In this document: positions 1 through 64,000 of the stretch, piece after piece
Position numbering within the stretch: the first letter of the stretch is position 1
How the letters are laid out: the number at the start of each line of letters is the position of its first letter
Assembly (NCBI GenBank): GCA_963830235.1
Contig: CAWHLR010000035.1
Span: 29,838-93,837 of the forward strand
DNA from: an uncultured Verrucomicrobiae bacterium
GTDB taxonomy: Bacteria; Verrucomicrobiota; Verrucomicrobiia; Limisphaerales; UBA11358
Length of the DNA: 64,000 nucleotides
Direction: 5' to 3'
Position numbers and translations under genes: made by a program
Notes under the pieces: generated by a model
The model's input: the letters and a program-made list of their open reading frames with translations, nothing else
Told to the model about the DNA's origin: nothing
Database searches by the model: none

Positions 1-285
1 TACCCTGTCCATTGTGATGCCGATCCTGAACGTGCGGCTTTGCTTTCGCTGAAAAAGCAATTTCGCCACGAGGATAAAGATGAGGATAAAATGACCATCC
101 GCGAAGTTGCGGAATATCTTGCCTGGGAGAAAACCTTTAAAATCGGCGACTCCGTAAAATCTAATTTTCCAAAAGTGGAAACGCCCGCTGATGGCTTTTC
201 AGCTCTGCGGAGAAAATGCCGTGAGATGGATTTTCCATTGGCTCCCTCGAAACGGAAACCGGCTCGGCCCGTCAAATCAAAGTGA
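1..285 (+). CDS. small island protein, 5'-partial; paralog of 543..905
   Basis: The frame is open from base 1; the ORF track starts it at TTG 40. The C-terminal ~45 aa align with 543..905: TIREVAEYL vs TIRQVAQFL, and PADGFSALRRKCREMDFPLAPS vs PADGFSALRRKCREINFPLAPS. Confidence 0.5.
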   Translation, partial: YPVHCDADPERAALLSLKKQFRHEDKDEDKMTIREVAEYLAWEKTFKIGDSVKSNFPKVETPADGFSALRRKCREMDFPLAPSKRKPARPVKSK

Positions 286-500
286 AAAAAGCCAAATCCA
301 AGCCTACTCTGCGAAGCTCGACGGTGAAGCAAATCATCGCCCTTGTCAAAAAGGGTGACAGTTCTGAGGCGGAAATCATTGCCAAATATGGAAGACCCCT
401 TACTTTCGCCGAACGTTTTGCCAGGCATTATTACAATGCTCTCGACGAAGTTCAGGCAGCCGAACGCGGTAAAACGACTTGCCTTCCTTTTCCATCTTAA
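282..500 (+). CDS. hypothetical 72-aa protein
   Basis: The GTG start overlaps the upstream stop (GTGA at 282-285), suggesting translational coupling. No domain recognised. Confidence 0.4.
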   Translation: MKKAKSKPTLRSSTVKQIIALVKKGDSSEAEIIAKYGRPLTFAERFARHYYNALDEVQAAERGKTTCLPFPS

Positions 501-542
501 AGGCACGAATTTGATATTAAATCGTCTGAAGAAGTAAGGGCG

Positions 543-905
543 TTGTGGAAAAAACTTCAAGATAAAGAACGATGCATGGCGGGGATTTTAATAAATGCCA
601 TGAACAGCCACGACAGCGAAATGGTCATGGCTCTCGCCAGAGCGGTTAGTTTTTTCAAGGATAAACGCTATCCGAAGTTTGTCGCCGAAGATCGGGAACG
701 CACCATTTTGCTGGGCATGAAATCACTTATGGAAAGGACGGGCGAAAAACTTACAATCCGGCAGGTCGCGCAATTTCTTTCGATGGATGAATTATCGGCG
801 GGGAAAAAACTTGAAGTTCCGGCGGATGGCTTTTCGGCACTCCGCAGAAAATGCCGTGAGATAAATTTCCCGCTGGCACCATCAAGAAAAATAAGTCGAA
901 CGTAG
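543..905 (+). CDS. small island protein; paralog of 1..285
   Basis: 120-aa ORF sharing the C-terminal PADGFSALRRKCRE-x-FPLAPS block with the first ORF. Confidence 0.5.
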   Translation: MWKKLQDKERCMAGILINAMNSHDSEMVMALARAVSFFKDKRYPKFVAEDRERTILLGMKSLMERTGEKLTIRQVAQFLSMDELSAGKKLEVPADGFSALRRKCREINFPLAPSRKISRT

Positions 906-1001
906 TTCTTCAAATTCTTAAATAAATCAGCAGGCGGGTATTAAGGTCATCAACGTGTAGGGCAACGCAGTTAAACCAGTTGACTCTGCACAGTTGATAC
1001 C

Positions 1002-1235
1002 ATGAGTGAATTAACATCGCAGACCGAGAAACAAAGCCCGCTGGTGACACGTTACGTTGACGCACCCAAGCTGCTTGAAATTCTTTTCGATGAAGCCAGC
1101 CGTCCCAGCCTCCGCTGGATTCGGGACCAACAAAAAGCCAGACGGCTGCCTTTTGCAAAAATTGGCCGTTTAGTTTTTTTTGATCCCATCGCTTGCAAAG
1201 CCGCGCTCGACGCCAAAGGTGCCGGTCGGAGATAA
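1002..1235 (+). CDS. AlpA/excisionase-type helix-turn-helix DNA-binding protein
   Basis: 77 aa. The segment RRLPFAKIGRLVFFDP fits the HTH_17/excisionase pattern. It sits directly upstream of the replication gene, as in P4/PICI-like islands. Confidence 0.6.
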   Translation: MSELTSQTEKQSPLVTRYVDAPKLLEILFDEASRPSLRWIRDQQKARRLPFAKIGRLVFFDPIACKAALDAKGAGRR

Positions 1236-1270
1236 TTTCACCACTTTCTCACCTTCGCCGAGATAAACGG

Positions 1271-2578
1271 ATGAACATTTCCCCATTAGAACCGGCAGGC
1301 CAGAATCCGCTCGCCGTTTTGAGTTTGCAACCGAAACGCGCCGACGCGGTTTATTCGCAGATCGAATGGACGGCCCTTTGCGAGCATCTTCATAATGAAA
1401 ATGACTCTACGCATTTCGTCATGGGATTTCGTGACAACGAAGGGTGCAAAAAATATGTTCGCAGTAAAAAGTTGCCGGTTGGACGGGCAATCTCATGGAG
1501 CTGGGGAAGCATCGCCGGTTCGCCGAAATCCCGTTTGGCCTTTGTCCCCTATTCGGTCAACGCCCAGCAGCAATCGCGTTGGGGCGGGATGGACTTTGAC
1601 GCCCACCAGCCCGACCAGGTTGACAGGGCGCGGGAATTGGCATTTGCCGCTTTCCGGGTATTGTTGAACACTCCCGGTTTTGCCGTGATTCTGGAAACAA
1701 GCGGCAGCGGTGGCTGGCATGTCTGGGCGATCTCGCCGGACTTTCATCCGGCTGGCGAATGGATTCGGGTGCTGAAAACGGTTGCCCTGACCATCGGCAC
1801 AATCATCACCGCCGGCGTCTGCGAAATCTTTCCACCCGATAGTCTGCCGTCTCGTTTCGGCAAAGGAATGCGCGCCCCCGGGAGTTGGAATCCAAGCACG
1901 GATAAATTCAATGAAATCGTCTGGGAAAATTGCCGCACTTCCCTTGAGCCAGTCCTATCGAGGAAGTCAAAAAATACCCCCTTGATTTGCAACGGTTTAG
2001 AAGCTCACTTCCCCGATACAGAGAAAAAAGATTCTTTCTCTCCTCTTTCTTTTTCTAATCCTGTCATCTTGGACCTCCTTCAAAAATATCGGATTGACGT
2101 GTCAAATACTCGTAATGACCAGCTCGCTTCATTAACCGGTGCTGCTTTTCATCAATTAGGCTTCACTATGGCGAGACAAACAGCGCAGGCTCAATTTCAG
2201 CGCAAGTCTGTTTCTACCGAGGCCAGTGAGCAGAAGCACATGGCGAGTTTTGATGATTTGTGGTCCGGGCTCATGGAAAGTTGGGTATCCAGTCTTTCAG
2301 ATTCCGAGCGACAATTTGTTGCCCGGCTGGAAACTGACAAAGAGCGCGATGCGTTTCGGATTGTGCGAAGCTTTGCCCGCAAAGCCGAGCAAGATGGCGC
2401 GGCGGATTTTCCGATTGTGCGCGACAATTTGGCATCCCGGTTGGGCATAACCGGCAAAGGCGCGGCGGGGATTCGGGATAAGCTCGCCCGGTTGTGTGCC
2501 ATTTCCAAGACTGTGGATTATGTCCCGAATAAATCCGCGGCCCGTTTCAAGTGGCTGCTCCCAAAATCATTCAAATGA
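1271..2578 (+). CDS. primase-polymerase (prim-pol) type replication protein
   Basis: ATG 1271 (MNISPLEP) chosen inside ORF 1193..2578. GGMDFDAH (DxD) and ILETSGSGGWHVWAI resemble prim-pol catalytic motifs. The C-terminus looks like a winged helix. The stop overlaps the TerS start (ATGA 2575-2578). Confidence 0.65.
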   Translation: MNISPLEPAGQNPLAVLSLQPKRADAVYSQIEWTALCEHLHNENDSTHFVMGFRDNEGCKKYVRSKKLPVGRAISWSWGSIAGSPKSRLAFVPYSVNAQQQSRWGGMDFDAHQPDQVDRARELAFAAFRVLLNTPGFAVILETSGSGGWHVWAISPDFHPAGEWIRVLKTVALTIGTIITAGVCEIFPPDSLPSRFGKGMRAPGSWNPSTDKFNEIVWENCRTSLEPVLSRKSKNTPLICNGLEAHFPDTEKKDSFSPLSFSNPVILDLLQKYRIDVSNTRNDQLASLTGAAFHQLGFTMARQTAQAQFQRKSVSTEASEQKHMASFDDLWSGLMESWVSSLSDSERQFVARLETDKERDAFRIVRSFARKAEQDGAADFPIVRDNLASRLGITGKGAAGIRDKLARLCAISKTVDYVPNKSAARFKWLLPKSFK

Positions 2579-3183
2579 ATCTCCAAACTGCAAATCACCC
2601 ATTTGAACAACTGCCGCGAGAGTCAAACAAGGCATTCGCCGCGTTCAAGGCATACCTGGACATGGGGCCGGAACGGTCCATAGCTGGCGTTAGCCAGACG
2701 TTAGCCAAATCAATGCCTTTTCTGAAAAGGTGGTCGGTGAAATTTGACTGGCAGGGGCGGGTCGCGGCGTGGGATGCCCATTTTGCCGAATTGGAACGGC
2801 AGGCCATCGAGCGGTTGGCCTGCGAAAAGGCGGTGGAATGGTGGCAATTGCACGAGCCAGCCAAGCGGCAGGCGTGGCTGGAGGCCGAGGAGGCGATTGC
2901 CGACGTTCGGGAGGCACGGCGGCGCTGGCGAGCATCAGGGCGGGTGCCTGGCTTTGAAGGCATGGCGCGGATGCTGGAACTGGCGTTCAAGCTCAAGCAG
3001 TTCGCCGCCGGGATTCCATCGGAGATCAAGGAGGTGCATCAGCACGTCACCGGCACGGTGTCGGTGGAGTGGGAGCAAGCCATCCGCAAAGCCTACGGTC
3101 TACCCGACGATGCGCCGATTGTGGAAGTCGAGCCGGTGGTGCCTCCGGCGAAGCTGGAGGATGGCAAAGGGGGCCAGCCATGA
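2575..3183 (+). CDS. terS: terminase small subunit
   Basis: 202 aa with an N-terminal HTH-like segment (SNKAFAAFKAYLDMGPERSIAGVSQTL) and a coiled-coil middle. It lies immediately upstream of TerL, with an ATGA overlap at 3180-3183. Confidence 0.6.
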   Translation: MNLQTANHPFEQLPRESNKAFAAFKAYLDMGPERSIAGVSQTLAKSMPFLKRWSVKFDWQGRVAAWDAHFAELERQAIERLACEKAVEWWQLHEPAKRQAWLEAEEAIADVREARRRWRASGRVPGFEGMARMLELAFKLKQFAAGIPSEIKEVHQHVTGTVSVEWEQAIRKAYGLPDDAPIVEVEPVVPPAKLEDGKGGQP

Positions 3184-4578
3184 ACGAAGCCGCCGTTTTT
3201 TCCGCCGCCGGCATGAAAGCGGGGTGTCCGCCGTCGCAACTGGTCCGGCTGGTTCACGCCGACGCTTTCCTGCACGAGCGGCAGCTTATGGCCTGTGCTG
3301 CCGCCCGGCTGTGCGACCATGCCGGCGGGCCGACGGCCATCGGTTACGGCGGGGCGCGCGGCGGCGGCAAATCTCATTGGCTGCTGGCACAAATGGGGGT
3401 GGACGATTGCCAGCGCGTCGCCGGCTTGAAATGCCTGCTGCTCCGCAAAGTTGGTAAAGCAAATTTGGAACACTTCGAGGACTTGCGCCGGAAGCTGTTT
3501 AACCGGCTGCCACACGAGTTCTCAGCGTTCCGTGGCATCCTGACGTTTGCCAATGGCTCCCGCATCATTGCCGGCCATTTCCAGAATGAGAAGGATATTG
3601 ATGCCTATCTCGGCCTGGAATACGACATCATCGGGATCGAGGAGGCCACGACGTTGACCAGCCGGAAATACCAGGACATCACGACCTGCTGCCGTAGTTC
3701 AAAACCGAACTGGCGTCCGCGCATCTATTCGACCACCAACCCCGGCGGCGTGGGCCATGCTTGGTATCGGACGAAATTCATCGTGCCATTTCAAGAAAAA
3801 CGCGAGATGGAAACGCGCTTTATCCCCGCCCGTGTCACTGACAATCGCTGGAACAATCCTGATTACGTCCGGGTGCTGGAGGGTTTGACCGGCTGGCAGA
3901 AACGGGCATGGCTGGATGGCGATTGGGATATTGCCGCCGGCCAGTATTTCTGCAACTTTCACCGCGAGGTTCATGTCGTCGAGGATTTCGACGATTCGCG
4001 GGCGGTTGAATGGTTTGCCGCACTGGATTACGGCCATGTGCATTACACCGTCTGCCTGCTCGGGTGTCGGGATGGCGACGGGAACACGTTCGTCGTGGAT
4101 GAACACGCGGAGCGGCTTTGGCTGCCGCAGCGCCACGCGGCGGCGATCAAGGCGATGCTGGCACGGCACAAAATCGGCGACCGGAAACTGGCCGTTCGAG
4201 GATCTCCGCCGGTTCGTGGCCGGCGCGGATGTGTTTTCCCGCCAGGGCGACGGAACCACCGTCGCGCAACAATACGAACGGCAGGGAATCCGGCTGCGCG
4301 CAGCCAACATGGACCGCGTGAATGGCTGGGCGGAAATCTTGCAGCGGTTCGGCGATGTCGAGGCCGGGATTCGCCCGACGCTTTTCATTCACAAGCGGTG
4401 CGGGCGGCTGCTCGAAACGCTGCCGGCGTTGCAACATGATCCGAACCGGCCTGAAGATGTCTTGAAGGTGGATTGCGACGAGGACGGCATTGGCGGCGAC
4501 GATGCGGCGGATGTCCTACGCTACATGGTGGCGACGAAATCGCGGGCGATCACGCAACGAAAGTTGCGGGGGTTGTAG
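3180..4578 (+). CDS. terL: terminase large subunit, interrupted by one frameshift near 4185-4200
   Basis: Walker A-like GGARGGGKS, acidic IGIEEAT, and NPGGVGHAWY. The C-terminal nuclease part (FVAGADVFSRQGDG ... DRVNGWAEIL ... DDAADVLRYM) continues in the frame of ORF 3916..4578. Confidence 0.85.
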
Positions 4579-4591
4579 TGTTTGTTTTCAT

Positions 4592-4637
4592 AGGCAGATT
4601 ATAACACTCGGCGCGTCATTGCGCCCAGCATCTGCCT
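4592..4637 (+). terminator. candidate stem-loop downstream of terL
   Basis: AGGCAGAT (4592-4599) pairs with ATCTGCCT (4630-4637) and encloses an inner GGCGC/GCGCC stem. The T-run at 4649-4653 is distal, so this is not a canonical terminator. Confidence 0.35.
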
Positions 4638-4695
4638 TCTCATCCAATCTTTTTAGGCGTTGCGACTGCGACTTGATCCCGAAAAACGCTACGAC

Positions 4696-4956
4696 CTACT
4701 TAGCAAGAATCAGAACTGTAGATCCCGATCTTAGCATCGTCGATGTTCTTACTTTCCACCCGTCCGCTCCGAGTGTATTCAACTGCGCTTCGAGTTGTTG
4801 CGCTTCCGAAATTTCTTGGCAGTTGATAACTTTGTAATGTTCTCCTCCACTGAGTTCGGCTGCTTGAGTCTGACGAGGCAGAAGCGTGAAGCTGGAAATG
4901 ATGACTGCGATACCAAGTGTTGCAGCAATTAGGATTGCTTTTATTTTTGTTTTCAT
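4696..4956 (-). CDS. membrane-anchored DUF4177-like protein
   Basis: N-terminal hydrophobic segment. The C-terminus YKVINCQEISEAQQLEAQLNTLGADGWKV...VLILAK fits the DUF4177 pattern (YKV...LN.LG.eGWel...). Confidence 0.55.
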   Translation of the reverse strand: MKTKIKAILIAATLGIAVIISSFTLLPRQTQAAELSGGEHYKVINCQEISEAQQLEAQLNTLGADGWKVRTSTMLRSGSTVLILAK

Positions 4957-5330
4957 ATGTTTGGCTTTTTCTGGTTAGTTTTCGTTTTTTTGAGGTTATT
5001 GCGCTGGGCGTGTAGCATACGCCTAACATTGTTATCATGCCACAGAGCATTCCCGACGGCATGCACGGCTGACTTTTCTATCTGTGGCATGTGTCATAGG
5101 GTTATGAAAGCGGACTTGCGAATTACTGTCAAAGATAATTCGCCGGTTGAAATGGAGTCCAGAGGTCGTTGACCTTTGGCGCGGTCTGGTGCGCGTAACA
5201 CTAGCGCCGGGGTTTGGGGACGGCGTGAGTCCCCAACAACATTGGCTGCGCGGCTGACGACCATCAAAGGCGTCAGCCGCGAAAAATTTTGCGCCCGGCG
5301 CGGTGGCGTCGGGTGCAAGTTGTGTGTCGG

Positions 5331-5732
5331 TCAATCTTCGTCCGGCATCATCACGGTGATGGCGGGTTGCGGGTCGTCCATGTCGAGCGGGCCACAAGTG
5401 GCGATCAACTTCACCAGCTTGGCGCGGTGGTTGTCGTTGCGGACATACATGGCGACGGGGATGCGGTCGCAACCTGGGCGGCTGCGGATGATTCCGAAAC
5501 GGGTCATCCAGACAATATCCCAAAGGCGTCCGGCTTCATCCTGACCGGTCACGCCTTCCGGCACGGCGACGTAAGCATCAAAAACCGTGCGGGTCAAAAA
5601 CATCGGGAATTTGATGCCCGCCTCTTGCGCGGTCTTGGTCACGTCAACCTGCACGCCGTCGGCGACGGCTTGTGCGCGGGTGTAGGCGTAAATGACAGGG
5701 CCGAATGGTGATTCTTGGTTGTTTGTGTTCAT
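5331..5732 (-). CDS. conserved small MGE protein of the type I recall from conjugative-element leading/antirestriction regions
   Basis: 133 aa. FGPVIYAYTRAQAVADGVQVDVTKTAQEAGIKFP...DEAGRLWDIVWM matches a family I remember next to ArdC-like genes. This is a recollection only and was not checked against a database. Confidence 0.55.
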   Translation of the reverse strand: MNTNNQESPFGPVIYAYTRAQAVADGVQVDVTKTAQEAGIKFPMFLTRTVFDAYVAVPEGVTGQDEAGRLWDIVWMTRFGIIRSRPGCDRIPVAMYVRNDNHRAKLVKLIATCGPLDMDDPQPAITVMMPDED

Positions 5733-5777
5733 AATCGGGTAAAGGAATGGGGCGGCTTGAACCCGCCCCGGTGTAAA

Positions 5778-6194
5778 TCACGTGGGGCGCACGTCGGCGG
5801 GGAAATAGCTGGAAAACTTCTGGTGCGGGTCGGTCTGGCTGCCCAAACGGAACACTCCGCACGGGTGCTGCCATGCCTGCCGCTCGCGGTTCCAATGGAA
5901 ACCAAGCTGCGCCAACTGCTGCCGCAACTCCGGCGCGGGTGTCTCGCGGAACGCAACCCAAATCCACCTGCCGACAACCTCGGCGAGATTGAACAAACCC
6001 GGATTGCTGGTTTTCAAAAGTTCCAAAACTTTGGTGATAGGCAAGGTGCGGTTTTTCTTCCGCGCCTCGGCATCAATCGGCAAACGATTGTCCGGCTTCT
6101 GCGCTGGCGCTTCCGCTGCTGCGGTGTTGTTACTACTCAACTGTGCGGATCTGCTCCCGAGCCCCTGAACCGATTTTTTGTTATTTGTTTTCAT
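5778..6194 (-). CDS. conserved small MGE protein (GFHWN...WQHPCG C-terminal motif)
   Basis: ATG 6194 (MKTNNKK) chosen inside ORF 5778..6539. EVVGRWIWVAF...LAQLGFHWNRERQAWQHPCG is a motif I recall from ICE/plasmid accessory regions. It forms an operon with 5331..5732. Confidence 0.5.
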   Translation of the reverse strand: MKTNNKKSVQGLGSRSAQLSSNNTAAAEAPAQKPDNRLPIDAEARKKNRTLPITKVLELLKTSNPGLFNLAEVVGRWIWVAFRETPAPELRQQLAQLGFHWNRERQAWQHPCGVFRLGSQTDPHQKFSSYFPADVRPT

Positions 6195-8122
6195 GGTCTT
6201 TTTTTTACTGCTCTGCTGTGCGTCTTCTGTCCGTCGCCCTTCACGAAAAAGCGGAGCCGCCAGCCCTCCCTGCGGAAGGAATCCATAGGAAGGTCGCCGC
6301 GTAGGGCGGGCTGGTATTGCGGTGACGCCGTGAGGGCGATGGAGAGAAACGGTGAGCAGAAAAAACCGGACCTGAAAACTTGGCAGCGCCACTTGCTTTA
6401 GCGCCGCCCCCTGGGGATGGAGGGGGCAAAGGCGCAACGGGGTGGGTGGGGGATTTGGGGAAGCAGACCCGGCTGGTCGTTTCACCTCGGCGCTTGGCGT
6501 GAACGGATGCCTGCGAACTGGCGCGCTGGCTGCCCGCACGAGCGCGAAGGTGCGGATTAGCAGTCAGCGTGACAGTGAAGCAGCGGTGCTGCACACAACG
6601 GCACATTGTGCGACCCTTTATTCCGTGCAGAAGGGCACCCGCGAGCGGGGAGTGTCTGCACGAAAAGAATAAAGGTGTGGAACGAGGAACGAGTGGAACG
6701 AACGCACAATGTGTGTTGTGTGAACCACCGGAAGCAAAGCCGACGCCCAGCCTCGGAACGCAGTGAGAAGCGTAGCGTCGGCTGGTCCTTCATGCCAACT
6801 GCGCCGCCATTGGCCAATCTTTTGCCGGGTCTGCGGTTCTTGCGCCGGTGCGAGCAGCCGCGTCCGCACAGCACGGGCGCTCTGACCTGAAGCGGCAGTC
6901 TGCGACCAATCGTGCAGGCACAGACGCGCAGGAACGAGCATCGTAGCCGAAGCCATTGGTCGCAGTCTGACGCGCCGTTCGTTTGGCGAGTCGCGCCAGC
7001 GCGAGTGCGGCTTGTTCTGACTCCTGAGCGAGTGCTGTTTACGGTCACATGGAGCGCAAGGGCTGCTGCTGCCAGGGTAACAGGGAGCAGCAGGCAGACA
7101 GTGCGCGGAGAGTGACGCTCAGGTGTCAGACCAATTTGGTTTTATCAGTGAGGTCGGACATTCTTCCGGGCGGCGAAATGGAGCGCCAGCGGAGAGTAGC
7201 GTCCGGAAAATGGCCGTGCTCACGGTTAATGCCGATTGTCTTGGCCGGGCGGAGCCTCGCGGCCTATTGCGGTGTCTTGCCCCGTGCGAAGCATCGCGGG
7301 CTATTGCTGGTCCTGGCCGGACGAAGTCTCGCGGCCAACCGGCGCAATCGGATTGCGATATTGCTGGTTCATGTCGGGCGGAGCCTCGCGACATCCTGCT
7401 GGTGTTTCTTGGGTGCGCCCGATCTGAGGCCGGTCTCGTCTGTTTGCGGCCGTCGGAACAAAGCGATAGCGCTCCGCCGGTGCGAGCCGCACCTGCCTTC
7501 GGCGGATCGCGGCAGCGGAGTGGAGCGGTCTGCAAAGCTGGCGAGTCCGGCCAGGGCGCGGGCGGAACAGTGCCGATACTTGCCACGAACGTTTTCGTGG
7601 AAGCGTCGGCTCTGTGAAGCCTGGACTGCTGTTTTGCGCCGCGATAGCGGCGTTGCCAATTTCTTTTCTTCCGCGAAGCGGCCATCTTTTCTTTTCATGC
7701 CTGACCCTCGCGCCCTGAAACCGTTGGAAAACCTGGACGGTTGGATTGCTCAAGAGACATTCGATGAAGATGGGTCGTCCAACGTGCGCGCGAGGGTAGC
7801 CCAAGCGCCGCCGGGGATGACGTAGTAAAACCCGTGAAGGCGGCGCGGTGCCGGCGGGTGGGGCCGGGGATGACGTTGGTGGCATGAGGCGCGTTGGATT
7901 ACCTGAAAACTTTCGCCGAAGCCGATGACAGCCCCACCCGACGTGCATGGGCGTCAGGCATACGCGCGCACGGCCATGACGCTGGCAAATGGATGCCTTT
8001 CGACGTGTGGGCGCATCGTAGGTTGTTGAGCACGCGAATGGAGTGCAGCGCGAACCAAAGTTTCGTTGAGCGAAGCGAACCAACTTTGTCTTTGAAGGAC
8101 GAACGAGGTTGAAGGTTATTAA
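6195..8122. other. ~1.9 kb ORF-free, hairpin-dense GC-rich region; candidate structured RNA, ssDNA element or origin
   Basis: Only R/P/C/G-rich shadow ORFs overlapping in all frames. Multiple long complementary stems, G-tract clusters and tandem repeats (see findings). Confidence 0.5.
7237..7402 (+). repeat. four tandem degenerate ~36-nt hairpin units, with a possible fifth to 7441
   Basis: U1 7237-7272 is TGTCTTGGCCGGGCGGAGCCTCGCGGCCTATTGCGG. U2 7273-7310 is TGTCTTGCCCCGTGCGAAGCATCGCGGGCTATTGCTGG. U3 is 7311-7367 and U4 is 7368-7402. Each unit has a GGCCG..CGGCC-type stem. Confidence 0.6.
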
Positions 8123-10000
8123 TTAATTCTCCTTCAGAAATTCAACCAGGCGGGACATGGATCGCTTCAGGTCTCGCTGCCTTCCTATCTGGACACCTTT
8201 TTTAATCTGAAGGCAAATATGATCGTAATTGGGTCCCTTTAATAGGTCATCATATTGCGAATAAATGTTTTTTGATTTGGGCAGTTGTATCCCCATCAGC
8301 AATTTTGAAATGGAATGTAGCAGAAGAAACGCATCCTCGATCATTTCAAAGGTGATTTCCTCGAACATCTCAACCGCATTATTACCTTTCGTGCAATACC
8401 ACTTTTCACAATAGCTGACGAACCGATTTTCAAACGCATCCTGAAAGGAAAAATCACTTTGAAGTTGGCGGGCAATCAATGCCGCTAACGTCCACTCCGC
8501 CGGCCCCTTGAAATCCTTCTGTTGTTTAATCAGCCGGTCACCGATACCGCGCCATCTGGCTTTACTGTCATAGGATTCCTCGATCATCTTTTTCAACCAG
8601 TAGGCAAATTTGCACCGGTTATGTGATGGGTCTTGGATTTCCGGAAAAATAACCGGGAAATACTTTCCAAAAATATCATTAGTTCCCTGTTGGCTGATGA
8701 ATGGGTTCTGCCTTAATACCGCCGCGATACAACGTGCGAGTTTATCGGCATCAAGCCAAAAATATTTCCGCTTGGCATCTTGTTCCTCTTTGCTGACAAC
8801 CTGTTTTTCACCCTGTTTCCTCAAAAGGTAATATTTTCTTTCAGAATCCTTCAGTTTCTCGGCGAAGAGTCTGTGAAAAAGTGTCACCATCATGGGGTGG
8901 TTTGACTTCAAATCGCGATTATCGACAGGATTTTGATTGTTACGCGCAATGGCGACTTCAGAAGATATATTGGCCGCATCCTTTTTCAGTTCGATGACGG
9001 TAACAAAAACTTGGGCATTGGGATTGGCGCCTTCATTTTCACAAAAGTAGCGGTCAATATTCATTACGGTCTGACAGCCGTTGCTTATGGAGGCTCGTTC
9101 CAAAAAAATATGGTCGTCATTGAGCGTTGCCTTGCTGCATTGCATGGTCACGCCATTATTGCACACGATGAACTGTTCGGGCTTCTGGCTGATGGTCATC
9201 CGGATTGCCTCGGCGATCTCCTTGCTGCGTTTCTTGACGTTTAGGTAACTGCGCACGTTCGAGGCAAAAAGCGCCTTCAACTTCTTTTCCTTCCTGTGGG
9301 CCTGAATAATCTCGTGAATATTTTTTAGAACGACCGAAGTAACAAAAACCTGACCATAGTCGAAGGTCAATTTAAGCGGCGACTCATGGAACTTGAGCTT
9401 GAATGAGCTCATTCCGGTCTGACCATCCAAGAATTCTTCGCCGCGCTCCAGAAGTTCCTCATTTGTAAAAAAGTCATAATCTTCCAGCTTTGCATTTTTT
9501 CGGATGCGTTCACGTTGTGGGCCACTAAAATGTTTTGGCGTCACGAAGTAATACCGTGGCGAGTAATGCTCCTGGGTGATCAGCATCTTTGCCCGCCGCC
9601 ATGCTGACCGTGCCGGTTCATGCAACGCTTCAGGCAGAGAATCTTCAAACAAATACTTATAAAATTGAGCGAATGTTTCGGTAGCTTTCGCCTCGTTGGC
9701 TGGTGATTTATTCCAGTTGCCCGCATCGTATTCGACCTGTCCAACCAAAACTTTTTTGCTTTCTTTATCCTGCCAGATGAAATCAACGCCGCAATCATTC
9801 GCCTCATCAAGCACACATTGATTTGCCTCATCGTAAGGAATGCCGACTTCCTGATGGAGGAACCAAATCGCGAGTGCCTGGGCATCGCCAAGCACCGAAT
9901 TCCCGGATGCACGCCCGGATTGAGTTATGATCCGCTCCAATTCCTCTTTCAGGAACTGGATGAGGTGATCAGTTTCATATTCTTGGCTGGCAAATGACAT
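8123..10000 (-). CDS. AIPR-family abortive-infection protein with an N-terminal nuclease-like domain
   Basis: FIVCNNGVTMQC and ISNGCQTVMNI fit the AIPR pattern. The N-terminus DCGVDFIW...VLVGQVEY resembles a PD-(D/E)xK core. ATG 10000 preferred; alternative start at 10045. GC is markedly lower than the flanks. Confidence 0.8.
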   Translation of the reverse strand: MSFASQEYETDHLIQFLKEELERIITQSGRASGNSVLGDAQALAIWFLHQEVGIPYDEANQCVLDEANDCGVDFIWQDKESKKVLVGQVEYDAGNWNKSPANEAKATETFAQFYKYLFEDSLPEALHEPARSAWRRAKMLITQEHYSPRYYFVTPKHFSGPQRERIRKNAKLEDYDFFTNEELLERGEEFLDGQTGMSSFKLKFHESPLKLTFDYGQVFVTSVVLKNIHEIIQAHRKEKKLKALFASNVRSYLNVKKRSKEIAEAIRMTISQKPEQFIVCNNGVTMQCSKATLNDDHIFLERASISNGCQTVMNIDRYFCENEGANPNAQVFVTVIELKKDAANISSEVAIARNNQNPVDNRDLKSNHPMMVTLFHRLFAEKLKDSERKYYLLRKQGEKQVVSKEEQDAKRKYFWLDADKLARCIAAVLRQNPFISQQGTNDIFGKYFPVIFPEIQDPSHNRCKFAYWLKKMIEESYDSKARWRGIGDRLIKQQKDFKGPAEWTLAALIARQLQSDFSFQDAFENRFVSYCEKWYCTKGNNAVEMFEEITFEMIEDAFLLLHSISKLLMGIQLPKSKNIYSQYDDLLKGPNYDHICLQIKKGVQIGRQRDLKRSMSRLVEFLKEN

Positions 10001-10136
10001 ACAATCAATTTTCTTTCGGTTTTCAGGTTCCCGTCGAAACACCACTCATCTTATTTTGGGATGATTGATTATCGTAAATGTCTGTTTCCACAATACAAAT
10101 AAAATCATTGGGCGAATTTTGAATTGGAAAAATTTT

Positions 10137-10158
10137 GGGGTTGGGGGGGGCAGGGGGG
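10137..10158 (+). repeat. G-tract cluster (G4, G8, G6) between the divergent AIPR and portal genes
   Basis: GGGGTTGGGGGGGGCAGGGGGG read directly from the sequence. Confidence 0.8.
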
Positions 10159-10308
10159 CGAATTTGGTAAAATACTTCTTTCGATCTTCTTGGATATGTG
10201 GAAACAACCGGCGGGAAAATGAAATAACGTGCAACTAAGTGCATAAGTCGTTGACAATCAATATGTAACACTTGACGAAACGCTGGTTGTGGAATAAATA
10301 GGTCTTAA

Positions 10309-11832
10309 ATGCCCGTGCATTCCACACATCCTGATTATGACGCCAGCCTCTCGGCCTGGCTGCGGGCTCGCGATGTCTTTGCCGGTGAGGATGCCATCAA
10401 GGCCGCTGCTGAAAAATATCTGCCGCGTCTGGATTGTCAGGACGACAAGGAATATCTCGCCTACAAAAATCGCGCCTCCTTTTTCAACGCCTCGGCCCGC
10501 ACGGCGGATGGTTTCGTCGGCCTGATTTTTCGCCGTGATCCAACATTCAAACTGCCGGACACCGGCACCGGTGTAGGCGATGCGCTCACCGAATTTGTGG
10601 AAGATGCCGACATGTTGGGAACCAGCCTGACTGCCTTCTCGAAAAAACTGGTCACGGAAATTATCAATGTCGGTCGTGCCTGCACGCTGATTGACTGGAA
10701 CGAGGAAGCGGAGCAACGCGCCTATGCCGTTGCCTATTCCGCTGAAGACATCGTCAATTGGCACACAGAACGGGTAAATGGCCGCAACGTGCTGACGCTG
10801 GTCGTCCTCAAGGAAATCAGCAAAATGCCCGCTTCGGAAACTGATCCGTTCGTGCCTGATGAAATCCAGCAACTTCGCGTTCTGAAACTCGTCCCGCCGC
10901 AAACCAAAGCTGAAAACGCAAAAGCTGACTGGTCTTACCAGGTAGAAATCTGGCAGTTCCTTGCGGATGGCCAGAATGCAAGCGGCCCTCGCAATCGCGG
11001 CAAAAAGAAATGGAAATTGGTGGACTCCTTGACACCGCTGCGCCTGGGCAAACCTCTGCCGCTGATTCCCTTTGTCTTTCATGGTCCGCGTCACTCCTTG
11101 CCGGAAGTGGATAAAATCCCGCTGGCAGACATCATCGCCGTCAACCTCAACCATTACCGGCTCACAGCCGACTATTTGCATGGGATGCATTTCACCGCAT
11201 TGCCGACGGCCTGGGTGAGTGGATTTGACAAAAATTCTTCGCTTCGCATCGGCTCTAGCACGGCATGGGTCGCTGAGACGCCCGGCGCGACGGCTGGTTT
11301 TCTGGAATTTCACGGTCAAGGTCTGACGACCTTTGAACGGGCAATGGATCGTGATGAGCAACTCATGGCGGTGCTCGGCACACGGATGCTCGAATCCAAG
11401 AAGCGCGTTGGGGAGACCGCCGCTGCCATCGAACTCCGCCAGAGCGGTGAGAACAGCATTTTGAACACCGTGTCTTTGAGCATCAGCGCCTCGCTGACGC
11501 AAGTGCTGCGCTGGGTTTATTGGTGGAACTCCACCGAACCGATTCCTGATGCCATTGGTCCCGACCTTGTGCTCGCCAGCCTGAACACGGATTTCAGCAT
11601 CACCGGAATGTCGTTTCAAGAAATTACGGCACTGGTCGCCGCGTGGCAGGCGGGCGCCATTAGTCAGGCAACCATGCTCGACTTATTCCGCGCCGGTGAA
11701 GTTATCGCTCCTGGCCGCACGAATGAAGAAGAAATCAAACTGCTCGCCAGCGAGAAACCAACGAAGCCGCCGGTCGCGGTCAAACCGCCGGTGTCGGTGG
11801 CGACGACTGCAAACCCTCAACCGATAACCTGA
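10309..11832 (+). CDS. portal protein
   Basis: 507 aa, placed directly before the scaffold and capsid genes. Size, position and sequence pattern are consistent with DUF4055-type portals (from memory). Confidence 0.75.
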   Translation: MPVHSTHPDYDASLSAWLRARDVFAGEDAIKAAAEKYLPRLDCQDDKEYLAYKNRASFFNASARTADGFVGLIFRRDPTFKLPDTGTGVGDALTEFVEDADMLGTSLTAFSKKLVTEIINVGRACTLIDWNEEAEQRAYAVAYSAEDIVNWHTERVNGRNVLTLVVLKEISKMPASETDPFVPDEIQQLRVLKLVPPQTKAENAKADWSYQVEIWQFLADGQNASGPRNRGKKKWKLVDSLTPLRLGKPLPLIPFVFHGPRHSLPEVDKIPLADIIAVNLNHYRLTADYLHGMHFTALPTAWVSGFDKNSSLRIGSSTAWVAETPGATAGFLEFHGQGLTTFERAMDRDEQLMAVLGTRMLESKKRVGETAAAIELRQSGENSILNTVSLSISASLTQVLRWVYWWNSTEPIPDAIGPDLVLASLNTDFSITGMSFQEITALVAAWQAGAISQATMLDLFRAGEVIAPGRTNEEEIKLLASEKPTKPPVAVKPPVSVATTANPQPIT

Positions 11833-11841
11833 AACTGATTT

Positions 11842-12603
11842 ATGGCCCTGAAATACAAATACGCAACGAAGCAGGAAATTCCTGCTGAACATCAATCCCT
11901 TTATGTCGAACGCGACGGCGCTTGGATACTGGACGCCGATGGCATCACAGACAAATCCAAGTTGGATGAATTCCGCACGACCAACGTCGCGCTGATGAAA
12001 GAGCGTGATGACCTCGCCAAGAAGTTTGAAGGCATTGACCCGGATGAAGTCCGCCGGCTCGCCGATGAGAATCGTTCCCTGCGGACGGCAACATTGAGCG
12101 AAGACGCCAAGCGCGAAATGGATGCACAGTTGAAAACCACGAAGGCGGGTTATGAAAAGCAACTTACTGCCGTGACTTCTGAACGCGATGCGCTGCATGG
12201 TCGCCTGACGGCGATTCAGATTGATCAAGCCGTCGTGAATGAAGCAACCAAACGTGGTCTGCGCCCGACGGCGATTCCTGACATTACTTCGCGGGCGCGC
12301 ACGAATTTCAAATTAGTGAACGGCGTTCCTCAAGCTTTCGAGGCGGACGGCCAGACGGCCCGGATGGGCAAGGATGGCGTCACGCCGATGACTTTGGCCG
12401 AATGGGTGGATGCGTTGGTGTCCGACGCACCGCACCTGTTTGAAGCAAATGCTGGTGGCGGTGCCGCCGGCTCCGGCTCCGGTGGGGCTGGCAACCGGTC
12501 CGTGAAAAATCCGTTCCGAAAGGAAACGTTCAATCTCACGGAACAAATGAAAATTCAAAAATCCGATCCACAACTTGCGGCTCGCCTCAAGGCGGCTGCG
12601 TAG
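11842..12603 (+). CDS. capsid scaffolding protein
   Basis: 253 aa, charged and coiled-coil-rich, with a Gly-rich C-terminus. Located between portal and MCP. Confidence 0.6.
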   Translation: MALKYKYATKQEIPAEHQSLYVERDGAWILDADGITDKSKLDEFRTTNVALMKERDDLAKKFEGIDPDEVRRLADENRSLRTATLSEDAKREMDAQLKTTKAGYEKQLTAVTSERDALHGRLTAIQIDQAVVNEATKRGLRPTAIPDITSRARTNFKLVNGVPQAFEADGQTARMGKDGVTPMTLAEWVDALVSDAPHLFEANAGGGAAGSGSGGAGNRSVKNPFRKETFNLTEQMKIQKSDPQLAARLKAAA

Positions 12604-12626
12604 GATCACAAGCACAATTCTAAATT

Positions 12627-13637
12627 ATGGCTAAAACACAATTGGCTGACATCGTTGTTCCGGCGCAGTTCGCGCCGTATGTATTACAGCGCACGGCGGA
12701 GAAATCCGACCTGTTTCAATCCGGCATTGTCGTGCGAACGCCGGACTATGACGAACGCGCTGCGCAAGGCGGCAACCAGGTCAACATGCCGCATTGGAAT
12801 GACCTGACGGGCGACCGCCAGCCACTTTCCGATTCGTCACCGCTCGTGCCGGCGAAGCTCACGGCGGATCAGGACATCGCCCGCATCCATAACGACGGCA
12901 AGGCGTGGTCGTGGAATCACCTGGCAACCTTGGTCTCTGGCGATGATCCGGCGCTGGCGCTGGCCAACTTCATGGCCGATTACTGGAATCGTCAGAACCA
13001 ATACATGCTCATTAGCTCCCTGAAGGGTGTGTTCTCGGCGGCTTCGATGGTCGGCAACCTGTTGGCGATTCACAGTGAAAGTGTCGCCGCGCAAACGGCT
13101 GCGACCCGGCTCAACGGTGCAACCTTCGTGGATGCGACGCAAAAGCTTGGCGACCGTGGCGACCGGCTCGTGGCCGTGGCGATGCACTCGGCAACCGAAG
13201 CCGCGTTGCGGAAACTCGATCTGATTGACTTCATCCCGGACAGCCAGGGTGAAGCGCAAATCCGCACGTTCCAGGGCCGGCGCGTCATCGTGGATGACGG
13301 TTGTCCGTCGCGGGCGGGCACGACCGATGGCTTGGTCTATACAAGCTACCTGTTCGGCCCGGGCGCGTTCGGCATGGGCTTCGACGATCTGAACGGCGCG
13401 CCCGTCGAGGGTGGTTTCGGCACGCAAGGCTGCGAAGCGGCGCGTGACGCTCTCAACAGCGATACCAACCTGATCAACCGCCGCCGGTTCATCCTGCATC
13501 CTCGAGGTGTGAAGTTCACCAGCGCGAGCGTGGCGGGCGCAAACCCGACAAACGCGGAATTGGAAACGGCCGCAAATTGGGTGCGCGTTTGGGAAAACAA
13601 AAACGTCCCCGTCGTGGCGGTCACTCACAACATCTAA
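12627..13637 (+). CDS. major capsid protein (HK97-fold; resembles the N4-gp56/T7-like coat family)
   Basis: 336 aa. N-terminus MAKTQLADIVVPAQFAPYV.... Position after the scaffold fits a coat protein. Confidence 0.75.
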   Translation: MAKTQLADIVVPAQFAPYVLQRTAEKSDLFQSGIVVRTPDYDERAAQGGNQVNMPHWNDLTGDRQPLSDSSPLVPAKLTADQDIARIHNDGKAWSWNHLATLVSGDDPALALANFMADYWNRQNQYMLISSLKGVFSAASMVGNLLAIHSESVAAQTAATRLNGATFVDATQKLGDRGDRLVAVAMHSATEAALRKLDLIDFIPDSQGEAQIRTFQGRRVIVDDGCPSRAGTTDGLVYTSYLFGPGAFGMGFDDLNGAPVEGGFGTQGCEAARDALNSDTNLINRRRFILHPRGVKFTSASVAGANPTNAELETAANWVRVWENKNVPVVAVTHNI

Positions 13638-13688
13638 ACCAAAGGCGTGCCGGTTCGCGCCGGCACGCCACTTTTGAGAAAGAAATTT

Positions 13689-13916
13689 ATGGGCAAACTT
13701 CAACCTCGTAGTTTTGAGCGGATTCGTTCGGGTGAACAAATCCAGTATCCGACATACACCAACGTCGCGGCGGCGGTGGCCGCTGGTGTCACGGCGGCGA
13801 AGTTCCCGCGCCGCATCATTTACCTGTCTGCCGGCGGCACTGGTTCGGTTCCGTGCCTGGCCGTTTCGGACGGCACGAACTGGAAACAAGTCGCCATTGG
13901 CGCAAACGCCATTTAA
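13689..13916 (+). CDS. small head-module protein, hypothetical
   Basis: ATG 13689 inside ORF 13647..13916. 75 aa, co-oriented and directly after the MCP. Confidence 0.45.
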   Translation: MGKLQPRSFERIRSGEQIQYPTYTNVAAAVAAGVTAAKFPRRIIYLSAGGTGSVPCLAVSDGTNWKQVAIGANAI

Positions 13917-13927
13917 CCGCAGCCATC

Positions 13928-14128
13928 ATGGACAAATTGTTTCCCATTATACGGCGGCAGCGGCGTCCTCTGATTGTCGAGGAGTCCGTGCCGGACGGGC
14001 CAACAGCACCGCCTATTCCGATCAAGACCGAGCCGGTTCAATCCGTGATGACAACGCCACCGGTTGAACCGGCGGATGAACCAAAAGCCGACAATGCCAA
14101 AAGCATTTCCACAAGAAAAGCGCGGTAA
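13928..14128 (+). CDS. Pro-rich 66-aa hypothetical protein
   Basis: ATG 13928 inside ORF 13853..14128. Low-complexity sequence. It overlaps the next ORF, so coding status is uncertain. Confidence 0.3.
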   Translation: MDKLFPIIRRQRRPLIVEESVPDGPTAPPIPIKTEPVQSVMTTPPVEPADEPKADNAKSISTRKAR

Positions 14129-15008
14129 CTCACCCTGGACGCCACTGCAACGGCGCACTTGGCTGGCGGAACGTCGCCGCCGCTCGCGGCAAAATCATTT
14201 GCTGCCCGCGCCGGTGCTGGTGGCGGCTTTTCCCGACCTCGCGGTGTGGACGTGGGATTATCCCGACCCGGCTTACTGGTATGCCTATCATCAGCACGCG
14301 GTGGGCGATCCTTTTACTTACGACGACCGTGGCGCTGGGACTGACCGCCAGTATGCGCCGGACGGCGGGCAGTATCCGATGTTCATTGTTGGGTGTGATA
14401 ACGACGGGAACGAGATCACGGGGCGGAGCAATGCGGTTCGTCCTGAAGATGCGCTACCACCTGCCCCTGTCTTAGTTTCGCTGGGAACGGTCGCCGGCGA
14501 TACTACCTGGCGGGCAGTCGCCCCGATAGCTGTGGATGATTGGCAATTTTGCACGACAGATAATGCTTTTGACCCTCAAATTAAAAGTTTTGATCAATGG
14601 GTGTATGAGGCGGACGCGCCGGACACAGATTTCGTCAATATAAATTCCACGACTGCCACCGTCACAGTGGACTTTGCTTATTGCGCTGCCCGCTATCGGG
14701 TCGGGGCAATCTGGTCGTCTTGGACGGGAGTCTTCGATGCAACTGTGATCGCGCCGCCGACACAGTTGGTTTTATCCTCGGATGGCCACGGGCATTTGAC
14801 CTGGACCTGCAACTTCATCGTGGACACGGCCTTCATCATCCAGCATTCGGAAGATGAGGTCAATTGGAGCGATTACGATGCGCAGGACTGCGACAAATTT
14901 TATCGGGACTCCAGCGGATATGCGGGTTTCTACCGACTCGCGATTGGGGATGATGATGGAAACGCCGCGCCGCCCTACTCGAATGCGGTGTATTCGGATG
15001 GTTTGTAA
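14064..15008 (+). CDS. hypothetical structural protein; possible Ig/FN3-like decoration protein; start uncertain
   Basis: 314-aa ORF with a repeated PAPVLV segment and beta-rich W/Y/D composition, in the head module. No motif recognised. Confidence 0.45.
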   Translation: MNRRMNQKPTMPKAFPQEKRGNSPWTPLQRRTWLAERRRRSRQNHLLPAPVLVAAFPDLAVWTWDYPDPAYWYAYHQHAVGDPFTYDDRGAGTDRQYAPDGGQYPMFIVGCDNDGNEITGRSNAVRPEDALPPAPVLVSLGTVAGDTTWRAVAPIAVDDWQFCTTDNAFDPQIKSFDQWVYEADAPDTDFVNINSTTATVTVDFAYCAARYRVGAIWSSWTGVFDATVIAPPTQLVLSSDGHGHLTWTCNFIVDTAFIIQHSEDEVNWSDYDAQDCDKFYRDSSGYAGFYRLAIGDDDGNAAPPYSNAVYSDGL

Positions 15009-15013
15009 TTTTT

Positions 15014-15568
15014 ATGGCGCTCACCTTGATCAAAGAGGACGGGACCGGCAAGGCCGACGCCAACGCATACGCGGACGTGGCCGATGGTGACGCCTACCAC
15101 GCCGGGCATCTGTATGCCACGGCGTGGACCGGCGCGAGCGCGGATCAAAAGGCCGTGGCATTGGTGATGGCGTCGCGGTTGATTGACGCGGAATTTCAAT
15201 TCAACGGCACGCGGACCACGGCCGGACAAAGCCTGCAATGGCCGCGGGCGATGTGCCCCGAGCCGGACAATGTCCATGTGCCGATCTCGGTGCTGTTGCC
15301 GATTCCGTATGAATACGTTGAATATGACAAGGTGCCGAAAGCCGTCGTCCAGGCGACGTGTGAAATGGCGCGGGAACTTTTGATTGCCGACAGGACGGTC
15401 GCCCCAGCGGGTGAAGGCTTGAAATACCAGAACGCCGGCACGACGCAGACGGGTTACGACAAAACCGACCGGCGCCCGGTGCTTTCACAAGTCGCGCAAG
15501 TGATGCTGGCGAAATTTGGATCCCAAATCAGCGCCAAAAGCGGCGCGGTGCGACTGGTGCGGGCGTGA
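15014..15568 (+). CDS. head-tail adaptor (DnaT-like / gp6-like family)
   Basis: 184 aa. N-terminus MALTLIKEDGTGKADANAYADVADGDAYH... fits the DnaT_2-type phage adaptor pattern. It is the last co-oriented gene of the module. Confidence 0.55.
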   Translation: MALTLIKEDGTGKADANAYADVADGDAYHAGHLYATAWTGASADQKAVALVMASRLIDAEFQFNGTRTTAGQSLQWPRAMCPEPDNVHVPISVLLPIPYEYVEYDKVPKAVVQATCEMARELLIADRTVAPAGEGLKYQNAGTTQTGYDKTDRRPVLSQVAQVMLAKFGSQISAKSGAVRLVRA

Positions 15569-15632
15569 AAATGAATATCGGTATGGATCAGTTTAAAAAT
15601 CCTAAACGCTACGATGCGAGCGGAACGGCTCG

Positions 15633-16097
15633 TTATTTTTTTGCTGCTGCTGCCGCTTTCTTGCGGTTTTCAATGCTTCCGTCAATAAAAGTAACCGACG
15701 GAAGCATAAATGGGGGCATGGGGCCTCTTCCTGTGTTAAATAATATTAGCTCTCGTGCGGCTCCAAATAAAACAGCAGGCCCATTACATGTCACCATGTC
15801 AATTATTGCAGACTCCTCAACGCTCTGGTGGACTTCAAAAAAACCTAAAAGTTCTGCATCAATCACATAGGGGCAAAAAGTGCTGCCCTCGCTGGGTCGA
15901 ACCATCAATCTTAGAACAACTTTCCAAAGTCTATTATTATCCTCGTTTTTAGCTGTCTCAACTTAAGTTGTAATGTTCGAGTGGCTTCCTGCCATCAACT
16001 TAACCAGATCATCCTGGGACGCAACATCGGGAATGGTGGCCTTAAAAGAAAAATTGGTAACGAAAGATTGCTTAAGAATTAGAGGTGACAACTGCAT
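15633..16097 (-). pseudogene. SecB-like chaperone of a TAC module, interrupted by an in-frame TAA (15963-15965)
   Basis: Not in the ORF track. ATG 16097 is preceded by AAGGAG and overlaps the antitoxin stop. By-eye alignment to E. coli SecB: NFSFKATIPDV vs DISFEAPNAPHV, WKVVLRLMVRP vs YEVVLRVTVTA, and CNGPAVLFGAARELI..GRGPMPPFMLPSVTF vs CPNILFPYARECI..SRGTFPQLNLAPVNF. Confidence 0.7.
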
Positions 16098-16578
16098 AAT
16101 TCATCTCCTTTTTAATCTGTTTGACATTGTGATATTTTGCGCCCGAAAACAGACCGGCGTAAATTTCAATGCCCCGGGGTATGTTCCATGGAATTTGGTG
16201 TATCCACTCACAGCCAACGTTGTTTGGCGTTAGATGAATATGCGCACGAAAATTCAACGCGAATGCCAACTTAACAATGGTTTCCATGGTGCAATTTCCG
16301 CCCCTAAAAACTTTTGTTAGAAATTGTTTTGAAACATCCGCCCGCTCCGCAAATTGGGTCTGATTTAAGCCGCGATTATCCATTGCCTGCCAGAGTTCAT
16401 CAGAAAAAGTTTCTTTAAAATAGGCCGTTTGATACGGAAGTGTCTGTCGCGTCTTATTCAGATTTTCATCAAGTTTTATGCTCCGTTCAACGGCTGGCAG
16501 CGGCTCCAGTCCGAGGTTGGCTGTGGTAATATAGCTCTCTGCGCTCCTGGGCGCGTTCAATGTCTTTTTTGTGGTCAT
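16072..16578 (-). CDS. XRE/HigA-like antitoxin with a C-terminal extension
   Basis: HTH segment GLNQTQFAERADVSKQFLTKVFRGG, followed by a ~60-aa tail. It lies between the toxin and the SecB-like gene. The N-terminal boundary is uncertain because the ORF overlaps the toxin by 92 nt. Confidence 0.7.
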   Translation of the reverse strand: MTTKKTLNAPRSAESYITTANLGLEPLPAVERSIKLDENLNKTRQTLPYQTAYFKETFSDELWQAMDNRGLNQTQFAERADVSKQFLTKVFRGGNCTMETIVKLAFALNFRAHIHLTPNNVGCEWIHQIPWNIPRGIEIYAGLFSGAKYHNVKQIKKEMNYAVVTSNS

Positions 16579-16909
16579 GGCGATTTTGGGCTATAAATCC
16601 GTGAGTGCAAACGACTATGGAATTATTATTCTTGTCAAAAAACCAAAAAACCCTCGCACCGCCTTTTGCGCAAAATTCCCAAAGCGGTTTGGCCTGTTTT
16701 CCGTGTAGAGGTTTTGTTTTTTGTCCATTTGGCACTATCCCGTGTTTCTTTGCTCTATCAAATAATGCAATTAATTGGTTATAATCTTCAGCACGAGTCA
16801 CGTCGATCTCTTCCAAAAACGATTCCACATCATACTTCGGCTGGTCGCAATCCATGAACAGCAATCTGATTGCGTTTCCACCGTCACCTGTATATTCGAC
16901 CAGTTTCAC
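16487..16909 (-). CDS. HigB/Gp49-like (RelE superfamily) toxin
   Basis: RVFWFFDKNNNSIVVCTHGFIAQNRHDHKKDIERAQERRELYY fits the Gp49/HigB pattern. Confidence 0.65.
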   Translation of the reverse strand: MKLVEYTGDGGNAIRLLFMDCDQPKYDVESFLEEIDVTRAEDYNQLIALFDRAKKHGIVPNGQKTKPLHGKQAKPLWEFCAKGGARVFWFFDKNNNSIVVCTHGFIAQNRHDHKKDIERAQERRELYYHSQPRTGAAASR

Positions 16910-17062
16910 GAAAAAGTAAACTCAAAAGATTACCATTAACGTATTGCAGATAAACCACTTGCTGGAATGTGAAAAAGATTTCATCAAATTTACGGTTTAT
17001 TTTAGACTCCAGACATCGCCAGTGATACCCACTTTCATCGCTGGTGTCACGCGCAATGTCTA

Positions 17063-17689
17063 TCACGCCAACGGCCAAAGTTTTTCTTTTGGCAACCGGC
17101 GCTCAATCACGCTGCTTGACACTGCAAATTTCCGGGAAATCGGTTTCGCCAGATATTGCATGTGCGCCTCGTCTTGAAGCTGGCTGCGCGGCATCCCGCA
17201 TTGCTCGGCGATTTTGATGGCGGCTTCCAATTCCTGACGCAACGCAACGGGCGGGACCAAAAATCGTCCGGCAAATTCATTCGCATGATATTCAAGAAAA
17301 CTATACTCCTTCTCCGGCATATCGCGCATGAATGCAATCCACTCTTCTAACGATCCTTGGGGTATCTGGCTGAAAACCGCCTTGTGCAAAACGAAGTGGC
17401 CCAACTCGTGCGCGATGCTGTATCGCAATCGGTTGGTGTAGCGTTCGTCCATGTATTGATTCTGGTCAACCACGATGGTTCGCCAGTCGCCTAGCAGCAG
17501 CGCATCAACGTCGGCTTCCTCTTTGAGTTTTGAAATTGGCCGAATCTCCAGCCCCAGCTCAAATTCAACCACCGACAACACATCTATGGGAATGACATTT
17601 GACGGCCAAACGTGTGCTCTAAATTCATCCGCCTGCCGCCAAATATCTTGCGGGGCGATGAATGGAGCCTTGAAATTTTGAGGTTCCAT
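17063..17689 (-). CDS. ImmA/IrrE-family zinc metallopeptidase
   Basis: HEXXH motif (IAHELGHFVLH). Located immediately downstream of an XRE HTH gene. Confidence 0.85.
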   Translation of the reverse strand: MEPQNFKAPFIAPQDIWRQADEFRAHVWPSNVIPIDVLSVVEFELGLEIRPISKLKEEADVDALLLGDWRTIVVDQNQYMDERYTNRLRYSIAHELGHFVLHKAVFSQIPQGSLEEWIAFMRDMPEKEYSFLEYHANEFAGRFLVPPVALRQELEAAIKIAEQCGMPRSQLQDEAHMQYLAKPISRKFAVSSSVIERRLPKEKLWPLA

Positions 17690-17698
17690 TCGCCCTTT

Positions 17699-18076
17699 TC
17701 AGCCTTCCTTGATCTTTTGCAAAACTTTCCGAAGTTCGTCCTCGGTGGGTTTTTGGCCGCGCAACGTGCGGAAGAATGCGGGCAATTTTTTTACCAATTC
17801 GGCATCGTCCATCAAATCCTGCGGAATCATGCCACGGTCGGCGGCGGCCAAATCAAATAACTGATACCATTCATCGCTTCCCTCTTTCAACCCAAGCGCC
17901 TCCGCATATCTGGTGAGAATCAGGCGGTCTTGCGGCGGAATCATGCCGCCCCGTTCCATCCGGCTGATGTTGCCCGGATCGGCTCCGGCGGCTTCACAGA
18001 AGGCCCGCAGCGTAATTCGCTTTTCAGTCCTAAGTGCCTTGAAATAAGAGGCAAATGTTGTTTTCGTTTCATTCAT
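17699..18076 (-). CDS. XRE-family HTH transcriptional regulator
   Basis: ITLRAFCEAAGADPGNISRMERGG is a helix-turn-helix segment. Paired with ImmA. Confidence 0.8.
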   Translation of the reverse strand: MNETKTTFASYFKALRTEKRITLRAFCEAAGADPGNISRMERGGMIPPQDRLILTRYAEALGLKEGSDEWYQLFDLAAADRGMIPQDLMDDAELVKKLPAFFRTLRGQKPTEDELRKVLQKIKEG

Positions 18077-18085
18077 ATTGACTCC

Positions 18086-18115
18086 TGTTGTAGTTGTTGA
18101 ACAACAACTACAACA
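18086..18115. promoter_or_regulatory. perfect 30-bp palindrome; candidate operator of the XRE/ImmA operon
   Basis: TGTTGTAGTTGTTGAACAACAACTACAACA lies a few nt upstream of the AGGAG Shine-Dalgarno sequence and the ATG of 17699..18076. Confidence 0.6.
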
Positions 18116-18161
18116 TTGGAGGGGGTCTTGTCAACGGAAAACAGCAAGAAAATGACCGTTT

Positions 18162-21006
18162 TTATTCCCAATCTGGGTTCTTGAATCCGAGCGTTTTGGC
18201 GTTTTCCGAGACGGCGCGCTTGGTCTGGTCTTTTGCGCCGTTGGGGAAAGTGGCCTGAATCTCGACGCTGACTTTTACCTCCGCGTTGGGGTCGGCAACG
18301 AGGACGGCGATGATTTCCTCGGCGATTTGAACGAGGCGCATTTTCGCGGTGGAGGCGTTGACCGTGACGTTGCCGTGGAATGATTGCGGCTTGGGCGTGC
18401 CGATGCCTTCCATGCCGGGAAGCTGGCCGGGTGTGCCGGTGGTTCCCTTGCCGGGCGGCGTGGCTGTCGGCAATTCCGGCGTGCCGCCGCCGGTGGCTGG
18501 CTTGGCCGGTGGCGGCAGGAGGCTGGCCGCGTAGCTGGTGGCAGCCTGCGGCTCGATGAGCAGCAGCGTGTCGTCGAGTTGCACGTTGGCGTCGCCGAAT
18601 TTGAATCCGTCAAACTTGCCTTCGTGTTCGCCGTAGGCGGTGCCGAAAAAGTCGCGCGTGCCTGCGCCTTTGACGATGGCTTGCTCCAGCACGCCGCGAT
18701 TTTTCAGGCGCGGCAAATAAAGATAGCGCAGCGTATCTTCCCAAAAAGCCATCGCCGACGCGGCGGGCTTGTCTTCTTTCCAATAAAGTTCCTTGAGCCG
18801 GTCGCGCAAGATGGATGGGCGACCAGGTGGCGATGACCAATTCTTGATCCAGGCAGACGCGCTCGATTTCCGCGCCAAGCGCCGCGCCGCTGGTGTTCAG
18901 CGGGAAAGACTCGACGGTGGCTTGCGTGGCCGTGGATGATGCCTGCGACGGGCAGAGCAGCCAGCGATAACATTCGCGGGCCGCTTTCGGCACGACTTCT
19001 TCGGCGGTTTTCAGTTCCTTCTCGGCCTGTTTCTTTTGGACGAGGTCGATGTTCAAGCGGCTGGCCTCGACATCATCCACGATGGATTTCCACGCCAGCG
19101 CCGTCGCGGACACAATCACGTAACTCGTGCCAGCGACGCCTGATCCGGCGCGAGAAAAATCAGCCGGTTGCCGCGATAGCGCGGTTTGGTGCCGTTGCTG
19201 CGCGTGAACGTCCAGCACTTCATCGAACGCCAGCCGCGGTTCCTGCCCGGCTGAATAAAATTGCTCCGGCGGCAGACATACCAGCCGCAAGCCGGTGTCA
19301 TCGGGCACATCGCCGTGCGGGGTGAAAATGTGGACGCCATCAAAGAATGACGCGCCGGCGGTGAGTTTCTCGCAACGCCTCGGCGATTCGGCCGCGCACA
19401 TCATTCGCGTCGTCGAACCGGCGTCTTCCGGTCCTCCATTTCGCGGCGGAGATTGGCGCGGGTGTCGAACCAGAAGCGCGTCGTGTCCTGCGCCTTGTCG
19501 CCGGATGGTGTTCAGGTAATGCAGCCGGTCGGCGAGCCGGTTCAGCGCGTCGGAATAGGTCGACGAAGCCTGCCCCGGCTGGAAGCAGCCCAGCAGGACG
19601 CGGGCGCGTTCCAGGCCGCGTGTGCCGCGGCTTTGTGCGCCACGGACGGACGGAGCGGTGCCAAGGAAAATGGTGCGGGCGACACGGCGCGCGGCTTGCG
19701 ACTGCGCCGAATCGCGGCTCTTTGGTTTCCAGTTCGGTGGTCTCGGCGCGCTCGCCGTCAATGTCGCCTTCAATGACGGCATCCCAGCCGGTCCGCAAAT
19801 AGTAGGTCAGTTCGTTGCGCGTACTGCCGTCATAAAGCGGCAGGCTGCCGGGCAGAATCATCAAGTCCTTGTTGTCGTCCTTCCACAGGCGATAGATGAC
19901 TTTCGCCATGAGTTTCAGCACGCCGCGAGTGCGCTGGAATCCATCGATGCGTCGTCCAATCTTCATAGAGCCGGTCAAAAACCTCCGGGTGGATCGGATA
20001 AGCCTGCATCAGCCGGTCAAAGTAGCGGGCCTCCTGCGTTTCGGACGGCAGTTTCGCGCCTTCGGCAACGTAGGCGTCGGCAAATGCGCGGCAAACCGCG
20101 TCGCGGTCTTTTCATCGCGGATCGGTTCAAACAGGCGGCGGCGCACGATCTCAAACGCTTCCTCGGTGGCGACGGGTTTCCAAAGCGCCTGCACGCGGCC
20201 AAAAGTCTTTTCCAGCGCGCGCAACGCCGCGACGCCTCGTTGACTGCCGGCCTCAACATCGGATTCCGGCAATGAGCCGAGCACCATGGCGTTCGGCACC
20301 AGCTTCACCGCTTCGGTGAGCGCCTGGACGAATGACAGATTGCTGTCGTAGGTGCCGCCGCTGAGTGACTGGCCATTCGAGAATTGCCGGATGTAGGCGA
20401 CCAATTCATCCACCAGCACGACGCACGGCGCATAGACTTTCCAGCAGCGTCCGCAAAACGTCCTTGCCGGGTGACGTGCCGTTGGCGTCGGCCTCTTTGA
20501 CCAGCGCGAAGGCTTCTTCGCCGCCAAGTTGCCATGCGAGTTCGCCCCAAAGCGTGTGGATGGCTTGCTTGCCATGCTTCCACGGCTGGCCGGGGGCATG
20601 GGCAGTGCCGTCCAGCACGGCGACTCGCGCCTTGGGCACGTCCATGAGTCCCGCCTGATCCAGCAGAGCCGGAATGCCGGGCAAGTCTTTCAAGCGCGCA
20701 TTTGCGCGTGGCGAGGTGATAGACCGCCAGCATGGTGTGCGTCTTGCCGCCGCCGAATGCGGTTTGCAGTTGGATGACTGGATCGCCGCCTTGCCGTTAA
20801 GCGCGCTGGGCGACTGACGTAAGCAGCAGGCGCATGCCCTCGGTGATGAACGTGCGCTCGAAAAATGCCGCCGCGTCCTGATATTCCCGCGTGGCTTTGC
20901 CGGTGTGAACCGCCGTGATGTCGGCGGCAAACTCGGACTGTTGAAACGTGCCTTCCAGAACGTCCGCGTGCGGGACGGCGATTTCTCTCCAAGGTTTCAG
21001 GCTCAT
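18162..21006 (-). pseudogene. DUF499 (BrxC/PglY-like) P-loop ATPase, disrupted by at least 13 frame changes plus an in-frame TAA
   Basis: Recognisable segments are spread over all three frames across six ORF-track fragments: [30 protein letters not shown], Walker [35 protein letters not shown], and LAWKSIVDD. Confidence 0.8.
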
Positions 21007-23941
21007 AAAGATTATTCTCTATTTCGGCAATCATGTCGAACCCGGCAAGTCTTGTTCGGCGGGTTTCGGTGCGGCTGGCTGCTGCGGATTCGATGCCGGT
21101 CCAACTGGTGATGAGTTCGTTATAGGCGCGGGCGTCCTCGGCTTGGCCGAGACGTTCGCAAAGCGTGTAGAGGCGATAGGCAAGCTGGCGCACGGCCTCG
21201 GCCTTGCCGCCGAGCGCGGCCAGCAACGCGCCGGACGCGGAATCGCCGCCTTGCCTGAAGGCGCGGATGAGCTGGTGCAGCGCTTCCCAGACGGGCATGC
21301 GCTTGTCGGTGCTCGGGTCCCAATCGGTCGGATATTCCGACCATTTGAGCAGGCGGACTTTACCGCCGCCGCTTTGGAGGACACCGGCTTCTTTCACGCC
21401 GTCAACACTCGTGCCTTTGGCGCGTGCAAGTGTGTCTGCATCGCCAAATGCGCCTTCATTCCAGCCGTGTTGCTCAAACCAATGCAGGCAAAATTGCGTG
21501 TCGGCGTCGAAATCATCTTCGCCGAGGAAACGGTTGATGAGTTGAAGTGCGGTGCGGACACTCATTGGCGTTCCATCGGCTTCAAGCACTGCGGCGTATT
21601 TGGAAAATACCGCCATGCCAGGGCCGATGATGGCCTGCGACAAATCCACCGGCGCGACTGGAGAATGTTCGCCGCCCGCGCCTTTGGTCATTTCGTCGAG
21701 CGCCTCGGGCAGGACTCCGTTCAACTCGTGAATGAACTCGCGCCGCGAAACGGTTGCGGCATCCGCTGCGCGCTTACGACACACGAGAACGATACTGGAT
21801 GCGAGCGCATTGTTACCCATGCCTATCATTCTGAACTCTTGCTCGCTGCGCAGAGGCCATGTTCCGACAATCGCAAAGCCTGCTCGCAAGACAGCAGTGA
21901 GGAATGTCTCCCAACCAGTCGAAGATGTGCCTGCATCGTCATTCGTTTCTGATTGTTTGAAGGCATAGTAGATTGTAACTGGCCCCTCCGGGTGTGCTAG
22001 TTCGACGAGGTTATGGATCACCTTCGTCATGCCATCGAGGAAAAAGGCTTCAGCTTTTTCCTTGGTTCCGTGTCGGTAGGGTGTTGCAACCAGTTCTTCA
22101 GTTTTTGGAACAGCTATCGTGGCAAGGGTTGTTGGGAAAAATGAGCGCAACGCTCGCCGAAGCCAAATATAGAAAAAATCCGATAGGTCGGCGTAGCCGA
22201 TGTTATCGTAGTATGGCGGGTCGGTTGAGATAAACTTGAGTCGAGAAACAGTTTGGGTTTGGGCGTCTGCTTGCGTGGCGAAACCGGCTGCTGCCGGTGA
22301 AAGTTTTTCGATGCAGTCAGCCACATATTCTGCTGCTGGTGCAAATCCACCAACGGTATCAGCAAGAATAGCCGCTTCTGGATAATCCCAAGACATAGGG
22401 ATAGCCTGTTTCCCAAAAAGGTTCATTACCTTCTGGTTGCTCGGCACCCAGCGGGTGACGGAATTTGAGAAATCGGCGCAGCGATTAACCACGAATGCCA
22501 GATATAAGCTCACAGCTTCACCATAGGCAGTAGCGCCACTACCTCCAGCATCGAGACCTTTCTGGTCATCTTTCATTCCGGCGGCAATTGCATTAGATCG
22601 GACGTAATCCCTCGCCTCGGCAACGAGGTCGCTAAAGGTTGTCAACGCTACCAACTGTCGCGCTGTGAAAAGGTCGCCGAAAGTGTTAAGTCCGTAGTTC
22701 GGCGTCTTGAAATCTCGTGGATTGTCAGGTAAAGCCATGTCTGGCTTCCATGTTGGCTTTGCTGTGGCCGCAATCTTTTCCGCTTCCGGTGTCGGTGAAA
22801 GATAAATTCGCCCTCGCGTTCCCTCGGCAACAATAGCCATCAGTTTTTGTCCCATGCGGCCAGCCTTGCCCTCCGAACGAATGTGGTCATAGCCGATTGG
22901 TGCATCTGACATAAGGCAGCGAAAGGCTTTTCGCTTTCCTGCTGTTGTGCCTTCTTCCGCTTCTGGCGGTGGCGTTCCAATTTTCACTTTGAAGCTGTAA
23001 TGGCTTCCATCAATGATAGGCTGAACGTAAGACTCTTTGCCCTCTTTGCTGGCAAGGATAAAATTTGAAATAAGTGGCACACTTATCTGCGAGAAAGCTG
23101 GGCTGGGGCTATTGACCGTTCGCGCCCAAAGCCAAGCGATAACTGGAAGCTTTTGACCAACGAGAGGTTTTAGATCGGGACGCTCGCGAGCCATATCGCC
23201 GGTTATCTCCACTGGTGGATAAAGGTGGCCGATTCTTTTGATCGCTTTTTTACGCATCCATACTCCGCAGCGACGAACATCCTCCGCAAGTCCAGTTGCT
23301 CCGGGCCATTCCTGCGCGATAGATAAATGACCGCCGCGTTTGTCGGTCGGGAGCGGTCCGACGGGTGCGCGCCCGGCGAATTTGGGTGGAATTTCAATCA
23401 TTGCTTTGTTAAGCATGACTGCAACGGGGTTCAAATCCGTGGCGTATGATTCCAAGCCGAGTCGTTGCGCCTCAAGTGGGATGGCTCCCCCGCCGGCAAA
23501 TGGGTCGTGAAAAGCTGGTAGCTTTTCAGGATCAAATAACTCTTTGGCCTGTGGATGATCTTTGTTGAGTTCGCACACTTCCCGCCATGAGCGGCGAATC
23601 TCGGCGCGTGCGCGCGATAGAACTTCCTCATTCGTGCTGTTCTCCCACTTCACAAGGTCTTCGATGATTGTGAATAGGCGTTTTCTTTCAGCCGCCGCCT
23701 CCTTTTTGTTTTTACCGTATTTGAAACCTCTGCCAATGTTCGTGCCTGGGTCGTTGACCAACTGTGCGAAGATTACAGCCCGCGCTGCCGCGAGTGGACG
23801 CCGCGCCCACCAAAGATGTATTCCCCGAGGGTGCGCGCCGATGCCTGGCATTTTCTCGTAAGCGCACGCCTCGTTAATCGCATCCAATGGCAGCGCGACT
23901 TCAATGAGCTTGCGCGGGGATTTGATGGGATGGGCGAACAT
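20690..23941 (-). CDS. DUF1156-type DNA methyltransferase; true C-terminus probably near 21030-21090
   Basis: [15 protein letters not shown]...[20 protein letters not shown] is the DUF1156 signature. [10 protein letters not shown] is the DPPY catalytic motif. The last ~105 codons of the ORF are an out-of-frame read across the DUF499 start. Confidence 0.8.
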
Positions 23942-23947
23942 CAGGAA

Positions 23948-24613
23948 TTATGGTTGAGCCGGATTTGCTGGAGGTTGGTCCAACGAACCAGGGTAGGCGT
24001 GTTCGATCTTGCCGATCAGAAAATCGGCGAAGCTGCCAAGCACTTGCAGGTTGTTCGGGTTAAACGTCGGTTGGTGGGCCCGATTGCGCTTCAGGTTTTT
24101 CAGCGCAGCCCACGTTATGAAATCAGCGGGCAGTTCGCCTTTGCTGTAACCGGGGAAAATCCTTTTAATTTCAGGGAGATAGCCAATGGCATGAAGCGGC
24201 GTGGTGAAATGGCCTTGGTTGCCGAAGTGAAGCCACCCTTGAAAGCTATTCCCATCCCAGTGCAGGGCAAAGAAGTCCTCGAAATTGTGGTAGGAGAAAA
24301 GGAAATCAGGAATGCCGGCAGTTTTGAGCGCGTAATGGTCGGCGCAATGATGGTCATTTCGGTGATAAAGATCAAAATCCGCCCAGATTTGGATGGAGGC
24401 CTTTTTATTGGCCTTCCGGGTTTGGTTGTAGCGCCTTTTCAGTTTTCCGAAGGCTCCGTCCTTCACAATCACTTTTTCCGGCACGATGAAGCGCAATGGA
24501 GTCTCGAAGGTGCCATCCGCTAGTGGCTGCTTATCGAGAAAGCTTTGTAAACGCTGTAAATAGGCCCACTCGGACTCTCCTTCGCAGACGATGATGTAGC
24601 GGATACAAGGCAT
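23948..24613 (-). CDS. RloB-like protein (AbiLii-like)
   Basis: N-terminus YIIVCEGESEWAYL fits the RloB CEGE motif. ATG 24613 preferred over TTG 24625. Located directly downstream of the AAA ATPase. Confidence 0.65.
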   Translation of the reverse strand: MPCIRYIIVCEGESEWAYLQRLQSFLDKQPLADGTFETPLRFIVPEKVIVKDGAFGKLKRRYNQTRKANKKASIQIWADFDLYHRNDHHCADHYALKTAGIPDFLFSYHNFEDFFALHWDGNSFQGWLHFGNQGHFTTPLHAIGYLPEIKRIFPGYSKGELPADFITWAALKNLKRNRAHQPTFNPNNLQVLGSFADFLIGKIEHAYPGSLDQPPANPAQP

Positions 24614-24621
24614 GATTTTGT

Positions 24622-25909
24622 TCAAAGTGCCGGATGGGGGATGCCGGAATAGTATCCGGCAAGATATTGCTTTCGGAAATTAGTTACGTTGCGGATATCT
24701 TCGCCATCTTTTTTGGCATCGACCAGACGGCGAATCAGGGTGCCGTTCGCTTTCGTTTTCCTGACAAGGGCAATCTCAGAAAGACGTAGAATTGAGTCGT
24801 CCAGGATGTCGGTGTTGTGCGTGGTGACGATCAACTGCGCGCCCTTCGGGTTATGGCGGCGTTTTTTGAACAGCAACACGATTTCCCGCATGAGCAAGGA
24901 ATGGAGAGAGCTTTCGAGTTCATCCACGATAAGCACGCCGCCGGTTTTGAGAGTGTGCAGGATCAGGCCAACAAGGCCGGCCAGGCGCTGGGTGCCGGCG
25001 GACTCGTTTTTGATGAAATCGAGCAGAGCGGGATTGCCGGCGACATCCTGATGGGTCGCGGTGATTTGCACGGCATGTTTGATTTTCGTGACGGGATTGA
25101 ACTTGGTGATGCCAATCGGCTCCGGCTCGTTAGGAGCCAGCTCCCGTTGGAAGATATCAATGGCGGCGATATCAATATCCAGTCGGCGGACGACATCCGT
25201 GATCTCCCGAAGGGCGGCCTTCTCATCCCCGCCCAGTATCGAAGCGAGGATCTCGACAGAAACCGGGAGCGGAATCGGCTGTTCGTTTGTGTAATACTTC
25301 AGGCTTTCCGTGAAATAGACGAAGGCGTTGCGCAGGTCTTGATTAAGTCCGGAGTAGCCGTGACCAATGCGGTGGAGAAATAGTTTGGTTTGCCGCCCCT
25401 CACCGTCGGAGCACTCCACACGCAAAATTTCGGAAAGTTTTAGCTCCGAATAGGTGGCGGAAAGGACCTGGGGGGAAAACTCGGCTTTCAGGTTCTGGAT
25501 CTTGTAGATCGGCTTCCCGTTTTTCAGCAAGGCCTCTTCCAGAATTTCCATCGCGTTAAAACCAACCCGGTATTCAAAGCGCTCACCGCCCATGAAAAAC
25601 TCCACCACGAAGGTGGTATGCGAAAACTTGGGGTTGAGCAAGTTGGGCTCATAGTAGTTGGCCAATGGACCGCCCCCGCGGAGCAACAGTTTGAGCATCC
25701 CAAATGCCTTGAGGATGTTGGTCTTGCCGGAGGCGTTGGCACCAAAAAACGCCATGCAGGGAACAAGCCGTTGTTTGGTAGCGGTTTCGAGGAATGGCAT
25801 GATTTCCTGTTCCTTGGTAACCATTGGGAGCCTTCCCTTCGCCGTAAGTAAAATCCAGCTTGAGTTCCAGTATGGACCGGAAGTTTTGAATGAAGAAGGA
25901 AGATAACAT
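24622..25909 (-). CDS. AAA_21-type ATPase (RloA/AbiLi-like), with one frameshift near 25815
   Basis: The true N-terminus FIQNFRSILELKLDF lies in ORF 25649..25909. Walker A GANASGKTN, LIVDELESSLH and VTTHN lie in ORF 24622..25824. Confidence 0.8.
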
Positions 25910-25997
25910 AAATATATCGTGTTTTTTATGATCTTCTGTTCATTTTACGGTCAAGTCAAGCTTGTATGAGCAGTTTTTCTGTTTATTTTGCAAAAAG

Positions 25998-28900
25998 TCA
26001 AGGGCTGGTAGCGCGTTCAAGCAACGCATTGAGTTCGTAGTTGACCGATGACACGCCCCAGCCGGGTTCGGTATCGAAGGGGTTGCTGACATAAAACGGG
26101 CCTTCCACGGCATCGCCTTCGCCGACAAGCACGATGGCGAGCAAAAATTTATCGGACTGGTTCAAGGCGTAGAGCATTTCGTTCCGCGTGATCGTCACCG
26201 TGCCCGCGCCTTTGACGCGGCCTTTGACTTCAATGTGCCGGGTTTCCGGCTGTTTGCCCTCCACGGCCTGCGGGTAGGAGGTAATATCCCAGCCGCATTT
26301 TTGCGCTGAAACATCCACGACGCGGCAGCCGCGTGATTCTTCAACGCGGCGAACGGCGTCCATCGCCAGCTTTTCAATGCGGGCGCGGGCGGCGGGGTCG
26401 GCAGAAAACATGGCTGCCGTCGCATCGGCTGGCGGCGTATCGCCGCGCAATTTGCGGAGCAAGCCGGCGGGAATAACCAGTGCGCCGCTCAACACGACCG
26501 GCGTGGCCGATGTGACGTGCCGCATGGATTGGAGTTCGCGCTTGCGGCTTTCCAGCCGGGATTCGAGGTCGGCAATGGTGCGCCGGACGTTATCCAGATT
26601 GGGGCCGATTTCTTTACCGGCGGCTTTATCGTCCGAAAGTTTGATGTAGCGGTCGGACCAGAAATTTATTTCCGTCGTCAAACGCTCGTGGACTGCCGCG
26701 AGCGTTTTGTCCACATGGGCGATGCGGCGTCCGGCAATTTCGCCGAAGTGTTCGGGAACGAGCGTGGACGCGGCGAGCGCCAGAGCGCGTTGCTCAAGTC
26801 CGGCGGTCAACCACGGCGCGGCAAGTGTTCCGGCGAGCAACGGGCGCTCGGCAACGGCGAGCGGTTCAAGGTCAAGGTGTGGCGCCCAACCAGCAAAGGT
26901 GGCGCTGCCGTCCGGCAGGACGCGGACGAATTGCAGGCGTTTGGAAATGACCTGGCCGTCGCCGGATTTCACTTCATGCGTGAGCAGGAACAGAAGCGAC
27001 GGCGCTTCGCCGTCGTCGGACGGGTCAACGAGGATGCTGCCTTGCCGCAGTAAATTGGCGTGCTGTTCCAACAACACGTCACTCAACGCGAGCATGACCG
27101 GATGGCCGGGATGAATCATGCTGGCAAACGCGAGTCCGGCGCGTTCCAACGGGCGGACGGCATCCTTGGTGAAACAAACCCGTTCGTAGCGTTTCAAAAC
27201 CGGCGCGAGATCGCGGCGGTTGCGCCCGGTGATGAGACGGTCACGTTCGCGCAACACGGCGGGAACATGGGCGATTTCAAAGCGATTAAGTTCGCGCGGG
27301 TAAATTGAACCGCCCAGCGATTCAAACCCTTTCATAAAAAAGGAGCGGACGAAATAGGGCTGCAACCGGCGGGCCTCGGCCTTTTCCATTTCCTCCTTCA
27401 CGGCAAAGAGCCGTTCCGGCCCAAGCGTTTCCTGGGCAAGCGCGTTGCGGTCCAGCAACGCGAGCAAGTTCTGGCGGTCAAAATTGTGGTCAATCTTCTG
27501 GCGGAGTTTTGCCCGCACGTCCTCGCCGGTCGCCGTAACGGATGGCTTCAATCAGCAATTCTTTGAGGCTCTTGCCCTCGAACACTTCGCCAAGAATGTC
27601 GAACACCCGGCCTTTCAACGCCTCGCTTTCGACGCGGATTTTTTCGAGCAGGCGAAAATACACGTCGCCTTCGCGCGTTTCCTTGGCGACGAGATTCCAG
27701 AGATGGCAAACCTCCTGTTGGCCGATACGGTGGATGCGCCCGAACCGCTGTTCAAGGCGGTTGGGATTCCACGGCAAATCGTAATTCACCATTAGGTTTG
27801 CGCACTGCAAATTGACGCCTTCACCGGCGGCATCGGTGGCAACGAGCACGCGGATTTCGGGGTCGGAACGGAAAAGCGCCTGCGCTTCCAGGCGTTTGTC
27901 GCGATGCGTGCCGCCGTGAATGGTGACGATGGCATCGTGACTGCCCAGCACACCGGCGATTTTCTCATGGAGATAATTGAGCGTGTCGCGGTGTTCGCTG
28001 AAAATGATAATTTTGCGCAGACGGCCTCCGGCGTCGTGCATGTGTTCGTCACGCTGGAGGATTCGGGAAAGTTCTTCCCATTTGCGATCCTGACCGGACG
28101 CGACAACTTCGCGGGCCTGATTCTCCAGCCGAATCAACGTGTCAATTTCATCCTCCAGTTCGGCGATGGTTTTGGCCGTGGTCGCCTGATCCACGAGGGA
28201 TTCTTCCAACTGCTCCTGCTCGTTGGCCGTCAAGTCATCATCATCATCCGGCACCTCCGGGAGTTCCTGGCTGGCGGCAAGGCCGTCGCCCGAAAAATCG
28301 GACGGTGGCGGCGCGGGTGCCAGCGTCTCGGCGAGAATCTGCCCGCCGCGATTGGCGATGTTTTCTTCCCGCAGCCGGCGCTGGAGCCGTTCGCGGCGGC
28401 GTTTCAAGGATTGGAAAATCGCCTCCGGGCTGGACGCGAGCCGGCGCTGGAGCGATGTCAGCGCAAAGCCGACTGAACCTTTGCGCTGGCCGCCAAGCTG
28501 GTCGGCCTTGCCCATTTCGGTTTTGACGTAATGCGTGACAGCTTCGTAAAGCGCGGCTTCAATGTCGGAGAGTTTGTAATTGACGGTGTAGGCGCGGCGT
28601 TCGGGAAACAGGGGCGTGCCGTCGAATTTCACCAATTCCTCTTTGACCATGCGCCGCATGAGGTCGCTGGTGTCCACTTTATGCACGCCGTCGCGGAATT
28701 TTCCATAAAAGCGGTCGGAGTCGAGAAGCGACAGGAACAACTGGAAATCTTCCTCTTTGCCGTTGTGGGGCGTGGCGGTCATCAGCAGCAAATGGCGGGT
28801 GTGTGCGCCGAGTTTTTCCGCCAGTTTGAACCGCCCGGTTTTCTCCAGCTTGCTGCCGAAGAAATGCGCGGCGAGTTTGTGCGCCTCGTCGAACACGACG

Positions 28901-29574
28901 AGATCCCAGCCGGCGGCGCAAAGTTTTTCCTGAAGGTCATCGTTGCGCGCCATCTGGTCGAGCCGGACGATGAGATGGTCAATGTCTTCAAAGGGATTGC
29001 CGCTGGGAGTGGCAGCTTCCAAGTCTTTGGTGAAGACGCGAAATTCGAGGCCGAATTTCTCAAACATTTCATCGCGCCACTGCTCGACCAGGCTGCCGGG
29101 GGCGACGATGACGATGCGGCGGGCATCGGCGCGCATGATGAGTTCGCGGATGTAGAGGCCCGCCATGATGGTCTTGCCCGCGCCGGGGTCGTCCGCCAGG
29201 ACGAACCGCAACGGCTGGCGCGGCAGCATGGATTCATAGACCGCCGTGATCTGGTGCGGCAACGCTTCCACGTTGGACGTGTGAACGGCCATCATGGGAT
29301 CGAACAGAAAGGCGAGGTCAATGCGCTTGGCCTCGACCACCAGCTTGAAAGTTTCGCCGTCGCCGTCGAATGACCACGGGCGTTCGGTGGTCGCAACGGT
29401 GAGGTTCGGTTCGTCGGCGCGATTGATGAGGCGTTCCTTGAGCGTGCCGTCGGGAGTTTTGTAAAGCACCTGCACCGTTCCCTCGGCGATGGGCACAACC
29501 GCCACCACGCTGCCGATGACGGCAGGCTCAAGTCCCGTAAGCGGGACGCCCGGTTTGATGTCTTCAATTTTCAT
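25998..29574 (-). CDS. SNF2-family helicase fused to a DUF3883-like C-terminal domain, with one frameshift near 27527
   Basis: [22 protein letters not shown] and [11 protein letters not shown] lie in ORF 27490..29574. ORF 25998..27551 continues the protein (AIRYGD / GEDVRAKL) and ends with the DUF3883-like RHIEVKGR...ITRNE. Confidence 0.85.
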
Positions 29575-29824
29575 GGAACATCACCCTGAAGTATTTGTAT
29601 TTGTCAGAATGCAGGAAAAAAACACGAACTGCACGGAGAATTTCACACGGGGAAGGCGATGGCGGGATTTTATCGGGTCGCCGATTTGAAAACCACCCCG
29701 GGTGGAAATGATGATGCGAAAATAATTGAACATTGCAGGAGCACGGCGGGCCGAAAATCAGGTTGCCGGCAAGCGCCAATCCGAACTGGTTCAATGCAGC
29801 GCGGGTCGTCCGCCTTTCGGGGAC

Positions 29825-30118
29825 TCAATTTAGGCGAAACTCATGAATTGTGCAGAATGACATGCAGCCTCCTGGGTCGGAGGGGTCGCTTGCGGATTTG
29901 GATGATACTTTGTATCCGTAGGATTTTGCCAACTCAAGAGCCTTAGCGGATATTTCCTCGCTCGGCCCTGTCATAACACTGATTTTCGGCGACTTTTTTT
30001 GAAGCGAGCGCATTAATTCTTCAGGTTTTATTGTCATTGGGGAGATTATCTGCCCTGACTGGCTGGCGGTCAATGCGATGTTGTCAAACAGCACTTTTGA
30101 CGATCTCTCCACGGCCAT
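29825..30118 (-). CDS. hypothetical 97-aa protein
   Basis: Lower-GC ORF with non-shadow-like composition at the island edge. No motif recognised. Confidence 0.3.
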   Translation of the reverse strand: MAVERSSKVLFDNIALTASQSGQIISPMTIKPEELMRSLQKKSPKISVMTGPSEEISAKALELAKSYGYKVSSKSASDPSDPGGCMSFCTIHEFRLN

Positions 30119-30350
30119 CCGCTGTCCACGCGAAAAGATTTGCGACGGGAATCGGATTGCCGGTTGGTGCCGCTCGGCCTATGCTTTCCAACAAATGAAC
30201 ATCGCGCCTAAACCTGTCTATCTTTTTCTATCATCCGAAAAGGATTTCGCTGCATTTTGCCGCATCTTAACGAAAACGCGAAAACGCATTGATACCATTG
30301 ATTCTATTGGCTTCCCTGTGTTTTCAATGGTTTCGCCAAATGTGCCATAA

Positions 30351-30377
30351 CGAGTTCGAATCTCACCGCCCCGACCA
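30351..30377 (+). other. tRNA 3'-end-like fragment (T-loop plus acceptor strand plus CCA); possible att remnant
   Basis: CGAGTTCGAATCTCACCGCCCCGACCA contains GTTCGAATC and ends in ACCA. No matching 5' acceptor strand (CGGGGCG) lies ~70 nt upstream, so it is not a complete tRNA. Confidence 0.35.
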
Positions 30378-30406
30378 TTTCTCAATTTTTGATCGCCGAT
30401 TGCCGC

Positions 30407-31000
30407 ATGGAAATTCAAGCCGATCTGCTCGTCGAACTGGAGTCCATCCTCAAACGCCTCGATCTGGCGGAAATCTTTCCGGCAGCACAGCTGCTCGAAG
30501 TCGAGCTCGGCTGCGGCGACGCTTCGTTTCTGGTGGAATACGCGCGCCGGCATCCGGATCGGAATTTCATCGGGATTGAGCGGCTCCTCGGCCGCCTCCG
30601 CAAACTGGATCGCAAGGGCCGCCGCGCCGCGCTGACGAATTTGCGCGGCGTGCAGATCGAATCATCTTATTTTTTGAAATATCTTTTGCCGCCGCGGTCG
30701 GCGTCCGGGTTGCATATATATTTTCCCGATCCCTGGCCCAAGAAGAGGCACCGCAAAAACCGGCTCATCAACGAATCCTTCCCGCACCTGGCTGTCGCCG
30801 CTCTTGCTCCAGGCGGTGTGGTTTATTTGCGAACTGACGATGAAGATTACTTTGCGCAAATGACCGATGTGTTTGGCGCGAGCCGGGAATTTCAGAAGAT
30901 TGAAACGCCTTCCGAACTGGCGGAACTGCTTACGGATTTCGAGCGGGAATTTCACGCCCGGGGAATCCAGACGCTGCGCGCGGCTTACCGGGCGGCGTAA
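30407..31000 (+). CDS. trmB: tRNA (guanine-N7)-methyltransferase
   Basis: LEVELGCGDASFL is a SAM-binding motif. YFPDPWPKKRHRKNRL is the TrmB signature. ATG 30407 chosen. Confidence 0.85.
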   Translation: MEIQADLLVELESILKRLDLAEIFPAAQLLEVELGCGDASFLVEYARRHPDRNFIGIERLLGRLRKLDRKGRRAALTNLRGVQIESSYFLKYLLPPRSASGLHIYFPDPWPKKRHRKNRLINESFPHLAVAALAPGGVVYLRTDDEDYFAQMTDVFGASREFQKIETPSELAELLTDFEREFHARGIQTLRAAYRAA

Positions 31001-31009
31001 ATCCGACGT

Positions 31010-31453
31010 TCAAACATCAATCACCGGACCGTTGTCATCATCGGATTTTCGAGATGGCGGCGGGCGGCGTTGGACGGTAACGCGCCCGCCACCGGTCAAA
31101 ATGTTCAGCATCACCGACACGACGCTGATGATGAGCGAACCGAGGAAGGCGTAGCCAAAGCTGTCCACGTGAAAAAACGGCAGCAGCACGCTGACAAAGA
31201 TCAGCAGCAACGCATTGATGACGAACGTGAAGAGGCCCAGCGTGAAAATCAGCAGCGGCAGCGCGAAGAGCATCAGAATCGGCCGGACGAACGCATTGAG
31301 AATGCCCAGCAGCAGCGACACCATCAGCAGATTCACGGCATTGTTGCCGTAACTGATGTGGTTGTGCAAAATCATCACCGCCACCGCCACCGCAAGGGTG
31401 TTGATGGCCCAGTTTCCGAGAAAACGCAGAATTTTTTGTGTGCCAGGCTGCAT
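31010..31453 (-). CDS. Phage_holin_4_2 / YvlD-family membrane protein
   Basis: LLGILNAFVRPILMLFALPLLIFTLGLFTFVINALLL fits the family pattern. Confidence 0.65.
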   Translation of the reverse strand: MQPGTQKILRFLGNWAINTLAVAVAVMILHNHISYGNNAVNLLMVSLLLGILNAFVRPILMLFALPLLIFTLGLFTFVINALLLIFVSVLLPFFHVDSFGYAFLGSLIISVVSVMLNILTGGGRVTVQRRPPPSRKSDDDNGPVIDV

Positions 31454-31563
31454 GTCGCGCGCTAAAAAACAGCGTGCTCCAAACTGCGCCAGCCGGCGTT
31501 AAAAAACAAGAAACGTTTTTTGGTGGATTGTCAGGCCCGGTCGCTGCAAATTATCCGCCAATT

Positions 31564-32469
31564 ATGAAAAACCCCCGGTTTCTACCCGTCGCGTTAACTG
31601 GTTTCGTCATGGTGGCATCGCCGTTCGCTTCCGCTCAAAGCGTCGTTGCGCCCGGAGCCAAGCTCGAAAAGCTGTCCGGAGACCTTCAATTCACCGAAGG
31701 TCCAACCTGCGACGCCAGCGGCAACATTTTTTTCACCGACCAGCCCAACGATCGCATCATGAAGTGGAGCTTGGACGGCAAGCTCTCCACGTTCCTGCAA
31801 CCGGCTGGCCGCGCAAACGGCATGTATTTCGACGCCAAGGGCAATCTGATTGCCTGTGCCGACGAGAAGAACGAGTTGTGGTCCATCACGCCCGATAAAA
31901 AAGTGACCGTGCTCATTAAAAACTATCAGGGCAAATACCTCAATGGTCCGAATGACGTGTGGGTCGTGCCGGGCGGTGGCCTGTATATCACCGATCCGTT
32001 TTACAAACGCCCATGGTGGGATCACGATACGATGGCGCTGGACGGCGAGCAGGTTTATTACCTTTCACCGGACGGCAAAAAACTGGCGCGGGTCACCAAT
32101 GATCTCAAAAAGCCCAATGGCATCACCGGCGCGCCGGACGGCAAGAAACTTTTTGTCGCCGATATCGGCGCGGACCGCACTTGGGCTTACGACATCCAGC
32201 CGGACGGCTCGCTCACGAATAAAACGCTATTCTGCATGAAGGGATCCGACGGCATGACGATTGACGAAAAGGGCAATATTTACATTACCGGCAAAGGCGT
32301 GACGGTCTTCGACAACACCGGCAAACAAATCGAACATATTGACGTGCAGGAACCCTGGACGGCCAACGTCAGCTTTGGCGGCAAGGATCATCAGACGCTG
32401 TTCATCACCGCGAGCAAATCGCTTTACTCCATCCGGTTGATTTTCAAAGGCGCGAACCCGTCGAAGTAA
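31564..32469 (+). CDS. SMP-30/gluconolactonase/LRE-family beta-propeller protein, secreted
   Basis: Signal peptide, plus FTEGPTCDASGNIFFTDQPNDRIMKW. Confidence 0.8.
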   Translation: MKNPRFLPVALTGFVMVASPFASAQSVVAPGAKLEKLSGDLQFTEGPTCDASGNIFFTDQPNDRIMKWSLDGKLSTFLQPAGRANGMYFDAKGNLIACADEKNELWSITPDKKVTVLIKNYQGKYLNGPNDVWVVPGGGLYITDPFYKRPWWDHDTMALDGEQVYYLSPDGKKLARVTNDLKKPNGITGAPDGKKLFVADIGADRTWAYDIQPDGSLTNKTLFCMKGSDGMTIDEKGNIYITGKGVTVFDNTGKQIEHIDVQEPWTANVSFGGKDHQTLFITASKSLYSIRLIFKGANPSK

Positions 32470-32480
32470 ATCTTGATTGA

Positions 32481-32538
32481 CGATATACGATTTACGAGAC
32501 ATTCCACCATTCCCGCTCACCGCGTAAATCGCATATCG
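32481..32538. terminator. 16-bp-stem hairpin between convergent genes; member of the CGTAAAT-type repeat family
   Basis: CGATATACGATTTACG (32481-32496) pairs with CGTAAATCGCATATCG (32523-32538) with one mismatch. It lies between the gluconolactonase stop and the folA stop. Confidence 0.5.
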
Positions 32539-32601
32539 TAAATCGAAAATAATGCGCCTCATGCCGGCTCCCGCTGGAACAAGACGTTTTTGAACGGATG
32601 G

Positions 32602-33195
32602 TTAACCTTCCGGAGAACCCAGTGACCGGCGCCGGTAATGCAGGATTTCGAACTCCGGCGTGTCGTGGATTTTCCCGGCCAGTTTAAATTGTTTTTCAAA
32701 CGGCGGGAAAAACGCGTCGCCACCTTCCACCTCGCGTTTGATGAGCGTGAGGTAGAGATCTGAACACCGCGGCAATGCCTGCGCGTAAATTTCCGCGCCG
32801 CCGCAGATGAAAATGTCATTGGGAAACTCGTCGGGGTCCAGTTTGTTCAGCGAGTTGAAAATCAAAATTTCGGTCTCCTGTATTTCACCCAGTTTGCTGA
32901 AATGAAACTGGTAGGCGCGCTTGAGCTGGCGTCCGCCGCGCCACTCGTGGTATTGCCCGAAAATCTCCGGATGACTTTTTATGAGCCGCTGCGGATGCCG
33001 CGTGAGCACCATGTTTTTGCGGTTGGGCAGCGGCTGGCCGAGGCTTTCAAACGTCTTCCGGCCCATGACGATGACATTGCCCATCGTCATTTTTTTGAAC
33101 CACTTGAAATCCTCCGGCAGATGCCACGGGATTTTGCCGCCCGCGCCAATCACGCGGTTCAGCGACATCGCGGCAATGGCTTTGAAGTGTTTCAT
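32602..33195 (-). CDS. folA: dihydrofolate reductase
   Basis: [38 protein letters not shown]. Confidence 0.85.
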
Positions 33196-33243
33196 GTGAC
33201 AAATTTCTCACCTCCGCTGCCCGGAGGGCAGCAATATGGGTAG

Positions 33244-33834
33244 CCGTGGGTGCAACCCACGGAAAACATGAAAAAGAAAACCACGACCCCAACGGGGTCG
33301 AATAAAATCATCGCCAAACCGCGGATCATAACAAATATCTTTCATCAAATTCGATTCCCGCATCGCGCAATAGTTTGCGGTATTCATCCAAAAAGTCCAC
33401 CTGCCGGTGATGCTCCTCCTGGCTCTTGATGTATTCGATCAACGCCGTCTTTTCCGCACTGAATGTGTAAACGCGCCATAACCTTCCTGCCAATGGTCGA
33501 ATTGTGGAAACACCTTGTTTTCCTTGATCCATTTGCCGCTGCCGGTCTTGATGGCCTTGATCAAACCCGCGAGACCAACGGTCGGATGCAACGAGGTCAG
33601 GATGTGAACGTGGTCTTCGGCGCCGTTGAGACGGAACACATGGCTTTCGTGATTCTTGATGATGCCCCAGATGTAACGAAACAAGTCCTCGCGGCGTGGT
33701 TTGTCCAGCACGCGCTCGCGATTTTTTGTCGCGAAGACGATGTGATAAATAATCTGTGTGTAGGTGGCCAATGTTGTTCGACCCCTTCAGGGTCGTTGTA
33801 TTTTATCATCGCAAACCGCAGGTTGCACCTGCGG
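33244..33834. mobile_element. RAYT gene flanked by REP-like hairpins
   Basis: Left hairpins are at 33244-33262 (CCGTGGGTGCAACCCACGG) and 33284-33300. Right hairpins are at 33779-33795 and 33816-33834 (CCGCAGGTTGCACCTGCGG). The outer arms are inverted copies of each other. Confidence 0.55.
33326..33771 (-). pseudogene. REP-associated tyrosine transposase (IS200/IS605 TnpA-like Y1), with a frameshift near 33468
   Basis: YHIVFATKNRE, an HUH motif (DHVHIL), WQEGYGAF, then YIKSQEEHH in the second frame. An apparent extra CA in ACACA causes the shift. Confidence 0.8.
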
Positions 33835-33871
33835 CTATCCATGTTCCGGCCCTCTCGGGCCTTAAATTTGT

Positions 33872-34666
33872 TCACACCGCAATCGGCGCCTTGATGCCTG
33901 GATGCGGGTCGTAACCGGTCAGTTCAAAATCTTCGAACTTGAAGTCGTGGATGTATTTCACCACTGGATTCAATTTCATCTGCGGCAGCGCACGCGGCGC
34001 ACGCGAAAGTTGCAACTTCGCCTGTTCAATATGGTTCTGGTAAAGATGCAAATCGCCGAAAGTGTGGACGAAATCGCCGGGCTTCAGGCCGCAAACCTGC
34101 GCGACCATCAGCGTGAGCAGCGCATAACTGGGAATGTTGAACGGCACGCCCAGGAAAATATCCGCGCTGCGCTGGTAGAGCTGGCAGCTTAATTCGCCGT
34201 CGCTTACGTAGAACTGGAACAGCGCGTGGCACGGCGGCAACGCCATCTGCCCGATTTCGCCCGGATTCCACGCGCTGACGATGTGCCGCCGGCTGTCGGG
34301 ATTCTTTTTGATCTGCTCGATGACCTGGTCAATTTGATTGAGGGAGCGCCCGTCGGGCGTGCGCCAGTCGCACCATTGCGCGCCATAAACGCGGCCCAGG
34401 CTGCCATCCTTGTCCGCCCATTCGTTCCAGATCGTCACGCCGTGCTCGTTGAGATATTTGACGTTGGTGTCGCCGCGCAGGAACCAGAGCAGTTCGTAGA
34501 TGATGGATTTGGTGTGGACCTTCTTGGTCGTGAGCAGCGGATAATTGGTTCGCAAATCAAACCGTGCCTGAGCGCCGAACACGGAATACGTGCCGGTGCC
34601 CGTGCGGTCGGCCTTGAATTTTCCGTGCTCCAAAACCTGTCGCAGCAAATCGAGATACTGAATCAT
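33872..34666 (-). CDS. thyA: thymidylate synthase
   Basis: [19 protein letters not shown] (catalytic Cys), and a 264-aa length. Confidence 0.95.
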
Positions 34667-34683
34667 CGCGGGGAAAATTTAAC

Positions 34684-34710
34684 CACGAAAGACACGAAAG
34701 ACACGAAAAG
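34684..34710 (+). repeat. 3 x 9-nt tandem repeat (CACGAAAGA) just upstream of thyA
   Basis: CACGAAAGACACGAAAGACACGAAAAG read directly from the sequence. Confidence 0.8.
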
Positions 34711-34772
34711 AAATTTAACTTCACTCGCAAGAAAGTTGCGACAAGACATTGCCGCTGATTATAACAGGCGCT

Positions 34773-35021
34773 TTACTGATTCGTCTTTCCTTCCAATTCT
34801 GAGACTTGGAAAGTGTCACTTAACTTCCCGTGCTCTTCTTTCGCCATGCCCGGCAACTTCCCAGCGTCAAGTAATTCGGCCCACTTTTTTGCTACCCGAG
34901 CAAGATTTTCGACTTCCAAATTGCCGTCCATCTTTGAACTGCTATCGCTGGAATTCGACATCGCCCGACAAGCAGGTGACACAACCAGAAGGCAAAACAC
35001 GAGCAATAGACAATACTTCAT
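34773..35021 (-). CDS. small secreted protein or lipoprotein
   Basis: ATG 35021. Signal peptide MKYCLLLVFCLLVVSPACRA. Confidence 0.4.
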   Translation of the reverse strand: MKYCLLLVFCLLVVSPACRAMSNSSDSSSKMDGNLEVENLARVAKKWAELLDAGKLPGMAKEEHGKLSDTFQVSELEGKTNQ

Positions 35022-35155
35022 ACGGTGCTTTTCGTGCCGCCCATCCTGTTTCATGCTTGCCAGTAAGTTTCGCATTCAAGTTTCTGTCCAGCCCACTTTT
35101 GAAACTGCCGGTTGCAACAGCCCATTACTCCAACACTCACTCACTCCGCTTTCTG

Positions 35156-35380
35156 CTAAAACACAATCGGCTCGTTCAGCTTGCCGCATTGGATGCAGCG
35201 CGAGCGGTCCACGTCCGCGTCGTCGGTATAGACGTACCCGCATTTCTGGCAGCGGAAAATCCGGTCCTCCGAGTGCGTCGGCCCGAAGCGTCGGCGGCGC
35301 AGTTCGGAATAAATTCCAATGCCGCACAGCGCGCCGAGCAACAGGGCCACGTAAATCACAATCAGCGCGGGAATGCTCAT
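35156..35380 (-). CDS. small membrane-anchored zinc-ribbon protein
   Basis: One N-terminal TM segment, then CQKCGY...CIQCG. Confidence 0.45.
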   Translation of the reverse strand: MSIPALIVIYVALLLGALCGIGIYSELRRRRFGPTHSEDRIFRCQKCGYVYTDDADVDRSRCIQCGKLNEPIVF

Positions 35381-35381
35381 G

Positions 35382-36194
35382 CTACGGTAATGCGGCGGGC
35401 GGGTTCGTATCGGGCGGCGGCACGGTGTGCCAGTTGAAAATCATCTCCCCAACGGTCAGGCGCGACGCCGGTGCGAAGCGCACTGCGCGGGCAAGTTCGA
35501 GCGCGCGTAGATCGGCCTGGTCATACTGGTCGGCGGCATAACCGCTGTCGGGAGGGAGCAGGACGGCTGAAACCACGTCGCCGGCCTCGTTCACCAGCAA
35601 CTGCACCTTGCTCGGCGCGATCACGTTCGCATACGGCCACGACGGCAAAATGATCGGATCGAGCAATCGCCGTTGCGCAAGGTCATCCTGAATTTGCAGC
35701 GTGGAAGTTTGCGCGAGCGCGGATTCCGCCGGCAACTCTGGCGCGCTGAGTTTGACCGGCGGTTTCAATTGCAGCTCAAAGCTTGCGAAACGGTTGGTTT
35801 GCATGAATTGATTGAAAGCCAGCCCCAGTTCGTCGGCGGACAACTGCAGCCAGCGCGGCTTTTTTTCGGTCCAGCGAAACGGCGGCGGATTCACGGAGGG
35901 CGCGGGCAGCCAGATGGCGGATGCAAAATCGTTCCGATGCGGCAGCGCAAAGAGCGTGGGGTCGTTCAACGCGAACCATTCGCCGGAATCGGCAGTGAGG
36001 TTGAGCGTCGGAACATTCGTCACCGCGCGCGGGACAACTTGTTTTCGCCCGCCGAAGGCGAAAAGCAGCAGGAGGTGAGCGGCGAAAACCAGCGCAACCA
36101 ACGTCAACCACCGGCCGCGCGTCCACGAGCCTCCGCCCGGCGGTGTCGTCTCCGCCAGCCCGGCGGAATGCGGTTCGACGGAAGCGGCGTTCAT
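35382..36194 (-). CDS. TonB-like energy transducer
   Basis: One TM segment, a Pro-containing linker and a C-terminal TonB-like domain. Located downstream of exbB/exbD with overlapping junctions. Confidence 0.6.
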   Translation of the reverse strand: MNAASVEPHSAGLAETTPPGGGSWTRGRWLTLVALVFAAHLLLLFAFGGRKQVVPRAVTNVPTLNLTADSGEWFALNDPTLFALPHRNDFASAIWLPAPSVNPPPFRWTEKKPRWLQLSADELGLAFNQFMQTNRFASFELQLKPPVKLSAPELPAESALAQTSTLQIQDDLAQRRLLDPIILPSWPYANVIAPSKVQLLVNEAGDVVSAVLLPPDSGYAADQYDQADLRALELARAVRFAPASRLTVGEMIFNWHTVPPPDTNPPAALP

Positions 36195-36616
36195 GGCGCG
36201 GCGGGAGCGGTGACAATGCGCGGCAACGTCGCGAGCAGCGCGTTTTGGATGCCGGCATCGCGCGCAAGCAGCGCCAGATGGATGAGCCGGTCGTAAGTCA
36301 CGGTTTTGTCGGCGTGAATGACGAGCGTGAGCGGCGCGCGGGATTTTTTGACGGCGGTTTTCAGGGCTGATGCCAATTTATCTTCAGCGATCATTTGATT
36401 GGCGAAATAAAATCGTCCATTGGCGTCCACCGCCACGGCGACCGTCGGCTGGTCGGTTCCGGGCAGGTCATTCGCCACCGGCAAGCGCAGCGGCAGGCCG
36501 GACGTGGGCAAAAATTCGCCGAACATCAGGAAAATGACCAGCAGGAACAAAACCGCGGCGAACGGCGCCATGTCAAACGAGCTGCGCAGCAGCCGGGAAT
36601 TGCGGGGGAATTTCAT
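36191..36616 (-). CDS. exbD: biopolymer transport protein ExbD/TolR
   Basis: 141 aa with one N-terminal TM segment. The pattern and operon context fit ExbD. Confidence 0.8.
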   Translation of the reverse strand: MKFPRNSRLLRSSFDMAPFAAVLFLLVIFLMFGEFLPTSGLPLRLPVANDLPGTDQPTVAVAVDANGRFYFANQMIAEDKLASALKTAVKKSRAPLTLVIHADKTVTYDRLIHLALLARDAGIQNALLATLPRIVTAPAAP

Positions 36617-37236
36617 GACGGTTTGCCGTTGCCGTTCTCGGTGACGATGTTGACGATTTCAGCGGCGGCGCGTTCCATGTCGAGGACAATCTTGTTGATG
36701 CGGCTGACGAGATAGTTGTAAGCGGCGTGGGCGGGGATGGCCACGGCGATGCCCGCGGCCGCGCAAATGAGCGCCCGCCAGATGCCGTGGGAAAGCTGCC
36801 CGATGTGCGCGTACAAACCGGCTTCCTGCAACTGGCTGAAAATTTCCATGAAACCCAGGATGGTGCCGAGCAAACCCAGCAGCGGCGCGATTTGCGCGAT
36901 GGTGGCAAGCAGATTCAGGTGCTCCTCCAGCCGCGGCACCTCGGTCAGTCCGGCTTCCTCGACGGCTTCGCGCACGCGGTCGCGTCCGCGGTCGCGGTTG
37001 AGGATGGCGGTTTTGACGAGGCGCGCGACGGGGCCGGGCGTGGCATCACAGATGGAAATGGCCTCGACCACGTTGTCGCGCTTGAGCACGGTGCGGACGC
37101 CGTTGAGGAATTCGGCGGAATTGATTTGCGAGCGGTGGCAATACAGCACGCGCTCGATGAACACGGCAAGGGCGATGGCTGCGGCGAGCAAAATCAGCCA
37201 GATCACCGGGCCGCCCTGGGTCAGAAGCATTGGCAT
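36613..37236 (-). CDS. exbB: MotA/TolQ/ExbB proton-channel protein
   Basis: ATG 37236 chosen. IAPLLGLLGTILGFMEIF motif. The upstream extension of the ORF only translates a repeat tract. Confidence 0.85.
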   Translation of the reverse strand: MPMLLTQGGPVIWLILLAAAIALAVFIERVLYCHRSQINSAEFLNGVRTVLKRDNVVEAISICDATPGPVARLVKTAILNRDRGRDRVREAVEEAGLTEVPRLEEHLNLLATIAQIAPLLGLLGTILGFMEIFSQLQEAGLYAHIGQLSHGIWRALICAAAGIAVAIPAHAAYNYLVSRINKIVLDMERAAAEIVNIVTENGNGKPS

Positions 37237-37284
37237 GAAGTTTTTATAGGCGGTTGGACCACACGTGACAAGTGGCAAGTGAGG

Positions 37285-37351
37285 CGTGAAACGTGAAACG
37301 TGATGCGTGATGCGTGACTGGAAAAGATTCACGTTTTACGTTTTACTTTTC
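37285..37351 (+). repeat. 7-nt-phased tandem repeats (CGTGAAA x2, CGTGATG x2, CGTGACT; then ACGTTTT x2) forming an imperfect hairpin
   Basis: Read directly in the divergent exbB/dUTPase intergenic region. Confidence 0.8.
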
Positions 37352-37404
37352 ACACCCCTCGTTTTCGGCTTGCTTCCGGTTCGCCGCCAACGAATGCTTC
37401 GCGC

Positions 37405-37785
37405 ATGGAAAAACCCGACCAGTTCCGTGAATTGTTCCGAATGCAAAAGGCCCTCAACGAACGCATCGGCGTCCAAACCGACGGCATGAGCGAGGCGGAA
37501 AAAACGAAGTGGATTTTGAATTACTGCCGCGCGATGACCCAGGAAATTGCCGAGCTCACCGACAGCGTGCCGTGGAAATGGTGGGCGAAGTACCAGAAAT
37601 TCGACGACCAGAACGCGCGCGTCGAAGTGGTGGACCTTTTCCATTTTCTCATCAGCCTGGCGCAGGTGCTGGGCATGAGCGCGGACGACGTGTTTGCCGC
37701 CTACGTCAAGAAGAATGAGGTGAATTTCAAGCGCCAGGACAGCGGTTACACCAAAAAGGACGAGGACGATTCCAAACATATTTAA
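37405..37785 (+). CDS. dimeric dUTPase / MazG-like nucleotide pyrophosphohydrolase
   Basis: All-alpha 126-aa protein. AMTQEIAELTDSVPWKWW...EVVDLFHFLISLA fits the dUTPase_2 pattern. Confidence 0.6.
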   Translation: MEKPDQFRELFRMQKALNERIGVQTDGMSEAEKTKWILNYCRAMTQEIAELTDSVPWKWWAKYQKFDDQNARVEVVDLFHFLISLAQVLGMSADDVFAAYVKKNEVNFKRQDSGYTKKDEDDSKHI

Positions 37786-37855
37786 GCATTTAACAATTCC
37801 AGAAATCGGATGGGTTTGTAATGGCCCGCCACGATGAAAGGGACATAATCCAATC

Positions 37856-39517
37856 ATGTCCGGCGCATTTCTTCTTATTTTCACGCTGTTCTGGTCGGGC
37901 ATGGTGCTCCTGTTTGACGGGTTCATGGCGCATGGCGTCTATAAACAGTTTGAATCGCGCAATTACGCCAGCGTGACGGGAACCATCACGCATAGTGAAG
38001 TCAAAAGCCATCATTCCTCAAAAGGAGGCACCAGTTACAATGCCGTCATTGAATATAAATTTGAAGCCGGGGGTCAGAAGTTTGTGGGGAATAAAATACG
38101 GCTGGGTGTCACCACTTCAAGTTACGCCAATGCCACGGCAGCAGTGAACACCCATCCGGTCGGATCAACTGTGCAGGTTTTTTACAATCCCGCAGACCCG
38201 CAGGAATCATTGTTGTCCCCCGGCATCGAAGGTTTGGATTTCATGTTCGTACTGTTCCTGACCCCGTTTAACATGGTGATGTTCGGTTTCTGGCTTTGGA
38301 TGGGCGGTTGGTTGCGGGAAAGATTTTTCCGGCCGGTTGCCGGCGGAGTAAAAATCATTGCTGACGGCATGACGACGCGGATTCGTTTGCCGCAAATTTC
38401 GGCAATTGTGTGGGGGTTGGTCGCGACTGGAGGCTTCGGATTTATTTCAACGTTCATCGTTGGTTTTGGCTCAGGCATGGAGCCGTCAATCCCCCTGATC
38501 TTGTTGGCCATCACCGCTGTTTATGGGTCCGGCCTGGCCGTTTATTTGCGGCAACGGCAGAAGATGAACTCGGGCATTGACGACCTGATCATCAATGAGG
38601 CGGCGCGAACGCTTGAATTGCCGCTGACATTCAATCGCAAGGAACGCGTGACGGTGAACGTCGCGAACATCAAGAGCCTGTTCGTGGACAAAATCGAACA
38701 CCGCAGCAACAAGGGCGGAATTTCCTACACCTACGCGCCGACGTTGTATTTGCCAGGAGCGGAGCCAGCGGCCCAAAAGCTTGCCGACTGGTCCGATAAA
38801 TTGAAGGCGGATGAGTTCGCAGAATGGCTGCGCAAACAGATCGGACCGGATATTCCCGCAACTTGCGATGCCGGCGCAGTCATTGCCGATGATGATGAAT
38901 CCAATGCAACCGCCACGCTGCAAGCGCCCATCGAAGAATTCCGCCGCGACGAACATTCCAAAATTAAAGTCACAGACGGCCCGGACGGACGGGAATTTTA
39001 TTTCCCGGCGGCGCGAAATTTGGGCACGGCTGTCGTCCTCACAGTTGTTTTCGCCGGCTGGTCGGGGCTTTTCTGGGTGCTGCTCCACTCAAAGGCGCCG
39101 CTGATTTTCCCATTTTTTTGGGGTATCACGGACGTGCTGATTGGCTTCGGCTGTTTCAACGTATGGTTCAAATCTGCCCGCGTGACGATTAATTCCACCA
39201 GTGTGCGCATCGTAAATCACCGGCTGTTTTTCAGCCGGACGCGGCGGTTTGACGCCGGAGATGTTGCGCGATTTGCGACCAAGGCTGGCATGCAAAGCGG
39301 CTCACAGTTGTTCTTGGACATCAAGCTCATCAAGCAGGCCGGCGACGACAGCTTTGAGGCGGACAAGGCGAAATATAATCAGACTGGCCAACTGCCTCGG
39401 GTGAGATTCCAGATGTCCGATTCCGGCGGCGTCACGGTCGCCAGCGGCATTGCCAGCGCGGCGGAAGCAAACTGGCTGATGCAGGAAATGAACAAGGCCT
39501 TGGGCCGTCCGGCCTGA
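37856..39517 (+). CDS. DUF3592-domain polytopic membrane protein
   Basis: The N-terminal TM segment followed by GTITHSEVKSHHSSKGGTSYNAVIEYKFEAGGQKF fits DUF3592. Confidence 0.6.
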   Translation: MSGAFLLIFTLFWSGMVLLFDGFMAHGVYKQFESRNYASVTGTITHSEVKSHHSSKGGTSYNAVIEYKFEAGGQKFVGNKIRLGVTTSSYANATAAVNTHPVGSTVQVFYNPADPQESLLSPGIEGLDFMFVLFLTPFNMVMFGFWLWMGGWLRERFFRPVAGGVKIIADGMTTRIRLPQISAIVWGLVATGGFGFISTFIVGFGSGMEPSIPLILLAITAVYGSGLAVYLRQRQKMNSGIDDLIINEAARTLELPLTFNRKERVTVNVANIKSLFVDKIEHRSNKGGISYTYAPTLYLPGAEPAAQKLADWSDKLKADEFAEWLRKQIGPDIPATCDAGAVIADDDESNATATLQAPIEEFRRDEHSKIKVTDGPDGREFYFPAARNLGTAVVLTVVFAGWSGLFWVLLHSKAPLIFPFFWGITDVLIGFGCFNVWFKSARVTINSTSVRIVNHRLFFSRTRRFDAGDVARFATKAGMQSGSQLFLDIKLIKQAGDDSFEADKAKYNQTGQLPRVRFQMSDSGGVTVASGIASAAEANWLMQEMNKALGRPA

Positions 39518-39567
39518 ACTAAAAAAATTCTCGGCAACCGTCCTCAACCGGCTAACATCATCGGTAA

Positions 39568-40200
39568 ATGCCGCGTTCCATCAGAAATAAATCTTCAGCA
39601 AAAAACGTCCCGCCGCGCTGGCGCCAGGAAGTCGAGCGCGTGCTCATCACCGACGAACAGATTGCCCGCCGCATCAAAACCCTGGCGCGGGAAATCGAAC
39701 GTGATTTTCGCGGGCGCGAAATGGTGGTGGTTTCGCTGCTGAACGGCACGGTCATGTTCCTCGCGGATTTGATCCGGCACCTGTCACTGCCCTTGCGCCT
39801 GGATTTCATGGGCGTGTCCAGCTACGGCGCGGGCACGGAGTCAGGCGAGCTGGTTTTTACGAAGGAGTTGCGGCTGGACGTGCGCGGGCGCGACGTGCTG
39901 CTGGTGGACGACATTCTCGACACCGGCAAAACCATGAGCCGCGTGCTGCCGAAAATCCGTGTGCTTAAACCGCGCCGCATCAAAATTTGCGTGCTGCTCG
40001 ACAAACCCAGCCGCCGGACGGAAGGCGTCGAGGCGGATTACGTCGGCTTCAATGTGCCGGATTATTTCGTCGTGGGTTACGGGCTGGACTTTGCGGAGCG
40101 GTACCGGAACCTGCCGTTCGTCGGCGTATTGCATCCGCACGTTTATAAGCAGGCCTGTCAGCGGGTCAACGAGGCCGTGTGCCGCAAACCCGGTCGGTAA
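39568..40200 (+). CDS. hpt: hypoxanthine phosphoribosyltransferase
   Basis: VLLVDDILDTGKTM is a PRPP-binding motif. LDFMGVSSYG also fits. Confidence 0.85.
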   Translation: MPRSIRNKSSAKNVPPRWRQEVERVLITDEQIARRIKTLAREIERDFRGREMVVVSLLNGTVMFLADLIRHLSLPLRLDFMGVSSYGAGTESGELVFTKELRLDVRGRDVLLVDDILDTGKTMSRVLPKIRVLKPRRIKICVLLDKPSRRTEGVEADYVGFNVPDYFVVGYGLDFAERYRNLPFVGVLHPHVYKQACQRVNEAVCRKPGR

Positions 40201-40202
40201 AC

Positions 40203-41471
40203 ATGGACCTCCGATTCATCAGTCTGCTCGGCTGGATCACGATGATCGTGGTGGCATGGGCGATTTCCTGCAACCGGAAACTGTTTCCGTGGCGGACGGT
40301 GATTTGGGGCGTCGGTTTGCAATTCTTCCTGGCCTTGTTGATTTTGAAAACGCCGTGGGGCGGCGTGTTGTTTAAATTCGCCGGCAAGGTGATTCTAAAG
40401 CTCATTCTGTTTTCCAACGAAGGCTGCAAATTCGTTTTCGGTCCGCTGGCGGACGAAAGCCTGCTCACGAATACATTCGGCCCCGGCCATTCGGTGATTT
40501 TTGCAATTCTTGTCATGGGCACCATCGTCATCGTCGCGTGCATTTCTTCGCTGCTCTATCACTGGGGCATTTTGCAACGCGTGGTGCGCGCCATCGCGTG
40601 GGTGATGCGCAAAATCATGCGCACCAGCGGCAGCGAAACGCTTTCCGCCTGCGCCAACATTTTCATGGGCCAGACCGAGGCGCCGCTGATGATCCGGCCT
40701 TACGTCCCGCGCCTGACGCGCAGTGAACTGATGACCATCATGGTTTGCGGCATGGCGCACATCGCCGGCGGCGTCGCGGCAGTTTATGCGGACTTGGGCA
40801 TACAGGCTGGCTACCCCAACACTGCCGGGCATCTGCTGGCGGCGTCGGTGCTGAATTGTCCCGCCGCGTTGATGATTGCGAAAATCCTCCTGCCGGAAAC
40901 CGAGAAAAGCGAAACCGCCGCCAGCGCGCCTGCCACCGTGCCGCGCACCACGACCAATTCCATTGACGCCATCTGCCGCGGCGCGAGCGACGGATTCTTT
41001 CTTTCGCTGAATGTCATCGCCATGCTCATCGGGTTCATCGCCATGATTGCGCTGGCGAATTACGTTGTCACGTGGCCGCAGGCACATCTCGGAATCGCGC
41101 ATCCGGCCACGTTGCAGACCATTTTCGGCTGGATCAACGCGCCGTTCGCCTGGCTCATGGGCGTGCCGGCGCAGGATTGCTTTAACATCGGCCAAATTCT
41201 GGGCGAACGCATCGTGCTCAACGAGTTTGTCGGCTTCCTCGATCTCACGGCTAACGCGAAAAAACTGGTGCTCGACCCGCGCAGCTTCACGATTGCGACC
41301 TACGCGCTGTGCGGCTTCGCGAATTTCGCGAGCATCGCCATCCAGGTGGGCGGCATCGGCTCGCTCGCGCCGGAGCGCCGCGGTGAGATGGCCAAAATCG
41401 GTTTCCGCGCGATGCTCGGCGGCCTGCTCGCCGCCTACATGACCGCCTGCCTGGCGGGAATTTTGCTGTAG
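40203..41471 (+). CDS. NupC/CNT-family nucleoside transporter
   Basis: ~420-aa polytopic protein with CNT-like segments, adjacent to hpt. ATG 40203. Confidence 0.75.
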   Translation: MDLRFISLLGWITMIVVAWAISCNRKLFPWRTVIWGVGLQFFLALLILKTPWGGVLFKFAGKVILKLILFSNEGCKFVFGPLADESLLTNTFGPGHSVIFAILVMGTIVIVACISSLLYHWGILQRVVRAIAWVMRKIMRTSGSETLSACANIFMGQTEAPLMIRPYVPRLTRSELMTIMVCGMAHIAGGVAAVYADLGIQAGYPNTAGHLLAASVLNCPAALMIAKILLPETEKSETAASAPATVPRTTTNSIDAICRGASDGFFLSLNVIAMLIGFIAMIALANYVVTWPQAHLGIAHPATLQTIFGWINAPFAWLMGVPAQDCFNIGQILGERIVLNEFVGFLDLTANAKKLVLDPRSFTIATYALCGFANFASIAIQVGGIGSLAPERRGEMAKIGFRAMLGGLLAAYMTACLAGILL

Positions 41472-41969
41472 GACAGGCGTCGCGCCTGTCTCAAACTGAT
41501 CTTCGCTAAATTTAGAGACAGTCTGGAAACCTGTCCGCGTTTGTTGGAGTTCACGCTTCGTCCGTACCAATGCAGTCGGGTTTTAACGCAAAGGCGCAAA
41601 GATGCAGAGGCGCAAAGGTTGAAACAGAATTTGCGTTCAGAAAAACCAAGGCACTATTCAGGAACCCGTTTCCGTGTGTGCATAACCAAATAGAACATGG
41701 CATCGTAAAACATAAAGAACCAGATGCCAGAAAGACCCGTATCTGAAATCCCGTAATCCGTCTTGATAAACTTAACCGTTGCGCCGTGGTGTCCTAGTTG
41801 ACTTTGAACAAATGCCGCCGCTTTGAAGTGCTTTGCCTTTGGCATGGCTGCAAAATTAACCCGATTGAACGGTGCGGACAATTCATTTATGCTCGCCCCA
41901 TGCCCGTCACACTGCCGCCGGCAAATATTCAAACTTGCCGTTGTGAATGGCGCGTCGTAAATTAATGCC

Positions 41970-42143
41970 ATGAGTAAAGTGGAAGAAATAGAACAACTCA
42001 TCGAGCAACTTCCGGCGGAAAATATTGCGGAACTTGCCGCGTGGATGCAGCAGCGCGCAACGGCCATCCGCGACCACAGTGCTTTTCTGAACAGCTACGG
42101 TTCCGAGGACGAAGGGTTATACGATGACGCCGTCGCCCGGTGA
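41970..42143 (+). CDS. 57-aa antitoxin-like protein (DUF2281-like), not in the ORF track
   Basis: MSKVEEIEQLIEQLPAENIAELAAWMQQ.... It overlaps the MazF start by 20 nt. Confidence 0.5.
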   Translation: MSKVEEIEQLIEQLPAENIAELAAWMQQRATAIRDHSAFLNSYGSEDEGLYDDAVAR

Positions 42144-42450
42144 AATCTGGCTGGCGGACATTCCGTTCACCGATGGCAGTGCCTCGAAAATCCGTCCCGT
42201 GCTTGTGCTCTGGCTGGATGCCGGTGACGCGGTGGTTGCAGCAGTAACTTCGGCTGCAACGCGTTCTCCGAGCGACGTGTTTTTGCAAGACTGGCAGTCG
42301 GAAGGTTTGCGCGTCGCGTCCACTGTCCGGCTGTCGCGTCTGGATTGCCTGGAACAAAATTTGTTGCACCGCCGGTTGGGCGCGCTTTCAAGCGGCGATG
42401 CGCAACGCATCAAACAAATTTGGGCAAATCAAATTCAACTGCGCTTTTAA
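42124..42450 (+). CDS. MazF/PemK-family toxin
   Basis: GEIWLADIPFTDGSASKIRPVLVL. Confidence 0.8.
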   Translation: MTPSPGEIWLADIPFTDGSASKIRPVLVLWLDAGDAVVAAVTSAATRSPSDVFLQDWQSEGLRVASTVRLSRLDCLEQNLLHRRLGALSSGDAQRIKQIWANQIQLRF

Positions 42451-42554
42451 AAGCGCAAACAGACTTTGTCTGGTTTATTGAATCATCCGAATTGAATTGT
42501 CGCGTTGCCACGCCCTGCACATTCCATTACGGTTTAACCGTTTTTTGAACTGTT

Positions 42555-43793
42555 ATGGCATTTCTTAACGACAATTATTTGAAGCTCAAAGCCGGCTACC
42601 TGTTTCCTGAAATCAGCCGGCGTGTGAAGGCGTTTTGCGACGCGAATCCCGAGGCCGCCCAACGCCTCATCCGCTGCGGCATCGGCGACGTGACCGAACC
42701 GCTGCCACCCGCCGCCATCGCCGCCCTGCACCGGGCGGTGGATGAAATGGCCGGGCGCGAGACGTTCAAAGGCTACGGCCCGGAACAGGGCTATGAATGG
42801 CTGCGCGCCGCCATCGCCCAAAATGATTTTCGCGCCCGCGGCTGCGACATTGCCGATGATGAAATTTTCGTCAGCGACGGCGCGAAGTGCGACACGGGCA
42901 ACATCCTCAACATTTTCGGCCACAAGAACAAAATCGCCGTCAGCGACCCGGTTTATCCGGTTTATGTGGACACGAACGTAATGGCCGGCCACACCGGCGA
43001 GGCCAACGGCACGGGTAATTACGCCAAGCTCGTTTACCTGCCGTGCAAACCCAGCAACGGCTTCATTCCCGAACCGCCCAAGCGGCATGTGGACGTGATT
43101 TATCTTTGTTCGCCGAACAATCCGACCGGCGCGGCGGCCAATCGGCCGCAGCTCGAAGCGTGGGTGAAGTACGCGCTGGAACACAAGGCCGTTATTTTGT
43201 TCGACGCAGCCTACGAGGCGTACATCACCGACGCCAATCTGCCGCATTCGATTTTTGAGATTCCCGGCGCGCGCGAGTGCGCCATTGAATTCCGAAGTTG
43301 CTCGAAGAACGGCGGGTTCACCGGCGTGCGCTGCGCGTTCACCGTGGTCCCCAAATCGCTCAACGCACAGACGAAGGACGGCGCCTTCCAGCCATTGCAT
43401 CCGCTCTGGTTGCGGCGCATGACGACGAAGTTCAACGGAGTGAGTTACATCACCCAACGCGGCGCGGAGGCGCTTTACTCGCCGGAAGGCAAGGCGCAGG
43501 TGCAGGCGCTCATCGGGCATTATCTCGGCAACGCGACCGTGTTGCGCGAAGGCGTGAAGAAAGCCGGATTGAAGGTTTTCGGCGGCGTAAACGCGCCTTA
43601 CATCTGGGTGAAAACACCGAAAAGCGTCACGAGCTGGCAGGCGTTCGACAAAATCCTGGATAAAGCCAGCGTAGTCATCACGCCCGGCAGCGGTTTCGGC
43701 TCGAAAGGCGAAGGTTATTTCCGCATCAGCGCCTTCAACAGCCGCGCCAACGCCGAGGAAGTCGCCCGCCGGTTGCAGGAATTGAAGTGGTGA
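42555..43793 (+). CDS. dapL: LL-diaminopimelate aminotransferase
   Basis: N-terminus [18 protein letters not shown] and [13 protein letters not shown] (PLP lysine). Confidence 0.85.
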
Positions 43794-43907
43794 CCGTCAT
43801 CCTTGGTTGCCAGCGAGCGCCGCCGCCGGACAGCTACGCGCGTTTGATCTGGTTCATTAGGTCGAGTCCTTGATCTTCGCATCGTCAGCCAGAAGGAACG
43901 CCTTGCT

Positions 43908-44300
43908 TCAGCCTCCTACCAGCGGCACAAGTTTCACAAAGGACACTTCGGTCTCGACCTTGACCTCGAATTCCTCATCGAGGGCCGCCGCTTGTTTGTC
44001 GCCGACGAGAACAAAGAACCGGTTTCGTTCGAAAGCTTCGACGGCCTGTTGATATTGCTCCTCCCAGTCAATCTTTCGTTTCGCCTTGAGCTTGTAGCCA
44101 TTGAGCACGCGCTCGGCGTCGGTTGGTTCAACCAGGCCGCGAAAGCATTCCGGTTCCTTCCGGTTGTAATCCTGCACTTCCTGGTAAATACGGGTGCGGA
44201 TGAGTTCGCGCACGGTCATGCGCTCCGTCAGGCAATCCAGCGTGAAGGTGTTGGTTCTCCGTCCGGAAGCGGTCTCGTCGTGAACGGTCAAAGTGGTCAT
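43908..44300 (-). CDS. hypothetical 130-aa protein ending in LVGG; possible beta-grasp/ubiquitin-like protein
   Basis: Clean ORF. The C-terminus EVSFVKLVPLVGG-stop resembles ThiS/MoaD-type diglycine ends. Confidence 0.45.
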   Translation of the reverse strand: MTTLTVHDETASGRRTNTFTLDCLTERMTVRELIRTRIYQEVQDYNRKEPECFRGLVEPTDAERVLNGYKLKAKRKIDWEEQYQQAVEAFERNRFFVLVGDKQAAALDEEFEVKVETEVSFVKLVPLVGG

Positions 44301-44518
44301 GGGATGTGGCGGAATGCTTGCGCCGGAATTCAGCCGATTTCAAGCCTGAAATTTGCACTTCGTGCCGCTGGGATGGCACATCAGCATTACACCCCAGCGG
44401 CGGTATTATCCCCACAAAAAAGGCGCGGCGAGAAGCCGTGGGCGCGAGCGTCAGATTATTTCGCTCGTGCCAACGGCTCCCCGCACGCGCCCGTGCCCCA
44501 CTTCAAGCTGGCGCGATT

Positions 44519-44857
44519 TCATACGGCGAGCAGTTCGCAGCTGCTCCTGAAAATGCGCGCCTGGCGTTCAACCTGGCGGAGGGCAGCCTGGGTTTTTTCC
44601 TCGAACAGCACCGGGAACACCAGCAATGGGAAAACTGTCGCCCATGCCAGTGCCGCCGCCTCATTGGCCGCGCGCCGCAGCGGAGGGTTTAACTCCGGCG
44701 CCGGCGCCTCGGCCAGTTGCCGCGCGAGCAAACGGTTTTTCAACCGTTCGAACTCGGTGTCCTGCGTGGCCCGAAACGGCGCCGGCGGCGCCGGTCGCAC
44801 TTCGAACCGCGTTTCGGGGCCGAATCTGGTCAGCACCCGTGTTTCATTTTTGTTCAT
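44519..44857 (-). CDS. hypothetical protein
   Basis: 112-aa ORF. No motif recognised. Confidence 0.4.
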   Translation of the reverse strand: MNKNETRVLTRFGPETRFEVRPAPPAPFRATQDTEFERLKNRLLARQLAEAPAPELNPPLRRAANEAAALAWATVFPLLVFPVLFEEKTQAALRQVERQARIFRSSCELLAV

Positions 44858-44893
44858 GTTTTTTCCTTTCGTTTGGTTGTAGGTTAAAAAACG

Positions 44894-44928
44894 AAAAACC
44901 CGCGATTGACTGGCAATCGCGGGTTTTT
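44894..44928. terminator. bidirectional intrinsic terminator
   Basis: AAAAA-CCCGCGATTG-ACTGG-CAATCGCGGG-TTTTT: a 10-bp GC-rich stem flanked by an A-run and a T-run. Confidence 0.7.
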
Positions 44929-44948
44929 CAGAAATCTTTGTCCTTGTC

Positions 44949-45056
44949 TCAGAATTTCACTCCCTCGATGCCAAAACGCCGGCAAACGCCTGTCCAAATG
45001 GACATGCGTCCATTGGTCTGCGCGTGCTTCAGCGTCGGATTAAACGTGTTTTTCAT
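44949..45056 (-). CDS. candidate 35-aa small ORF ending 20 nt before the terminator
   Basis: MKNTFNPTLKHAQTNGRMSIWTGVCRRFGIEGVKF. No clear Shine-Dalgarno sequence. Not in the ORF track because it is under 60 aa. Confidence 0.25.
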   Translation of the reverse strand: MKNTFNPTLKHAQTNGRMSIWTGVCRRFGIEGVKF

Positions 45057-45174
45057 GTTTAACTGGCTGGAAGAAACACCATTTTTGGGTGTTTGTCAAA
45101 TGGTTATTGAGATCATTAAAAAAGCGTTTTCTCAGCTTGTCGGATGTTCCAGCAGTGGTAAATTGAATTAAAGC

Positions 45175-46173
45175 ATGAGCGAAACGCTGCGAATGGTCAC
45201 CTGCGGTTGGTGCGACGCGAAGGTCTTTATTCCCGGAGACCTGGCTCCCTTGGCCACCGAACCGTGCAAGAAATGCGGCCATCCCATCATGATGCCGATG
45301 ATGATCCGGCAGTTCGAGCTGCGGAGCGTCGTTGGATCCGGCGGCATGGGCACGGTTTATCGAGCTTGGGACACGACCTTGGAACGCATGGTGGCGGTGA
45401 AGTTGATGCGGAAGGAACTGCTCGCGGACCCGCTTGCGCTGGAAAGTTTTTATCGGGAAGCGCGCGCCTGCGCCCGGCTCAACCACACCAACATCGTCCA
45501 CATTTACGCGTTCGATGAATGGGAAGGCCAGCAGTATCTGGTGATGGAACTGGCCGATCGCGGCAGCCTGGACGCGCGCATCGAGAAATTGCGCCTGTTG
45601 TCGGAACTGGACATGCTCGACATCGGCATCAAAATCGCCTCGGCGCTGGACATGGCGCTCAAATACGACCTGCTCCACCGCGACATCAAGCCGGGCAATA
45701 TTTTGTTCAACGCGGATCACGAACCGAAACTGGTGGACTTTGGCCTGGCGCGCAAGGCGGACGTGGAACATCAGGTGGAGGATGTGACCTGGGGCACGCC
45801 GTATTACGTCGCGCCGGAAAAAATCAAGCGCGAGCCGGAGACGTTTCTATCGGACATGTACAGCCTCGGGGCCACGCTGTATCACGGAATGACCGGGCAC
45901 GTGCCGTTTGACGCGCCGACGGTCGAGGAAGTGATTGTGGCCCAGGTGCAAACGGCACTGACCCCGCCGAACCTGGTGGTGCCTGAAATCACGCAGCCGA
46001 CGAGCGATGCGCTGATCAAGGTGATGGCGAAAAATCCGGCGGAGCGGTTTTTGAGCTACGATGAATTCATCATGGCGCTCGAGCAGGCGCGCAGCCAGTT
46101 GCTCGTGTCGCAATATCAAACGCCGCACACTCAAAAGTCCAAAAGCCTCACCAGTTGGTGGAAGCGGCAATGA
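45175..46173 (+). CDS. Ser/Thr protein kinase with an N-terminal zinc ribbon
   Basis: GSGGMGTVYRA, AVK, HRDIKPGNILF, DFGLA, and an N-terminal CGWC...CKKCG. Confidence 0.85.
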   Translation: MSETLRMVTCGWCDAKVFIPGDLAPLATEPCKKCGHPIMMPMMIRQFELRSVVGSGGMGTVYRAWDTTLERMVAVKLMRKELLADPLALESFYREARACARLNHTNIVHIYAFDEWEGQQYLVMELADRGSLDARIEKLRLLSELDMLDIGIKIASALDMALKYDLLHRDIKPGNILFNADHEPKLVDFGLARKADVEHQVEDVTWGTPYYVAPEKIKREPETFLSDMYSLGATLYHGMTGHVPFDAPTVEEVIVAQVQTALTPPNLVVPEITQPTSDALIKVMAKNPAERFLSYDEFIMALEQARSQLLVSQYQTPHTQKSKSLTSWWKRQ

Positions 46174-46175
46174 AA

Positions 46176-46199
46176 AAGGCGGGCGTTGCCGCCCGCCTT
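46176..46199. terminator. hairpin between convergent genes
   Basis: AAGGCGGGCG-TTGC-CGCCCGCCTT begins 3 nt after the kinase stop. Confidence 0.55.
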
Positions 46200-46222
46200 G
46201 AAGATTCAAAAATTCCGGCCGA

Positions 46223-46606
46223 TTAATTGGTAACGGCCTTCTTTTTGGGTTTGGCGCCGAAATGCACAGAGAGCGCGTTGAGCTTGCCATCGGCAGTCTT
46301 CGTGTAAGCGCCGCTGACGGGCTGTCCCACAACACCATCCGACAGGGTGGCCGGCTGGCCGTCCTTCGTAATCTTGGTGTCGGATGTGATTTGCAGCGTC
46401 AGTGTGCCCACGGTAAGCGTCTTCGCGCTCGTGTCCACCGCTTTCAGGTTGCCGTGGAAGGGCGGGTTTTTCTTGGGCTTGGCCGGAGCGGTTTGGTCGG
46501 GTGCCGCCGGCGCGTTTGTGCCTTCCGCACGGGCCAACACCGGCATGGCGACAAGGGCTGCGGCGAACAGGCTCAGGATGGTGATTTTGGAGATGTTTTT
46601 GGTCAT
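46223..46606 (-). CDS. secreted hypothetical protein
   Basis: Signal peptide ending ARAEG. 127 aa. Confidence 0.5.
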   Translation of the reverse strand: MTKNISKITILSLFAAALVAMPVLARAEGTNAPAAPDQTAPAKPKKNPPFHGNLKAVDTSAKTLTVGTLTLQITSDTKITKDGQPATLSDGVVGQPVSGAYTKTADGKLNALSVHFGAKPKKKAVTN

Positions 46607-46687
46607 AATGTTTAATGGTTTGTTTTCAGTTGTTCGTTACAAAAGACGATGCAGCATAGGAGCCGGTTTCAACAAATTCAACTTATT

Positions 46688-47200
46688 TTACCACACGCCT
46701 TCGGTCAGCAATTCCGTGACGTTTCGCGCCAGATCCTCCGCCAGCAACGGCAGCGACTGGCGTTCCGAGTCCGCCAAATCCGTGCCCACGTTAACCAGCG
46801 TGTAACCTTTCACATCCTTGTCAAACAACACTTTGCCGGTGTCGGTATCGCGTGCGATGACGTGCGCGATGACGCCGACCCGGTAATTCTCCGTCGTGGC
46901 AACGTCATTGTTCAAATAGCTCAATCCTTCGCGGTTGTAGCGCGTAATCACGCCGCTGACCACAATGTTGCCGCCGCCATGCGTGGCGAGGTGGTAGGTG
47001 CCGTCGGTCTGGAGCCGTTCGCGCAGCGCCTGCGTCACCGCGTCGCCGAGCCGCGGCTGCAGGGTCTGGTTGTTGAACGGCAAAACTTCAACCGACTTTT
47101 CGCCGGCGACGGCGCCATTCACCGGGCCGAGATGATAACCGGCGCAACCGGCGAGCAACGCCGCCGCCGCGCCAATGACAATCATTCCCGGCAGGCGCAT
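46688..47200 (-). CDS. LptE-like lipoprotein
   Basis: Lipobox LLAGCAGY. 170 aa, immediately downstream of bamD. Confidence 0.5.
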   Translation of the reverse strand: MRLPGMIVIGAAAALLAGCAGYHLGPVNGAVAGEKSVEVLPFNNQTLQPRLGDAVTQALRERLQTDGTYHLATHGGGNIVVSGVITRYNREGLSYLNNDVATTENYRVGVIAHVIARDTDTGKVLFDKDVKGYTLVNVGTDLADSERQSLPLLAEDLARNVTELLTEGVW

Positions 47201-47203
47201 AGA

Positions 47204-48193
47204 TCAGTTGAGGGTGGACGTTTGAATGCGTGGTTTGAGGGATTCAATGCGCTGGCGCGCGGACGCGGCGTAGGGCGAATTCGGATCCATCTGCAACACT
47301 TCGTTGTAATAAACCAGCGCGCCCCTCCACTTTTTGCTCTTTTCGTAGAAGCGCGCGATTTGAAAATTGCCGCGCACTTGTTCGGCCTTGAGCAGGGCGA
47401 TGGCTTTTTGCGCCCGCGGCACGCGCTTGTCGCCGGGGAAAAGCGTGATGAAATCGGTGAACGACGCAATCGCCTGCGCGGCGGTGTTTTGATCGTATTC
47501 GGCCGTTGCCGCCTGTCGCGCATATGAAATGCCTTCACGGAACAAGGCGTCGGCGGCAATGGTTGGCTGGTCGTGGTAACGGTCGGCGGCGGTTTCGTAA
47601 GCCTTCACCGCGTCGGGATAATTTTTCTGCTTTTCGCGCGCGGCGCCGATGCGCAATTGCGCGTGCGGAGCGACATCGCCGTAAGGGCCGTTGTTGACGA
47701 TTTTGCCGAACATTTCGGCGGTTTGATCCATGGAGGTGTAAAGCGGAATGTAACCCCAGAGCCGGAACAGCTCGCCGCCGAGGAAACGGTTGGCGATGGC
47801 ATACTGCCGCCAGATGACGTCTTCATAACGGCTGCTGCCCGGATATTTTTCGATGATGTTTTGGTAGGCTTTGAACGCGGCTTCATCCCGGCCCTTCGTC
47901 TCCAGGCAGCGGCCGATGTAATATTCCGCGTCCGGCGCGTAATCCGACAGCGGCCACACGCGCAAGATCCGGTGCGCGGCGTGAAGGGTGGTGGAGTAGT
48001 CGCCTTTGTTGAAAGCCTGCTCCGCAACGTCCAATTGTTCCTTGGCGCGGGGGCGCTGCCATTTGCCAGTCTGGCCATACGATTCGTAATACCAGCCTTC
48101 ACCCGGGACGTAAAACAACGGCGCGGGCGCGCGGAACGGAAACAGCACCACGCACGCAATGCAAATTAGCAGGAAACCAAACCGGCGGTTCAT
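47204..48193 (-). CDS. bamD: outer-membrane assembly factor BamD (TPR lipoprotein family)
   Basis: TPR-like repeats and a YfiO-like pattern. ATG 48193 chosen. Confidence 0.65.
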   Translation of the reverse strand: MNRRFGFLLICIACVVLFPFRAPAPLFYVPGEGWYYESYGQTGKWQRPRAKEQLDVAEQAFNKGDYSTTLHAAHRILRVWPLSDYAPDAEYYIGRCLETKGRDEAAFKAYQNIIEKYPGSSRYEDVIWRQYAIANRFLGGELFRLWGYIPLYTSMDQTAEMFGKIVNNGPYGDVAPHAQLRIGAAREKQKNYPDAVKAYETAADRYHDQPTIAADALFREGISYARQAATAEYDQNTAAQAIASFTDFITLFPGDKRVPRAQKAIALLKAEQVRGNFQIARFYEKSKKWRGALVYYNEVLQMDPNSPYAASARQRIESLKPRIQTSTLN

Positions 48194-48244
48194 GCAGCGA
48201 CAGTAACCACCCGGTCTCGGCAAGTCAAGGCGGTGCCGGCGGAA

Positions 48245-48757
48245 TCATCCCCGATACACAATCAGCAGGCCGTAATCCGTCAATAACTTTTGCGTGCCAA
48301 CGTCGAAGTGCGTGTAGCTGATGGTGTGAGCCACCACGAGATTGGTCTCGCCGACTTCATTCAAAAATTCCGTGGCTTTCTCGTCAAATTTGTCGTGGCC
48401 CGCCTCAATGCATTGGGAGTGGCGGATCGTCCGAACCCGGATTTTCTTGCCGGCGCCCTTGATCACCGCCTCCAAAGGGGTTTTCGGTTTGGCGATGAGC
48501 ACTTCGCCCGGTTTGTCATGCACCGGCACCTTGAGATGCATTTCAACCTTGGCGGCGGCGGACGAGGCGATGCTGTGGCCGGCCGATTGATGGCTCACGC
48601 CGGCGGGCACCTCCGGATCGGGCGGCGTGGCTGCCGCCGGAATCATGATTTTCTCGTTGCACGACGGGCACTGGATTTCCGTGCCGGCGCCGGAGTTGTC
48701 CACCGCCAGTTCCTGTTCGCAATGGGGGCAGTTAAAAACGATGTCCATAAGCGTCAA
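48245..48757 (-). CDS. zinc-ribbon protein, hypothetical
   Basis: N-terminus CPHCEQ...CPSCN. Confidence 0.5.
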   Translation of the reverse strand: MTLMDIVFNCPHCEQELAVDNSGAGTEIQCPSCNEKIMIPAAATPPDPEVPAGVSHQSAGHSIASSAAAKVEMHLKVPVHDKPGEVLIAKPKTPLEAVIKGAGKKIRVRTIRHSQCIEAGHDKFDEKATEFLNEVGETNLVVAHTISYTHFDVGTQKLLTDYGLLIVYRG

Positions 48758-48829
48758 ATGATTTTGGTGTGACTGTGCGCCGACATTAACGCCGCGCCGC
48801 GCCGCAAACCAGAAAAAAAACGCTCCGGC

Positions 48830-50371
<1,542 letters not shown>

Positions 50372-50470
50372 GAAATCAATAGTCCGAAGACCATTCTTTG
50401 CCCGTATCGCGCATTTTTGGCGAGCGAAAAATGTTTTCACCTCCGCCGGACTCGGCTAAACAACACGCGC

Positions 50471-52177
50471 ATGGCAGCTCCAACACCGCCTTCAGGCAGA
50501 GAGTGGTCGAACAAAGCGTCCCGCTGGCTGGCGCTGCACCCGAAGCTGACGCTGTTGCTGCTGGTGCTGGCCGCCCTGACGCCATTTCTGGCCAAACCGT
50601 TCAACATTGACGATCCGCTTTTTGTCTGGACGGCGCGGCAAATTCACACGCATCCGGCCGATCCGTATGGATTCAAGGTCAATTGGTATGGAACAGCGGA
50701 CCCGATGTGGTGGGTGACGGAAAATCCGCCGCTGGCCAGTTATTACCTCGCGCTGGCGGGGGGAATTTGGGGCTGGAGTGAAGTGGCATTGCACTTCGCT
50801 TTTTTGCTTCCGGCGGTCGCGGCGATTTTGGGGACCCACCGGCTGGCGCGCCGCCTCTGCCAGTCGCCGATGCTGGCGGCGCTGGCCGCCTTGTTCACGC
50901 CGGTTTTTCTGGTTTCCAGTACGACAGTGATGTGCGACGTGATGATGCTGGCGTTCTGGGTTTGGGCGGCGGCCTTCTGGCTGGAAGGACTGGAGGAAAA
51001 CCGGTCCGGCAAATTATTTGCCGCCGGCGGGTTGATCGCGCTGGCGGTATTGACGAAATACTTCGGCGCGTGCCTCATCCCGTTGCTGGTGGCCTATGGC
51101 GTGATTGGCAAACGGCGGTTCCAGCAGTGGGCCGTGCCTTTGCTGATCCCGTTGGCGGCGCTGGGCGCTTATCAGTGGATCACCTGGGCGCTTTACGGAC
51201 ACGCGCTCCTGTCCAAGGCGACGGATTACGCCGAATTTGCCAAGGGGTTTTTTGAAGTTTCGCGCGTCAATTCCGGCTTGATCGCGCTGGCGTTCACCGG
51301 CGGTTGCCTCGCGACGGCGGTTATTTTCGCGCCTTGGTTGTGGCGCCGGCGAATGCCAGCCCTGTTTGCTGGCGCGGCGGTCCTGGCCATCATGGCGCTT
51401 CTGGCCGGCGGGATGATGACGCACCCTTACAATTGGTTCCAAGGCGTGTCCCGCACGCTGGTGGAACTTCAAGTTGTTTTCTGGGCCGTGGGCGGAATCA
51501 GCGTGCTGGCCCTGGCCGGCGCGGATGTTTTCCGCCGGCGCGACGCCTCTTCGTGGCTGCTGGCGTTGTGGGTGTTCGGGACTTTTTTATTTGCGGCGTT
51601 TTTTAACTGGACCGTCAATGGCCGCTCCCTTTTGCCCCTGGCGCCGGCGGTGGGAATTTTGATCGCCCGGCGTTTGGAACAAAACGCTTTGGCAAATTAC
51701 AACGCCTTCCCGCGCGGCACAATGCTTTGTATCGTTGCCAGCGCCGCGCTTGCCTTTGGGGTGGCGCAATCGGATTTTTTGCTCGCCGTCGCCACCCGCC
51801 ATAGCGCCCGGCTGGCCTGCGCAAGCTATAAATCCGCCAATGGGAGCCTGTGGTTTCAGGGACACTGGGGATTCCAGTATTACATGGATCAAGCCGGCGC
51901 GTGGGCGCTGGATGCCAGGCGTTCCCGATTGAGAACCGGCGACACGCTTGTCCGGCCCGTGAATAACGACGCTTTTCCGCTGGACTTGAAGGACACGGTT
52001 TTGCAAGAGACCCTGTCCGTTTCCGGGCCGCGCTGGTTTGCGACCTGGAACAACTCAATCGGCGCCGGCTTTTATGCGTCATCGTGGGGACCGCTGCCAT
52101 TCGCCGTGGGCCGCACGCAACCGGAAATTGTGTCCGTTTATGTTTGGCAGCCGGCGGTTCCGGCAACGGCCAAATAA
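50471..52177 (+). CDS. GT39/ArnT-like membrane glycosyltransferase
   Basis: Only the last 569 codons of ORF 49082..52177 are used. Polytopic protein; the FLAKPFNIDDPLFVW loop pattern is typical of PMT/ArnT-like enzymes. Confidence 0.7.
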   Translation: MAAPTPPSGREWSNKASRWLALHPKLTLLLLVLAALTPFLAKPFNIDDPLFVWTARQIHTHPADPYGFKVNWYGTADPMWWVTENPPLASYYLALAGGIWGWSEVALHFAFLLPAVAAILGTHRLARRLCQSPMLAALAALFTPVFLVSSTTVMCDVMMLAFWVWAAAFWLEGLEENRSGKLFAAGGLIALAVLTKYFGACLIPLLVAYGVIGKRRFQQWAVPLLIPLAALGAYQWITWALYGHALLSKATDYAEFAKGFFEVSRVNSGLIALAFTGGCLATAVIFAPWLWRRRMPALFAGAAVLAIMALLAGGMMTHPYNWFQGVSRTLVELQVVFWAVGGISVLALAGADVFRRRDASSWLLALWVFGTFLFAAFFNWTVNGRSLLPLAPAVGILIARRLEQNALANYNAFPRGTMLCIVASAALAFGVAQSDFLLAVATRHSARLACASYKSANGSLWFQGHWGFQYYMDQAGAWALDARRSRLRTGDTLVRPVNNDAFPLDLKDTVLQETLSVSGPRWFATWNNSIGAGFYASSWGPLPFAVGRTQPEIVSVYVWQPAVPATAK

Positions 52178-52300
52178 TGGGCGGATTTTTCCCGCGGCGA
52201 CCTGCATGAATGGATGTTGCCCGGTCATGCGCTGCCGGGGGAGGTTGCCGGGCGGCGGGTTTCCATTGTCAGGCGCGCCGGATTCCGCTACAAAACCGGC

Positions 52301-52912
52301 ATGAAACCCGTCTTGCGCCTTCGCTGCCCGGCCGGCGGTTTCTCGCTGATTGAACTCCTCATCGTGCTGGCGCTGATGGTGGTCATGATGCTGATGCTTT
52401 TTGGCTTCGGTTCGGCCAGCCACCAGCGTTCGCAATTAAAACTCTGCGGGGACAACCTGCAGAAAATTTATCTGGCGATGCAAATTTACGCGAACGACTT
52501 TGGCGGCCGGCTGCCGCAAAATACCAACGCCGTAACGTCCGAGCCGGTGCTGGACGAACTCGTGCCGCACTACACGGCGGACACCTCCATTTTCATCTGC
52601 CCCGGCGGCCGGGACTCGCAGATCCGGTCCGGCGACCCGCTCGCCAAGCACAAGATCAGCTATGCCTACTACATGGGCCGCCGGCTCGACCCGCCGCAAA
52701 GCGTTTTGATGTCCGACCGGCAGGTGGACACGCAGCCCAAGGCCGCGGGCGAATTTGTTTTTTCCCCGAACGGAAAACCGCCGGGCAACAACCACCACAA
52801 ATACGGCGGCAATTTTCTGCTGGGCGACGGCAGCGTGCAGCCCAGCCCCGCGCAATTGACATTTTCACTTCCCGCCACGCCCGGGGTCGTGCTGCTAAAC
52901 CCGAAACCCTAG
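52301..52912 (+). CDS. prepilin-type N-terminal methylation-domain protein with an H-X9-DG motif (DUF1559-like)
   Basis: GFSLIELLIVLALMVV at the N-terminus; HHKYGGNFLLGDGSV near the C-terminus. Confidence 0.75.
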   Translation: MKPVLRLRCPAGGFSLIELLIVLALMVVMMLMLFGFGSASHQRSQLKLCGDNLQKIYLAMQIYANDFGGRLPQNTNAVTSEPVLDELVPHYTADTSIFICPGGRDSQIRSGDPLAKHKISYAYYMGRRLDPPQSVLMSDRQVDTQPKAAGEFVFSPNGKPPGNNHHKYGGNFLLGDGSVQPSPAQLTFSLPATPGVVLLNPKP

Positions 52913-52918
52913 ACTCGC

Positions 52919-55225
52919 ATGAAAATCCAATGTTCCTGCGGCGCGAAGTATAGTTTTGACGTCACCCCGGAAATGGCGCGGAACCCCATGCGCTTCGTCT
53001 GCCAGAAATGCGGCCTGGATTCGTCGGATTTTGTCAACGAACTGGTCCGCAACGAAATCGCGAAACAATTTCCCGACCCCGCTTCACCGCCGCCAGCCGC
53101 CGCGCAGTTGAGAATTTCGCGTGAGGAGAACCCGGCGGAGCCGCCGTCGGCCGCGCCGGCTGCCCAGTATTGTTCGAGACATCGCACCACACCGGTGACG
53201 GAAAAATGCGCCGTTTGCGGGAAACCGATCTGTCCGCAGTGCCTCGAACTGTTCGGCTACTTTTGCTCGCCGCTTTGCAGAACAAGGCCGATTTGCAAGG
53301 GGTCGCCGTGCCGGTATATGCCGGGCAAAAATTCCAGGTGCAGGCGCGGTTTTGGCGGAAGACCGGATTGATTTTGGGTTCACTGGGCGCCGTTCTGGCC
53401 CTGGCCCTGGGCTTCTGGACCTGGTATGCGTGGATCGGCTCCGTGCCGCATACGCATTTATCCGTGCGTTTTGACGACGCTGACCGCGCGTACGCTGGCG
53501 CCACGCAACTGGTGGGCAAGGACCAGATTGTTTTTCTGCACGGCGGCACCCTGGCGCGCTACGATCTGAAAACGAAAAAACCCGTCTGGTCGCTGGAACT
53601 GGTCACGAAGGCCCAGATCGCCGAACGTCGTCAAATCGGAAAACGATTTGATTGCGCGCGCCAGCCAGTCGGGCGAAGGCATCCCGGCTCCGCCGCCGGG
53701 ATCGCAGGAGCGCGAGGCGAAAATCGCGCTCCAGCGCGAGCTGTCGTTGCAAGTTTCCGGCCAGAATATCTGGGTGGTCCAGCCGGACAAGCTCACGCAT
53801 TACGATTGGGCCAGCGGCAGGGTTTTGCAGGAAATCCCGCTGCCGCAATACCACGACGAAATTATTTCGCGCCAGGATGAGCTGCTGGTGCCGGAATCCG
53901 GGGTGGGCACAGAGTCCATCACGCACATCAGCCTCGCAAACGGCGAGGAACACACGGAGGAATTTAACGAGACGGGTGGGGCTGCCGTCGCTTCCGCGGG
54001 AGGCGCCGGCGGAAGTTCAGGGAGTTCCGCCCCGGGCGCCGGCGGCGGCCAGTCGTCCGACGTGCAGAAACTTGCGGACCAGGCGCAGAATTTGAATCTG
54101 CCCGGACGGATTGCGTTGCCGGCGCTGCTCGCCAACGAGATGCACGAGCGGCAAATCATGGCCGAACTCAAGGACAACAACCCGGGCCGCTCCCGGCCGG
54201 CAAACCCCAGGAAGCCTCAAAGGGAAGCCGTCCATTTCACGCTCGTTCCCGACCAAAATGGTTACATGCAGATCGCGGTGCGTTTGCTCGAAGAACGCAT
54301 CGTCACGCGCGAGGCGATGAAAGCGCCGCCCAAAAAATCCGCGCTCGACGGCGACCTTACAGCCGGCAAATCCATGGAGGCGGCCAATGACATGTTGAAC
54401 GAAATGCGGCGCAGCAGCGGCGGCGACAAGGTTTCGGAAGACCAAAGCCGTTATCAAGTCACTCTCCACCGGCCGGATTCAACGGGCGCCTCCGACTGGA
54501 CCGGCGAAGTGAGTGGACCGCCCCAGTTGTTCCCTTTGAAAACCGTGAATGTTCTCGCCGCAGGCAGAACGGTCATCGTCTTCGACAAGTCGAACAAAAA
54601 ACTTTGGGAAGCCACGCTCACCTACCCCATCTCCGCCGGCCTGCGCGGATTCGGCGGGGCCGAATCGCGGTTCGGCGACGGCCCGTGCGTCGAACACGGC
54701 GGCCTGCTTTACGTTTTTGACCAGGCGGTTTTGAGCGCCTATGACCTGGCCACCGGCAATGCGCGCTGGCGTTTGCCGTCCATCGGCGTCGTGGGCTTGT
54801 TTTTCGACGACCAGGGAATGCTTTATATTAACACCACCACCGGCAACCCGGACGACATCAAATATGCCCGCCAGATTGACATAACCAAAGCCACGGCCGC
54901 AGTGCTCCTCAAAGTTGACCCCCGGAGCGGCAAGATTTTGTGGAACGTCAGGCCCGGCGGATTTATTTGCCACCTGTCGGGCAGGTATATTTACCTCCTC
55001 CAGTCCAATGACCCAAACCCCACCGACGAAGAAGTGATGAACGACATGATGGCCTCGCTGCAAAAACCGCCCTACCTCCGCGTCGCGCGCATCAATCCGA
55101 AAAATGGACGGGTGCTGTGGCAATTTTATCAAGACCGCGCGCCCGTTTACTTCCGGTTCAATGACAATTTCATCGAGCTGGTCTTCAAAAAAGAGGTGCA
55201 GGTGCTGACCTACCTGTCATTCTAA
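52919..55225 (+). CDS. zinc-ribbon / TM / PQQ-like beta-propeller protein, with two frameshifts (~53275 and ~53630)
   Basis: Three ORF-track pieces (52919.., 53170.., 53648..) join seamlessly: FCSPLC|QNKADLQG and KAQIAERRQ|..DLIARASQ. Confidence 0.6.
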
Positions 55226-55230
55226 AATTT

Positions 55231-55554
55231 CTACTGCTTCACCACTTTCACCTCGCCCTTGGTGGCGTCGTATTCAATTTTGTAACCGATGGGCGCGGGC
55301 GGAATTTTAGCGACGTAGCTGGGCGTCAATTCCTCGAGCGTTTTCGGGTAACGCCCTTCCTGCACGTTGAACATTTGCACCGCCTGGTTGAGATACGAAA
55401 CGTCAATCGTCTTGTCCGCCGTCTTTTTCGCGTTGACCAGGGTGCCCCCGTAATCCAACGCCTTTTTGTTGTCTTCAACCGAACCGTATTTGCTTTTGTC
55501 GCAACCGGCCACAAGCAACCCGGCCGCGACCAAAATCAGGAAGAACGCTTTCAT
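55231..55554 (-). CDS. lipoprotein, hypothetical
   Basis: Lipobox LVAGCDK. Confidence 0.5.
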   Translation of the reverse strand: MKAFFLILVAAGLLVAGCDKSKYGSVEDNKKALDYGGTLVNAKKTADKTIDVSYLNQAVQMFNVQEGRYPKTLEELTPSYVAKIPPAPIGYKIEYDATKGEVKVVKQ

Positions 55555-55659
55555 ACCGGCAATCTAGCCCAAATCATGGAAAATCCAAGCTGAACTTGGG
55601 CGGGCAACTGGGTTGGAGCGCAGGGCTGTGGCACGATCCGTCAGACCCAAACCCGGACT

Positions 55660-57786
<2,127 letters not shown>

Positions 57787-57797
57787 CTCCTTAACCG

Positions 57798-57927
57798 GTA
57801 GCAGCCGACGTGAGGAGGCTCATTATTTCGACATTCGATATACGATGTGCGTGAGTTGCGGAAAGATTCGTAAATCGCAAATCGCGTATCGTAAATTCAG
57901 TCAGAGCCTCCTCACGTCGGCTGCTAC
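57798..57927. repeat. 130-nt palindromic (MITE/REP-like) element with perfect 24-bp inverted termini
   Basis: GTAGCAGCCGACGTGAGGAGGCTC at 57798-57821 has its exact reverse complement at 57904-57927. The interior carries 7-nt-phased TCGTAAA/TCGCAAA/TCGCGTA/TCGTAAA. Confidence 0.8.
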
Positions 57928-57933
57928 AAGTGT

Positions 57934-58713
57934 TTAGATTTCAATCACCGTGATTTCCGGACGGCAGTTGAAACGGATGGGGATCGGATACCAGCCGATA
58001 CCGGGGTTGACATACAACGGACCGGCGGGCGTGTGAAACAGGCCCAGATCATATTCGTCCACCATGGGGGGAACGATGAGCGGGCCAAAGAAGGGAATGC
58101 GCACCTGGCCGCCGTGGGAATGTCCCGCCAGAATCAAATCAAACGATTCTTTGCCCAGTTGCTTGACCCAGGCCGGATAGTGCATCAGCAAAATGTTTTT
58201 CATTCCGGGCTGGCCGGAAGGCGGCGGATAATGCCGGCCAAACTGGGCCAGGCCGATGAGATTGATTTTTCCGCCGGCGATGACGTGTTGCTGGTTCACC
58301 AGCCAGGCGCCGCCGGTGGCGGCGAAGCATTTGCTGATGCCGGCAAACGGCGCGCGGCTCCAGTAATCGTGGTTCCCGGGAACGCCATACATCGGGGCTT
58401 TGATGCCGGACAGGATTTCGAGCGCCTCGGGCAGAAATTTTCCCTCTTCCATGATGTCGCCGGTGAAACACACAAAATCGGGCTTTTGCGAATTGATCAT
58501 CTCCACGACGGATTGAGCGTGGGCGCGGTCGCCTTTGTAGTGCAAATCGGTGAAATGAACGAAGCGATGGACCGGCTTGCCTCGCGCCAGCCGCAACCGG
58601 CGAATTTTCACCCATTGCGGTTCGAGCCACGCGGCATCGGCGGCCACCACGCAGGGCGCGGCCAGCAATCCTGTGGCGAGGAAGGCGCGGCGGCTGAATT
58701 TGCGCGGTTTCAT
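57934..58713 (-). CDS. Tat-signal metallophosphoesterase
   Basis: SRRAFLATG, DLHY, GDIME, GNHD and GHSHGG. Confidence 0.8.
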   Translation of the reverse strand: MKPRKFSRRAFLATGLLAAPCVVAADAAWLEPQWVKIRRLRLARGKPVHRFVHFTDLHYKGDRAHAQSVVEMINSQKPDFVCFTGDIMEEGKFLPEALEILSGIKAPMYGVPGNHDYWSRAPFAGISKCFAATGGAWLVNQQHVIAGGKINLIGLAQFGRHYPPPSGQPGMKNILLMHYPAWVKQLGKESFDLILAGHSHGGQVRIPFFGPLIVPPMVDEYDLGLFHTPAGPLYVNPGIGWYPIPIRFNCRPEITVIEI

Positions 58714-58777
58714 AAAGTCATTCCCGCGTCAGACATTGCGCGCGGCAACTGGCAACGGTAAGTTGGATGCCACGCCC

Positions 58778-60484
58778 ATGGGTTCCGTTCAATCAAATAC
58801 TTCACCGCTGTGGTTGTTGCTGCGGGTCAACGCGCGGCTAAGCTGGCGGCGGCTGCTGGCCGCGCGCAAACAATCGCGCCTGCTCACGGGCGTCATCGGA
58901 TTGTTCATCATCAGCTACCTGGTCGTGTCGTTCGGACTGTTTTATCACGGGCTGAGATTCATCGCGAAATTTCCGGGTCTGGGCGCGGTGCTCACCGAAC
59001 GTCTGTTCTACGTCCTGTTCGCGTTTTTGTTCGCGCTGCTGCTGTTGAGCAATCTGGTCATCGGCTACACGAACTTGTTCCGCAACCGGGAGACGGCATT
59101 CTTGCTGTCGCTGCCGGTTCCGGCCCAGACCATCTTCCGCTGGAAATTCATCGAATCCACCCTGCTGGCTTCCTGGGCGTTTGTCTTTTTGATTTCGCCG
59201 CTGCTGGCGGCGTTCGGCTTGTTGCGCGGGGTGCCGTGGCATTTTTATCCGGTGACGCTGATGTTGATTGTGCTGTTCATCGTGCTGCCGGGCGTGCTGG
59301 GCACCAGTGTGGCAATCTGGGTCGGGCGGTATCTGGACCGGCGCAGCTTTCAAATCGCCCTGATGGGAACCGCCCTGGTTTTGCTGGCGCTGGCGGCGTT
59401 CTGGTGGAAGGCGCAGCCGGTGGACGACAGTTTGCTGGATCGGCGCACGCTCGAGGCACTCGATCAACTGCTCGCCAAAACGCGGTTCACCCTGTTTCCG
59501 TTCCTGCCGAGCTACTGGCTGTCATCGGCCGTGCTGCAATGGGCCGAGGGCGTCCGGCGCGGCGCGGTGTTTTTCGCGCTGGTGCTGTTGAGCCACACGC
59601 TGTTTTTCGGCGCCATTGCGTTCACGCGGTTTGGCCGTTTGTTTTATGATACTGCTTCGGCGGTGCAAAGCCGTGCGGGCAGCGGATGGAACTGGTTTCG
59701 CGCCCGGCAGGATCGCCGGTATTTTGTCGGGACGCTGGAAAAAATCACGGCGAAAATACCCTGGCTCGACCGCGACACCCGCGCGCTGGCGGTCAAAGAC
59801 CTGCGGATGTTCTGGCGCGACACCACGCAATGGGGCCAGTCGGTGATGCTGTTCGGCCTGCTCGGCGTCTATATCATCAACCTGCGCAACTTCACGCACC
59901 AGTTGAGCAGCCCGTTCTGGGTCAACCTGGTCGCGTTTCTGAATCTCGGCGTTTGCTCGCTCAACCTCGCCTCGGTGACGACGCGGTTTGTGTTTCCGCA
60001 ATTTTCGCTGGAAGGCCAGCGGCTATGGATCGTCGGCATGGCGCCGATGGGCATGGCGCGCGTGGTCAAAATCAAATTCTGGCTGGCCAGCACCCTGTCG
60101 CTCTTCGTGACATTTGGCCTCATCATGCTGTCGTGCTATCTGCTCAAAACGAGCTGGGACCGCGCGCTGTTTTTTGGCGCGGTGGTCACCATCATGACGT
60201 TTGCGCTCAATGGGCTGGCCATCGGATTGGGGGTGTTGTATCCGAACCTGAAGGAATCCAACCCGAACAAGATCGTCAGCGGTTTCGGCGGTACGCTGTG
60301 TTTCGTGCTGAGCTCGCTTTACATCCTGGCGTCCGTGCTGTTGCTCATGTTCGGCGCGGCCGGCTGGCACGCGCGCGCGAGCTGGGCGGCGGAAGGCCTC
60401 GCCGGCTTCGTGCTGCTGTCGGCTGGCATCGGCTGGTTGCCGCTCAAATTCGGGCTGCAACAGTTGAAGAACTTCGAGATGTAA
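58778..60484 (+). CDS. polytopic membrane protein (ABC-exporter-like permease?)
   Basis: ATG 58778. More than 10 hydrophobic segments. No catalytic motif recognised. Confidence 0.5.
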   Translation: MGSVQSNTSPLWLLLRVNARLSWRRLLAARKQSRLLTGVIGLFIISYLVVSFGLFYHGLRFIAKFPGLGAVLTERLFYVLFAFLFALLLLSNLVIGYTNLFRNRETAFLLSLPVPAQTIFRWKFIESTLLASWAFVFLISPLLAAFGLLRGVPWHFYPVTLMLIVLFIVLPGVLGTSVAIWVGRYLDRRSFQIALMGTALVLLALAAFWWKAQPVDDSLLDRRTLEALDQLLAKTRFTLFPFLPSYWLSSAVLQWAEGVRRGAVFFALVLLSHTLFFGAIAFTRFGRLFYDTASAVQSRAGSGWNWFRARQDRRYFVGTLEKITAKIPWLDRDTRALAVKDLRMFWRDTTQWGQSVMLFGLLGVYIINLRNFTHQLSSPFWVNLVAFLNLGVCSLNLASVTTRFVFPQFSLEGQRLWIVGMAPMGMARVVKIKFWLASTLSLFVTFGLIMLSCYLLKTSWDRALFFGAVVTIMTFALNGLAIGLGVLYPNLKESNPNKIVSGFGGTLCFVLSSLYILASVLLLMFGAAGWHARASWAAEGLAGFVLLSAGIGWLPLKFGLQQLKNFEM

Positions 60485-60586
60485 ATCATCAGTGGCAGCC
60501 GACGTGAGTCGGCTCCAACCTCGCTTTGGATTAGATGAGCGGACTAACTACAAGCTTTGAAACGCACTCCGCCGCCCATCCCGAAA

Positions 60587-61240
60587 TTATTCCCGCACAA
60601 ATTTCTCCAGCGCCTCAAACAGCAACGGCGCGCTGGCCACGTGCGCCGCCTTGCCATCCCGCGCCAGCAAACCAAAGCCCTCGCCGTAAGCCGGACCGTT
60701 CGCCACGCACATATCGGTGGAACATTCGGCGATTTGCTGTTGGGCGGCGCTGAGGGCGTCGGTATGCGCGCCATCCGCCACAAATTTCCAGCCCACGATG
60801 CGCGTTCGCGGAAACCAGCCGCGCAACTCGGCGATAATCTTGGGCGTCGGCACCAGCTCGACGAGCAGCTTGCCCGGCCGGCTGGGAATTTTATTAACCG
60901 ATTTGATCTCGGCGAGCTTGCCGGATTCGTTGGGCATGAAAATTTTTCCGAACGCAAAATCGCCGACCGCCGCCGCGTGAAAAATCGCGTCCACCTTTTT
61001 GGACGACACGGCTTTGAGTTTCTGGCGCAGATCCGCCGTCGTGGTGAAAGTCTCCACCCGCTGGGCGCGCCGCTCGCCGGCATACGTGGCGGTTTCGCCA
61101 ATGAGCAGAATCACCGTGTGGCCGCGCGCAGTGAGAAAATTGGCCAGATCCGTGCCGAGGCGGCCGGTGGAGAAATTCGTCAGCCGCCGCACGTCGTCCA
61201 GCGGCTCGTAAGTGGGTCCGGCAGTGACGATGCAGTTCAT
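60587..61240 (-). CDS. coaB: phosphopantothenate-cysteine ligase (CoaB-like)
   Basis: IVTAGPTYEPLDDVRRLTNFSTGRLG and HAAAVGDF fit the DFP C-terminal domain. ATG 61240. Confidence 0.7.
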   Translation of the reverse strand: MNCIVTAGPTYEPLDDVRRLTNFSTGRLGTDLANFLTARGHTVILLIGETATYAGERRAQRVETFTTTADLRQKLKAVSSKKVDAIFHAAAVGDFAFGKIFMPNESGKLAEIKSVNKIPSRPGKLLVELVPTPKIIAELRGWFPRTRIVGWKFVADGAHTDALSAAQQQIAECSTDMCVANGPAYGEGFGLLARDGKAAHVASAPLLFEALEKFVRE

Positions 61241-61343
61241 GCCGCGAGAATAGCGGATGGATGTGGTGGATGGAAGAGCGAATCGCACCCATTGATCCTC
61301 GTAGGAGACGACCATGCAAAGCAAAGTGGAAAATGAATGCCTA

Positions 61344-62096
61344 TTATTTCAGCCGCCACGCCAGCAGCGGCGCGACGGCGAGGGCGGGCAGAAAATTGGC
61401 CAGTTCCACCCGGCGAACCTCAAAAATCATCAAGGCAATGGCGCAGGCGACCAATCCGCCGACGGCACCCACCGGGTCAACCAAACCGTGTGCTTCGAGA
61501 AACGGTTTCACGTAAAACTGGCAGACGAACGTGATGCCGTCGAGAAAAGCATAGACGGGAAACGCCGACATGGCGGACGGCCAGCCGAACAACCTCACGA
61601 AACCGGTCATGGCCAGTCCGTCCATCACGGCTTTGACCGCCAGCAGCCAAAAATAACCGGATGGACTTTCCGCGGGCGGCAAGCCATCGGTCACGGCTCC
61701 CAGCAAACCCAGCGGCGCGGCGCAAAATAAAATGGTGCAGGCGATAAAACCGTCGCCGATTTTGCGCGGCGCGCCTGTTGACGCGGACGCAACCAGACGG
61801 CCCGCGTGGTGGCCCAGACGATTCGAGATTTTTTGCAGGCGCAGCAGTTTGCCAATCCAAAATCCCAGCGTCAGGGCGAGCACGGCAATGAACAGTTGCT
61901 TCAATCCGGATAAAAAAGGTCCGTTGACACTCAGCCAGACGAGCCGCAGGCCGAAGCCGATGGTGGACACGCCGAGCGCCGAATGGAAGAAAACCTGCAT
62001 CCGGACGGACAGCGGTCTGGGCATCGCCAGGCCGAAAAGCGCGCCGATCAAAATGCCCAGGGCGTTGAGAAATGCGCCGGTCACACGCTGACTCAA
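61344..62096 (-). CDS. DUF554 (YqgA-like) membrane protein
   Basis: N-terminus GAFLNALGILIGALFG and a 250-aa polytopic profile. Confidence 0.6.
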   Translation of the reverse strand: MSQRVTGAFLNALGILIGALFGLAMPRPLSVRMQVFFHSALGVSTIGFGLRLVWLSVNGPFLSGLKQLFIAVLALTLGFWIGKLLRLQKISNRLGHHAGRLVASASTGAPRKIGDGFIACTILFCAAPLGLLGAVTDGLPPAESPSGYFWLLAVKAVMDGLAMTGFVRLFGWPSAMSAFPVYAFLDGITFVCQFYVKPFLEAHGLVDPVGAVGGLVACAIALMIFEVRRVELANFLPALAVAPLLAWRLK

Positions 62097-62167
62097 CGCG
62101 GGCCGCAGCCAAAGCGCAAGCCGGAAATTTTTTGCCCGGATGGCTTTAACCTGTTACTCAAGGGCGG

Positions 62168-63458
62168 ATGGCCGACGCAAAAACCAGCTCCCGCAGCCCG
62201 TGGTTTTGGATTCCCACGGTGTATTTTGCCGAGGGAATGCCGAATGCGCTGGTGGCAACGGTGTCGGTCATGCTCTACAACGACCTCGGCGTGTCGAACG
62301 CGGCCATCGCGTTTTACACCAGCTGGCTCTATCTGCCCTGGGTCATCAAACCCTTGTGGAGTCCGGCCGTGGATATTCTCAAAACCCGGCGGATGTGGAT
62401 TTGGACGATGCAACTGTTGCTCGGCCTTGGCCTGGCCGGTGTGGCCCTGATGATTCCCACGCCGCATTTTGTCCAGTGGACAATCGTCTTTTTTGGATTG
62501 CTGGCATTCAGTTCTGCCACCCACGACATAGCCGCCGATGGCTTTTACATGCTGGCGGCGACGGAGCGCGAGCAGTCGTTCTTCATCGGCTTTCGCAGCA
62601 TACTTTTCAACATCGGAAAAATTTCCGCGCAGGGCGGGCTGGTTTATCTTGCCGGCCGGTTGGCCCGGCACACCGGCAACACCCCGTTCGCGTGGTCGGC
62701 GGCGTTTGCTCTCGCCGCCGGAGTTTTTTTGATCCTGGGCGTTTACCATCGTTTCATCCTGCCCCGCCCGGCAGCGGATGAACCCAAGGTGGCCGGGGGG
62801 GCGGAGATTTTTTGGCCGGATTTTTCAAAACGTTCGGGTCATTTTTCCAAAAACCGAAAATCGTCGTGCTGCTTGCTTTTTTTATTGCTCTACCGGCTGG
62901 GCGAAGCGCAACTGGTGAAAATCATCCCGATCTTTTTACACGCGCCGCTGGAAAAAGGCGGGCTGGGACTGGCCATCGAGCAAAATCAGCCTGGTTTACG
63001 GTACCGTCGGCGTTATCGCATTCATGGCTGGCGCGTTGCTCGGCGGCTTCGTGGTGTCGCGGCAGGGACTGAAATTCTGGCTGTGGCCGATGTTGCTGGC
63101 GATTCATCTGCCCGACACGGTGTTCATCTGGTTCGCTTACGCCCAGCCGGAAAATTTCCGAGCGATTGGCGCGGGCGTGGCGGTGGAACAATTCGGCTAC
63201 GGGTTCGGCTTCACGGCGTTCATGCTTTACATGATTTACATCGCGCGCGGCGAACATCAGACGGCGCATTACGCGATTTGCACCGGCTTCATGGCGCTGG
63301 GCATGATGGTGCCGGGCATGTGGAGCGGCTGGTTGCAGGAGCACATCGGTTATCAACACTTCTTCATGTGGGTGCTGCTGGCGACCATTCCGAGTTTCAT
63401 CGTGGCCCGGCTGATTCCGTTGGATTCTCATTTCGGAAGGAAAGCGGCCACTGAATGA
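62168..63458 (+). CDS. ampG: AmpG-like MFS permease, with three frame changes within ~180 nt
   Basis: N-terminus WFWIPTVYFAEGMPNALV. The frame changes fall at the G7 run (62795-62801), the T7 run (62877-62883) and ~62973. The pieces 62168.., 62812.. and 63024.. join seamlessly. Confidence 0.7.
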
Positions 63459-64000
63459 TGGTTATGGATGCTTCCCCCAAAAAACGACTTTGTTGGGCAA
63501 CAGTGATTCACTGGCTGGCCGGAGCCACGGCGCTGCTGTATGCGCTGTCGAGGTTCCTGCCGCTCTCGCCACAGTTGCACAATTCGATTCTGGACAACTC
63601 ATGGATGCAGGCGTTGCACCTGGCGTTTGAACAGCATTGGCAATTTGGCCGCGACCTGGTTTTTACCTTTGGCCCCTGGGGTTTTTTATGCGGAGGCTAT
63701 TCGCCGCCGACCTTTGCGGTTTCCGTGATCGTGTGGACCATGCTCTCGCTGGTATTTTGGCGGGCGGGATGGCGACTGGCCCGCCATTTTTCCGGCCGCC
63801 CGCTGGTTGCCTGGTTCTGGCTGATGGGATTTATCGCCGTAACCGGGATGGCGGTGGAACAGAGCATTGACCTGCGGCTGGCCGCCTGTTCGGCGCTGCT
63901 ATTGTTGCTGCATTTTTTCGTGGAGGATCGTCCGGTCACACTGATACAAGCCGGGTTGGTGGTGTCATTCGGCGTCTTAAGCCTGACGAAATTCACCGGC
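63458..64000 (+). CDS. membrane protein, 3'-partial (runs off the window)
   Basis: 181 codons from ATG 63458 to the window end, with no stop. Hydrophobic, W-rich sequence. Absent from the ORF track because it has no stop in the window. Confidence 0.45.
   Translation, partial: MVMDASPKKRLCWATVIHWLAGATALLYALSRFLPLSPQLHNSILDNSWMQALHLAFEQHWQFGRDLVFTFGPWGFLCGGYSPPTFAVSVIVWTMLSLVFWRAGWRLARHFSGRPLVAWFWLMGFIAVTGMAVEQSIDLRLAACSALLLLLHFFVEDRPVTLIQAGLVVSFGVLSLTKFTG

Follow-up and report, generated by a model that had tools for sequence, protein, structure and literature searches.

Capsid-forming PICIs (cf-PICIs, e.g., EcCIEDL933) have been reported from Proteobacteria and Firmicutes, and their median length is 14 kb (de Sousa et al. 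2023, PMC10085698; He et al. 2025, bioRxiv 10.1101/2025.02.11.637232). Here, we analyzed a 64-kb stretch of Verrucomicrobiota DNA, hereafter the window, and found that its positions 1-30377 are most of one integrative element of ~32 kb, whose insertion site is the 3' end of a tRNA-Pro gene. Counting the integrase read across from relatives, the element resembles the cf-PICIs in having a co-oriented integrase, AlpA-type regulator, primase/replicase, TerS, TerL, portal, capsid protein, and head-tail adaptor, in carrying accessory genes without tail or lysis genes, and in that its integrase/regulator/replication arm is also found on capsid-less islands. It differs from them in the head type, which is that of SPP1 gp13 with a scaffold and not HK97 with a prohead protease, in the lack of an HNH nuclease and of a head-closure or connector gene beside the adaptor, in its two large cargo bays (~20 kb, mostly defense genes), and in its host phylum. 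The element's length, about twice the cf-PICI median and near that of a small phage, counts against a satellite. Classical PICIs and SaPIs share with it an integrase, an AlpA or repressor gene, a pri-rep module, TerS, and site-specific integration, but they have no genes for TerL, portal, or capsid and instead remodel the capsids of helpers, whereas the element encodes a full head. The MCP is homologous to that of SPP1-like siphoviruses, which likewise have a scaffold protein, and the order terminase, portal, scaffold, capsid, adaptor is the same; these phages go on with stopper, tail completion, tube, tape measure, baseplate, and lysis genes, whereas the family described below ends at the adaptor. 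As in gene-transfer agents (GTAs) of the RcGTA type, phage-derived head and packaging genes reside in the chromosome. GTAs have tail genes but neither integrase nor att sites, occur as one copy that is passed on vertically, and fill their particles with host DNA, whereas the family is multi-copy, att-bounded, and mosaic. Finally, the marine VEIMEs (Eppley et al. 2022, PMC9618062), some of which come from Verrucomicrobia, are phage-parasitic islands that carry an integrase together with AlpA, primase/helicase, and TerS genes, but unlike the element they do not exceed 16.8 kb, have no MCP, and use helper capsids, into which they are packed as concatemers.

The right end of the element was located by blastn of the tRNA-Pro genes of relatives against the window, and the attR core thus detected (Table 1), 12 nt before the chromosomal gene trmB, was the sole match at ≤3 mismatches, with a chance expectation of 0. 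An earlier note on this DNA had let the module stop at 15568; this holds for the head module, but the element continues to attR and is twice as long as was taken there, so that the toxin-antitoxin and defense stretch (14.8 kb) is cargo within it. The integrase and attL are likely to sit immediately left of the window, as read across from relatives, in which tRNA-Pro is found 60-140 nt upstream of the integrase. One of these (L142) is 91% identical in DNA to positions 1-1296, and in L137, L143, L146, and L148 tRNA-Pro, integrase, and AlpA are on single contigs. In relatives sharing the left arm, one and the same contig runs from tRNA-Pro through a tyrosine integrase, small ORFs, AlpA, and replication genes to TerS and TerL; in these relatives, the leftward extension that had been proposed met an integrase and tRNA-Pro, and no tails. 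The placement of integrase and attL by the contigs of relatives, outside the window, is a point against the satellite reading. The closest relative (TerL 98% and TerS 96% identical) has the integrase at its left end, another Hma-like defense set after Ad1, and an identical att core 30.4 kb from the integrase.

Table 1. Features of the element, in window positions.
Feature	Position	Strand	Evidence or remark
sH1	40-285	+	ORF/translation; paralogue of sH2
72-aa ORF	282-500	+	ORF/translation
sH2	543-905	+	ORF/translation; paralogue of sH1
AlpA-like small DNA-binding protein, 77 aa	1002-1235	+	position and motif only
Replication protein, putative divergent AEP-type primase-polymerase (prim-pol), 435 aa	1271-2578	+	weak PHROG match, motifs
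TerS, small terminase subunit	2575-3183	+	phrog_6299, E 7.5e-18
TerL, large terminase subunit, frameshifted	3180-4578	+	phrog_979, E 9.7e-26; Terminase_6N
Cargo bay 1	4579-10308	mostly -	between TerL and portal
Secreted protein, 86 aa	4696-4956		cargo bay 1
DUF6573 gene	5331-5732	-	Pfam 6.2e-22; conserved across family
253-aa ORF	5778-6539	-	conserved across family
ORF-poor stretch	6540-8122		cargo bay 1
Array of four 22-nt hairpin repeats	7243-7393	+	repeat search
AIPR/AbiU-like abortive-infection gene	8123-10045		Pfam AIPR 6.4e-32; PADLOC AbiU 1.1e-29
Portal	10309-11832	+	phrog_145, 2.5e-115; DUF4055, 4.4e-37
Head scaffolding protein	11842-12603	+	phrog_206, 1.8e-41
Major capsid protein (MCP), SPP1 gp13 type	12627-13637	+	phrog_247, 6e-95; Gp13-like
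75-aa head-module protein	13689-13916	+	conserved
66-aa head-module protein	13928-14128	+	conserved
Virion surface protein, 314 aa	14064-15008	+	N-terminal helix and three FN3/Ig-like domains
Head-tail adaptor Ad1, last head-module gene	15014-15568	+	phrog_477, 4.1e-33; DnaT_2, 3e-25
Cargo bay 2, first part	15633-18076	-	Pfam matches; GC 0.47
SecB-like chaperone	15633-16097	-	toxin-antitoxin-chaperone set; in-frame stop at 15963-15965
HigA-like HTH	16072-16578	-	toxin-antitoxin-chaperone set
HigB/Gp49-like	16487-16909	-	toxin-antitoxin-chaperone set
ImmA/IrrE protease	17063-17689	-	Pfam
HTH_3 protein	17699-18076	-	Pfam; pairs with ImmA/IrrE
Cargo bay 2, second part	18162-29574	-	Hma (helicase-methylase-ATPase) defense system and inserted AbiL pair
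HmaC/DUF499	18162-20690	-	broken, many frameshifts
HmaB methylase	20690-23941	-	intact; PADLOC 1695 bits
AbiLii	23948-24625	-	AbiL pair within Hma
AbiLi	24622-25824	-	PADLOC 7.5e-59
HmaA SNF2 helicase, split into two ORFs	25998-27551, 27490-29574	-	PADLOC
attR	30352-30377	+	exact copy of tRNA-Pro last 26 nt, GAGTTCGAATCTCACCGCCCCGACCA, then TTT

Strong PHROG/Pfam matches bore out the order TerS, TerL, portal, scaffold, MCP, and Ad1 read earlier from the letters, and the two ATGA overlaps, of the TerS start with the prim-pol stop (2575-2578) and of TerS with TerL (3180-3183), are real. The MCP is 43% identical to SPP1 gp13, and no prohead protease was found in the head module. What had been counted as three small head-module ORFs turned out to be two small proteins, of 75 and 66 aa, and a larger one of 314 aa that carries three FN3 domains. 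The small ones, whose sizes are matched by gene calls in L214 and L215, gave no Pfam or PHROG match and a structure model of low confidence (pLDDT 64); homologues of the 75-aa protein form at least 735 clusters, the best 120 listed being 84-96% identical, and head completion or cement are guesses at the role of the pair. The AlphaFold model of the 314-aa protein (pLDDT 87.7) had FN3 arrays as sole Foldseek matches, and its homologues exchange C-terminal domains, including Laminin_G_3 and fn3, so it is probably a head decoration or fiber. The structure check suggested for 13689-15568 thus returned an FN3-repeat surface protein and Ad1, with no tail part. Ad1 is 49-94% identical in relatives. 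The head-closure protein Hc1 was not found in the element, so DNA retention by tail-less heads lacks an explanation; this speaks against a satellite, as does a tail-fiber-like protein with an Mtd_N domain encoded after Ad1 in a few distant relatives. In agreement with the earlier note, profile searches detected no tail or lysis genes across the whole 64 kb.

TerL was correctly identified, but its frame is broken: in the alignment with L015, L024, and L026, one nucleotide is inserted at about 4192 (a surplus C at 4192-4193), which shifts the frame by +1 in two-frame translation, and the nuclease half runs on in the other frame to 4578. Given this frameshift and several broken cargo genes, this copy may have lost DNA packaging. 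In the left arm, sH1 and sH2 have their C-terminal half in common, and a 78-nt direct repeat (171-248 and 806-883) was found in these small genes; the trio formed with the 72-aa ORF gave no Pfam or PHROG match and is also present between integrase and AlpA in L142 and L138. The AlpA-like label stands as to the conserved position beside the integrase, since in dozens of contigs a tyrosine integrase is directly followed by this protein, at 46-95% identity, but no profile or PDB match backs it; it is a putative excision or induction regulator. For the proposed prim-pol, which has a winged-helix region at its C-terminus, no significant profile was obtained, the single PHROG match being weak (phrog_21866 primase, E 9.4e-4) and the LigD_Prim-Pol matches at residues 101-165 sub-threshold, in 28/32 homologues; the motifs DFD (DxD) and SGSGGWH (SGxGGWH) are invariant, which weakly supports an AEP prim-pol. 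An identical protein (P0223) is encoded on a JGI contig, and relatives exchange replication modules among themselves. The TerL frameshift in this copy and the lack of significant profile matches for AlpA and prim-pol are further points against a satellite.

Next, a scan of species-representative genomes yielded 115 relatives, and the best 80 loci, from roughly 55 assemblies, were examined; nearly all were from Verrucomicrobiota, with up to 4 contigs per MAG and MCPs 63-93% identical to that of the element. About a dozen further close relatives came from IMG/VR, giving ~130 related loci. No tail module was detected among them (best 80 of 115 genome loci examined, plus IMG/VR), nor in any relative with MCP identity >63%. 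The family layout is integrase, small regulators, replication module, TerS, TerL, portal, scaffold, SPP1-type MCP, decoration proteins, and one adaptor, without neck closure, tail, or lysis, and with bays after TerL and after the adaptor. Among 83 representatives of co-oriented ORF clusters ≤6 kb after Ad1, there was no tube, tape-measure, baseplate, or sheath family, and 1/83 matched a 'tail protein' PHROG. In at least 15 relatives, a tyrosine integrase follows 1.5-2.5 kb after Ad1. Many members of the family have genes for a transmembrane coiled-coil protein and a lipoprotein after Ad1. As a positive control, the neck and tail genes of the nearest tailed relatives (MCP 56-63% identical) were readily detected by PHROG, with Hc1, Neck1/Tc1, tail terminator, tail protein, and chaperone directly after Ad1; L093 and L096 are related contigs with necks and tails. 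TerL, portal, scaffold, MCP, and Ad1 are under purifying selection (dN/dS 0.08-0.2; about 0.09-0.14 for the portal and 0.08-0.19 for the MCP). We found no published description of this large family. The same integrase and AlpA were also present at tRNA-Pro on 9-10-kb islands without detected head genes (L164, L165), and in L153 together with prim-pol, the att core being close behind it; by analogy, such head-less islands would mirror the relationship of PICIs to cf-PICIs.

Cargo bay 1 (GC 0.46) has a syntenic location and variable content in relatives. The earlier assignment of cargo between TerL and portal fits the AIPR/AbiU gene, which is of low GC and present in this copy only, but two family-conserved minus-strand genes and the hairpin array are found there as well. 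In the first part of cargo bay 2, PADLOC gave a capP-like match, and the HTH_3 and ImmA/IrrE pair on the minus strand (17063-18076) indicated that the claim of no CI/Cro-like genes was too strong. HmaA model positions 2-676 and 677-1171 in PADLOC land on separate ORFs. In the two bays, the majority of nameable accessory genes are defense genes.

Collectively, the satellite reading is supported, each of the checks taken up from the earlier note having come out on its side, and we consider, at a probability of about 0.62, that the element is a capsid-forming, tail-dependent satellite of an origin independent of the cf-PICIs, in a partly decayed copy. A serious contender, somewhat short of even odds, is a dead relic, i.e., a tail-less family member with a real TerL frameshift, immobile and non-packaging, that is a chromosomal island with defense genes. 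The TerL insertion, compared with intact homologues 89-98% identical (L081/L095 intact at 97-98%), suggests this, and so do the stop in the SecB-like gene, which translation showed to come from a substitution rather than an indel artefact, the split HmaA, and about 17 single-base insertions in HmaC relative to an intact 943-aa homologue in L090 (86% DNA identity). Moreover, the large ORFs on the chromosomal side of attR are unbroken, so errors do not pervade the assembly. Nevertheless, every other head and replication gene is intact, the dN/dS past the TerL frameshift is still 0.095, so that the shift is very recent or an assembly error, long-read-type frameshifts occur in MAGs of similar source (e.g., L026), and the HmaC insertions are oddly one-directional and could be a consensus artefact.

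The alternative offered in the earlier note was the remnant of an ordinary temperate phage with a tail, in which the tail and lysis half had been deleted or swapped for the defense island. The homology of the head module to those of tailed siphoviruses (SPP1, L093, L096) agrees with it, and the defense stretch matches a tail module in place and rough length, but the tail-less state is common to ~130 diverged relatives under purifying selection, including all those with MCP >63% identical, what follows Ad1 in the relatives is other cargo or, within 2.5 kb, an integrase, and the defense stretch is inside the att sites in this copy and in the closest relative; this remnant is therefore very improbable and largely refuted at the family level. 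An autonomous particle-former without phage tail, either a domesticated gene-transfer agent or a virus delivering DNA by other proteins, is also improbable, if a shade less so. Candidate delivery proteins would be the FN3 fiber and what relatives encode after Ad1, in many the transmembrane coiled-coil protein and lipoprotein and in few the Mtd_N protein; the lack of a head-closure gene, a helper that rests on analogy, and the great abundance of the family, with several copies per genome, point the same way. However, joining neck and tail is the only known role of Ad1, and integrases, att sites, variable cargo, and multiple divergent copies per genome favor selfish mobile elements over a domesticated agent. 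To our knowledge, there is no tail-less, portal-bearing capsid that delivers DNA. Hardly credible is a complete phage with tail genes too divergent to be recognized, concealed among the matchless 75-aa and 66-aa proteins, the small ORFs of the left arm, and the ORF-poor stretch, because a tube, a tape measure, and a baseplate would require far more coding capacity than these unassigned parts offer, the cargo bays have the opposite orientation, vary between relatives with heads >90% identical, and hold recognizable defense genes, and PHROG profiles do pick up the neck and tail genes of the nearest tailed relatives.

Gene content, the att site, the missing tails throughout the family, and purifying selection are what the analysis shows; for the tail-dependent satellite, we infer helper dependence, tail theft, and induction by analogy. 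A helper phage or stress signal would lead to excision via the integrase and the AlpA-like protein, and the element would be replicated by prim-pol; its own terminase would then pack its own DNA into self-built capsids, with Ad1 as a cap, and a siphovirus-type helper would provide the tail, lysis, and whatever neck proteins are still missing. If this reading is true, defense cargo would be carried from cell to cell.

The hairpin array of cargo bay 1 was found at the equivalent place in ~30 relatives, and non-coding conserved stretches border it (about 7183-7480). The stems of each repeat unit are of 5 bp (outer) and 3 bp (inner), the loop is G(A/G)A, and the bulge, TCG, is constant. A search of Rfam gave no match for the array; packaging, replication, or regulatory signals are candidate roles. 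The covariation score of the hairpins was 0.378, compared with 0.124 in shuffles, and 0/500 shuffles scored as high.

The six-frame ORF map and profile searches of the window confirmed the co-oriented, plus-strand set of head and packaging genes that the earlier note had read from the sequence as a candidate capsid-forming satellite. That reading was largely right but incomplete, as it placed the end of the element at position 15568, and an att core was found at the far end of the defence genes, making the element twice as long. Regarding the left end, the note had asked for an integrase and an attachment site upstream of the window. Metagenome contigs sharing the window's left arm (91% DNA identity to positions 1-1296 in L142, one of these relatives) carried both a tyrosine integrase of 420 aa, on the same strand and 0.3-0.7 kb before the small ORFs at the start of the window, and a tRNA-Pro gene 60-140 nt upstream of the integrase. 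The right attachment site (attR) was the exact last 26 nt of this tRNA-Pro followed by TTT, and was located 12 nt before the chromosomal trmB; the genes to its right were ordinary chromosomal genes. When the tRNA genes of the relatives were searched against the window, this was the only match, even with 3 mismatches allowed, with 0 expected by chance. Neither a second copy of the att core nor an integrase homologue was found in the window, and for these reasons positions 1-30377 were considered one att-bounded unit, and two islands integrated in tandem were rejected. The distance from position 1 to attR is at least 30.4 kb, as in the closest relative, and with the integrase included the element is predicted to measure about 32 kb. 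The last ~780 nt before attR (29575-30351, from the start of HmaA) contained no ORF of at least 150 aa; by eye, one possible small minus-strand ORF was seen at ~29834-30040.

The closest relative was the IMG/VR contig 3300037107_000172, whose TerS and TerL are 96% and 98% identical to those of the window. It showed, in this order, an integrase at the contig end, AlpA, prim-pol, the terminases, the head genes, the head-tail adaptor Ad1, a minus-strand bay and the att core, the latter 30.4 kb from the integrase. Its minus-strand bay, of 14.2 kb, held the same kinds of genes as the window but with only 23-34% identity.

Features of the element in window coordinates, with the supporting matches
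Feature	Position	Strand	Match or remark
Small paralogous ORFs	40-285; 543-905		common C-terminal half
AlpA-like HTH ORF	1002-1235		77 aa
Prim-pol	1271-2578		weak primase matches
TerS (small terminase)	2575-3183	+	phrog_6299, E 7.5e-18
TerL (large terminase)	3180-4578	+	phrog_979, E 9.7e-26; frameshifted
DUF6573 protein	5331-5732	-	bay between TerL and portal
253-aa ORF	5778-6539	-	bay between TerL and portal
Hairpin array	7243-7393		ORF-poor stretch; four 22-nt repeats; conserved flanks ~7183-7480
AIPR/AbiU abortive-infection gene	8123-10045		GC 0.46
Portal	10309-11832	+	phrog_145, E 2.5e-115; DUF4055
Scaffold	11842-12603	+	phrog_206, E 1.8e-41
Major capsid protein	12627-13637	+	phrog_247, E 6e-95; Pfam Gp13-like
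75-aa protein	13689-13916		directly after capsid gene; no family match, no confident fold
Head-tail adaptor Ad1	15014-15568	+	phrog_477, E 4.1e-33; Pfam DnaT_2
HigB/HigA/SecB-like toxin-antitoxin-chaperone set	15633-16909	-	tripartite
ImmA/IrrE-type metalloprotease and HTH_3 protein	17063-18076	-	CapP/CapH-like or ImmA/ImmR-like pair
Hma (helicase-methylase-ATPase) defence system	18162-29574	-	Hma and AbiL matches; AbiLi/AbiLii pair between HmaB and HmaA
attR	30352-30377		att core

Both ATGA overlaps described before, between prim-pol and TerS and between TerS and TerL, were seen in the sequence. The TerL assignment was upheld, but the gene is not a single ORF: a 1-nt insertion leaves the N-terminal ATPase half in a frame that runs to ~4190, and the nuclease half is read in a second frame, which ends at 4578. 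In the alignment, the window reads GGCCG where the relatives read GG-CG, and the TerL of the closest relative is intact (97-98% identical). The stretch beyond the frameshift had a dN/dS of 0.095. The head and packaging genes are under purifying selection, with median values of 0.10-0.21 at a dS of ~1 between the window and relatives. Identity of the capsid protein was 43% to SPP1 gp13 and reached 51% with other siphovirus coat proteins.

Three genes indeed separate the capsid gene from Ad1, encoding proteins of 75, 66 and 314 aa; the last one does not agree with the earlier description of three small ORFs. For the 75-aa protein, public protein and metagenome data contained at least 735 clusters of homologues, clustered at 90% identity, and the best 120 homologues listed were 84-96% identical; its structure model (pLDDT 64) was too unsure for a fold search. 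It was also observed that this protein is more conserved than the capsid protein. The model of the 314-aa protein (pLDDT 87.7) showed three FN3/Ig-like domains behind an N-terminal helix, and its homologues swap C-terminal domains, as surface decoration and fibre proteins do. Fold searches with it returned generic FN3 arrays only, and by position alone it is a putative head decoration rather than a fibre. For positions 13689-15568, where the note had proposed structural analysis to separate head-completion from tail functions, none of these three proteins was a tail part.

In agreement with the earlier observation, profile searches of the window gave no match to tail or holin families, and Hc1-type head closure proteins or a second connector were not matched in it either. 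Likewise, no match to a prohead serine protease was obtained in the element, the scaffold (phrog_206) being found in its place, and no ORF of the element matched an HNH nuclease in the Pfam and PHROG searches.

The capsid-protein scan of species-representative genomes yielded 115 relatives, and the best 80, with capsid proteins 63-93% identical, came from roughly 55 assemblies. Nearly all of these 80 loci belonged to Verrucomicrobiota (subdivision 3/Limisphaerales and others), with up to four distinct contigs per MAG, and IMG/VR added about a dozen close relatives. The gene order was kept across them: TerS, TerL, the DUF6573 gene, the 253-aa ORF and variable genes, then portal, scaffold, capsid, 75-aa protein, decoration protein and Ad1, with a variable decoration slot. 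Two arrangements were observed after Ad1. In one of them, Ad1 is followed, all within 1.5-2.5 kb, by genes for a small transmembrane coiled-coil protein, a lipoprotein and a small HTH protein, and then by a tyrosine integrase (PF00589) that faces inwards; in the other, which includes the window, a long defence bay comes after Ad1 and the left end carries the integrase. Some co-assembly bins with family members (L013, L022, L024, L035, L039, L064, L065, L069 and L017) are labelled Bifidobacteriaceae, Bifidobacterium, Hyphomicrobiales or Vicinamibacterales; their capsid proteins are 64-90% identical to those of elements in Verrucomicrobiota MAGs, and these taxonomic labels look unreliable.

The earlier note had left as an alternative a prophage whose tail half was replaced by the defence genes, to be judged by searching relatives with or without tails. 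From every cluster of co-oriented ORFs lying no more than 6 kb past Ad1 in the relatives, representatives (83 in total) were compared with PHROG, and only one matched a 'tail protein' family, which was fibre-like; no tube, tape-measure, sheath or baseplate family was detected among them. Connector families were absent from the 25 PHROG families listed for the post-Ad1 ORFs of relatives. As a positive control, the nearest outgroup (capsid 56-63% and scaffold 33-39% identical) showed Hc1 and Neck1/tail completion genes directly after Ad1, along with a tail terminator, a tail protein and a tail chaperone. A one-off prophage truncation was excluded at the family level, and the satellite interpretation is supported by the comparative evidence, i.e., a family without tails, the att sites and the purifying selection. 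A domesticated gene-transfer agent is unlikely because of the integrases, the att sites, the mosaic cargo and the multiple divergent copies per genome. Collectively, the element fits a capsid-forming, tail-dependent satellite, which would replicate itself and build and fill its own heads, and a helper would provide neck closure, tail and lysis. We infer helper dependence, induction and tail acquisition by analogy to the capsid-forming PICIs (cf-PICIs).

The SatelliteFinder definition of cf-PICIs comprises 11 components with a threshold of 9 (PMC10085698), and by function the element would score about 8; it is, therefore, a variant of this kind and not a member. As in cf-PICIs, TerS, TerL, portal, major capsid protein and a head-tail adaptor are present, with no tail or holin genes. 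The integrase is missing from the window, but relatives with the same left arm carry it by tRNA-Pro and the window has the matching attR; the candidate for the AlpA/MerR/Stl-type regulator is the 77-aa ORF, which has no profile match and a conserved location beside the integrase. In contrast to the HK97-like, protease-containing head of cf-PICIs, the head of the element is SPP1-like, with a scaffold and no HNH, and the second connector is absent. Moreover, cf-PICIs have a median length of 14 kb (typically 14-15 kb, with a small T=4 capsid), whereas the element has about 32 kb, two large cargo bays and a host in Verrucomicrobiota. The reported capsid-forming satellites come from Proteobacteria and Firmicutes and have HK97-type heads and ~15 kb (PMC10085698); cf-PICIs release tail-less, DNA-filled capsids that are joined to the tails of various phages (PMC10085698; bioRxiv 10.1101/2025.02.11.637232). 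Marine VEIMEs, some of them in Verrucomicrobia, have no capsid protein of their own (PMC9618062), unlike this element. Our literature search, partly ill-targeted, found no report, among the papers covered, of satellites that form their own capsids in Verrucomicrobiota or any other PVC phylum. The element is probably a new, independently derived capsid-forming-satellite variant in a new phylum.

If this is true, the 'own head, stolen tail' lifestyle arose independently from an SPP1-type, scaffold-using head, did so in a remote phylum with few cultured members that is frequent in peat, soil and freshwater, and works at twice the usual genome size; such elements would also be able to carry ~20 kb of mostly defence genes, divided between two bays whose contents can be exchanged. 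The family is abundant, and its members are probably taken for ordinary proviruses by virus-detection pipelines; IMG/VR already lists several relatives. These elements and their att sites offer a concrete set for seeking helper phages or tail-less capsids in environmental viromes.

The identity of the two left-arm genes was sustained in part. The AlpA-like ORF keeps its position beside the integrase in relatives, but it matched no Pfam, PHROG or PDB profile. The prim-pol gene gave no significant match, only a weak one to a PHROG primase (E 9.4e-4); nonetheless, LigD_Prim-Pol matches below threshold covered residues 101-165 in 28 of 32 homologues, and the motifs DFD and SGSGGWH were invariant. 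Alignment profiles of both proteins against PDB sequences returned noise only, and the comparison of the prim-pol profile with a Pfam-confirmed Prim-Pol protein of a relative was negative. We propose, with modest confidence, a divergent AEP-type replication protein, likely a functional analogue of the cf-PICI primase-replicase. The replication modules upstream of TerS are exchanged among members, and include prim-pol with a D5-type helicase, a DEAD helicase with toprim, and a RecA-like ATPase. Look-ups of the exact portal, capsid and TerS protein sequences returned no source contig, and the one contig recovered, of 2.35 kb, was 99.7% identical to positions 336-2685. The two small paralogous ORFs at the window start share a 78-nt direct repeat (77% identical), and three copies of this paralogue lie between integrase and AlpA in relatives such as L142.

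The stretch between TerL and portal, previously taken as cargo, does contain variable genes, but it forms a conserved part of the architecture rather than random cargo: the DUF6573 gene and the 253-aa ORF recur in most relatives, and after them come 2-3 kb of genes that vary and lie mostly on the minus strand. The AIPR/AbiU gene was found only in the window's copy. The cargo after Ad1 is wholly on the minus strand, and its ImmA/IrrE and HTH_3 pair might control either the neighbouring defence genes or how the element itself is induced. Several cargo genes are broken: the reading frame of the SecB-like gene is interrupted by a stop codon at 15963-15965, HmaA falls into two ORFs, and HmaC has ~17 single-base insertions when compared with an intact homologue (L090, 86% DNA identity); HmaB is intact. 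With the TerL frameshift, the window's copy looks partly decayed and may be defective. These single-base changes could instead come from assembly errors; against this, the insertions do not fall in homopolymers, the SecB-like gene carries a nonsense substitution as well, and the large chromosomal ORFs near the element are intact. The almost purely insertional pattern of HmaC is odd for natural decay.

In four distant relatives with capsid proteins 64-66% identical (L030, L033, L049 and L068), proteins of 158 aa and 200-390 aa are encoded directly after Ad1; the larger one has an Mtd_N tail-fibre N-terminal domain and a long C-terminal region, and is possibly a fibre anchored on the head or the adaptor. 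On the single contig L060 (3042-9528), two family members are arranged tail-to-tail and inverted; both have Ad1-proximal genes of their own, and an integrase separates them.

The hairpin array was found, with 2-5 units, at the equivalent position in about 30 relatives. Within every repeat, whose core is a GCGAAGC-type mini-hairpin, a 5-bp stem encloses a 3-bp one that ends in a G(A/G)A loop, and the bulge always reads TCG. Among 24 distinct units, 85% of the cells were paired versus 69% in shuffles, and the covariation score was 0.378 versus 0.124, a value reached by none of 500 shuffles. The Rfam search of positions 1-31000 gave no match. The array could be a packaging, replication or regulatory signal. 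It is also present, inverted, in islands with integrase, AlpA and prim-pol and no detected head genes (L156-L159), and the same integrase and AlpA were found on 9-10-kb att-bounded tRNA-Pro islands where no head genes were detected (L164 and L165). In L153, integrase, AlpA and prim-pol are followed by an att core ~1.3 kb behind prim-pol. It is conceivable, although we consider it highly improbable, that the family is the middle layer of a three-level parasitic chain, where tailed helper phages would supply tails, the ~30-kb elements would supply full-size capsids and packaging, the smaller head-less tRNA-Pro islands would ride in these capsids, and the hairpin array would be a shared packaging or replication signal. 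The islands span positions 1218-11562 of L164 and 7977-18652 of L165, the latter being a tandem array in which the internal att copy is directly followed by a second integrase. The L153 and L156-L159 islands are likewise at tRNA-Pro, with no head genes detected, and a 10.3-kb viral contig (L228) has att cores at both ends.

Follow-up and report, generated by a model that had tools for sequence, protein, structure and literature searches.

At positions 6195-8122, the window (the whole 64,000-nucleotide piece of DNA that was analysed) carries a non-coding element that is conserved and heavily base-paired, and that is found in a family of Verrucomicrobia phage-like elements. It occurs in more than 150 related elements at a fixed position between the genes of the large terminase (terL) and the portal protein, shows compensatory pairing along its full length and matches no Rfam family. 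The region is modular, being composed of a long hairpin (B1), a core and a domain 6 (Table 1). Its make-up is most likely a structured RNA of 1.2-1.7 kb together with a separate 180-nt hairpin. Taken as a whole, the region is probably a plus-strand structured RNA of three modules, the core of which would be a trans-acting, ornate RNA linked to the packaging and head genes of its carriers.

Table 1. Positions in the window of the modules of the structured region and of the neighbouring genes
Feature	Position	Strand	Description
Large terminase gene (terL)	3180..4578	+	Pfam Terminase_6N; upstream flank; broken by a one-base insertion near 4195
DUF6573 gene	5331..5732	-	Pfam PF20213, E = 6e-22; usual partner of the 138-aa gene
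138-aa gene	5778..6194	-	Start codon abuts B1
Gap	6194 (ATG of the 138-aa gene, minus strand) to 8123 (stop of the AIPR gene)		Bounded by these two genes
B1	6192..6374	+	Single long imperfect hairpin, ~180 nt
Core	about 6395..7621	+	G-rich leader to domain 5
G-rich leader	6395..6462	+	CCCCC/GGGGG hairpin, then four G-tracts
Domain 2	6463..6834	+	Multi-branched; closed by 6465-6473/6824-6832 and 6487-6507/6786-6807; holds hairpin 6511-6583, long nested hairpin 6584-6730 and optional hairpin 6738-6783
Lineage-specific insertion	6835..6975	+	Carries hairpin 6892-6910/6955-6973 (inverted repeat I1)
Domain 3	6984..7233	+	Hairpins 6984-7008 (small), 7016-7130 (long) and 7148-7223; U-rich joiner
Domain 4	7243..7393	+	Four short hairpins of one design, with UAUUGC-type linkers
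Domain 5	7415..7621	+	Long hairpin 7415-7559 (variable tip) and hairpin 7561-7621
Variable linker	7622..7697	+	Insertion hot spot between domains 5 and 6; GC hairpins 7633-7654 and 7671-7681, then U-rich runs
Domain 6 (B6)	7698..8090		Multi-branched (7698-7703/7955-7960 and inner helices), plus 7964-8019
AIPR abortive-infection gene	8123..10045	-	Pfam AIPR, 6e-32; PHROG Abi-alpha-like; cargo between the structured region and portal
Portal protein gene	10309..11832	+	PHROG 145, E = 2.5e-115; downstream flank

An earlier note on this DNA had described the stretch as free of open reading frames apart from shadows that overlap in every frame, and the observation is confirmed. Frames of up to 260 aa occur in the gap, the three longest of which gave no match in a Pfam search, and the divergence from relatives bears no codon signature. 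Mismatches are spread over the three codon positions as 51/41/51 against one close relative (L002) and 57/62/61 against another (L001), in other words without codon periodicity, and the two comparisons contain 17 and 27 indels, about half of them of 1 nt and most of 1-2 nt. TAA, TAG and TGA are present in all six frames, with the exception of TAG in one minus-strand frame; stop-codon recoding was dropped, since all three stops occur in nearly every frame. A decayed gene, which the earlier note had named as contrary to its own reading, is rejected by this same pattern of substitutions and indels. Moreover, the region is conserved across elements whose proteins share only 45-70% identity.

The loci that conserve the stretch come from Verrucomicrobiota MAGs, IMG/VR contigs and metagenomes of peat, bog and lake. 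The window matches L002 at 91% identity across 1.94 kb and L001 at 86%. Among 93 loci fetched by way of a neighbouring protein, the individual blocks are present in 56-76, and an independent scan of metagenomes with a 24-base RNA motif gave at least 120 contigs with the same layouts. A scan of IMG/VR with a 15-base conserved motif returned mostly chance matches and no further RNA-bearing contigs, and blastn of the region found no match in a phage collection or among 72,556 plasmids.

In every case the position is between the terL and portal genes of a head-module element, for which Pfam and PHROG give the order terS-terL-(gap)-portal-scaffold-major capsid-adaptor; because of this order, the setting is not a conjugative leading region. 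Two gene orders are found among the loci; in both, the core is without exception collinear and runs on the same strand as terL and portal. Tail genes are absent after the adaptor both in the window and in a relative (L335), no integrase was seen, and there are no tRNA genes anywhere in the window. One candidate for the carrier is a capsid-forming phage satellite (cf-PICI-like), which would have its own terS, terL, portal, scaffold/protease, capsid and head-tail connector genes, no tail genes, and an integrase and primase-replicase module; here head and packaging genes are present, there are several copies per MAG, and the match to a primase is only weak. The terL gene of the window is frameshifted, such that this copy may be decaying; the gene is intact as a 465-aa ORF in L233, which, together with a nucleotide alignment that places the extra base in the window alone, rules out a conserved +1 programmed frameshift.

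Covariation supports base pairing over the full length of the stretch. Across 76 distinct full-length copies the consensus contains 366 pairs, with 90.0% of cells canonical and compensatory changes at 209 of the 366, the pairs being counted on the same MAFFT alignments as were used for structure prediction and the sequences being phylogenetically related; slid and shuffled controls fall far below the observed canonical pairing. An RNAalifold consensus of 25 copies has 443 pairs, most of its helices being more than 90% canonical. For domain 2, an alignment of 50 sequences (A1) gave 58 conservative pairs, 35 compensatory, and over 119 pairs 89.4% of cells are paired, as against 77.3 +/- 0.3 when shuffled and 28-46% when slid, with compensatory changes at 79 of the 119; none of 500 shuffles reached the observed values. 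The other blocks are 88-93% canonical against 24-45% when slid: B1 at 90.0% of cells against 39-45% (69 distinct copies, 65 pairs, 44 compensatory), domain 3 at 88.5% against 37-43% (56 copies, 46 compensatory), domain 4 at 93.2% against 32-42% (36 copies), domain 5 at 92.8% against 29-36% (51 copies, 31 compensatory) and domain 6 at 90.3% against 24-42% (59 copies, 31 compensatory). Folding of the window's own copy points the same way. The 200-nt segments of the plus strand at 6200 and at 6400-6600 have minimum free energy (MFE) z-scores of -4.3 to -5.2, and flanking coding sequence is near 0. The predicted pairs are kept by covariation in relatives, and the general view taken in the earlier note, of a structured transcript or single-stranded element of some length, is supported.

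With regard to the strand, the plus strand is favoured because many positions hold conserved G·U in alternation with A-U or G-C, and because its folding energy is lower (MFE -944.7 against -816.9 for the minus strand, -98.1 against -78.3 for B1, and an alifold energy of -871 against -788). In pairs predicted without G·U, the ratio of GU to AC is 158:56 in B1 and 61:17 in domain 5; the ratio is ambiguous in domain 3 (85:68), domain 4 (18:17) and domain 6 (92:79). In B1, U·G alternates with U-A or C-G at 6199/6368, 6202/6365, 6223/6349, 6225/6348, 6233/6340 and 6274/6299, A·C being rare, and conserved G·U alternates with A-U in domain 2, for example at alignment columns 73/514, 230/404 and 242/393. 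B1, domain 2 and domain 5 thus fold on the plus strand, and the molecule read throughout is most likely the plus strand as RNA. The loops are also RNA-like, including GNNA and GNRA tetraloops (GCCA, GAGA, GUUA). Folded single-stranded DNA can, however, also accommodate wobble pairs and GNA triloops, so that pairing does not formally separate RNA from single-stranded DNA.

A search for stacked covarying pairs among the unpaired columns found no pseudoknot or loop-loop contact, and a compact tertiary fold accordingly lacks that sign. A candidate K-turn was dropped on direct reading as it has no tandem G·A pairs. The Rfam scan proposed in the earlier note matched no family: the covariance models of Rfam 15 gave nothing at the gathering threshold over the whole window, and a scan of 5900-8400 at E <= 10 gave only two chance-level matches (E 1.2 and 5.3).

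Within the core, the G-rich leader (GGGG-N-GGG-N-GGGGG-N3-GGGG, G-quadruplex-like) precedes domain 2 in both gene orders, including at loci where the unit comes directly after terL; in one subgroup a ACACAAAAA...CGAGCNNNGCGAGC element takes its place or accompanies it. The sequence elements listed in the earlier note were all found at, or within 1-2 nt of, the positions it gave. In domain 2, the inverted repeats 6584-6599/6715-6730 and 6602-6612/6703-6713 make up the nested hairpin of ~130 nt, the GGAACGA repeats at 6672-6701 (D17) lie within a variable loop, and the stem 6739-6746/6775-6782 is recovered in the consensus fold. The insertion that follows aligns in only ~15% of 25 compared copies, with a column identity of 0.14-0.25; L001 and L002 are the only copies that match the window over the whole insertion. 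Domain 3 contains the inverted repeat 7012-7030/7116-7134, the stem 7066-7072/7086-7093, again recovered in the consensus fold, and the conserved U-rich joiner CCAAUUUGGUUUUAUCAG. In domain 5, the hairpin 7561-7621 is capped in most relatives by a GAGA tetraloop.

In each hairpin of domain 4, an outer stem leads by way of a UCG bulge on the 3' side to an inner stem of 3 bp, which is closed by a G-N-A triloop (GAA, GGA, GCA or GUA); the tandem hairpin units at 7236-7410 correspond to the repeat families D1-D3. On direct reading, the stems differ among the four copies in the window while their pairing is kept. Several other ideas were dropped on direct reading: a CsrA-type sponge, as the domain 4 loops are mostly GAA and not GGA; a type III toxin-antitoxin repeat array, as no toxin gene lies downstream on the same strand; and a CRISPR-repeat mimic, as the spacing of 36-57 nt is wrong.

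These four units bear on the possibility that the region is a double-stranded DNA site, either pac/cos or an origin with repeated protein-binding sites, or else the remains of a decayed gene. Such a view could appeal to the nearby terminase genes, to the repeated units themselves and, for decay, to the frameshift in the window's terL. It can hardly be correct, given that what is conserved is the pairing and not the sequence, that the stems of the four repeats differ from one another in a single genome, and that contig ends are scattered, with no pile-up at any position and no fixed terminus. The origin or pac function that the earlier note had entertained is not indicated. For decay, moreover, the absence of codon periodicity, the 1-2 nt indels and the lack of Pfam matches to the longest frames sit beside conservation across divergent elements.

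Whichever of the two gene orders a locus has, B1 lies next to the 138-aa gene. It abuts the ATG of that gene, and the complement of the start codon and of the A-rich leader forms part of its base; in other words, B1 is antisense to the translation start, and the plus strand on which it folds is the template strand of the gene. Towards the base, ~50 bp hardly vary in sequence; covariation is found in the apical part. The constraint does not extend detectably into the coding region, third positions of codons 1-25 being no more conserved than the rest. As regards the protein, searches of Pfam, PHROG and PDB by sequence gave no match, its 1319 homologues are all called hypothetical where a source name is given, and an AF2 model (pLDDT 62) had no significant Foldseek match. 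The complementarity of B1 to leader and start codon recalls cis-antisense regulators such as P22 sar, lambda OOP and the hok/sok type, although B1 is longer than typical antisense stem-loops and is mostly joined to a further 1.5 kb of structure. B1 may be a cis-antisense or regulatory hairpin that controls the 138-aa gene.

The earlier note had taken a different line, associating the two genes beside B1 with conjugative leading regions and proposing an Frpo/ssi-like single-strand promoter. In favour of this, a small gene is directly preceded by B1, a long imperfect hairpin that folds on the template strand of that gene, and DUF6573 is found on 198 plasmids, of which 128 are typed as conjugative; in one plasmid it lies within an array of small same-strand genes adjoining a type IV secretion system (T4SS). 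A search of PDB with DUF6573 gave no informative match. The association is thus supported in part, the 138-aa protein having no match in the plasmid collection. C(GNA)G triloop hairpins, the type found in domain 4, are very stable as DNA as well as RNA. A single-stranded DNA structure, be it such a promoter for the 138-aa gene, a single-strand replication origin or both, is nevertheless very unlikely. No TTGACA-like or TATAAT-like hexamers, and no UP element, were found in the consensus of either arm of B1, and a sigma-70 consensus scan of 4400-10400 found no promoter-like site on either strand; the defining features of Frpo are -35, -10 (and UP) elements reconstituted in the stem (PMC11541004). 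Moreover, the context is a tailed-phage head module and not a leading region beside oriT, and the region has no similarity by blastn to any plasmid sequence. Only B1, the first 180 nt and ~9% of the region, resembles an Frpo-type hairpin, the other 1.5 kb being multi-branched, with GNRA-type tetraloops, and far beyond the scale of an ssi or Frpo element. We also know of no single-stranded stage for head-module elements of this kind.

At its other end, the region borders a site of insertion. The aligned stretch that holds the variable linker (7612-7712 in the window) ranges from about 55 nt to more than 1 kb among the 76 copies, sometimes with an inserted ORF. The T fraction after 7621 is moderately raised (0.31 against a background of 0.18), other internal sites being equally U-rich, and a terminator scan was negative or at chance level. 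Domain 6, in which a 14-nt direct repeat GCCGGGGATGACGT (D16) occurs at 7810 and 7863, is a separable module of ~400 nt, often duplicated around inserted defence cargo: it is present in two full copies in the second gene order, and its copies flank cargo in L024, L045, L057, L068, L073 and L075. In the window the cargo is the AIPR gene, which has a GC content of 0.44-0.47 as compared with ~0.60 in the flanks and is missing from most relatives, where other cargo or none is found at the same site. Domain 6 may mark the border of a hot spot for cargo insertion.

This arrangement is pertinent to two further readings of the region as RNA. By the first, it would be a cis-acting part of a long late mRNA, an intercistronic or leader segment between terL and portal which acts on the head genes by controlling processing, stability, read-through or translation, and the transcription of which would also silence the antisense-oriented 138-aa, DUF6573 and cargo genes. 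We judge this unlikely, if worth keeping in view. It accords with the position of the region, between terL and portal and on their strand in every locus, with the antisense relation of B1 to the 138-aa start, and with the retention of domain 6 directly upstream of portal whenever cargo or a gene cassette intervenes. The portal gene has its own promoter-like motif near its start, however (GTGCTAnA, which is like an extended -10, or in the window TTGACG-17-TAAATA); the window, L001, L002 and L019 have cargo before portal without a second domain 6; and a conserved multi-domain structure of more than 1.2 kb is, to our knowledge, far beyond the size of any bacterial leader or antitermination element.

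The second reading has the region as an array of independent small and medium RNAs (B1, the units of domains 2-5 and domain 6), each with its own role, and not as one giant RNA. That B1 and domain 6 move or duplicate apart from the core, that each domain is self-closed with few long-range helices between domains, and that variable linkers and insertion sites lie between them are all in keeping with an array, yet we find it rather doubtful: in all the loci seen, domains 2-5 follow one another in the same strict order and orientation and are never found apart, single domains being undetected in some loci, and no promoter-like or terminator-like sites divide them.

The preferred reading, a trans-acting core flanked by two more mobile modules, invites comparison with known large RNAs. 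Bacteria and phages have very few non-coding RNAs longer than 500 nt, and three of these, GOLLD, ROOL and OLE, have been found to make unprecedented RNA-only assemblies. Their functions, so far as we are aware, are still not established. By analogy, our best guess for the core is an ornate RNA like GOLLD and ROOL, expressed late and acting in trans, though from an unrelated and larger family. Like those RNAs, the element is very large and non-coding, has extensive structure backed by covariation, is borne by phage-type carriers, has no known protein partner and is modular, with variable and conserved parts. It differs from them in having no covariance-model match, in its occurrence in Verrucomicrobiota from peat, bog and lake samples, in its fixed place between terL and portal (GOLLD and ROOL are often beside tRNA genes, and the window is free of these) and in that neither pseudoknots nor palindromic kissing loops were detected. 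Phages and prophages carry GOLLD and ROOL as large structured RNAs, and GOLLD rises during lysis (bioRxiv 10.1101/2024.12.08.627333); GOLLD members are of more than 800 nt (same source), the element in the window being roughly 1.5-2 times longer. OLE, HEARO, raiA and all other Rfam 15 families likewise gave no covariance-model match. A group I or II intron was also set aside, as there is no Rfam intron match even at E <= 10, in relatives terL and portal are each complete genes, separate from one another, and neither a reverse transcriptase nor a homing endonuclease is present.

A second comparison is with the pRNA of phi29, also a structured RNA encoded by a phage. As the element of the window lies between genes of the packaging motor (terminase and portal), a role in that motor or in assembly is a natural hypothesis. 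The pRNA, however, is about 120-174 nt, a tenfold gap in size, and its gene lies at the end of the genome, apart from that of the connector, in phages whose ATPase has no nuclease domain; moreover, the element has no match to Rfam pRNA and no covarying loop-loop pairs, whereas pRNA forms its ring through complementary loops.

With these comparisons in mind, the core of ~1.2 kb would be transcribed rightward, either together with the packaging and head genes or when these are expressed. It would act in trans as an ornate RNA of large size and structural role, whether as RNA alone or as the scaffold of a ribonucleoprotein, as has been proposed for GOLLD and ROOL. Its role is probably tied to capsid assembly or DNA packaging, a suggestion which follows from its fixed place in the packaging and head module, gene order being its sole basis. 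A bolder form of the same idea, which we consider a speculative outside chance, is that the core is a kilobase RNA subunit of the capsid-assembly or packaging machinery in an element of tailed-phage or satellite type, either an analogue of phi29 pRNA some ten times its size or a self-assembling cage of the GOLLD/ROOL type, made late and needed for particle production or specificity. If this is true, no larger structured RNA outside the ribosome would be known from bacteria or their viruses.

More generally, the region represents a new and unrelated RNA family of 1.1-2.1 kb, with hundreds of natural variants, a fixed address between packaging-motor genes and a clear modularity. The depth of the alignment is already enough for structure modelling and for the design of cryo-EM constructs, and the position between the packaging-motor genes makes a tie to capsid assembly or packaging testable. 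The hot spot beside it, with DUF6573, the 138-aa gene and Abi and restriction-modification cargo, joins the RNA to the defence and anti-defence biology of a poorly studied phylum. Large gene-free gaps in the phage-like elements of uncultured bacteria can conceal conserved RNAs that present-day annotation misses.

The window carries a head module of phage type, with terS, terL, portal and the other head genes on the + strand (see table). On this late-gene strand, fixed between two packaging-motor genes, lies a very large non-coding element, modular and base-paired, that belongs to a family of such elements. Its parts are a hairpin (B1), a G-rich leader, domains 2-5, which with the leader make up the core, and domain 6 (block B6). 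Relatives of the locus are given L-numbers.

Features of the head module, the structured region and the adjoining island (window coordinates unless stated)
Feature	Position	Strand	Remarks
Small terminase (terS)	2551-3183	+	
Large terminase (terL)	3180-4578	+	
DUF6573 gene	5331-5732	minus	
138-aa gene	start codon ATG at 6194	minus	
Gap	6194 to 8123		from 138-aa gene ATG (minus) to AIPR gene stop (minus)
Examples of alternating G·U positions, B1	6199/6368, 6202/6365, 6223/6349, 6274/6299		window pairs
Examples of alternating G·U positions, domain 2	73/514, 99/197, 230/404, 242/393		columns of the 50-sequence alignment A1
Four tandem hairpins	7243-7393		each with outer stem, 3' UCG bulge, 3-bp inner stem, GNA loop
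AIPR abortive-infection gene	8123-10045	minus	low-GC; between domain 6 and portal
Portal	10309-11832	+	
Scaffold, then major capsid protein			between portal and head-tail adaptor
Head-tail adaptor	15014-15568		
HTH repressor and ImmA/IrrE-like peptidase	16072-17689		
DUF1156 methyltransferase-like protein	20690-23941		1083 aa
AAA_21/AbiEii-type ATPase	24622-25824		
NOV_C-domain protein	25998-27551		
SNF2 helicase	27490-29574		

The sequence argues that the gap is not a gene. Its open reading frames, in GC-rich sequence, reach at most 260 aa, the three longest have no Pfam match, and all three stop codons are present in nearly every frame, such that stop-codon reassignment is excluded. Against two close relatives (91% and 86% identity across the full 1.9 kb) mismatches are spread evenly over codon positions 1/2/3 (51/41/51 and 57/62/61), and about half of all indels are of 1 nt. 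On these grounds a pseudogene, the alternative that the earlier note had allowed for, is unlikely.

What the gap contains instead is base pairing. Each stem and repeat listed in the earlier note is present, and its broad reading, that of a structured transcript, is supported. On the + strand, 200-nt windows at 6200 and 6400-6600 have folding z-scores of -4.3 to -5.2, with those of the coding sequence beside the gap near zero. RNAalifold on 25 copies, projected on the window, gives 443 pairs, most helices being >90% canonical and many pairs having changes on both sides. In domain 2 a conservative consensus from A1 holds 58 pairs, 35 of them compensatory, and a fuller structure of 119 pairs was compared with 500 column shuffles and with slid 3' partners: 89.4% of its cells are paired (77.3 ± 0.3% shuffled, 28-46% slid), 79 pairs have both-side changes (55.6 ± 3.0 shuffled), as do 624 cells (193 shuffled), and none of the 500 shuffles matches any observed value. 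The remaining blocks are 88-93% canonical versus 24-45% when slid. Over 76 full-length units, 366 pairs are 90.0% canonical and 209 compensatory, these pair counts, like the others, being made on the same MAFFT alignments that yielded the structures, from sequences that share descent, with kinship uncorrected. The slid controls fall too low, and the independent pair types are too many, for a chance origin of the pairing to be tenable. Among the terminal loops are conserved GNNA/GNRA tetraloops (GCCA, GAGA, GUUA) and G-N-A triloops, and direct reading of the four tandem hairpins finds stem sequences that differ inside one genome; in other words, it is pairing, not sequence, that is kept there.

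Several measures bear on the strand. The whole region has a single-sequence minimum free energy of -944.7 kcal/mol (+) versus -816.9 (minus), and an Alifold energy of -871 versus -788. When G·U and A·C cells are counted in pairs predicted with G·U forbidden, their ratio is 158:56 in B1 and 61:17 in domain 5, with no clear strand preference in domains 3 (85:68), 4 (18:17) and 6 (92:79). Domain 2 and B1 have many positions at which a large proportion of sequences pair G·U and the others A-U or G-C; read on the minus strand, such G·U pairs become conserved A·C mismatches. A structure in single-stranded DNA, although it too could be base-paired, is an unlikely reading of the element, as is a double-stranded DNA site. 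Contig ends are scattered and the conserved feature is the pairing, so that a pac, cos or ori site is not indicated and the earlier origin and pac proposals are not supported.

With the 138-aa protein as query, 13 IMG/VR contigs and 80 MAG loci were gathered, most of them named Verrucomicrobiae, subdivision 3 or Limisphaerales, frequently with several copies per genome. The gap sequence is recognisable at about 75 of the 93 loci, and profile searches detect each of the six blocks B1-B6 in 56-76 of them. In a protein-independent scan at least 120 JGI metagenome contigs, of peat, fen, bog and humic-lake origin judged from contig names alone, match a 24-base domain 2 motif and have the same layouts. 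Full-length units (leader through domain 6; 76 distinct) span 1116-2101 nt with a median near 1480, that of the window being 1729 nt.

Two gene orders occur, in both of which the core lies between terL and portal. The majority order, which includes the window, is terL, [DUF6573, 138-aa gene, opposite strand], B1, leader, domains 2-6, (cargo), portal. The minority order is terL, leader, domains 2-6, [DUF6573, 138-aa gene], B1, one domain 4 hairpin or domain 5, a second full domain 6, portal. It follows that B1 goes with the 138-aa gene, that the leader and domains 2-5 are a single collinear unit, and that domain 6 is separable. An array of separate RNAs, one of the two main rivals to a single RNA, has in its favour the separability of B1 and domain 6, and against it the collinearity of the core. 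The A-rich leader and start codon of the 138-aa gene have their complement in B1, of which the simplest reading is therefore an antisense or regulatory hairpin acting on this gene. In L233 (9752-10490) B1 precedes a different gene of about 245 aa, which shares with the 138-aa gene only the N-terminal ~20 residues (MKTxxxKK...SRSAQL), such that B1 and the first ~20 codons behave as a portable expression module.

In six relatives (L024, L045, L057, L068, L073, L075) inserted cargo has a copy of domain 6 at either side, and the domain looks like a boundary of recombination or insertion, or else like a module required both after the core and before portal. It occurs twice in many relatives, flanking cargo or following both core and B1 (also L038, L052, L076). 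The stretch holding the domain 5/domain 6 linker varies from about 55 nt to >1 kb among copies, and this linker is an insertion hot spot. An opposite-strand small ORF (product starting MISNERPSPYGRRPY...) is inserted there in L057, L075 and L077, and another insert in L045. A further hot spot, for cargo of variable content, lies between domain 6 and portal: L226 (4600-8700), L281 and L311 carry genes for a type I restriction specificity subunit, an HsdR fragment, a SEC-C/ParE-like protein and a 23S-IVP-like protein, and in these loci and the window all such cargo is opposite in strand to the head genes.

A G-tract cluster that could form G-quadruplexes on the + strand (6407-6460; GGGGUGGGUGGGGGAUUUGGGG) makes up the structured unit's conserved leader. 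A second such + strand cluster (10130-10160; TTTTGGGGTTGGGGGGGGCAGGGGGG) lies upstream of portal, with a similar tract in L081. Just upstream of portal in the window is a promoter-like motif, TTGACG-17 nt-TAAATA (10265-10308), and L006, L038, L071 and L076 have an extended -10-like GTGCTAnA. In several loci just 6-10 nt separate the motif from the start codon, a spacing that suggests a portal mRNA with no leader or almost none.

Present several times per MAG, the host element has genes for both terminase subunits, portal, scaffold, capsid and head-tail adaptor (window 1-17700). Beyond the adaptor, tail genes are absent both from the window, where the repressor/ImmA pair and defence island come next, and from the 40-kb relative L335 (10000-20543). 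The element may thus be a cf-PICI-like satellite, tail-less but capsid-forming, or one of a family of defective prophages, and not a complete phage, although no integrase is seen in it. One extra base in the window terL (4185-4205) shifts the frame (GGCCGTTCGAGG versus GGCCGT-CGAGG or equivalent in about 45 relatives), and L233 has an intact 465-aa terL ORF; the window copy may be defective (a pseudogene) or contain an assembly error. A conserved programmed frameshift is ruled out, as the extra base is in the window copy only. The adjoining defence-type island (16072-29574) has a DISARM-like gene set.

As to identity, Rfam 15 gives no match over the whole window at gathering thresholds, and only two chance-level matches in the structured region at E <= 10. 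GOLLD, ROOL, OLE, HEARO, introns, pRNA, RNase P, tmRNA and others are thus excluded as far as covariance models reach, and full-text literature searching found no published description. The earlier note had also suggested an Frpo/ssi promoter. Frpo is defined by a stem that reconstitutes promoter hexamers and by its place in the leading region (PMC11541004). B1 resembles it in outline only, as a template-strand hairpin just upstream of a gene; it lacks the hexamers, its setting is not a leading region, and no plasmid sequence resembling the region was found, so that this reading is not supported. DUF6573 itself occurs on a Pseudomonas plasmid (L333, NZ_CP065413.1 15387-15785) as the second gene of an array of 14 small genes on one strand, of which 13 are hypothetical. 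This array adjoins T4SS genes, has ~900 nt of unannotated sequence upstream and would fit the leading-region type.

Among the large ornate RNAs of phage-type elements it forms a new class, with no relation to those already described, roughly double their size and set apart by its fixed location. Its proposed function is set out here in decreasing order of confidence. The element probably acts as RNA. The core would be one RNA of ~1.2 kb (~1.7 kb if domain 6 is included), expressed together with the late genes or in parallel to them; the other main rival, a cis-acting region of late mRNA, draws on the shared strand and the fixed place between terL and portal. As a separate RNA the core could act in trans as a structural RNA, whether in an assembly of RNA alone or as the scaffold of a ribonucleoprotein, as has been proposed for the phage-borne GOLLD and ROOL (bioRxiv 10.1101/2024.12.08.627333). 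Finally, from gene order only, it may have a role in capsid assembly or DNA packaging. The depth of the alignments makes structure determination and functional tests feasible at once, and the family is accordingly of high interest.

Follow-up and report, generated by a model that had tools for sequence, protein, structure and literature searches.

A predicted HigB(Gp49)/HigA/SecB-type toxin-antitoxin-chaperone operon with an interrupted chaperone gene in a Verrucomicrobiota mobile element

The window (the whole 64,000-nucleotide stretch of DNA analysed here) carries on its minus strand a set of three genes which, judging from their sequences and from structure models, is supported as a true toxin-antitoxin-chaperone (TAC) operon with all three components, of the HigB(Gp49)/HigA/SecB-TA type. 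Its chaperone gene is interrupted by a premature TAA, which sequence comparison identifies as a private, very young, single-base lesion and not as recoding, read-through or an old pseudogene. The TAC reading had been put forward in a preliminary description of the same DNA and was upheld by Pfam matches for the three genes, a SecB fold model, a predicted disordered aromatic- and basic-rich antitoxin tail, and synteny. With this locus, the known TACs gain a verrucomicrobial HigB(Gp49)/HigA/SecB family, and nothing in it overturns current understanding.

Operon layout and the SecB-like gene

In the ORF listing, the three minus-strand genes are co-directional and tightly packed. A HigB/Gp49-like toxin gene of the RelE superfamily (16487..16909; 140 aa, GTG start, TGA stop) is followed by an XRE/HigA-like antitoxin gene (16072..16578; 168 aa, ATG start) and by a SecB-like TAC chaperone gene of 154 codons that is interrupted at codon 45 (15633..16097), which is the order described previously. 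The antitoxin ORF shares 92 nt with the toxin ORF and, at its 3' end, 26 nt with the chaperone ORF. The 92-nt overlap matters for annotation: because of it, gene callers miss either the toxin or the antitoxin gene in almost all relatives. We also confirmed the chaperone start proposed earlier, an ATG at 16097 that overlaps the antitoxin end and is preceded, with a 7 nt spacer, by the Shine-Dalgarno sequence AAGGAG (16105..16110, minus strand; read from sequence), which is kept in the relative contig L001. The intergenic region upstream of the toxin gene (16910..17062, minus strand) is presumed to contain the promoter and operator. It is conserved with the relatives L001 and L006 to ~17005 and is identical in a further contig, L012, and no sigma-70 consensus promoter was found in it (16910-17062). 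At the other end of the operon, between the convergent chaperone and DnaT_2 genes, lies a GC-rich terminator-like hairpin (15616..15633, no strand assigned) that reads on the plus strand as a stem and then a T run, and is a consensus match only. In the promoter/terminator scan of 15400-17200 the matches were not above the shuffled expectation, with 5 terminator-like matches against 2.6 +/- 1.7 expected in shuffles.

The joined product of the third gene matched Pfam SecB (PF02556; 31.1 bits vs a cut-off of 26) and had 17 intact full-length homologues of 153-161 aa, with E-values from 6e-90 to 7e-16. The frame is not a chance one, because these intact homologues exist and at least 12 independent metagenome contigs repeat the three-gene order. 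Searched against PDB sequences, the family profile reached the SecB entries 1fx3, 1qyn and 5jtl at E ~1e-5 and did not retrieve Rv1957, the chaperone of the M. tuberculosis TAC. An AlphaFold2 model was made for P0001, a 94%-identical homologue, with a 17-sequence alignment; it reached a pLDDT of 88.5 and shows the SecB topology b1-b2-b3-b4-a1-a2. With this model, the top 19 Foldseek matches were all SecB or Rv1957 chains (probability 1.0), with TM values for SecB and Rv1957 of 0.6-0.73, and the best PDB matches were H. influenzae SecB, E. coli SecB and Rv1957. The SecB likeness claimed previously for the third ORF was thus borne out by Pfam, by the PDB profile and by Foldseek, and the predicted structure, modelled on the 94%-identical homologue, has a SecB fold. 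Compared with relatives, the chaperone has a dN/dS of 0.08-0.12, which corresponds to purifying selection. No relative was confirmed when the GTDB representative genomes were scanned with the chaperone alignment, and a scan of IMG/VR with P0001 found nothing.

That the third gene is the housekeeping export chaperone SecB of the host, simply lying beside a two-gene HigBA pair, is extremely improbable, even though the family profile reaches the canonical SecB entries and not Rv1957. The gene misses all NCBIfam SecB equivalog cut-offs (the best being NF004392, 37.8 bits vs 143; TIGR00809, 27 bits vs 102.8), and the TAC region has a GC content of 0.47, lower than its flanks. It also overlaps the antitoxin gene, is always joined to the toxin-antitoxin pair and is mobile with it across unrelated genomic contexts, and this synteny refutes the housekeeping reading in practice. 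A published survey likewise places all the SecB-like sequences that it found in Verrucomicrobia in TAC or AC (antitoxin-chaperone) systems (PMC3581621).

Antitoxin, toxin and likeness to characterised systems

The antitoxin matched Pfam HTH_3 (30.5 bits vs a cut-off of 23) and had 52 homologues; compared with the PDB it gave only generic XRE HTH matches, and a look-up of the exact product found no contig. Its AlphaFold2 model has a confident helical HTH core at residues 31-113, and residues 1-30 and 114-168 fall below pLDDT 50; an N-terminal extension is present besides the 55-residue C-terminal tail. The tail (residues 114-168; 16075..16239, minus strand) contains six aromatic residues (W125, W131, Y140, F144, Y149 and Y161) and eight basic residues including His, against three acidic ones. 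Within the family, C123 and W125 never vary, and H127 and Y149 hardly do. Richness in aromatic and basic residues is typical of ChAD (chaperone-addiction) elements (PMC5105189), and the published description of ChAD and SecB-binding motifs fits the composition of the tail (PMC5105189; bioRxiv 10.1101/2024.02.24.581848). A ChAD-like segment, which the preliminary description had suggested looking for in the antitoxin tail, can therefore be proposed: on predicted disorder and composition, residues 114-168 match a ChAD-like, putative chaperone-binding tail.

The toxin matched Pfam Gp49 (PF05973; 28.9 bits vs a cut-off of 23.9), and the toxin of the M. tuberculosis TAC has been described as a close relative of Gp49-like toxins (PMC9098466). 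In a PDB sequence search it gave only spurious PPR-repeat matches, and the toxin family profile gave none. All 16 invariant and all 34 nearly invariant positions of the family (19 homologues) are kept, which does not support the earlier suggestion that the toxin may be dead, and the sole deviation from the 85% family consensus is H72Q. At position 108 the family has K, T, Q, G or R, and this lineage carries K108Q; the idea that K108Q kills the toxin was dropped because this position is variable in the family alignment. The equivalence of K108 to the catalytic K95 of the M. tuberculosis toxin was not established from PDB sequence and profile searches. On the branch leading to this lineage the toxin has accumulated 6 non-synonymous and 1 synonymous changes, compared with 4 and 12 on the other branches (Fisher p = 0.019), and its dN/dS is 0.23-0.26 compared with 0.04-0.07. 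This amino-acid excess would fit an attenuated toxin. It comprises 7 substitutions, which are common to the intact allele too. An ancestral form of the toxin would differ from the present one by D36E, A40P, G62A, Q72H, A85S, Q108K and R110S.

One of the nearest counterparts is HigB1-HigA1-SecB-TA of M. tuberculosis (Rv1955-Rv1956-Rv1957), which has the same order of toxin, antitoxin and chaperone, a Gp49-like toxin of the RelE superfamily and an HTH antitoxin with a disordered aromatic/basic C-terminal extension. The chaperones share the SecB fold (Foldseek to 5mtw, Rv1957 with the ChAD peptide: probability 1.0, TM 0.58-0.67), but identity in the structural alignment is only 13-16% and the window chaperone is nearer in sequence to canonical SecB. 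The window antitoxin tail, in turn, has no sequence similarity to the M. tuberculosis motifs WHRLSSYR and WARHISVR and lacks the C-terminal Val-Ala degron. The 92-nt toxin/antitoxin overlap, the Verrucomicrobiota host and the premature chaperone stop further set the two systems apart. Like the window TAC, the prophage-encoded HigBAC of E. coli NT1F31 joins HigB, HigA and a SecB-like chaperone in one operon and occupies a variable defence locus within a phage-derived element; in both, toxin and antitoxin are expected to be toxic when the chaperone is missing. The ChAD of HigBAC has spaced conserved aromatics, and the window antitoxin has two such residues, W125 and Y149, at a distance of 24 residues; compared by description, however, that ChAD has 96 residues and the tail here ~55. 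In CmdTAC/PD-T4-9 of E. coli, the SecB-like chaperone is the sensor and the defence-island or prophage context is alike, and the window chaperone matched the PD-T4-9_C HMM weakly (19.5 bits, E = 2e-4), but the toxin of that system is an mRNA ADP-ribosyltransferase and not a Gp49 RNase. PADLOC gave no match for the window toxin or antitoxin. Canonical SecB (E. coli, H. influenzae) has the same fold and length and provided the best Foldseek and PDB-profile matches; the window gene differs from it in missing the equivalog cut-offs, in lying within a toxin-antitoxin operon and in moving with that operon.

By analogy with characterised TACs, the toxin would be a ribosome-dependent mRNA endonuclease that the antitoxin neutralises, and the disordered aromatic-rich tail would make the antitoxin unstable or aggregation-prone unless it is held by a tetramer of the SecB-like chaperone. 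In anti-phage TACs that have been characterised, it is competition from phage structural proteins for the chaperone that frees the toxin and aborts infection (PMC11618068; bioRxiv 10.1101/2024.02.24.581848). An anti-phage role with a structural-protein trigger may be proposed for the window TAC by analogy with these systems (PMC11618068; bioRxiv 10.1101/2024.02.24.581848), whereas for E. coli NT1F31 HigBAC both defence and the trigger, lambda gpV, have been demonstrated.

Position at the end of a capsid-gene block

The TAC is cargo at the junction between the capsid block and the defence island of a Verrucomicrobiota mobile element. It sits between a block of portal, MCP (major capsid protein; 12627-13637) and DnaT_2 genes and a group of CapH/CapP-like, Hma and AbiL genes. 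The last gene of the capsid block, a DnaT_2 (head-tail adaptor-like) gene (15014..15568, plus strand; Pfam PF20557, 89.5 bits), is convergent with the TAC. Directly upstream of the TAC lies an M78 peptidase and HTH pair, CapP/CapH-like (17063..18076, minus strand; Pfam Peptidase_M78 and HTH_31), which PADLOC matched at 49.6 bits for capP and 18.8 bits for capH and which is partly covered by contig L012. The place at the capsid/defence-island junction had been noted earlier and was found to recur in related elements. The DnaT_2-TAC adjacency is present in eight contigs (L001, L002, L006, L007 and L094-L097), and the three-gene order is kept in L001-L012 and L094-L097, with synteny persisting down to ~73% nucleotide identity in several unrelated genomic contexts. 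In these related elements the same TAC ends the same capsid-gene block and the defence cargo differs: its neighbours are GmrSD with a type I R-M system, a Bub-like ubiquitin-like system (BubE, ThiF/JAB and E2-like genes) with SocA and SIR2, or AbiJ. The family thus occupies a fixed position, the end of the capsid-gene block, next to swappable defence cargo. The 2.5-kb TAC region had no match among GenBank phages.

The premature stop in the chaperone gene

We confirmed that an in-frame TAA (15963..15965, minus strand; the variant base is window position 15965) occupies codon 45 of the chaperone gene, as had been claimed, and splits its listing into a 44-aa N-terminal and a 91-aa C-terminal piece. 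The stop lies in the middle of strand beta2, where, in this record, a single C-to-T transition (CAA, Gln45, to TAA) knocks out the chaperone gene. All 19 relatives examined are intact, with Q (12), K (5), R (1) or D (1) at this codon, and contig L001 reads CAA. The most direct comparison comes from L012, an independent contig of 2,489 bp from the Logan assembly of run ERR11630400, which corresponds to window 15486-17974 at 2,488 of 2,489 bases with no indels. The single difference is C instead of T at 15965 (CAA vs TAA); toxin, antitoxin and promoter region are identical in the two alleles. An intact chaperone gene is therefore found in L012, whose joined product with Q45 is P0125, and not in the window. 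Because an otherwise identical independent contig carries CAA, the lesion is taken as private and very young.

The truncated 44-aa product is on record solely from the window's own contig. A 41-mer scan of JGI metagenome contigs with both alleles returned only the known C-allele contig, the T allele being absent from these contigs, and a scan of IMG/VR with a 25-mer around the SNV found nothing. On the window branch, the chaperone gene shows 5 synonymous and 3 non-synonymous changes (including the stop) when counted without outgroups, and 1 synonymous and 2 non-synonymous changes (Y11S and Q45*) when polarised by outgroups. The gene is otherwise without decay, and no compensating change was seen in toxin, antitoxin or promoter region; within the window, no second chaperone copy able to complement was found. 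Among the fates that the preliminary description had considered for the stop, read-through is contradicted by the CAA of L012, and sequencing error and a genuine recent null allele both stand.

Overall, we lean slightly towards reading the stop as a real and recent loss of function at strain level, in a defence island already in decay, and not as a designed feature. The assembly is otherwise clean, with no split genes in 30-64 kb of the window, whereas the Hma system is multiply broken (HmaC into at least 6 collinear frame-shifted pieces, with junctions near 20600, 20100, 19950, 19700 and 18805, and HmaA into 2, with a junction near 27528), and none of the three closely placeable Hma junctions has a homopolymer run of 4 or more. 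Since the disruptions cluster in the defence island, real decay is favoured over random error. On the other hand, the Hma frameshifts could stem from local mis-consensus of mixed strains, and the T at 15965 has been seen only in the window's own record. A possible alternative, to which we give less credence, is that this T stems from an error in assembly, consensus calling or polishing, or from a promoted minority variant, the chaperone being intact (CAA) in the cells and the module fully functional. In its favour, the 2,489 bp shared with an independent assembly differ at position 15965 alone, and the truncated product and the T allele have the narrow distribution described above. The window's 165.6-kb contig belongs to an uncultured verrucomicrobial lineage: the DapL gene elsewhere in the window, used for host taxonomy, matched best to uncultured Verrucomicrobiae, Limisphaerales and Pedosphaera MAGs (metagenome-assembled genomes), at amino-acid identities of up to 88%. 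The nearest representative genomes are also all MAGs, so that the source is probably a MAG, where local consensus errors occur. Moreover, every TAC tested by experiment has proved toxic when toxin and antitoxin were left without the chaperone (PMC5105189; bioRxiv 10.1101/2024.02.24.581848), so that a null allele lacking compensation in cis should be counter-selected. Yet the difference is a substitution in an assembly that has no indels compared with L012 and whose genes are unbroken outside the island, real strains commonly differ by one SNV per 2.5 kb, and random error leaves the disruptions of the neighbouring defence genes unexplained.

If the null allele is real, the cells may tolerate the loss of the chaperone as the toxin is weakly expressed or attenuated. 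A broader proposal along these lines is unlikely in our estimation, namely that a Gp49-type TAC is non-lethal without its chaperone in the native setting, perhaps via an attenuated toxin (H72Q, K108Q and others), and that the TAC is a conserved 'anchor' for a hotspot of defence genes where a capsid block ends with no tail genes after it, so that a SecB-like chaperone sensing structural proteins would lie next to the capsid genes of the element itself. That the whole module is an old dead remnant, with an inactive toxin and three ORFs persisting by chance, is very unlikely: the non-synonymous excess in this lineage's toxin, where H72Q and K108Q fall at well-conserved positions, and the adjoining decayed Hma genes would agree with it, but the toxin and antitoxin ORFs have their full length and every invariant residue, position 108 is variable in the family, the chaperone is under purifying selection, and an identical toxin and antitoxin accompany the intact chaperone gene of L012. 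Decoding of the TAA, by programmed read-through, an ochre suppressor tRNA or a TAA=Gln code, would yield a full-length chaperone and would agree with the Gln found at the homologous residue, which TAA encodes in some alternative codes, but we regard it as highly improbable. TAA ends the antitoxin gene, the chaperone gene itself and 27 of the 83 long stop-to-stop frames in the window, and its use as a stop in neighbouring genes led us to reject an alternative genetic code. The window contains no tRNA gene and hence no suppressor tRNA, relatives have CAA or AAA at this codon, and L012 has CAA in the same context, with no evolved recoding signal. TAA-G is also an efficient terminator context in E. 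coli, which counts against decoding.

As a real allele, the stop would provide a natural test of the lethality of chaperone loss in a TAC outside over-expression systems. Its effect on annotation is plain in either case, as one base hides a whole gene, of which the gene caller of the source record called only the 44-aa fragment.

Layout of the three-gene module

Direct reading of the sequence confirmed the minus-strand order of toxin, antitoxin and SecB-like chaperone that the preliminary description had reported, and its interpretation as a toxin-antitoxin-chaperone (TAC) module is right; all three products score above the curated Pfam cut-offs. The toxin ORF (16909 to 16487; 140 codons, GTG start) matched Gp49/PF05973 (28.9 bits, cut-off 23.9) and the antitoxin ORF (16578 to 16072; 168 codons) matched HTH_3 (30.5 bits, cut-off 23), while the 154-codon chaperone frame (ATG at 16097, terminal TAA at 15633-15635), joined across an in-frame TAA at codon 45 (15963-15965), matched SecB/PF02556 (31.1 bits, cut-off 26). 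Because of this TAA, a mechanical ORF list gives a 44-aa and a 91-aa piece. An AAGGAG motif (16105-16110, minus strand) is located 7 nt 5' of the chaperone ATG. The chaperone frame overlaps the antitoxin ORF by 26 nt, and the antitoxin overlaps the toxin ORF by 92 nt (16487-16578, minus strand; 74 nt in L001, a metagenome contig with a related TAC); the latter overlap is kept throughout the family without window-specific substitutions. Public gene calls usually omit the toxin (uncalled in L001 and L004) or the antitoxin (uncalled in L012).

An interrupted SecB-like chaperone

Searches with the joined product recovered 17 intact full-length homologues (153-161 aa, identity from 94% to 35%), and among PDB entries the family profile matched SecB of H. 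influenzae and E. coli with E values of about 1e-5. A structure model was made with the family alignment for P0001, a 94% identical homologue standing in for the repaired window sequence (pLDDT 88.5, pTM 0.79); in it, four strands (residues 6-20, 40-50, 57-68 and 77-89) are followed by a long helix at 95-122 and by a C-terminal helix. In a Foldseek search of this model against the PDB, each of the top 19 matches was either a SecB chain or Rv1957, the TAC chaperone of M. tuberculosis, in complex with a chaperone-addiction (ChAD) peptide (5mtw); probability was 1.0 and TM 0.56-0.73. Pfam, the PDB profile match and the predicted fold of P0001 thus all uphold the assignment of the third gene as SecB-like. 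A housekeeping SecB orthologue was rejected, as the product falls below every NCBIfam SecB equivalog cut-off (best 37.8 bits versus 143); PD-T4-9_C, the chaperone model of CmdTAC, was weakly matched. In the P0001 model, codon 45 lies in the middle of strand beta2, and the truncated 44-aa product is unable to adopt the SecB fold.

Codon 45 encodes Gln in 12 of the 17 homologues and Lys in the other 5. The closest DNA relatives carry CAA, and therefore one C-to-T change separates the window from them; at 15960-15967, this change also turns CTCAAG into the palindrome CTTAAG, which may matter as a restriction site or through a base-calling error related to a methylation motif. By protein cluster look-up, the only record of the 44-aa fragment is on the 165,582-bp contig to which the window belongs, and the same cluster holds P0125, a 154-aa protein equal to the joined product with Q45, including the lineage-specific S11. 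P0125 is encoded on L012 (2,489 bp, Logan assembly of run ERR11630400), which aligned to window positions 15486-17974 without gaps and with 2,488/2,489 identities, the sole mismatch being position 15965 (C in L012, T in the window, gene strand). The two alleles do not differ in the toxin or antitoxin, in the intergenic region upstream of them or in the M78 peptidase gene. With the stop excluded, dN/dS of the chaperone gene relative to its relatives was 0.08-0.12, indicating purifying selection, and the window branch carried few unique changes (5 synonymous and 3 non-synonymous including the stop without outgroups; 1 synonymous and 2 non-synonymous, Y11S and Q45*, when outgroup-polarised). Taken together, the identity to L012 except at 15965, the purifying selection and the few branch changes argue for the stop being a very young, private single-base lesion, and an old pseudogene was rejected on these grounds. 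Of the readings proposed earlier for the stop, read-through at a recoding site was discarded, since TAA also serves as the terminal stop of the antitoxin and chaperone genes and of many further frames, and since the sister allele on L012 has a sense codon in an identical context; this leaves a sequencing error or a genuine stop. No tRNA gene was found within the window.

We lean towards the T at 15965 being a real, recent null allele; readings other than this and a consensus error or minority variant are together improbable. A consensus error or a minority variant, which we regard as a credible though rather doubtful explanation, would agree with the confinement of the T allele to the window's record, with the lack of a compensating cis change between the window and L012, and with the toxicity of all experimentally tested TACs in the absence of their chaperone (PMC5105189; bioRxiv 10.1101/2024.02.24.581848). 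However, the assembly is otherwise clean, with no indels compared to L012 and no split genes found in 30-64 kb of the window, and one SNV in 2.5 kb is of the order normally seen between strains. Moreover, the adjoining Hma defence system is heavily decayed. HmaC (AAA+ ATPase; 18162-20930, minus strand) is a multiply frameshifted pseudogene whose pieces, six or more, are collinear but differ in frame (profile positions 102-191, 184-303, 301-352, 353-437, 434-724 and 717-940; no match was found for 1-101), and HmaA (SNF2/DEAD helicase; 25998-29574, minus strand) is split into two ORFs, 27490..29574 (profile 2-676) and 25998..27551 (profile 677-1171), by a frame change near 27528 in GACCGGC. Homopolymer runs of at least 4 were absent at the three closely placed junctions (HmaA; HmaC near 19700 and 18805). 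This clustering of disruptions fits a decaying island and not random sequencing error.

State of the toxin and the antitoxin tail

The suggestion that the toxin may be dead was not supported: all family-invariant residues are retained (16/16 invariant and 34/34 nearly invariant positions), and H72Q is the sole deviation from the 85% family consensus. A published description places the M. tuberculosis TAC toxin close to the Gp49-like toxins (PMC9098466). The window lineage showed 6 non-synonymous and 1 synonymous polarised changes compared to 4 and 12 on its sister branches, three in number (Fisher p = 0.019), an excess that rests on small numbers and mostly on variable positions; pairwise dN/dS was 0.23-0.26 with the window versus 0.04-0.07 for pairs without it. 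The lineage changes (E36D, P40A, A62G, H72Q, S85A, K108Q and S110R; 16580-16909, minus strand) are also present in L012, whose chaperone is intact, and the family varies at position 108 (K, T, Q, G or R).

The AlphaFold2 model of the antitoxin (22 homologues) has a confident helical HTH core (residues 31-113), flanked by residues 1-30 and 114-168 with pLDDT < 50. The 55-residue C-terminal tail is predicted to be disordered and is rich in aromatic (W125, W131, Y140, F144, Y149, Y161) and basic residues (8 including His, versus 3 acidic); C123 and W125 are invariant and H127 and Y149 nearly invariant in the family. ChAD elements are variable disordered C-terminal extensions whose SecB-binding motifs contain many aromatic and basic residues (PMC5105189), and that of E. 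coli HigA has spaced conserved aromatics fitting chaperone pockets (bioRxiv 10.1101/2024.02.24.581848). The tail matches these descriptions and is a putative ChAD.

Genomic context and related modules

The placement of the TAC at the junction between a capsid element and a defence island also held. The plus strand upstream carries a block of capsid genes (10309-15568) that encode a DUF4055 portal, a Gp13-like major capsid protein and a DnaT_2 adaptor-like product, and after which no tail genes were found in the window. On the other side, a CapH/CapP-like pair of HTH and M78 (ImmA/IrrE) peptidase genes (17063-18076, minus strand) directly upstream of the TAC is followed by the Hma and AbiL genes. 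The TAC on L012 is likewise accompanied by the M78 gene and by as much of the HTH gene as that contig covers (to 17974), and homologues of the pair have consecutive accessions in one Verrucomicrobiota MAG. The HmaB methylase (20690-23941, minus strand; 1083 aa, ~120 aa longer than the profile) is intact, and an AbiLi/AbiLii-like pair (23948-25824, minus strand) separates HmaB from HmaA, as though it had been inserted into the Hma operon.

In related contigs (L001, L002, L006, L007, L094-L097), the TAC is convergent to the DnaT_2 gene at the end of a matching capsid block, with cargo beyond it that is unlike that of the window (GmrSD and a type I R-M system). More distant members adjoin a Bub-like ubiquitin-like system (BubE, ThiF/JAB and E2-like genes) with SocA and SIR2, and others an IS1595 element or an AbiJ-like gene. 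Recurrence beside the capsid block with differing cargo, and in other contexts, thus marks the TAC as a mobile, defence-associated module that constantly adjoins a defence hotspot of variable content; the arrangement looks like a defence hotspot located where the capsid module of a prophage or a satellite-like element ends. Earlier work reported TAC and antitoxin-chaperone systems from Verrucomicrobia as well as from regions acquired by horizontal transfer (PMC3581621), and E. coli prophage TACs defend against phage by means of a chaperone that senses proteins of the tail or capsid (bioRxiv 10.1101/2024.02.24.581848; PMC11618068). GC content is below that of the surroundings in the TAC region (0.47) and low in an AIPR/AbiU-like abortive-infection gene (0.46; 8123-10045, minus strand) that immediately precedes the portal gene and is oppositely oriented to it. 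The window derives from a Verrucomicrobiota genome; one antitoxin homologue is named from a Verrucomicrobiae MAG, and DapL in the window shares at most 88% identity with uncultured Verrucomicrobiae, Limisphaerales and Pedosphaera MAGs.

Follow-up and report, generated by a model that had tools for sequence, protein, structure and literature searches.

The window analysed here, a 64,000-nucleotide stretch of a contig from an uncultured Verrucomicrobiae bacterium, carries on its minus strand, from 18162 (the last base of the hmaC stop codon) to 29574 (the first base of the hmaA ATG), the gene hmaA, an AbiL-like ATPase/RloB-like pair, hmaB and hmaC. The features of the locus and of its flanks are as follows:

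17063-17689, minus strand: ImmA/IrrE M78 peptidase gene, CapP-like (Pfam; PADLOC capP 8.4e-14), not part of Hma
17699-18076, minus strand: XRE-type HTH gene, CapH-like (Pfam; PADLOC capH 6e-4), not part of Hma
18162-21006, minus strand: hmaC pseudogene, DUF499 AAA+ ATPase, about 943 codons when repaired, no HEPN fusion
20690-23941, minus strand: hmaB ORF as now read, 1083 aa (Pfam DUF1156 1.1e-27; PADLOC HmaB E = 0)
21070-21077, minus strand: hmaB frameshift, GCAGCAGCC[A]GCCGC here against GCCGCCGCC-GCC/ACC in relatives (alignment with L006, L030 and L009)
23948-24625, minus strand: abiLii, putative RloB-family partner, apparently intact (PADLOC AbiLii 5.4e-9)
24622-25824, minus strand: abiLi main ORF, 400 aa, AAA_21-type ABC ATPase (Pfam AAA_21 1.2e-28; PADLOC AbiLi 7.5e-59)
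25817-25909, minus strand: abiLi codons 1-31, MLSSFFIQNFRSILELKLDFTYGEGKAPNGY, now in a different frame from the main ORF
25910-25997, minus strand: AT-rich spacer, 88 bp, 30% GC, from the hmaA stop to the true abiLi start
25998-27521, minus strand: 3' part of hmaA, in ORF 25998-27551, with the C-terminal region and the NOV_C/DUF3883 PD-(D/E)xK nuclease domain
27490-29574, minus strand: 5' ORF of hmaA, 694 aa, with the N-terminal region and the Snf2/SF2 helicase core (Pfam, PADLOC)
27524-27528, minus strand: hmaA frameshift, one extra G, GACC[G]GCGAGGAC here against GACC-GCGACGAC in L081, L082 and L006
30352-30377, plus strand: fragment like a tRNA 3' end, GAGTTCGAATCTCACCGCCCCGACCA, single copy in the window

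The genes were assigned to Hma by PADLOC models (E = 0), and the layout follows the PADLOC rule for this system (co-oriented A-B-C, no more than three genes inserted between neighbours), the gap from hmaA to hmaB holding two. The Hma system was named in 2021 (PMC8565338; PADLOC, Payne et al. 2021); in 2024 HmaA alone was reported to protect E. coli from T4, its PD-(D/E)xK nickase activity being required (PMC11232893), and in 2026 the system was reclassified as type-1 BREX-related and a division of labour among its three proteins was proposed (PMC12839542). We consider it likely that a degenerate Hma system (type-1 BREX-related, "BR") lies here at the far end of a phage-derived island, and that an AbiL-like ABC-ATPase/RloB-family cassette is embedded between its hmaA and hmaB. 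The initial annotation, made from the sequence alone, had correctly recognised in the helicase, DUF1156 and DUF499 triad an R-M/BREX-like defence module, which is the named Hma system (PMC8565338). Its statement that the mechanism had not been worked out experimentally is out of date, the nickase-dependent defence by HmaA against T4 having been published (PMC11232893), and its suggestion of novelty falls on the outcome it had itself named as fatal, the assignment of these genes by PADLOC to an already characterised system. The single minus-strand array of three genes that it described holds for positions, families and strand, but hmaA is not one ORF, its helicase and nuclease lying in different frames.

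The 5' ORF of hmaA is matched by Pfam SNF2-rel_dom, Helicase_C and ResIII (27490-29574) and by PADLOC HmaA (E = 0, profile positions 2-676 of 1176), while the PADLOC BrxHI and BrxHII models also match the helicase (1e-91 and 1e-76). Helicase motif I (DDPGAGKT, 29193-29170), motif II (FDEAHK, 28893-28876) and a further motif (27750-27718) were located, and motifs I, II and VI of a Swi2/Snf2 SF2 core are present. On ORF 25998-27551 we found NOV_C (formerly DUF3883; Pfam 5.4e-20), with the nuclease motifs GWDITS (26294-26277) and HIEVKG (26237-26220), and profile positions 677-1171 of PADLOC HmaA match this 3' part at 3.9e-216. Both domains of the SNF2 helicase-DUF3883 fusion described earlier are there, but the fusion itself is broken by a +1 insertion at about 27526, which parts the helicase from the C-terminal half, so that the two domains are in different frames instead of on one polypeptide. 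The helicase ORF, which shows 99% aa identity to the intact 1198-aa P0002, is native to about residue 683 and then runs through 11 out-of-frame residues to a stop at 27490; tblastn with the HmaA of L001 placed the frame switch between residues 666 and 668, and in DNA alignments with relatives this G is the sole private indel of hmaA. We therefore read the gene, from its sequence, as an hmaA by descent, though not an intact one. The 696-aa hmaA of L083 was considered as a case of the same truncation and rejected, its own lesion being a TAG about 35 nt downstream.

The lower-GC RloA/RloB-like pair with an AT-rich upstream region at 25910-25997, already pointed out from the sequence, is borne out by the PADLOC AbiLi and AbiLii matches and by the GC content (0.51-0.54 in the pair against 0.59-0.62 in hmaA and hmaC). 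The main ORF of abiLi contains the Walker A (GANASGKT, 25743-25720), signature (SAGTQRL, 25002-24982) and Walker B (LIVDELESSLH, 24933-24901) motifs of an AAA_21-type ABC ATPase; it is also matched, more weakly, by PADLOC AriA (1.2e-29) and, only in its C-terminal part, by HEC-01A (5e-18). A +1 insertion lies within 25801-25816 (16 nt here against 15 in L002), the N-terminus is conserved in the alignment of L002, L008 and L018, and the first beta-strand of AbiLi is lost through the frameshift. The spacer holds a degenerate inverted repeat, ATAAACA-N7-TGCTCAT, followed by TTGAC, and an intact 7-bp version, ATAAACA-N7-TGTTTAT, is conserved upstream of abiLi in L002, L061 and L008. A sigma-70 promoter scan returned 6 sites against 4.9 expected, none of them significant on the coding strand in this spacer. 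As for abiLii, the PADLOC AbiLii match is limited to profile positions 28-74 of 170 and Pfam RloB scores 26.7 bits, under the 31.5-bit cut-off; it has 266 homologues, with 65-84% identity among the matches listed and many precomputed as PF13707, and shows no deviation at 71 conserved columns. The spacing of its motifs CEGESE (24589-24569) and DFD (24385-24365) resembles that of TOPRIM catalytic residues, but a Foldseek search of the PDB with its AlphaFold model (pLDDT 76.2) gave a best E of 0.12, which does not confirm a TOPRIM fold. PDB sequence searches with abiLi and abiLii returned no match, the 400-aa abiLi ORF had no identical sequence on record in an exact look-up, and the HEC-01B model did not match abiLii, leaving one of the two HEC-01 models without a counterpart.

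In hmaB the predicted DUF1156 DPPY methyltransferase was confirmed by the Pfam and PADLOC scores listed above, the latter match spanning profile positions 3-959 of 967, and by the location of motif I (23506-23477) and motif IV DPPY (22225-22202). Behind the DUF1156 N-terminal domain and between these two motifs lies a variable stretch (aa ~380-570), presumably the target-recognition domain; PADLOC PglX matches the gene at E = 0.0025 only. Residues 1 to about 955 are a native DUF1156 N6-adenine methyltransferase, aligned to the HmaB of L001 in a single HSP (residues 2-956, 79%), and the last ~130 are an out-of-frame read-through over the hmaC start. This is due to a +1 insertion at about 21076, 14 codons before the natural end, which puts the native LPGST-TGA (21033-21031) out of frame and lets the ORF continue to 20690, although three indels instead of one insertion may alternatively account for this 3' end. 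The 14 lost residues include a semi-conserved L-P-G-F-type C-terminus, the native stop lies 24 nt from the hmaC ATG, and the hmaB relatives listed are all 944-1043 aa long against the 1083 aa found here. The description of the methylase as largely intact holds for body and motifs but not for the stop codon and the aberrant tail; hmaB is nevertheless the least damaged hma gene.

The DUF499 ATPase gene is destroyed, as had been claimed. Instead of an intact AAA+ ATPase, hmaC consists of five overlapping ORF fragments matching PADLOC HmaC positions 102-940, two of which are matched by Pfam DUF499. By tblastn frame changes and DNA alignments with four to five relatives, in which hmaC has 0-1 frameshifting indels each, we mapped 16 private frameshifting indels and a premature TAA (20799-20797, codon 70). 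The indels are +1 insertions at 20695, 20434, 19948, 19699, 19646, 19505, 19425, 19370, 19239, 19213, 19120, 19106 and 18811, a +2 insertion at 19263-19262, and -1 deletions at 20115/20114 and 19627/19626. Changes private to the window amount to 33 nonsynonymous (N) and 56 synonymous (S) in hmaC against 6 N and 50 S in hmaA (Fisher p = 5e-4), and to 31 N and 151 S in the hmaC of three relatives pooled; we take constraint on hmaC to be relaxed. With the indels removed, HmaC deviates at 1/184 highly and 8/500 moderately conserved columns, no worse than functional relatives, and its private substitutions are concentrated in the central 1.2 kb (alignment columns 600-1800), where the indels cluster. 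The idea of a long-dead pseudogene, drawn from N/S alone, was weakened by this retention of conserved residues and by the confinement of the private changes. A sliding nearest-relative comparison within hmaC gave no clear chimera pattern. As to the extent of decay, the initial annotation had been right about hmaC but had missed the lesions in hmaA, abiLi and the 3' end of hmaB.

Among known systems, Hma (Payne et al. 2021; Halomonas meridiana SCSIO 43005, Liu et al. 2024) likewise encodes these three families on one strand and in this order, and has an HmaA that joins the Snf2 helicase to a NOV_C PD-(D/E)xK nuclease, as this locus does by descent. In H. meridiana, too, a second defence system lies between hmaA and hmaB, but it is Septu instead of the AbiL-like pair, whereas the AAA_21 ATPase with an unannotated partner that recurs in Halomonas Hma loci sits between hmaB and hmaC and not, as here, at the hmaA/hmaB junction. 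Unlike an intact Hma, the present copy has a multiply frameshifted hmaC, a split hmaA and an hmaB running past its stop. Type-1 BR and type-3 BREX (PMC12839542) are built on the same three-part core: a BrxC-like AAA+ ATPase, a Snf2 helicase, and an N6-methyltransferase into which a target-recognition domain is inserted. The helicase-nuclease fusion typical of type-1 BR matches the ancestry of hmaA. The present locus departs from these systems in that the five genes that fill it include no PglZ, BrxA, BrxB or BrxL, the methylase has DUF1156 instead of the BREX N-terminal module, HmaC lacks a HEPN fusion, and the copy is most likely non-functional. BREX proper (types 1-6) is not what lies here, no PglZ model having matched any of the ten ORFs scanned. 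The embedded pair resembles Lactococcus AbiL (AbiLi/AbiLii), RloA/RloB and HEC-01 in being a two-gene cassette, in which an AAA_21-type ABC ATPase is followed by a small, putatively RloB-family partner bearing E...DxD motifs; it sits co-oriented inside an R-M-like locus and has an upstream region of its own. It departs from AbiL and RloAB in the partial abiLii profile match, the sub-threshold RloB score and the frameshift at the 5' end of the ATPase gene, and from HEC-01 (ABC ATPase and TOPRIM in Hma) in the unmatched HEC-01B and the lack of a structural match to a solved TOPRIM. At the level of gene content it also resembles PARIS (AriA/AriB) and the Gabija/OLD-family systems, in which an ABC ATPase as sensor is paired with a small nuclease as effector, but its partner is not DUF4435/AriB.

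The roles that can be proposed for the proteins are borrowed from comparative genomics and one heterologous assay, not from this locus; in that assay HmaA worked alone, and overexpressed HmaB left T4 infectivity unchanged (PMC11232893). On these grounds HmaB, as an N6-adenine methylase with a presumed target-recognition domain between motif I and DPPY, would mark host DNA; HmaC, in which a BrxC-like AAA+ ATPase is combined with wHTH and RRM domains as sensors, would assemble a scanning complex or license it; HmaA, with its PD-(D/E)xK nickase fused to a Snf2 translocase, would cut unmodified invader DNA; and the embedded ATPase/nuclease-like pair, with its own upstream region, would add an independent second layer. 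With hmaC seemingly dead, the hmaA motor uncoupled from its nuclease, abiLi deprived of its first beta-strand and hmaB reading through its stop, restriction by this locus has most likely ceased, and its residual activity would be methylation at most.

This leads to the orphaned modification module that had been proposed earlier, in which hmaB would be a functional N6-adenine methyltransferase kept by selection after restriction was lost (hmaC first, then hmaA), for instance as leftover addictive R-M-like protection or in an epigenetic role. The body of hmaB stays in a single open frame for about 955 codons and retains motif I and DPPY, it deviates at 4/435 conserved columns, exactly as the median relative does, and the order of damage, far heavier in hmaC than in hmaA and limited to the tail in hmaB, fits R-M logic, where restriction parts are safely lost before the methylase. 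On the other hand, hmaB has exchanged its native last 14 residues and its stop for ~130 aberrant ones, its nearest relative among the matches listed is only 83% identical (aa), and HmaB is not known to have been shown to methylate DNA (PMC11232893). Since hmaA and abiLi are also broken, the picture suggested is one of whole-locus decay rather than of selective methylase retention, and a methylase kept for its own sake is possible but somewhat doubtful.

Whether the lesions are real is a separate matter. Over the locus 17 insertions stand against 2 deletions (n = 19), about 3 indels extend a neighbouring identical base on inspection of their contexts, and 11 fall within about 600 bp (19106-19699). 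Such an insertion-biased, clustered pattern is odd for natural decay, and local assembly or consensus error is possible, especially for the single-base lesions in hmaA, abiLi and hmaB. All the frameshifts could then be consensus errors of a locally poor assembly (a long-read gap fill or a mis-polished strain-variable segment), the real locus being an intact, working Hma with its AbiL-like pair, which we judge somewhat unlikely. The rarity of homopolymer extensions, the conserved residues kept in repaired HmaC, the clustering of its private substitutions with the indels, the frameshifts also seen in some long-read MAG relatives (L006, L065, L048) and the apparent selective maintenance, single bases aside, of hmaA, hmaB and abiLii, which show no excess deviation at conserved columns, all speak for such errors. 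However, no genes are split in the other ~34 kb of housekeeping sequence and phage head genes, so that the error must be confined to the locus, and the excess private substitutions in central hmaC have an N/S of ~0.76 against the roughly 2.5-3 that we estimate for random errors. The damage is local and not global, because RecG, a nucleoside transporter, an aminotransferase, ABC_tran_2, ThyA, the phage portal and the major head protein have full-length family coverage elsewhere in the window. A crude codon-usage frame plot over the window was too noisy to trace frameshifts. Less probably, non-slippage indels of this kind could stem not from ordinary decay but from mutation directed at the locus, for instance breaks that were repaired repeatedly with the addition of single untemplated bases.

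If the lesions are taken as real, their order may be informative: hmaC has ~17 lesions and an N/S of 0.59, hmaA has one lesion and, with an N/S of 0.12 on the same branch, is still under purifying selection, and the body of hmaB is untouched. This would suggest that HmaC is either the component whose loss disarms restriction or a dispensable one, HmaA and HmaB remaining useful in its absence. Such a reading fits the defence by HmaA alone and the ~20% of hmaA loci without hmaC; we give this reading of the order little credence.

The nested second system had been called unusual, yet no property of Hma is better documented. Genes embedded in the system were reported for 62.7% of 1,485 Hma systems, mostly ABC ATPases with TOPRIM, NERD or PIN partners (bioRxiv 10.1101/2024.01.29.577857), and embedding in 66.5% in a second study (PMC11232893); because such nesting is already published as frequent, an Hma with a nested cassette is ordinary and not new. 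We compared the hma loci of relatives (L-numbered), scoring the hmaA/hmaB junction in 67 and the hmaB/hmaC junction in 70: the order hmaA-hmaB-hmaC is conserved in 80 relatives, and inserts longer than 500 bp occur at 35/67 and 27/70 of these junctions, respectively. An orthologous AbiL-like pair occupies the same site in L002, L061, L008 and L018, with full-length abiLi at 55-72% aa identity. The closest relative, L081, whose hmaA N-terminal part is 99% identical (aa), has a compact, intact hmaABC between the same flanks and lacks the pair. The hmaA and hmaC arms are ~90% identical to Verrucomicrobiae relatives, and the low-GC block, earlier equated with the nested pair, does include it but also covers about the 5' two-thirds of hmaB (about 22000-25997); this appears to indicate that the middle block, pair and most of hmaB together, comes from a different lineage through cassette exchange by recombination. 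That the pair is a recent insertion which disrupted a working operon and caused its decay, as its lower GC (shared by the spacer) and its absence from L081 might suggest, is highly improbable: the same pair and upstream motif stand at the same site in four relatives with full-length hma matches, the pair sits between genes and not inside one, embedded genes coexist with intact systems and are co-oriented with them in 96.7% of cases (bioRxiv 10.1101/2024.01.29.577857), and a low-GC block taking in most of hmaB points to whole-cassette replacement instead of simple insertion.

At the right edge, the tRNA-like fragment is probably a remnant attachment site of the integrated island that carries the Hma locus; around it, 30188-30385 shows 91% identity to the corresponding flank of L081, ARAGORN found no tRNA gene, and repeats that might bound the locus, direct or inverted, were searched for with only short, chance-level matches as the result. 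Rfam gave no match in 15-31 kb at E <= 1. Just upstream of the XRE-type HTH and ImmA/IrrE genes lies a perfect 14-bp palindrome (18086-18115). Carriage by phage was considered through IMG/VR and rejected: three viral contigs carry hmaABC, none sharing the head genes of the window.

The region should thus be annotated as a degenerate Hma/type-1 BR system that carries an AbiL-like cassette, and not as a new system, and outside annotation its significance is small. For the family, it is a further case, together with four orthologous loci, of cassettes being embedded and exchanged at the hmaA/hmaB junction, an exchange that would also swap the presumed target-recognising segment of HmaB. Only if reads confirm the lesions would the sequence in which the genes were lost give weak natural support to the proposed split between protection by HmaB and restriction by HmaC and HmaA.

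The minus strand between 18162 and 29574 carries a copy of Hma, i.e., hmaA (Snf2 helicase and NOV_C nuclease), hmaB (DUF1156 methylase) and hmaC (DUF499 ATPase), with an AbiL-like pair, abiLi (ABC ATPase) and abiLii (probable RloB-family partner), nested between hmaA and hmaB. The ORF map and the Pfam and PADLOC matches were as follows:

27490-29574, minus strand, 694-aa ORF: Pfam SNF2-rel_dom, Helicase_C and ResIII; PADLOC HmaA, E = 0
25998-27551, minus strand, 517-aa ORF overlapping the 694-aa ORF: Pfam NOV_C (formerly DUF3883); PADLOC HmaA, 3.9e-216
24622-25824, minus strand, 400-aa ORF: Pfam AAA_21; PADLOC AbiLi, 7.5e-59
23948-24625, minus strand, 225-aa ORF: Pfam RloB below threshold; PADLOC AbiLii, 5.4e-9
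20690-23941, minus strand, 1083-aa ORF: Pfam DUF1156; PADLOC HmaB, E = 0
reaching 18162, minus strand, five overlapping fragments: Pfam DUF499 on two; PADLOC HmaC, profile positions 102-940

These matches are far beyond chance, and the initial annotation had identified the genes of the triad and of the nested pair, and placed them, correctly.

The Hma neighbourhood was first noticed in 2013 (PMC3710099), and the system, made up of a helicase, a methylase and an ATPase, was named in 2021 together with PADLOC and detected in 1,638 operons from 26 phyla, with Septu as a frequent companion (PMC8565338). It has been reported that hmaA of Halomonas meridiana alone protects E. coli from T4, that this protection requires the helicase as well as the nicking activity of the PD-(D/E)xK domain, that overexpression of HmaB has no measurable effect, and that 66.5% of Hma loci contain inserted genes, AAA_21 ATPase pairs among them (PMC11232893). 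According to Payne et al. (2024), 62.7% of 1,485 Hma systems harbour embedded genes, most commonly ABC ATPases with TOPRIM, NERD or PIN partners, and 96.7% of the embedded genes are co-oriented with their host system. In 2026 the triad was reclassified as a type-1 BREX-related system, in which the methylase is proposed to mark self DNA, the DUF499 ATPase to scan and recognise, and the helicase-nuclease to restrict (PMC12839542). We scanned one genome per species and obtained 80 loci, with HmaB identity of 48-86%; the order hmaA-hmaB-hmaC was essentially universal, and a gap longer than 500 bp separated hmaA from hmaB in 35/67 loci and hmaB from hmaC in 27/70. The nested second system, initially taken as unusual, is therefore not novel, embedding being a known habit of Hma both in the published sets and in these relatives.

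Full-length orthologues of the AbiL-like pair, with 55-72% aa identity, occupy the same junction in four related loci (L002, L061, L008 and L018). The conserved N-terminus of abiLi, MLSSFFIQNFRSILEL..., begins at 25909, and a single additional base within 25801-25816 places it in a reading frame different from that of the 400-aa ORF; thus, the true spacer after hmaA is 25910-25997 and, with 30% GC, it is indeed the AT-rich upstream region first described for the pair. Directly upstream of abiLi lies a 7-bp inverted repeat, ATAAACA-N7-TGTTTAT, followed by TTGAC, which is conserved in L002, L061 and L008, with a left arm that is degenerate in L018 and a right arm degenerate in the window (25967-25987). 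In L008 the pair comes after a second embedded cassette of ~2.2 kb (3385-5775), next to hmaA, showing that the repeat travels with the AbiL cassette and not with hmaA; as a candidate operator or promoter, it would move with the cassette. This second cassette, with ATPase and HNH-like motifs recognised by eye in its translation, may be Septu-like, and its position beside the AbiL-like pair indicates that embedded systems can stack at the hmaA/hmaB junction.

The comparison with two related loci, L006 and L030, revealed a mosaic. From 18162 to about 21600, a stretch that takes in hmaC and the hmaB 3' end, identity is ~87-92%; it drops to ~70% over the remaining hmaB, gives way to no alignment in the AbiL pair, and returns to ~90-94% over hmaA, as far as 29670. 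To L081, too, the hmaA and hmaC arms are ~90% identical at the nucleotide level. The divergent block (about 21600-26000) has a GC content of 0.51-0.54, compared to 0.59-0.62 in the arms. As the block contains, besides the pair, motif I of hmaB and the variable stretch that precedes DPPY, presumably the target-recognition domain, the mosaic suggests that the pair was not simply inserted, but exchanged as a cassette together with the specificity part of the methylase. The closest relative of hmaA, sharing 99% aa identity over the 694-aa N-terminal ORF, belongs to L081, a compact and intact hmaABC locus with the same flanks, on the side of a tRNA-like fragment and on that of a head-tail adaptor gene. 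In the window, these surroundings include:

1193-15870: truncated phage head module, left of the locus, which also encodes a scaffold protein
2551-3183: TerS
3069-4439: partial TerL, matching only part of the family profile
8123-10045, minus strand: AIPR/AbiU-like abortive-infection gene (Pfam AIPR 6e-32, PADLOC AbiU 1e-29)
10309-11832: portal
12627-13637: major head protein
15014-15568: head-tail adaptor
16072-16909, minus strand: Gp49/HigB-like toxin gene and HTH (HigA-like) antitoxin gene
17063-17689, minus strand: M78 ImmA/IrrE peptidase gene (CapP-like)
17699-18076, minus strand: XRE-type HTH gene (CapH-like)
30352-30377, plus strand: fragment resembling a tRNA 3' end, CCA-terminated, single copy in the window

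A degraded integrated element carries the Hma locus as cargo at its end. The head module, with which no tail genes were seen between 1193 and 15870, could derive from a truncated phage or, alternatively, from a capsid-forming satellite-like element, and is interrupted by the AIPR/AbiU-like gene between the terminase and portal genes. The HigB/HigA-like pair lies in a low-GC stretch (~42%) between this remnant and the Hma locus, and the CapH/CapP-like pair, immediately downstream of hmaC and with a perfect 14-bp palindrome in front (18086-18115), could act as a DNA-damage-responsive regulator of nearby defence genes, or else serve as the element's immunity module. No tRNA gene was found in the window; the tRNA-like fragment, around which ~200 bp are conserved in L081 and to the right of which housekeeping genes follow, is probably an att remnant marking the right border of the island.

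Alignment of hmaC with L081, L082, L006, L030 and L009 mapped 16 frameshifting indels that are private, i.e., present in the window and absent from the aligned relatives (thirteen +1, one +2, two -1), compared to 0-1 in the relatives, and a TAA at codon 70 (20799-20797), which could itself be a +1/-1 pair; the hmaC lesions span 18811-20799. The single private indel of hmaA is an extra G at ~27526, between the helicase core and the nuclease-bearing C-terminal half. An hmaA allele from an independent metagenome contig (L083, 98% aa identical) has a distinct lesion at almost the same boundary between domains, an in-frame TAG (~4160) located ~35 nt downstream of the site where the window's frame shifts, and near the contig end. 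In hmaB, the insertion of one base at ~21076 throws the last 14 codons out of frame, so that the ORF reads past the native TGA (21033-21031) and continues to 20690; its best relatives among the matches listed from a collection of 5.8 billion proteins are all of 944-1043 aa. The abiLii gene is apparently intact.

We consider real decay a distinctly more probable origin of these lesions than an artefact. The housekeeping genes at 30-64 kb, like those of the phage head, match their families over the full length, indicating that the damage is local to the Hma locus; moreover, private codon changes in hmaC are 33 nonsynonymous and 56 synonymous, versus 6 and 50 in hmaA (Fisher p = 5e-4) and 31 and 151 in the pooled hmaC of the relatives. 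On the other hand, the lesion pattern is unlike uniform neutral decay. Among the 19 private frameshifting indels of the locus, 17 are insertions, the reverse of the usual deletion bias in bacterial pseudogenes, 11 are crowded into 19106-19699, and only ~3, judged by eye from their sequence contexts, repeat the base next to them. Once freed of indels, HmaC deviates at 1/184 strongly and 8/500 moderately conserved columns, no worse than working relatives, and the excess of private hmaC changes (33 synonymous, 25 nonsynonymous) falls entirely within alignment columns 600-1800, the part in which the relatives differ least from one another. Deviations at conserved columns are 0/666 in hmaA, 4/435 in hmaB, equal to the median relative, and 0/71 in abiLii; apart from one base each, these three genes look healthy. 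Either an old pseudogene core with flanks refreshed by recombination or a locally poor consensus may account for this pattern, and the clustered insertions themselves may stem from an uncommon kind of mutation or from a consensus that is wrong in this stretch.

The initial reading of hmaB as a putative orphaned methylase, left after loss of the restriction-like function, is plausible, but it is weakened by the lesion in the hmaB tail and by the damage to the other genes. The locus, whose one odd feature is its insertion-biased, clustered lesions, is a known system with a known architecture, present as a broken copy.
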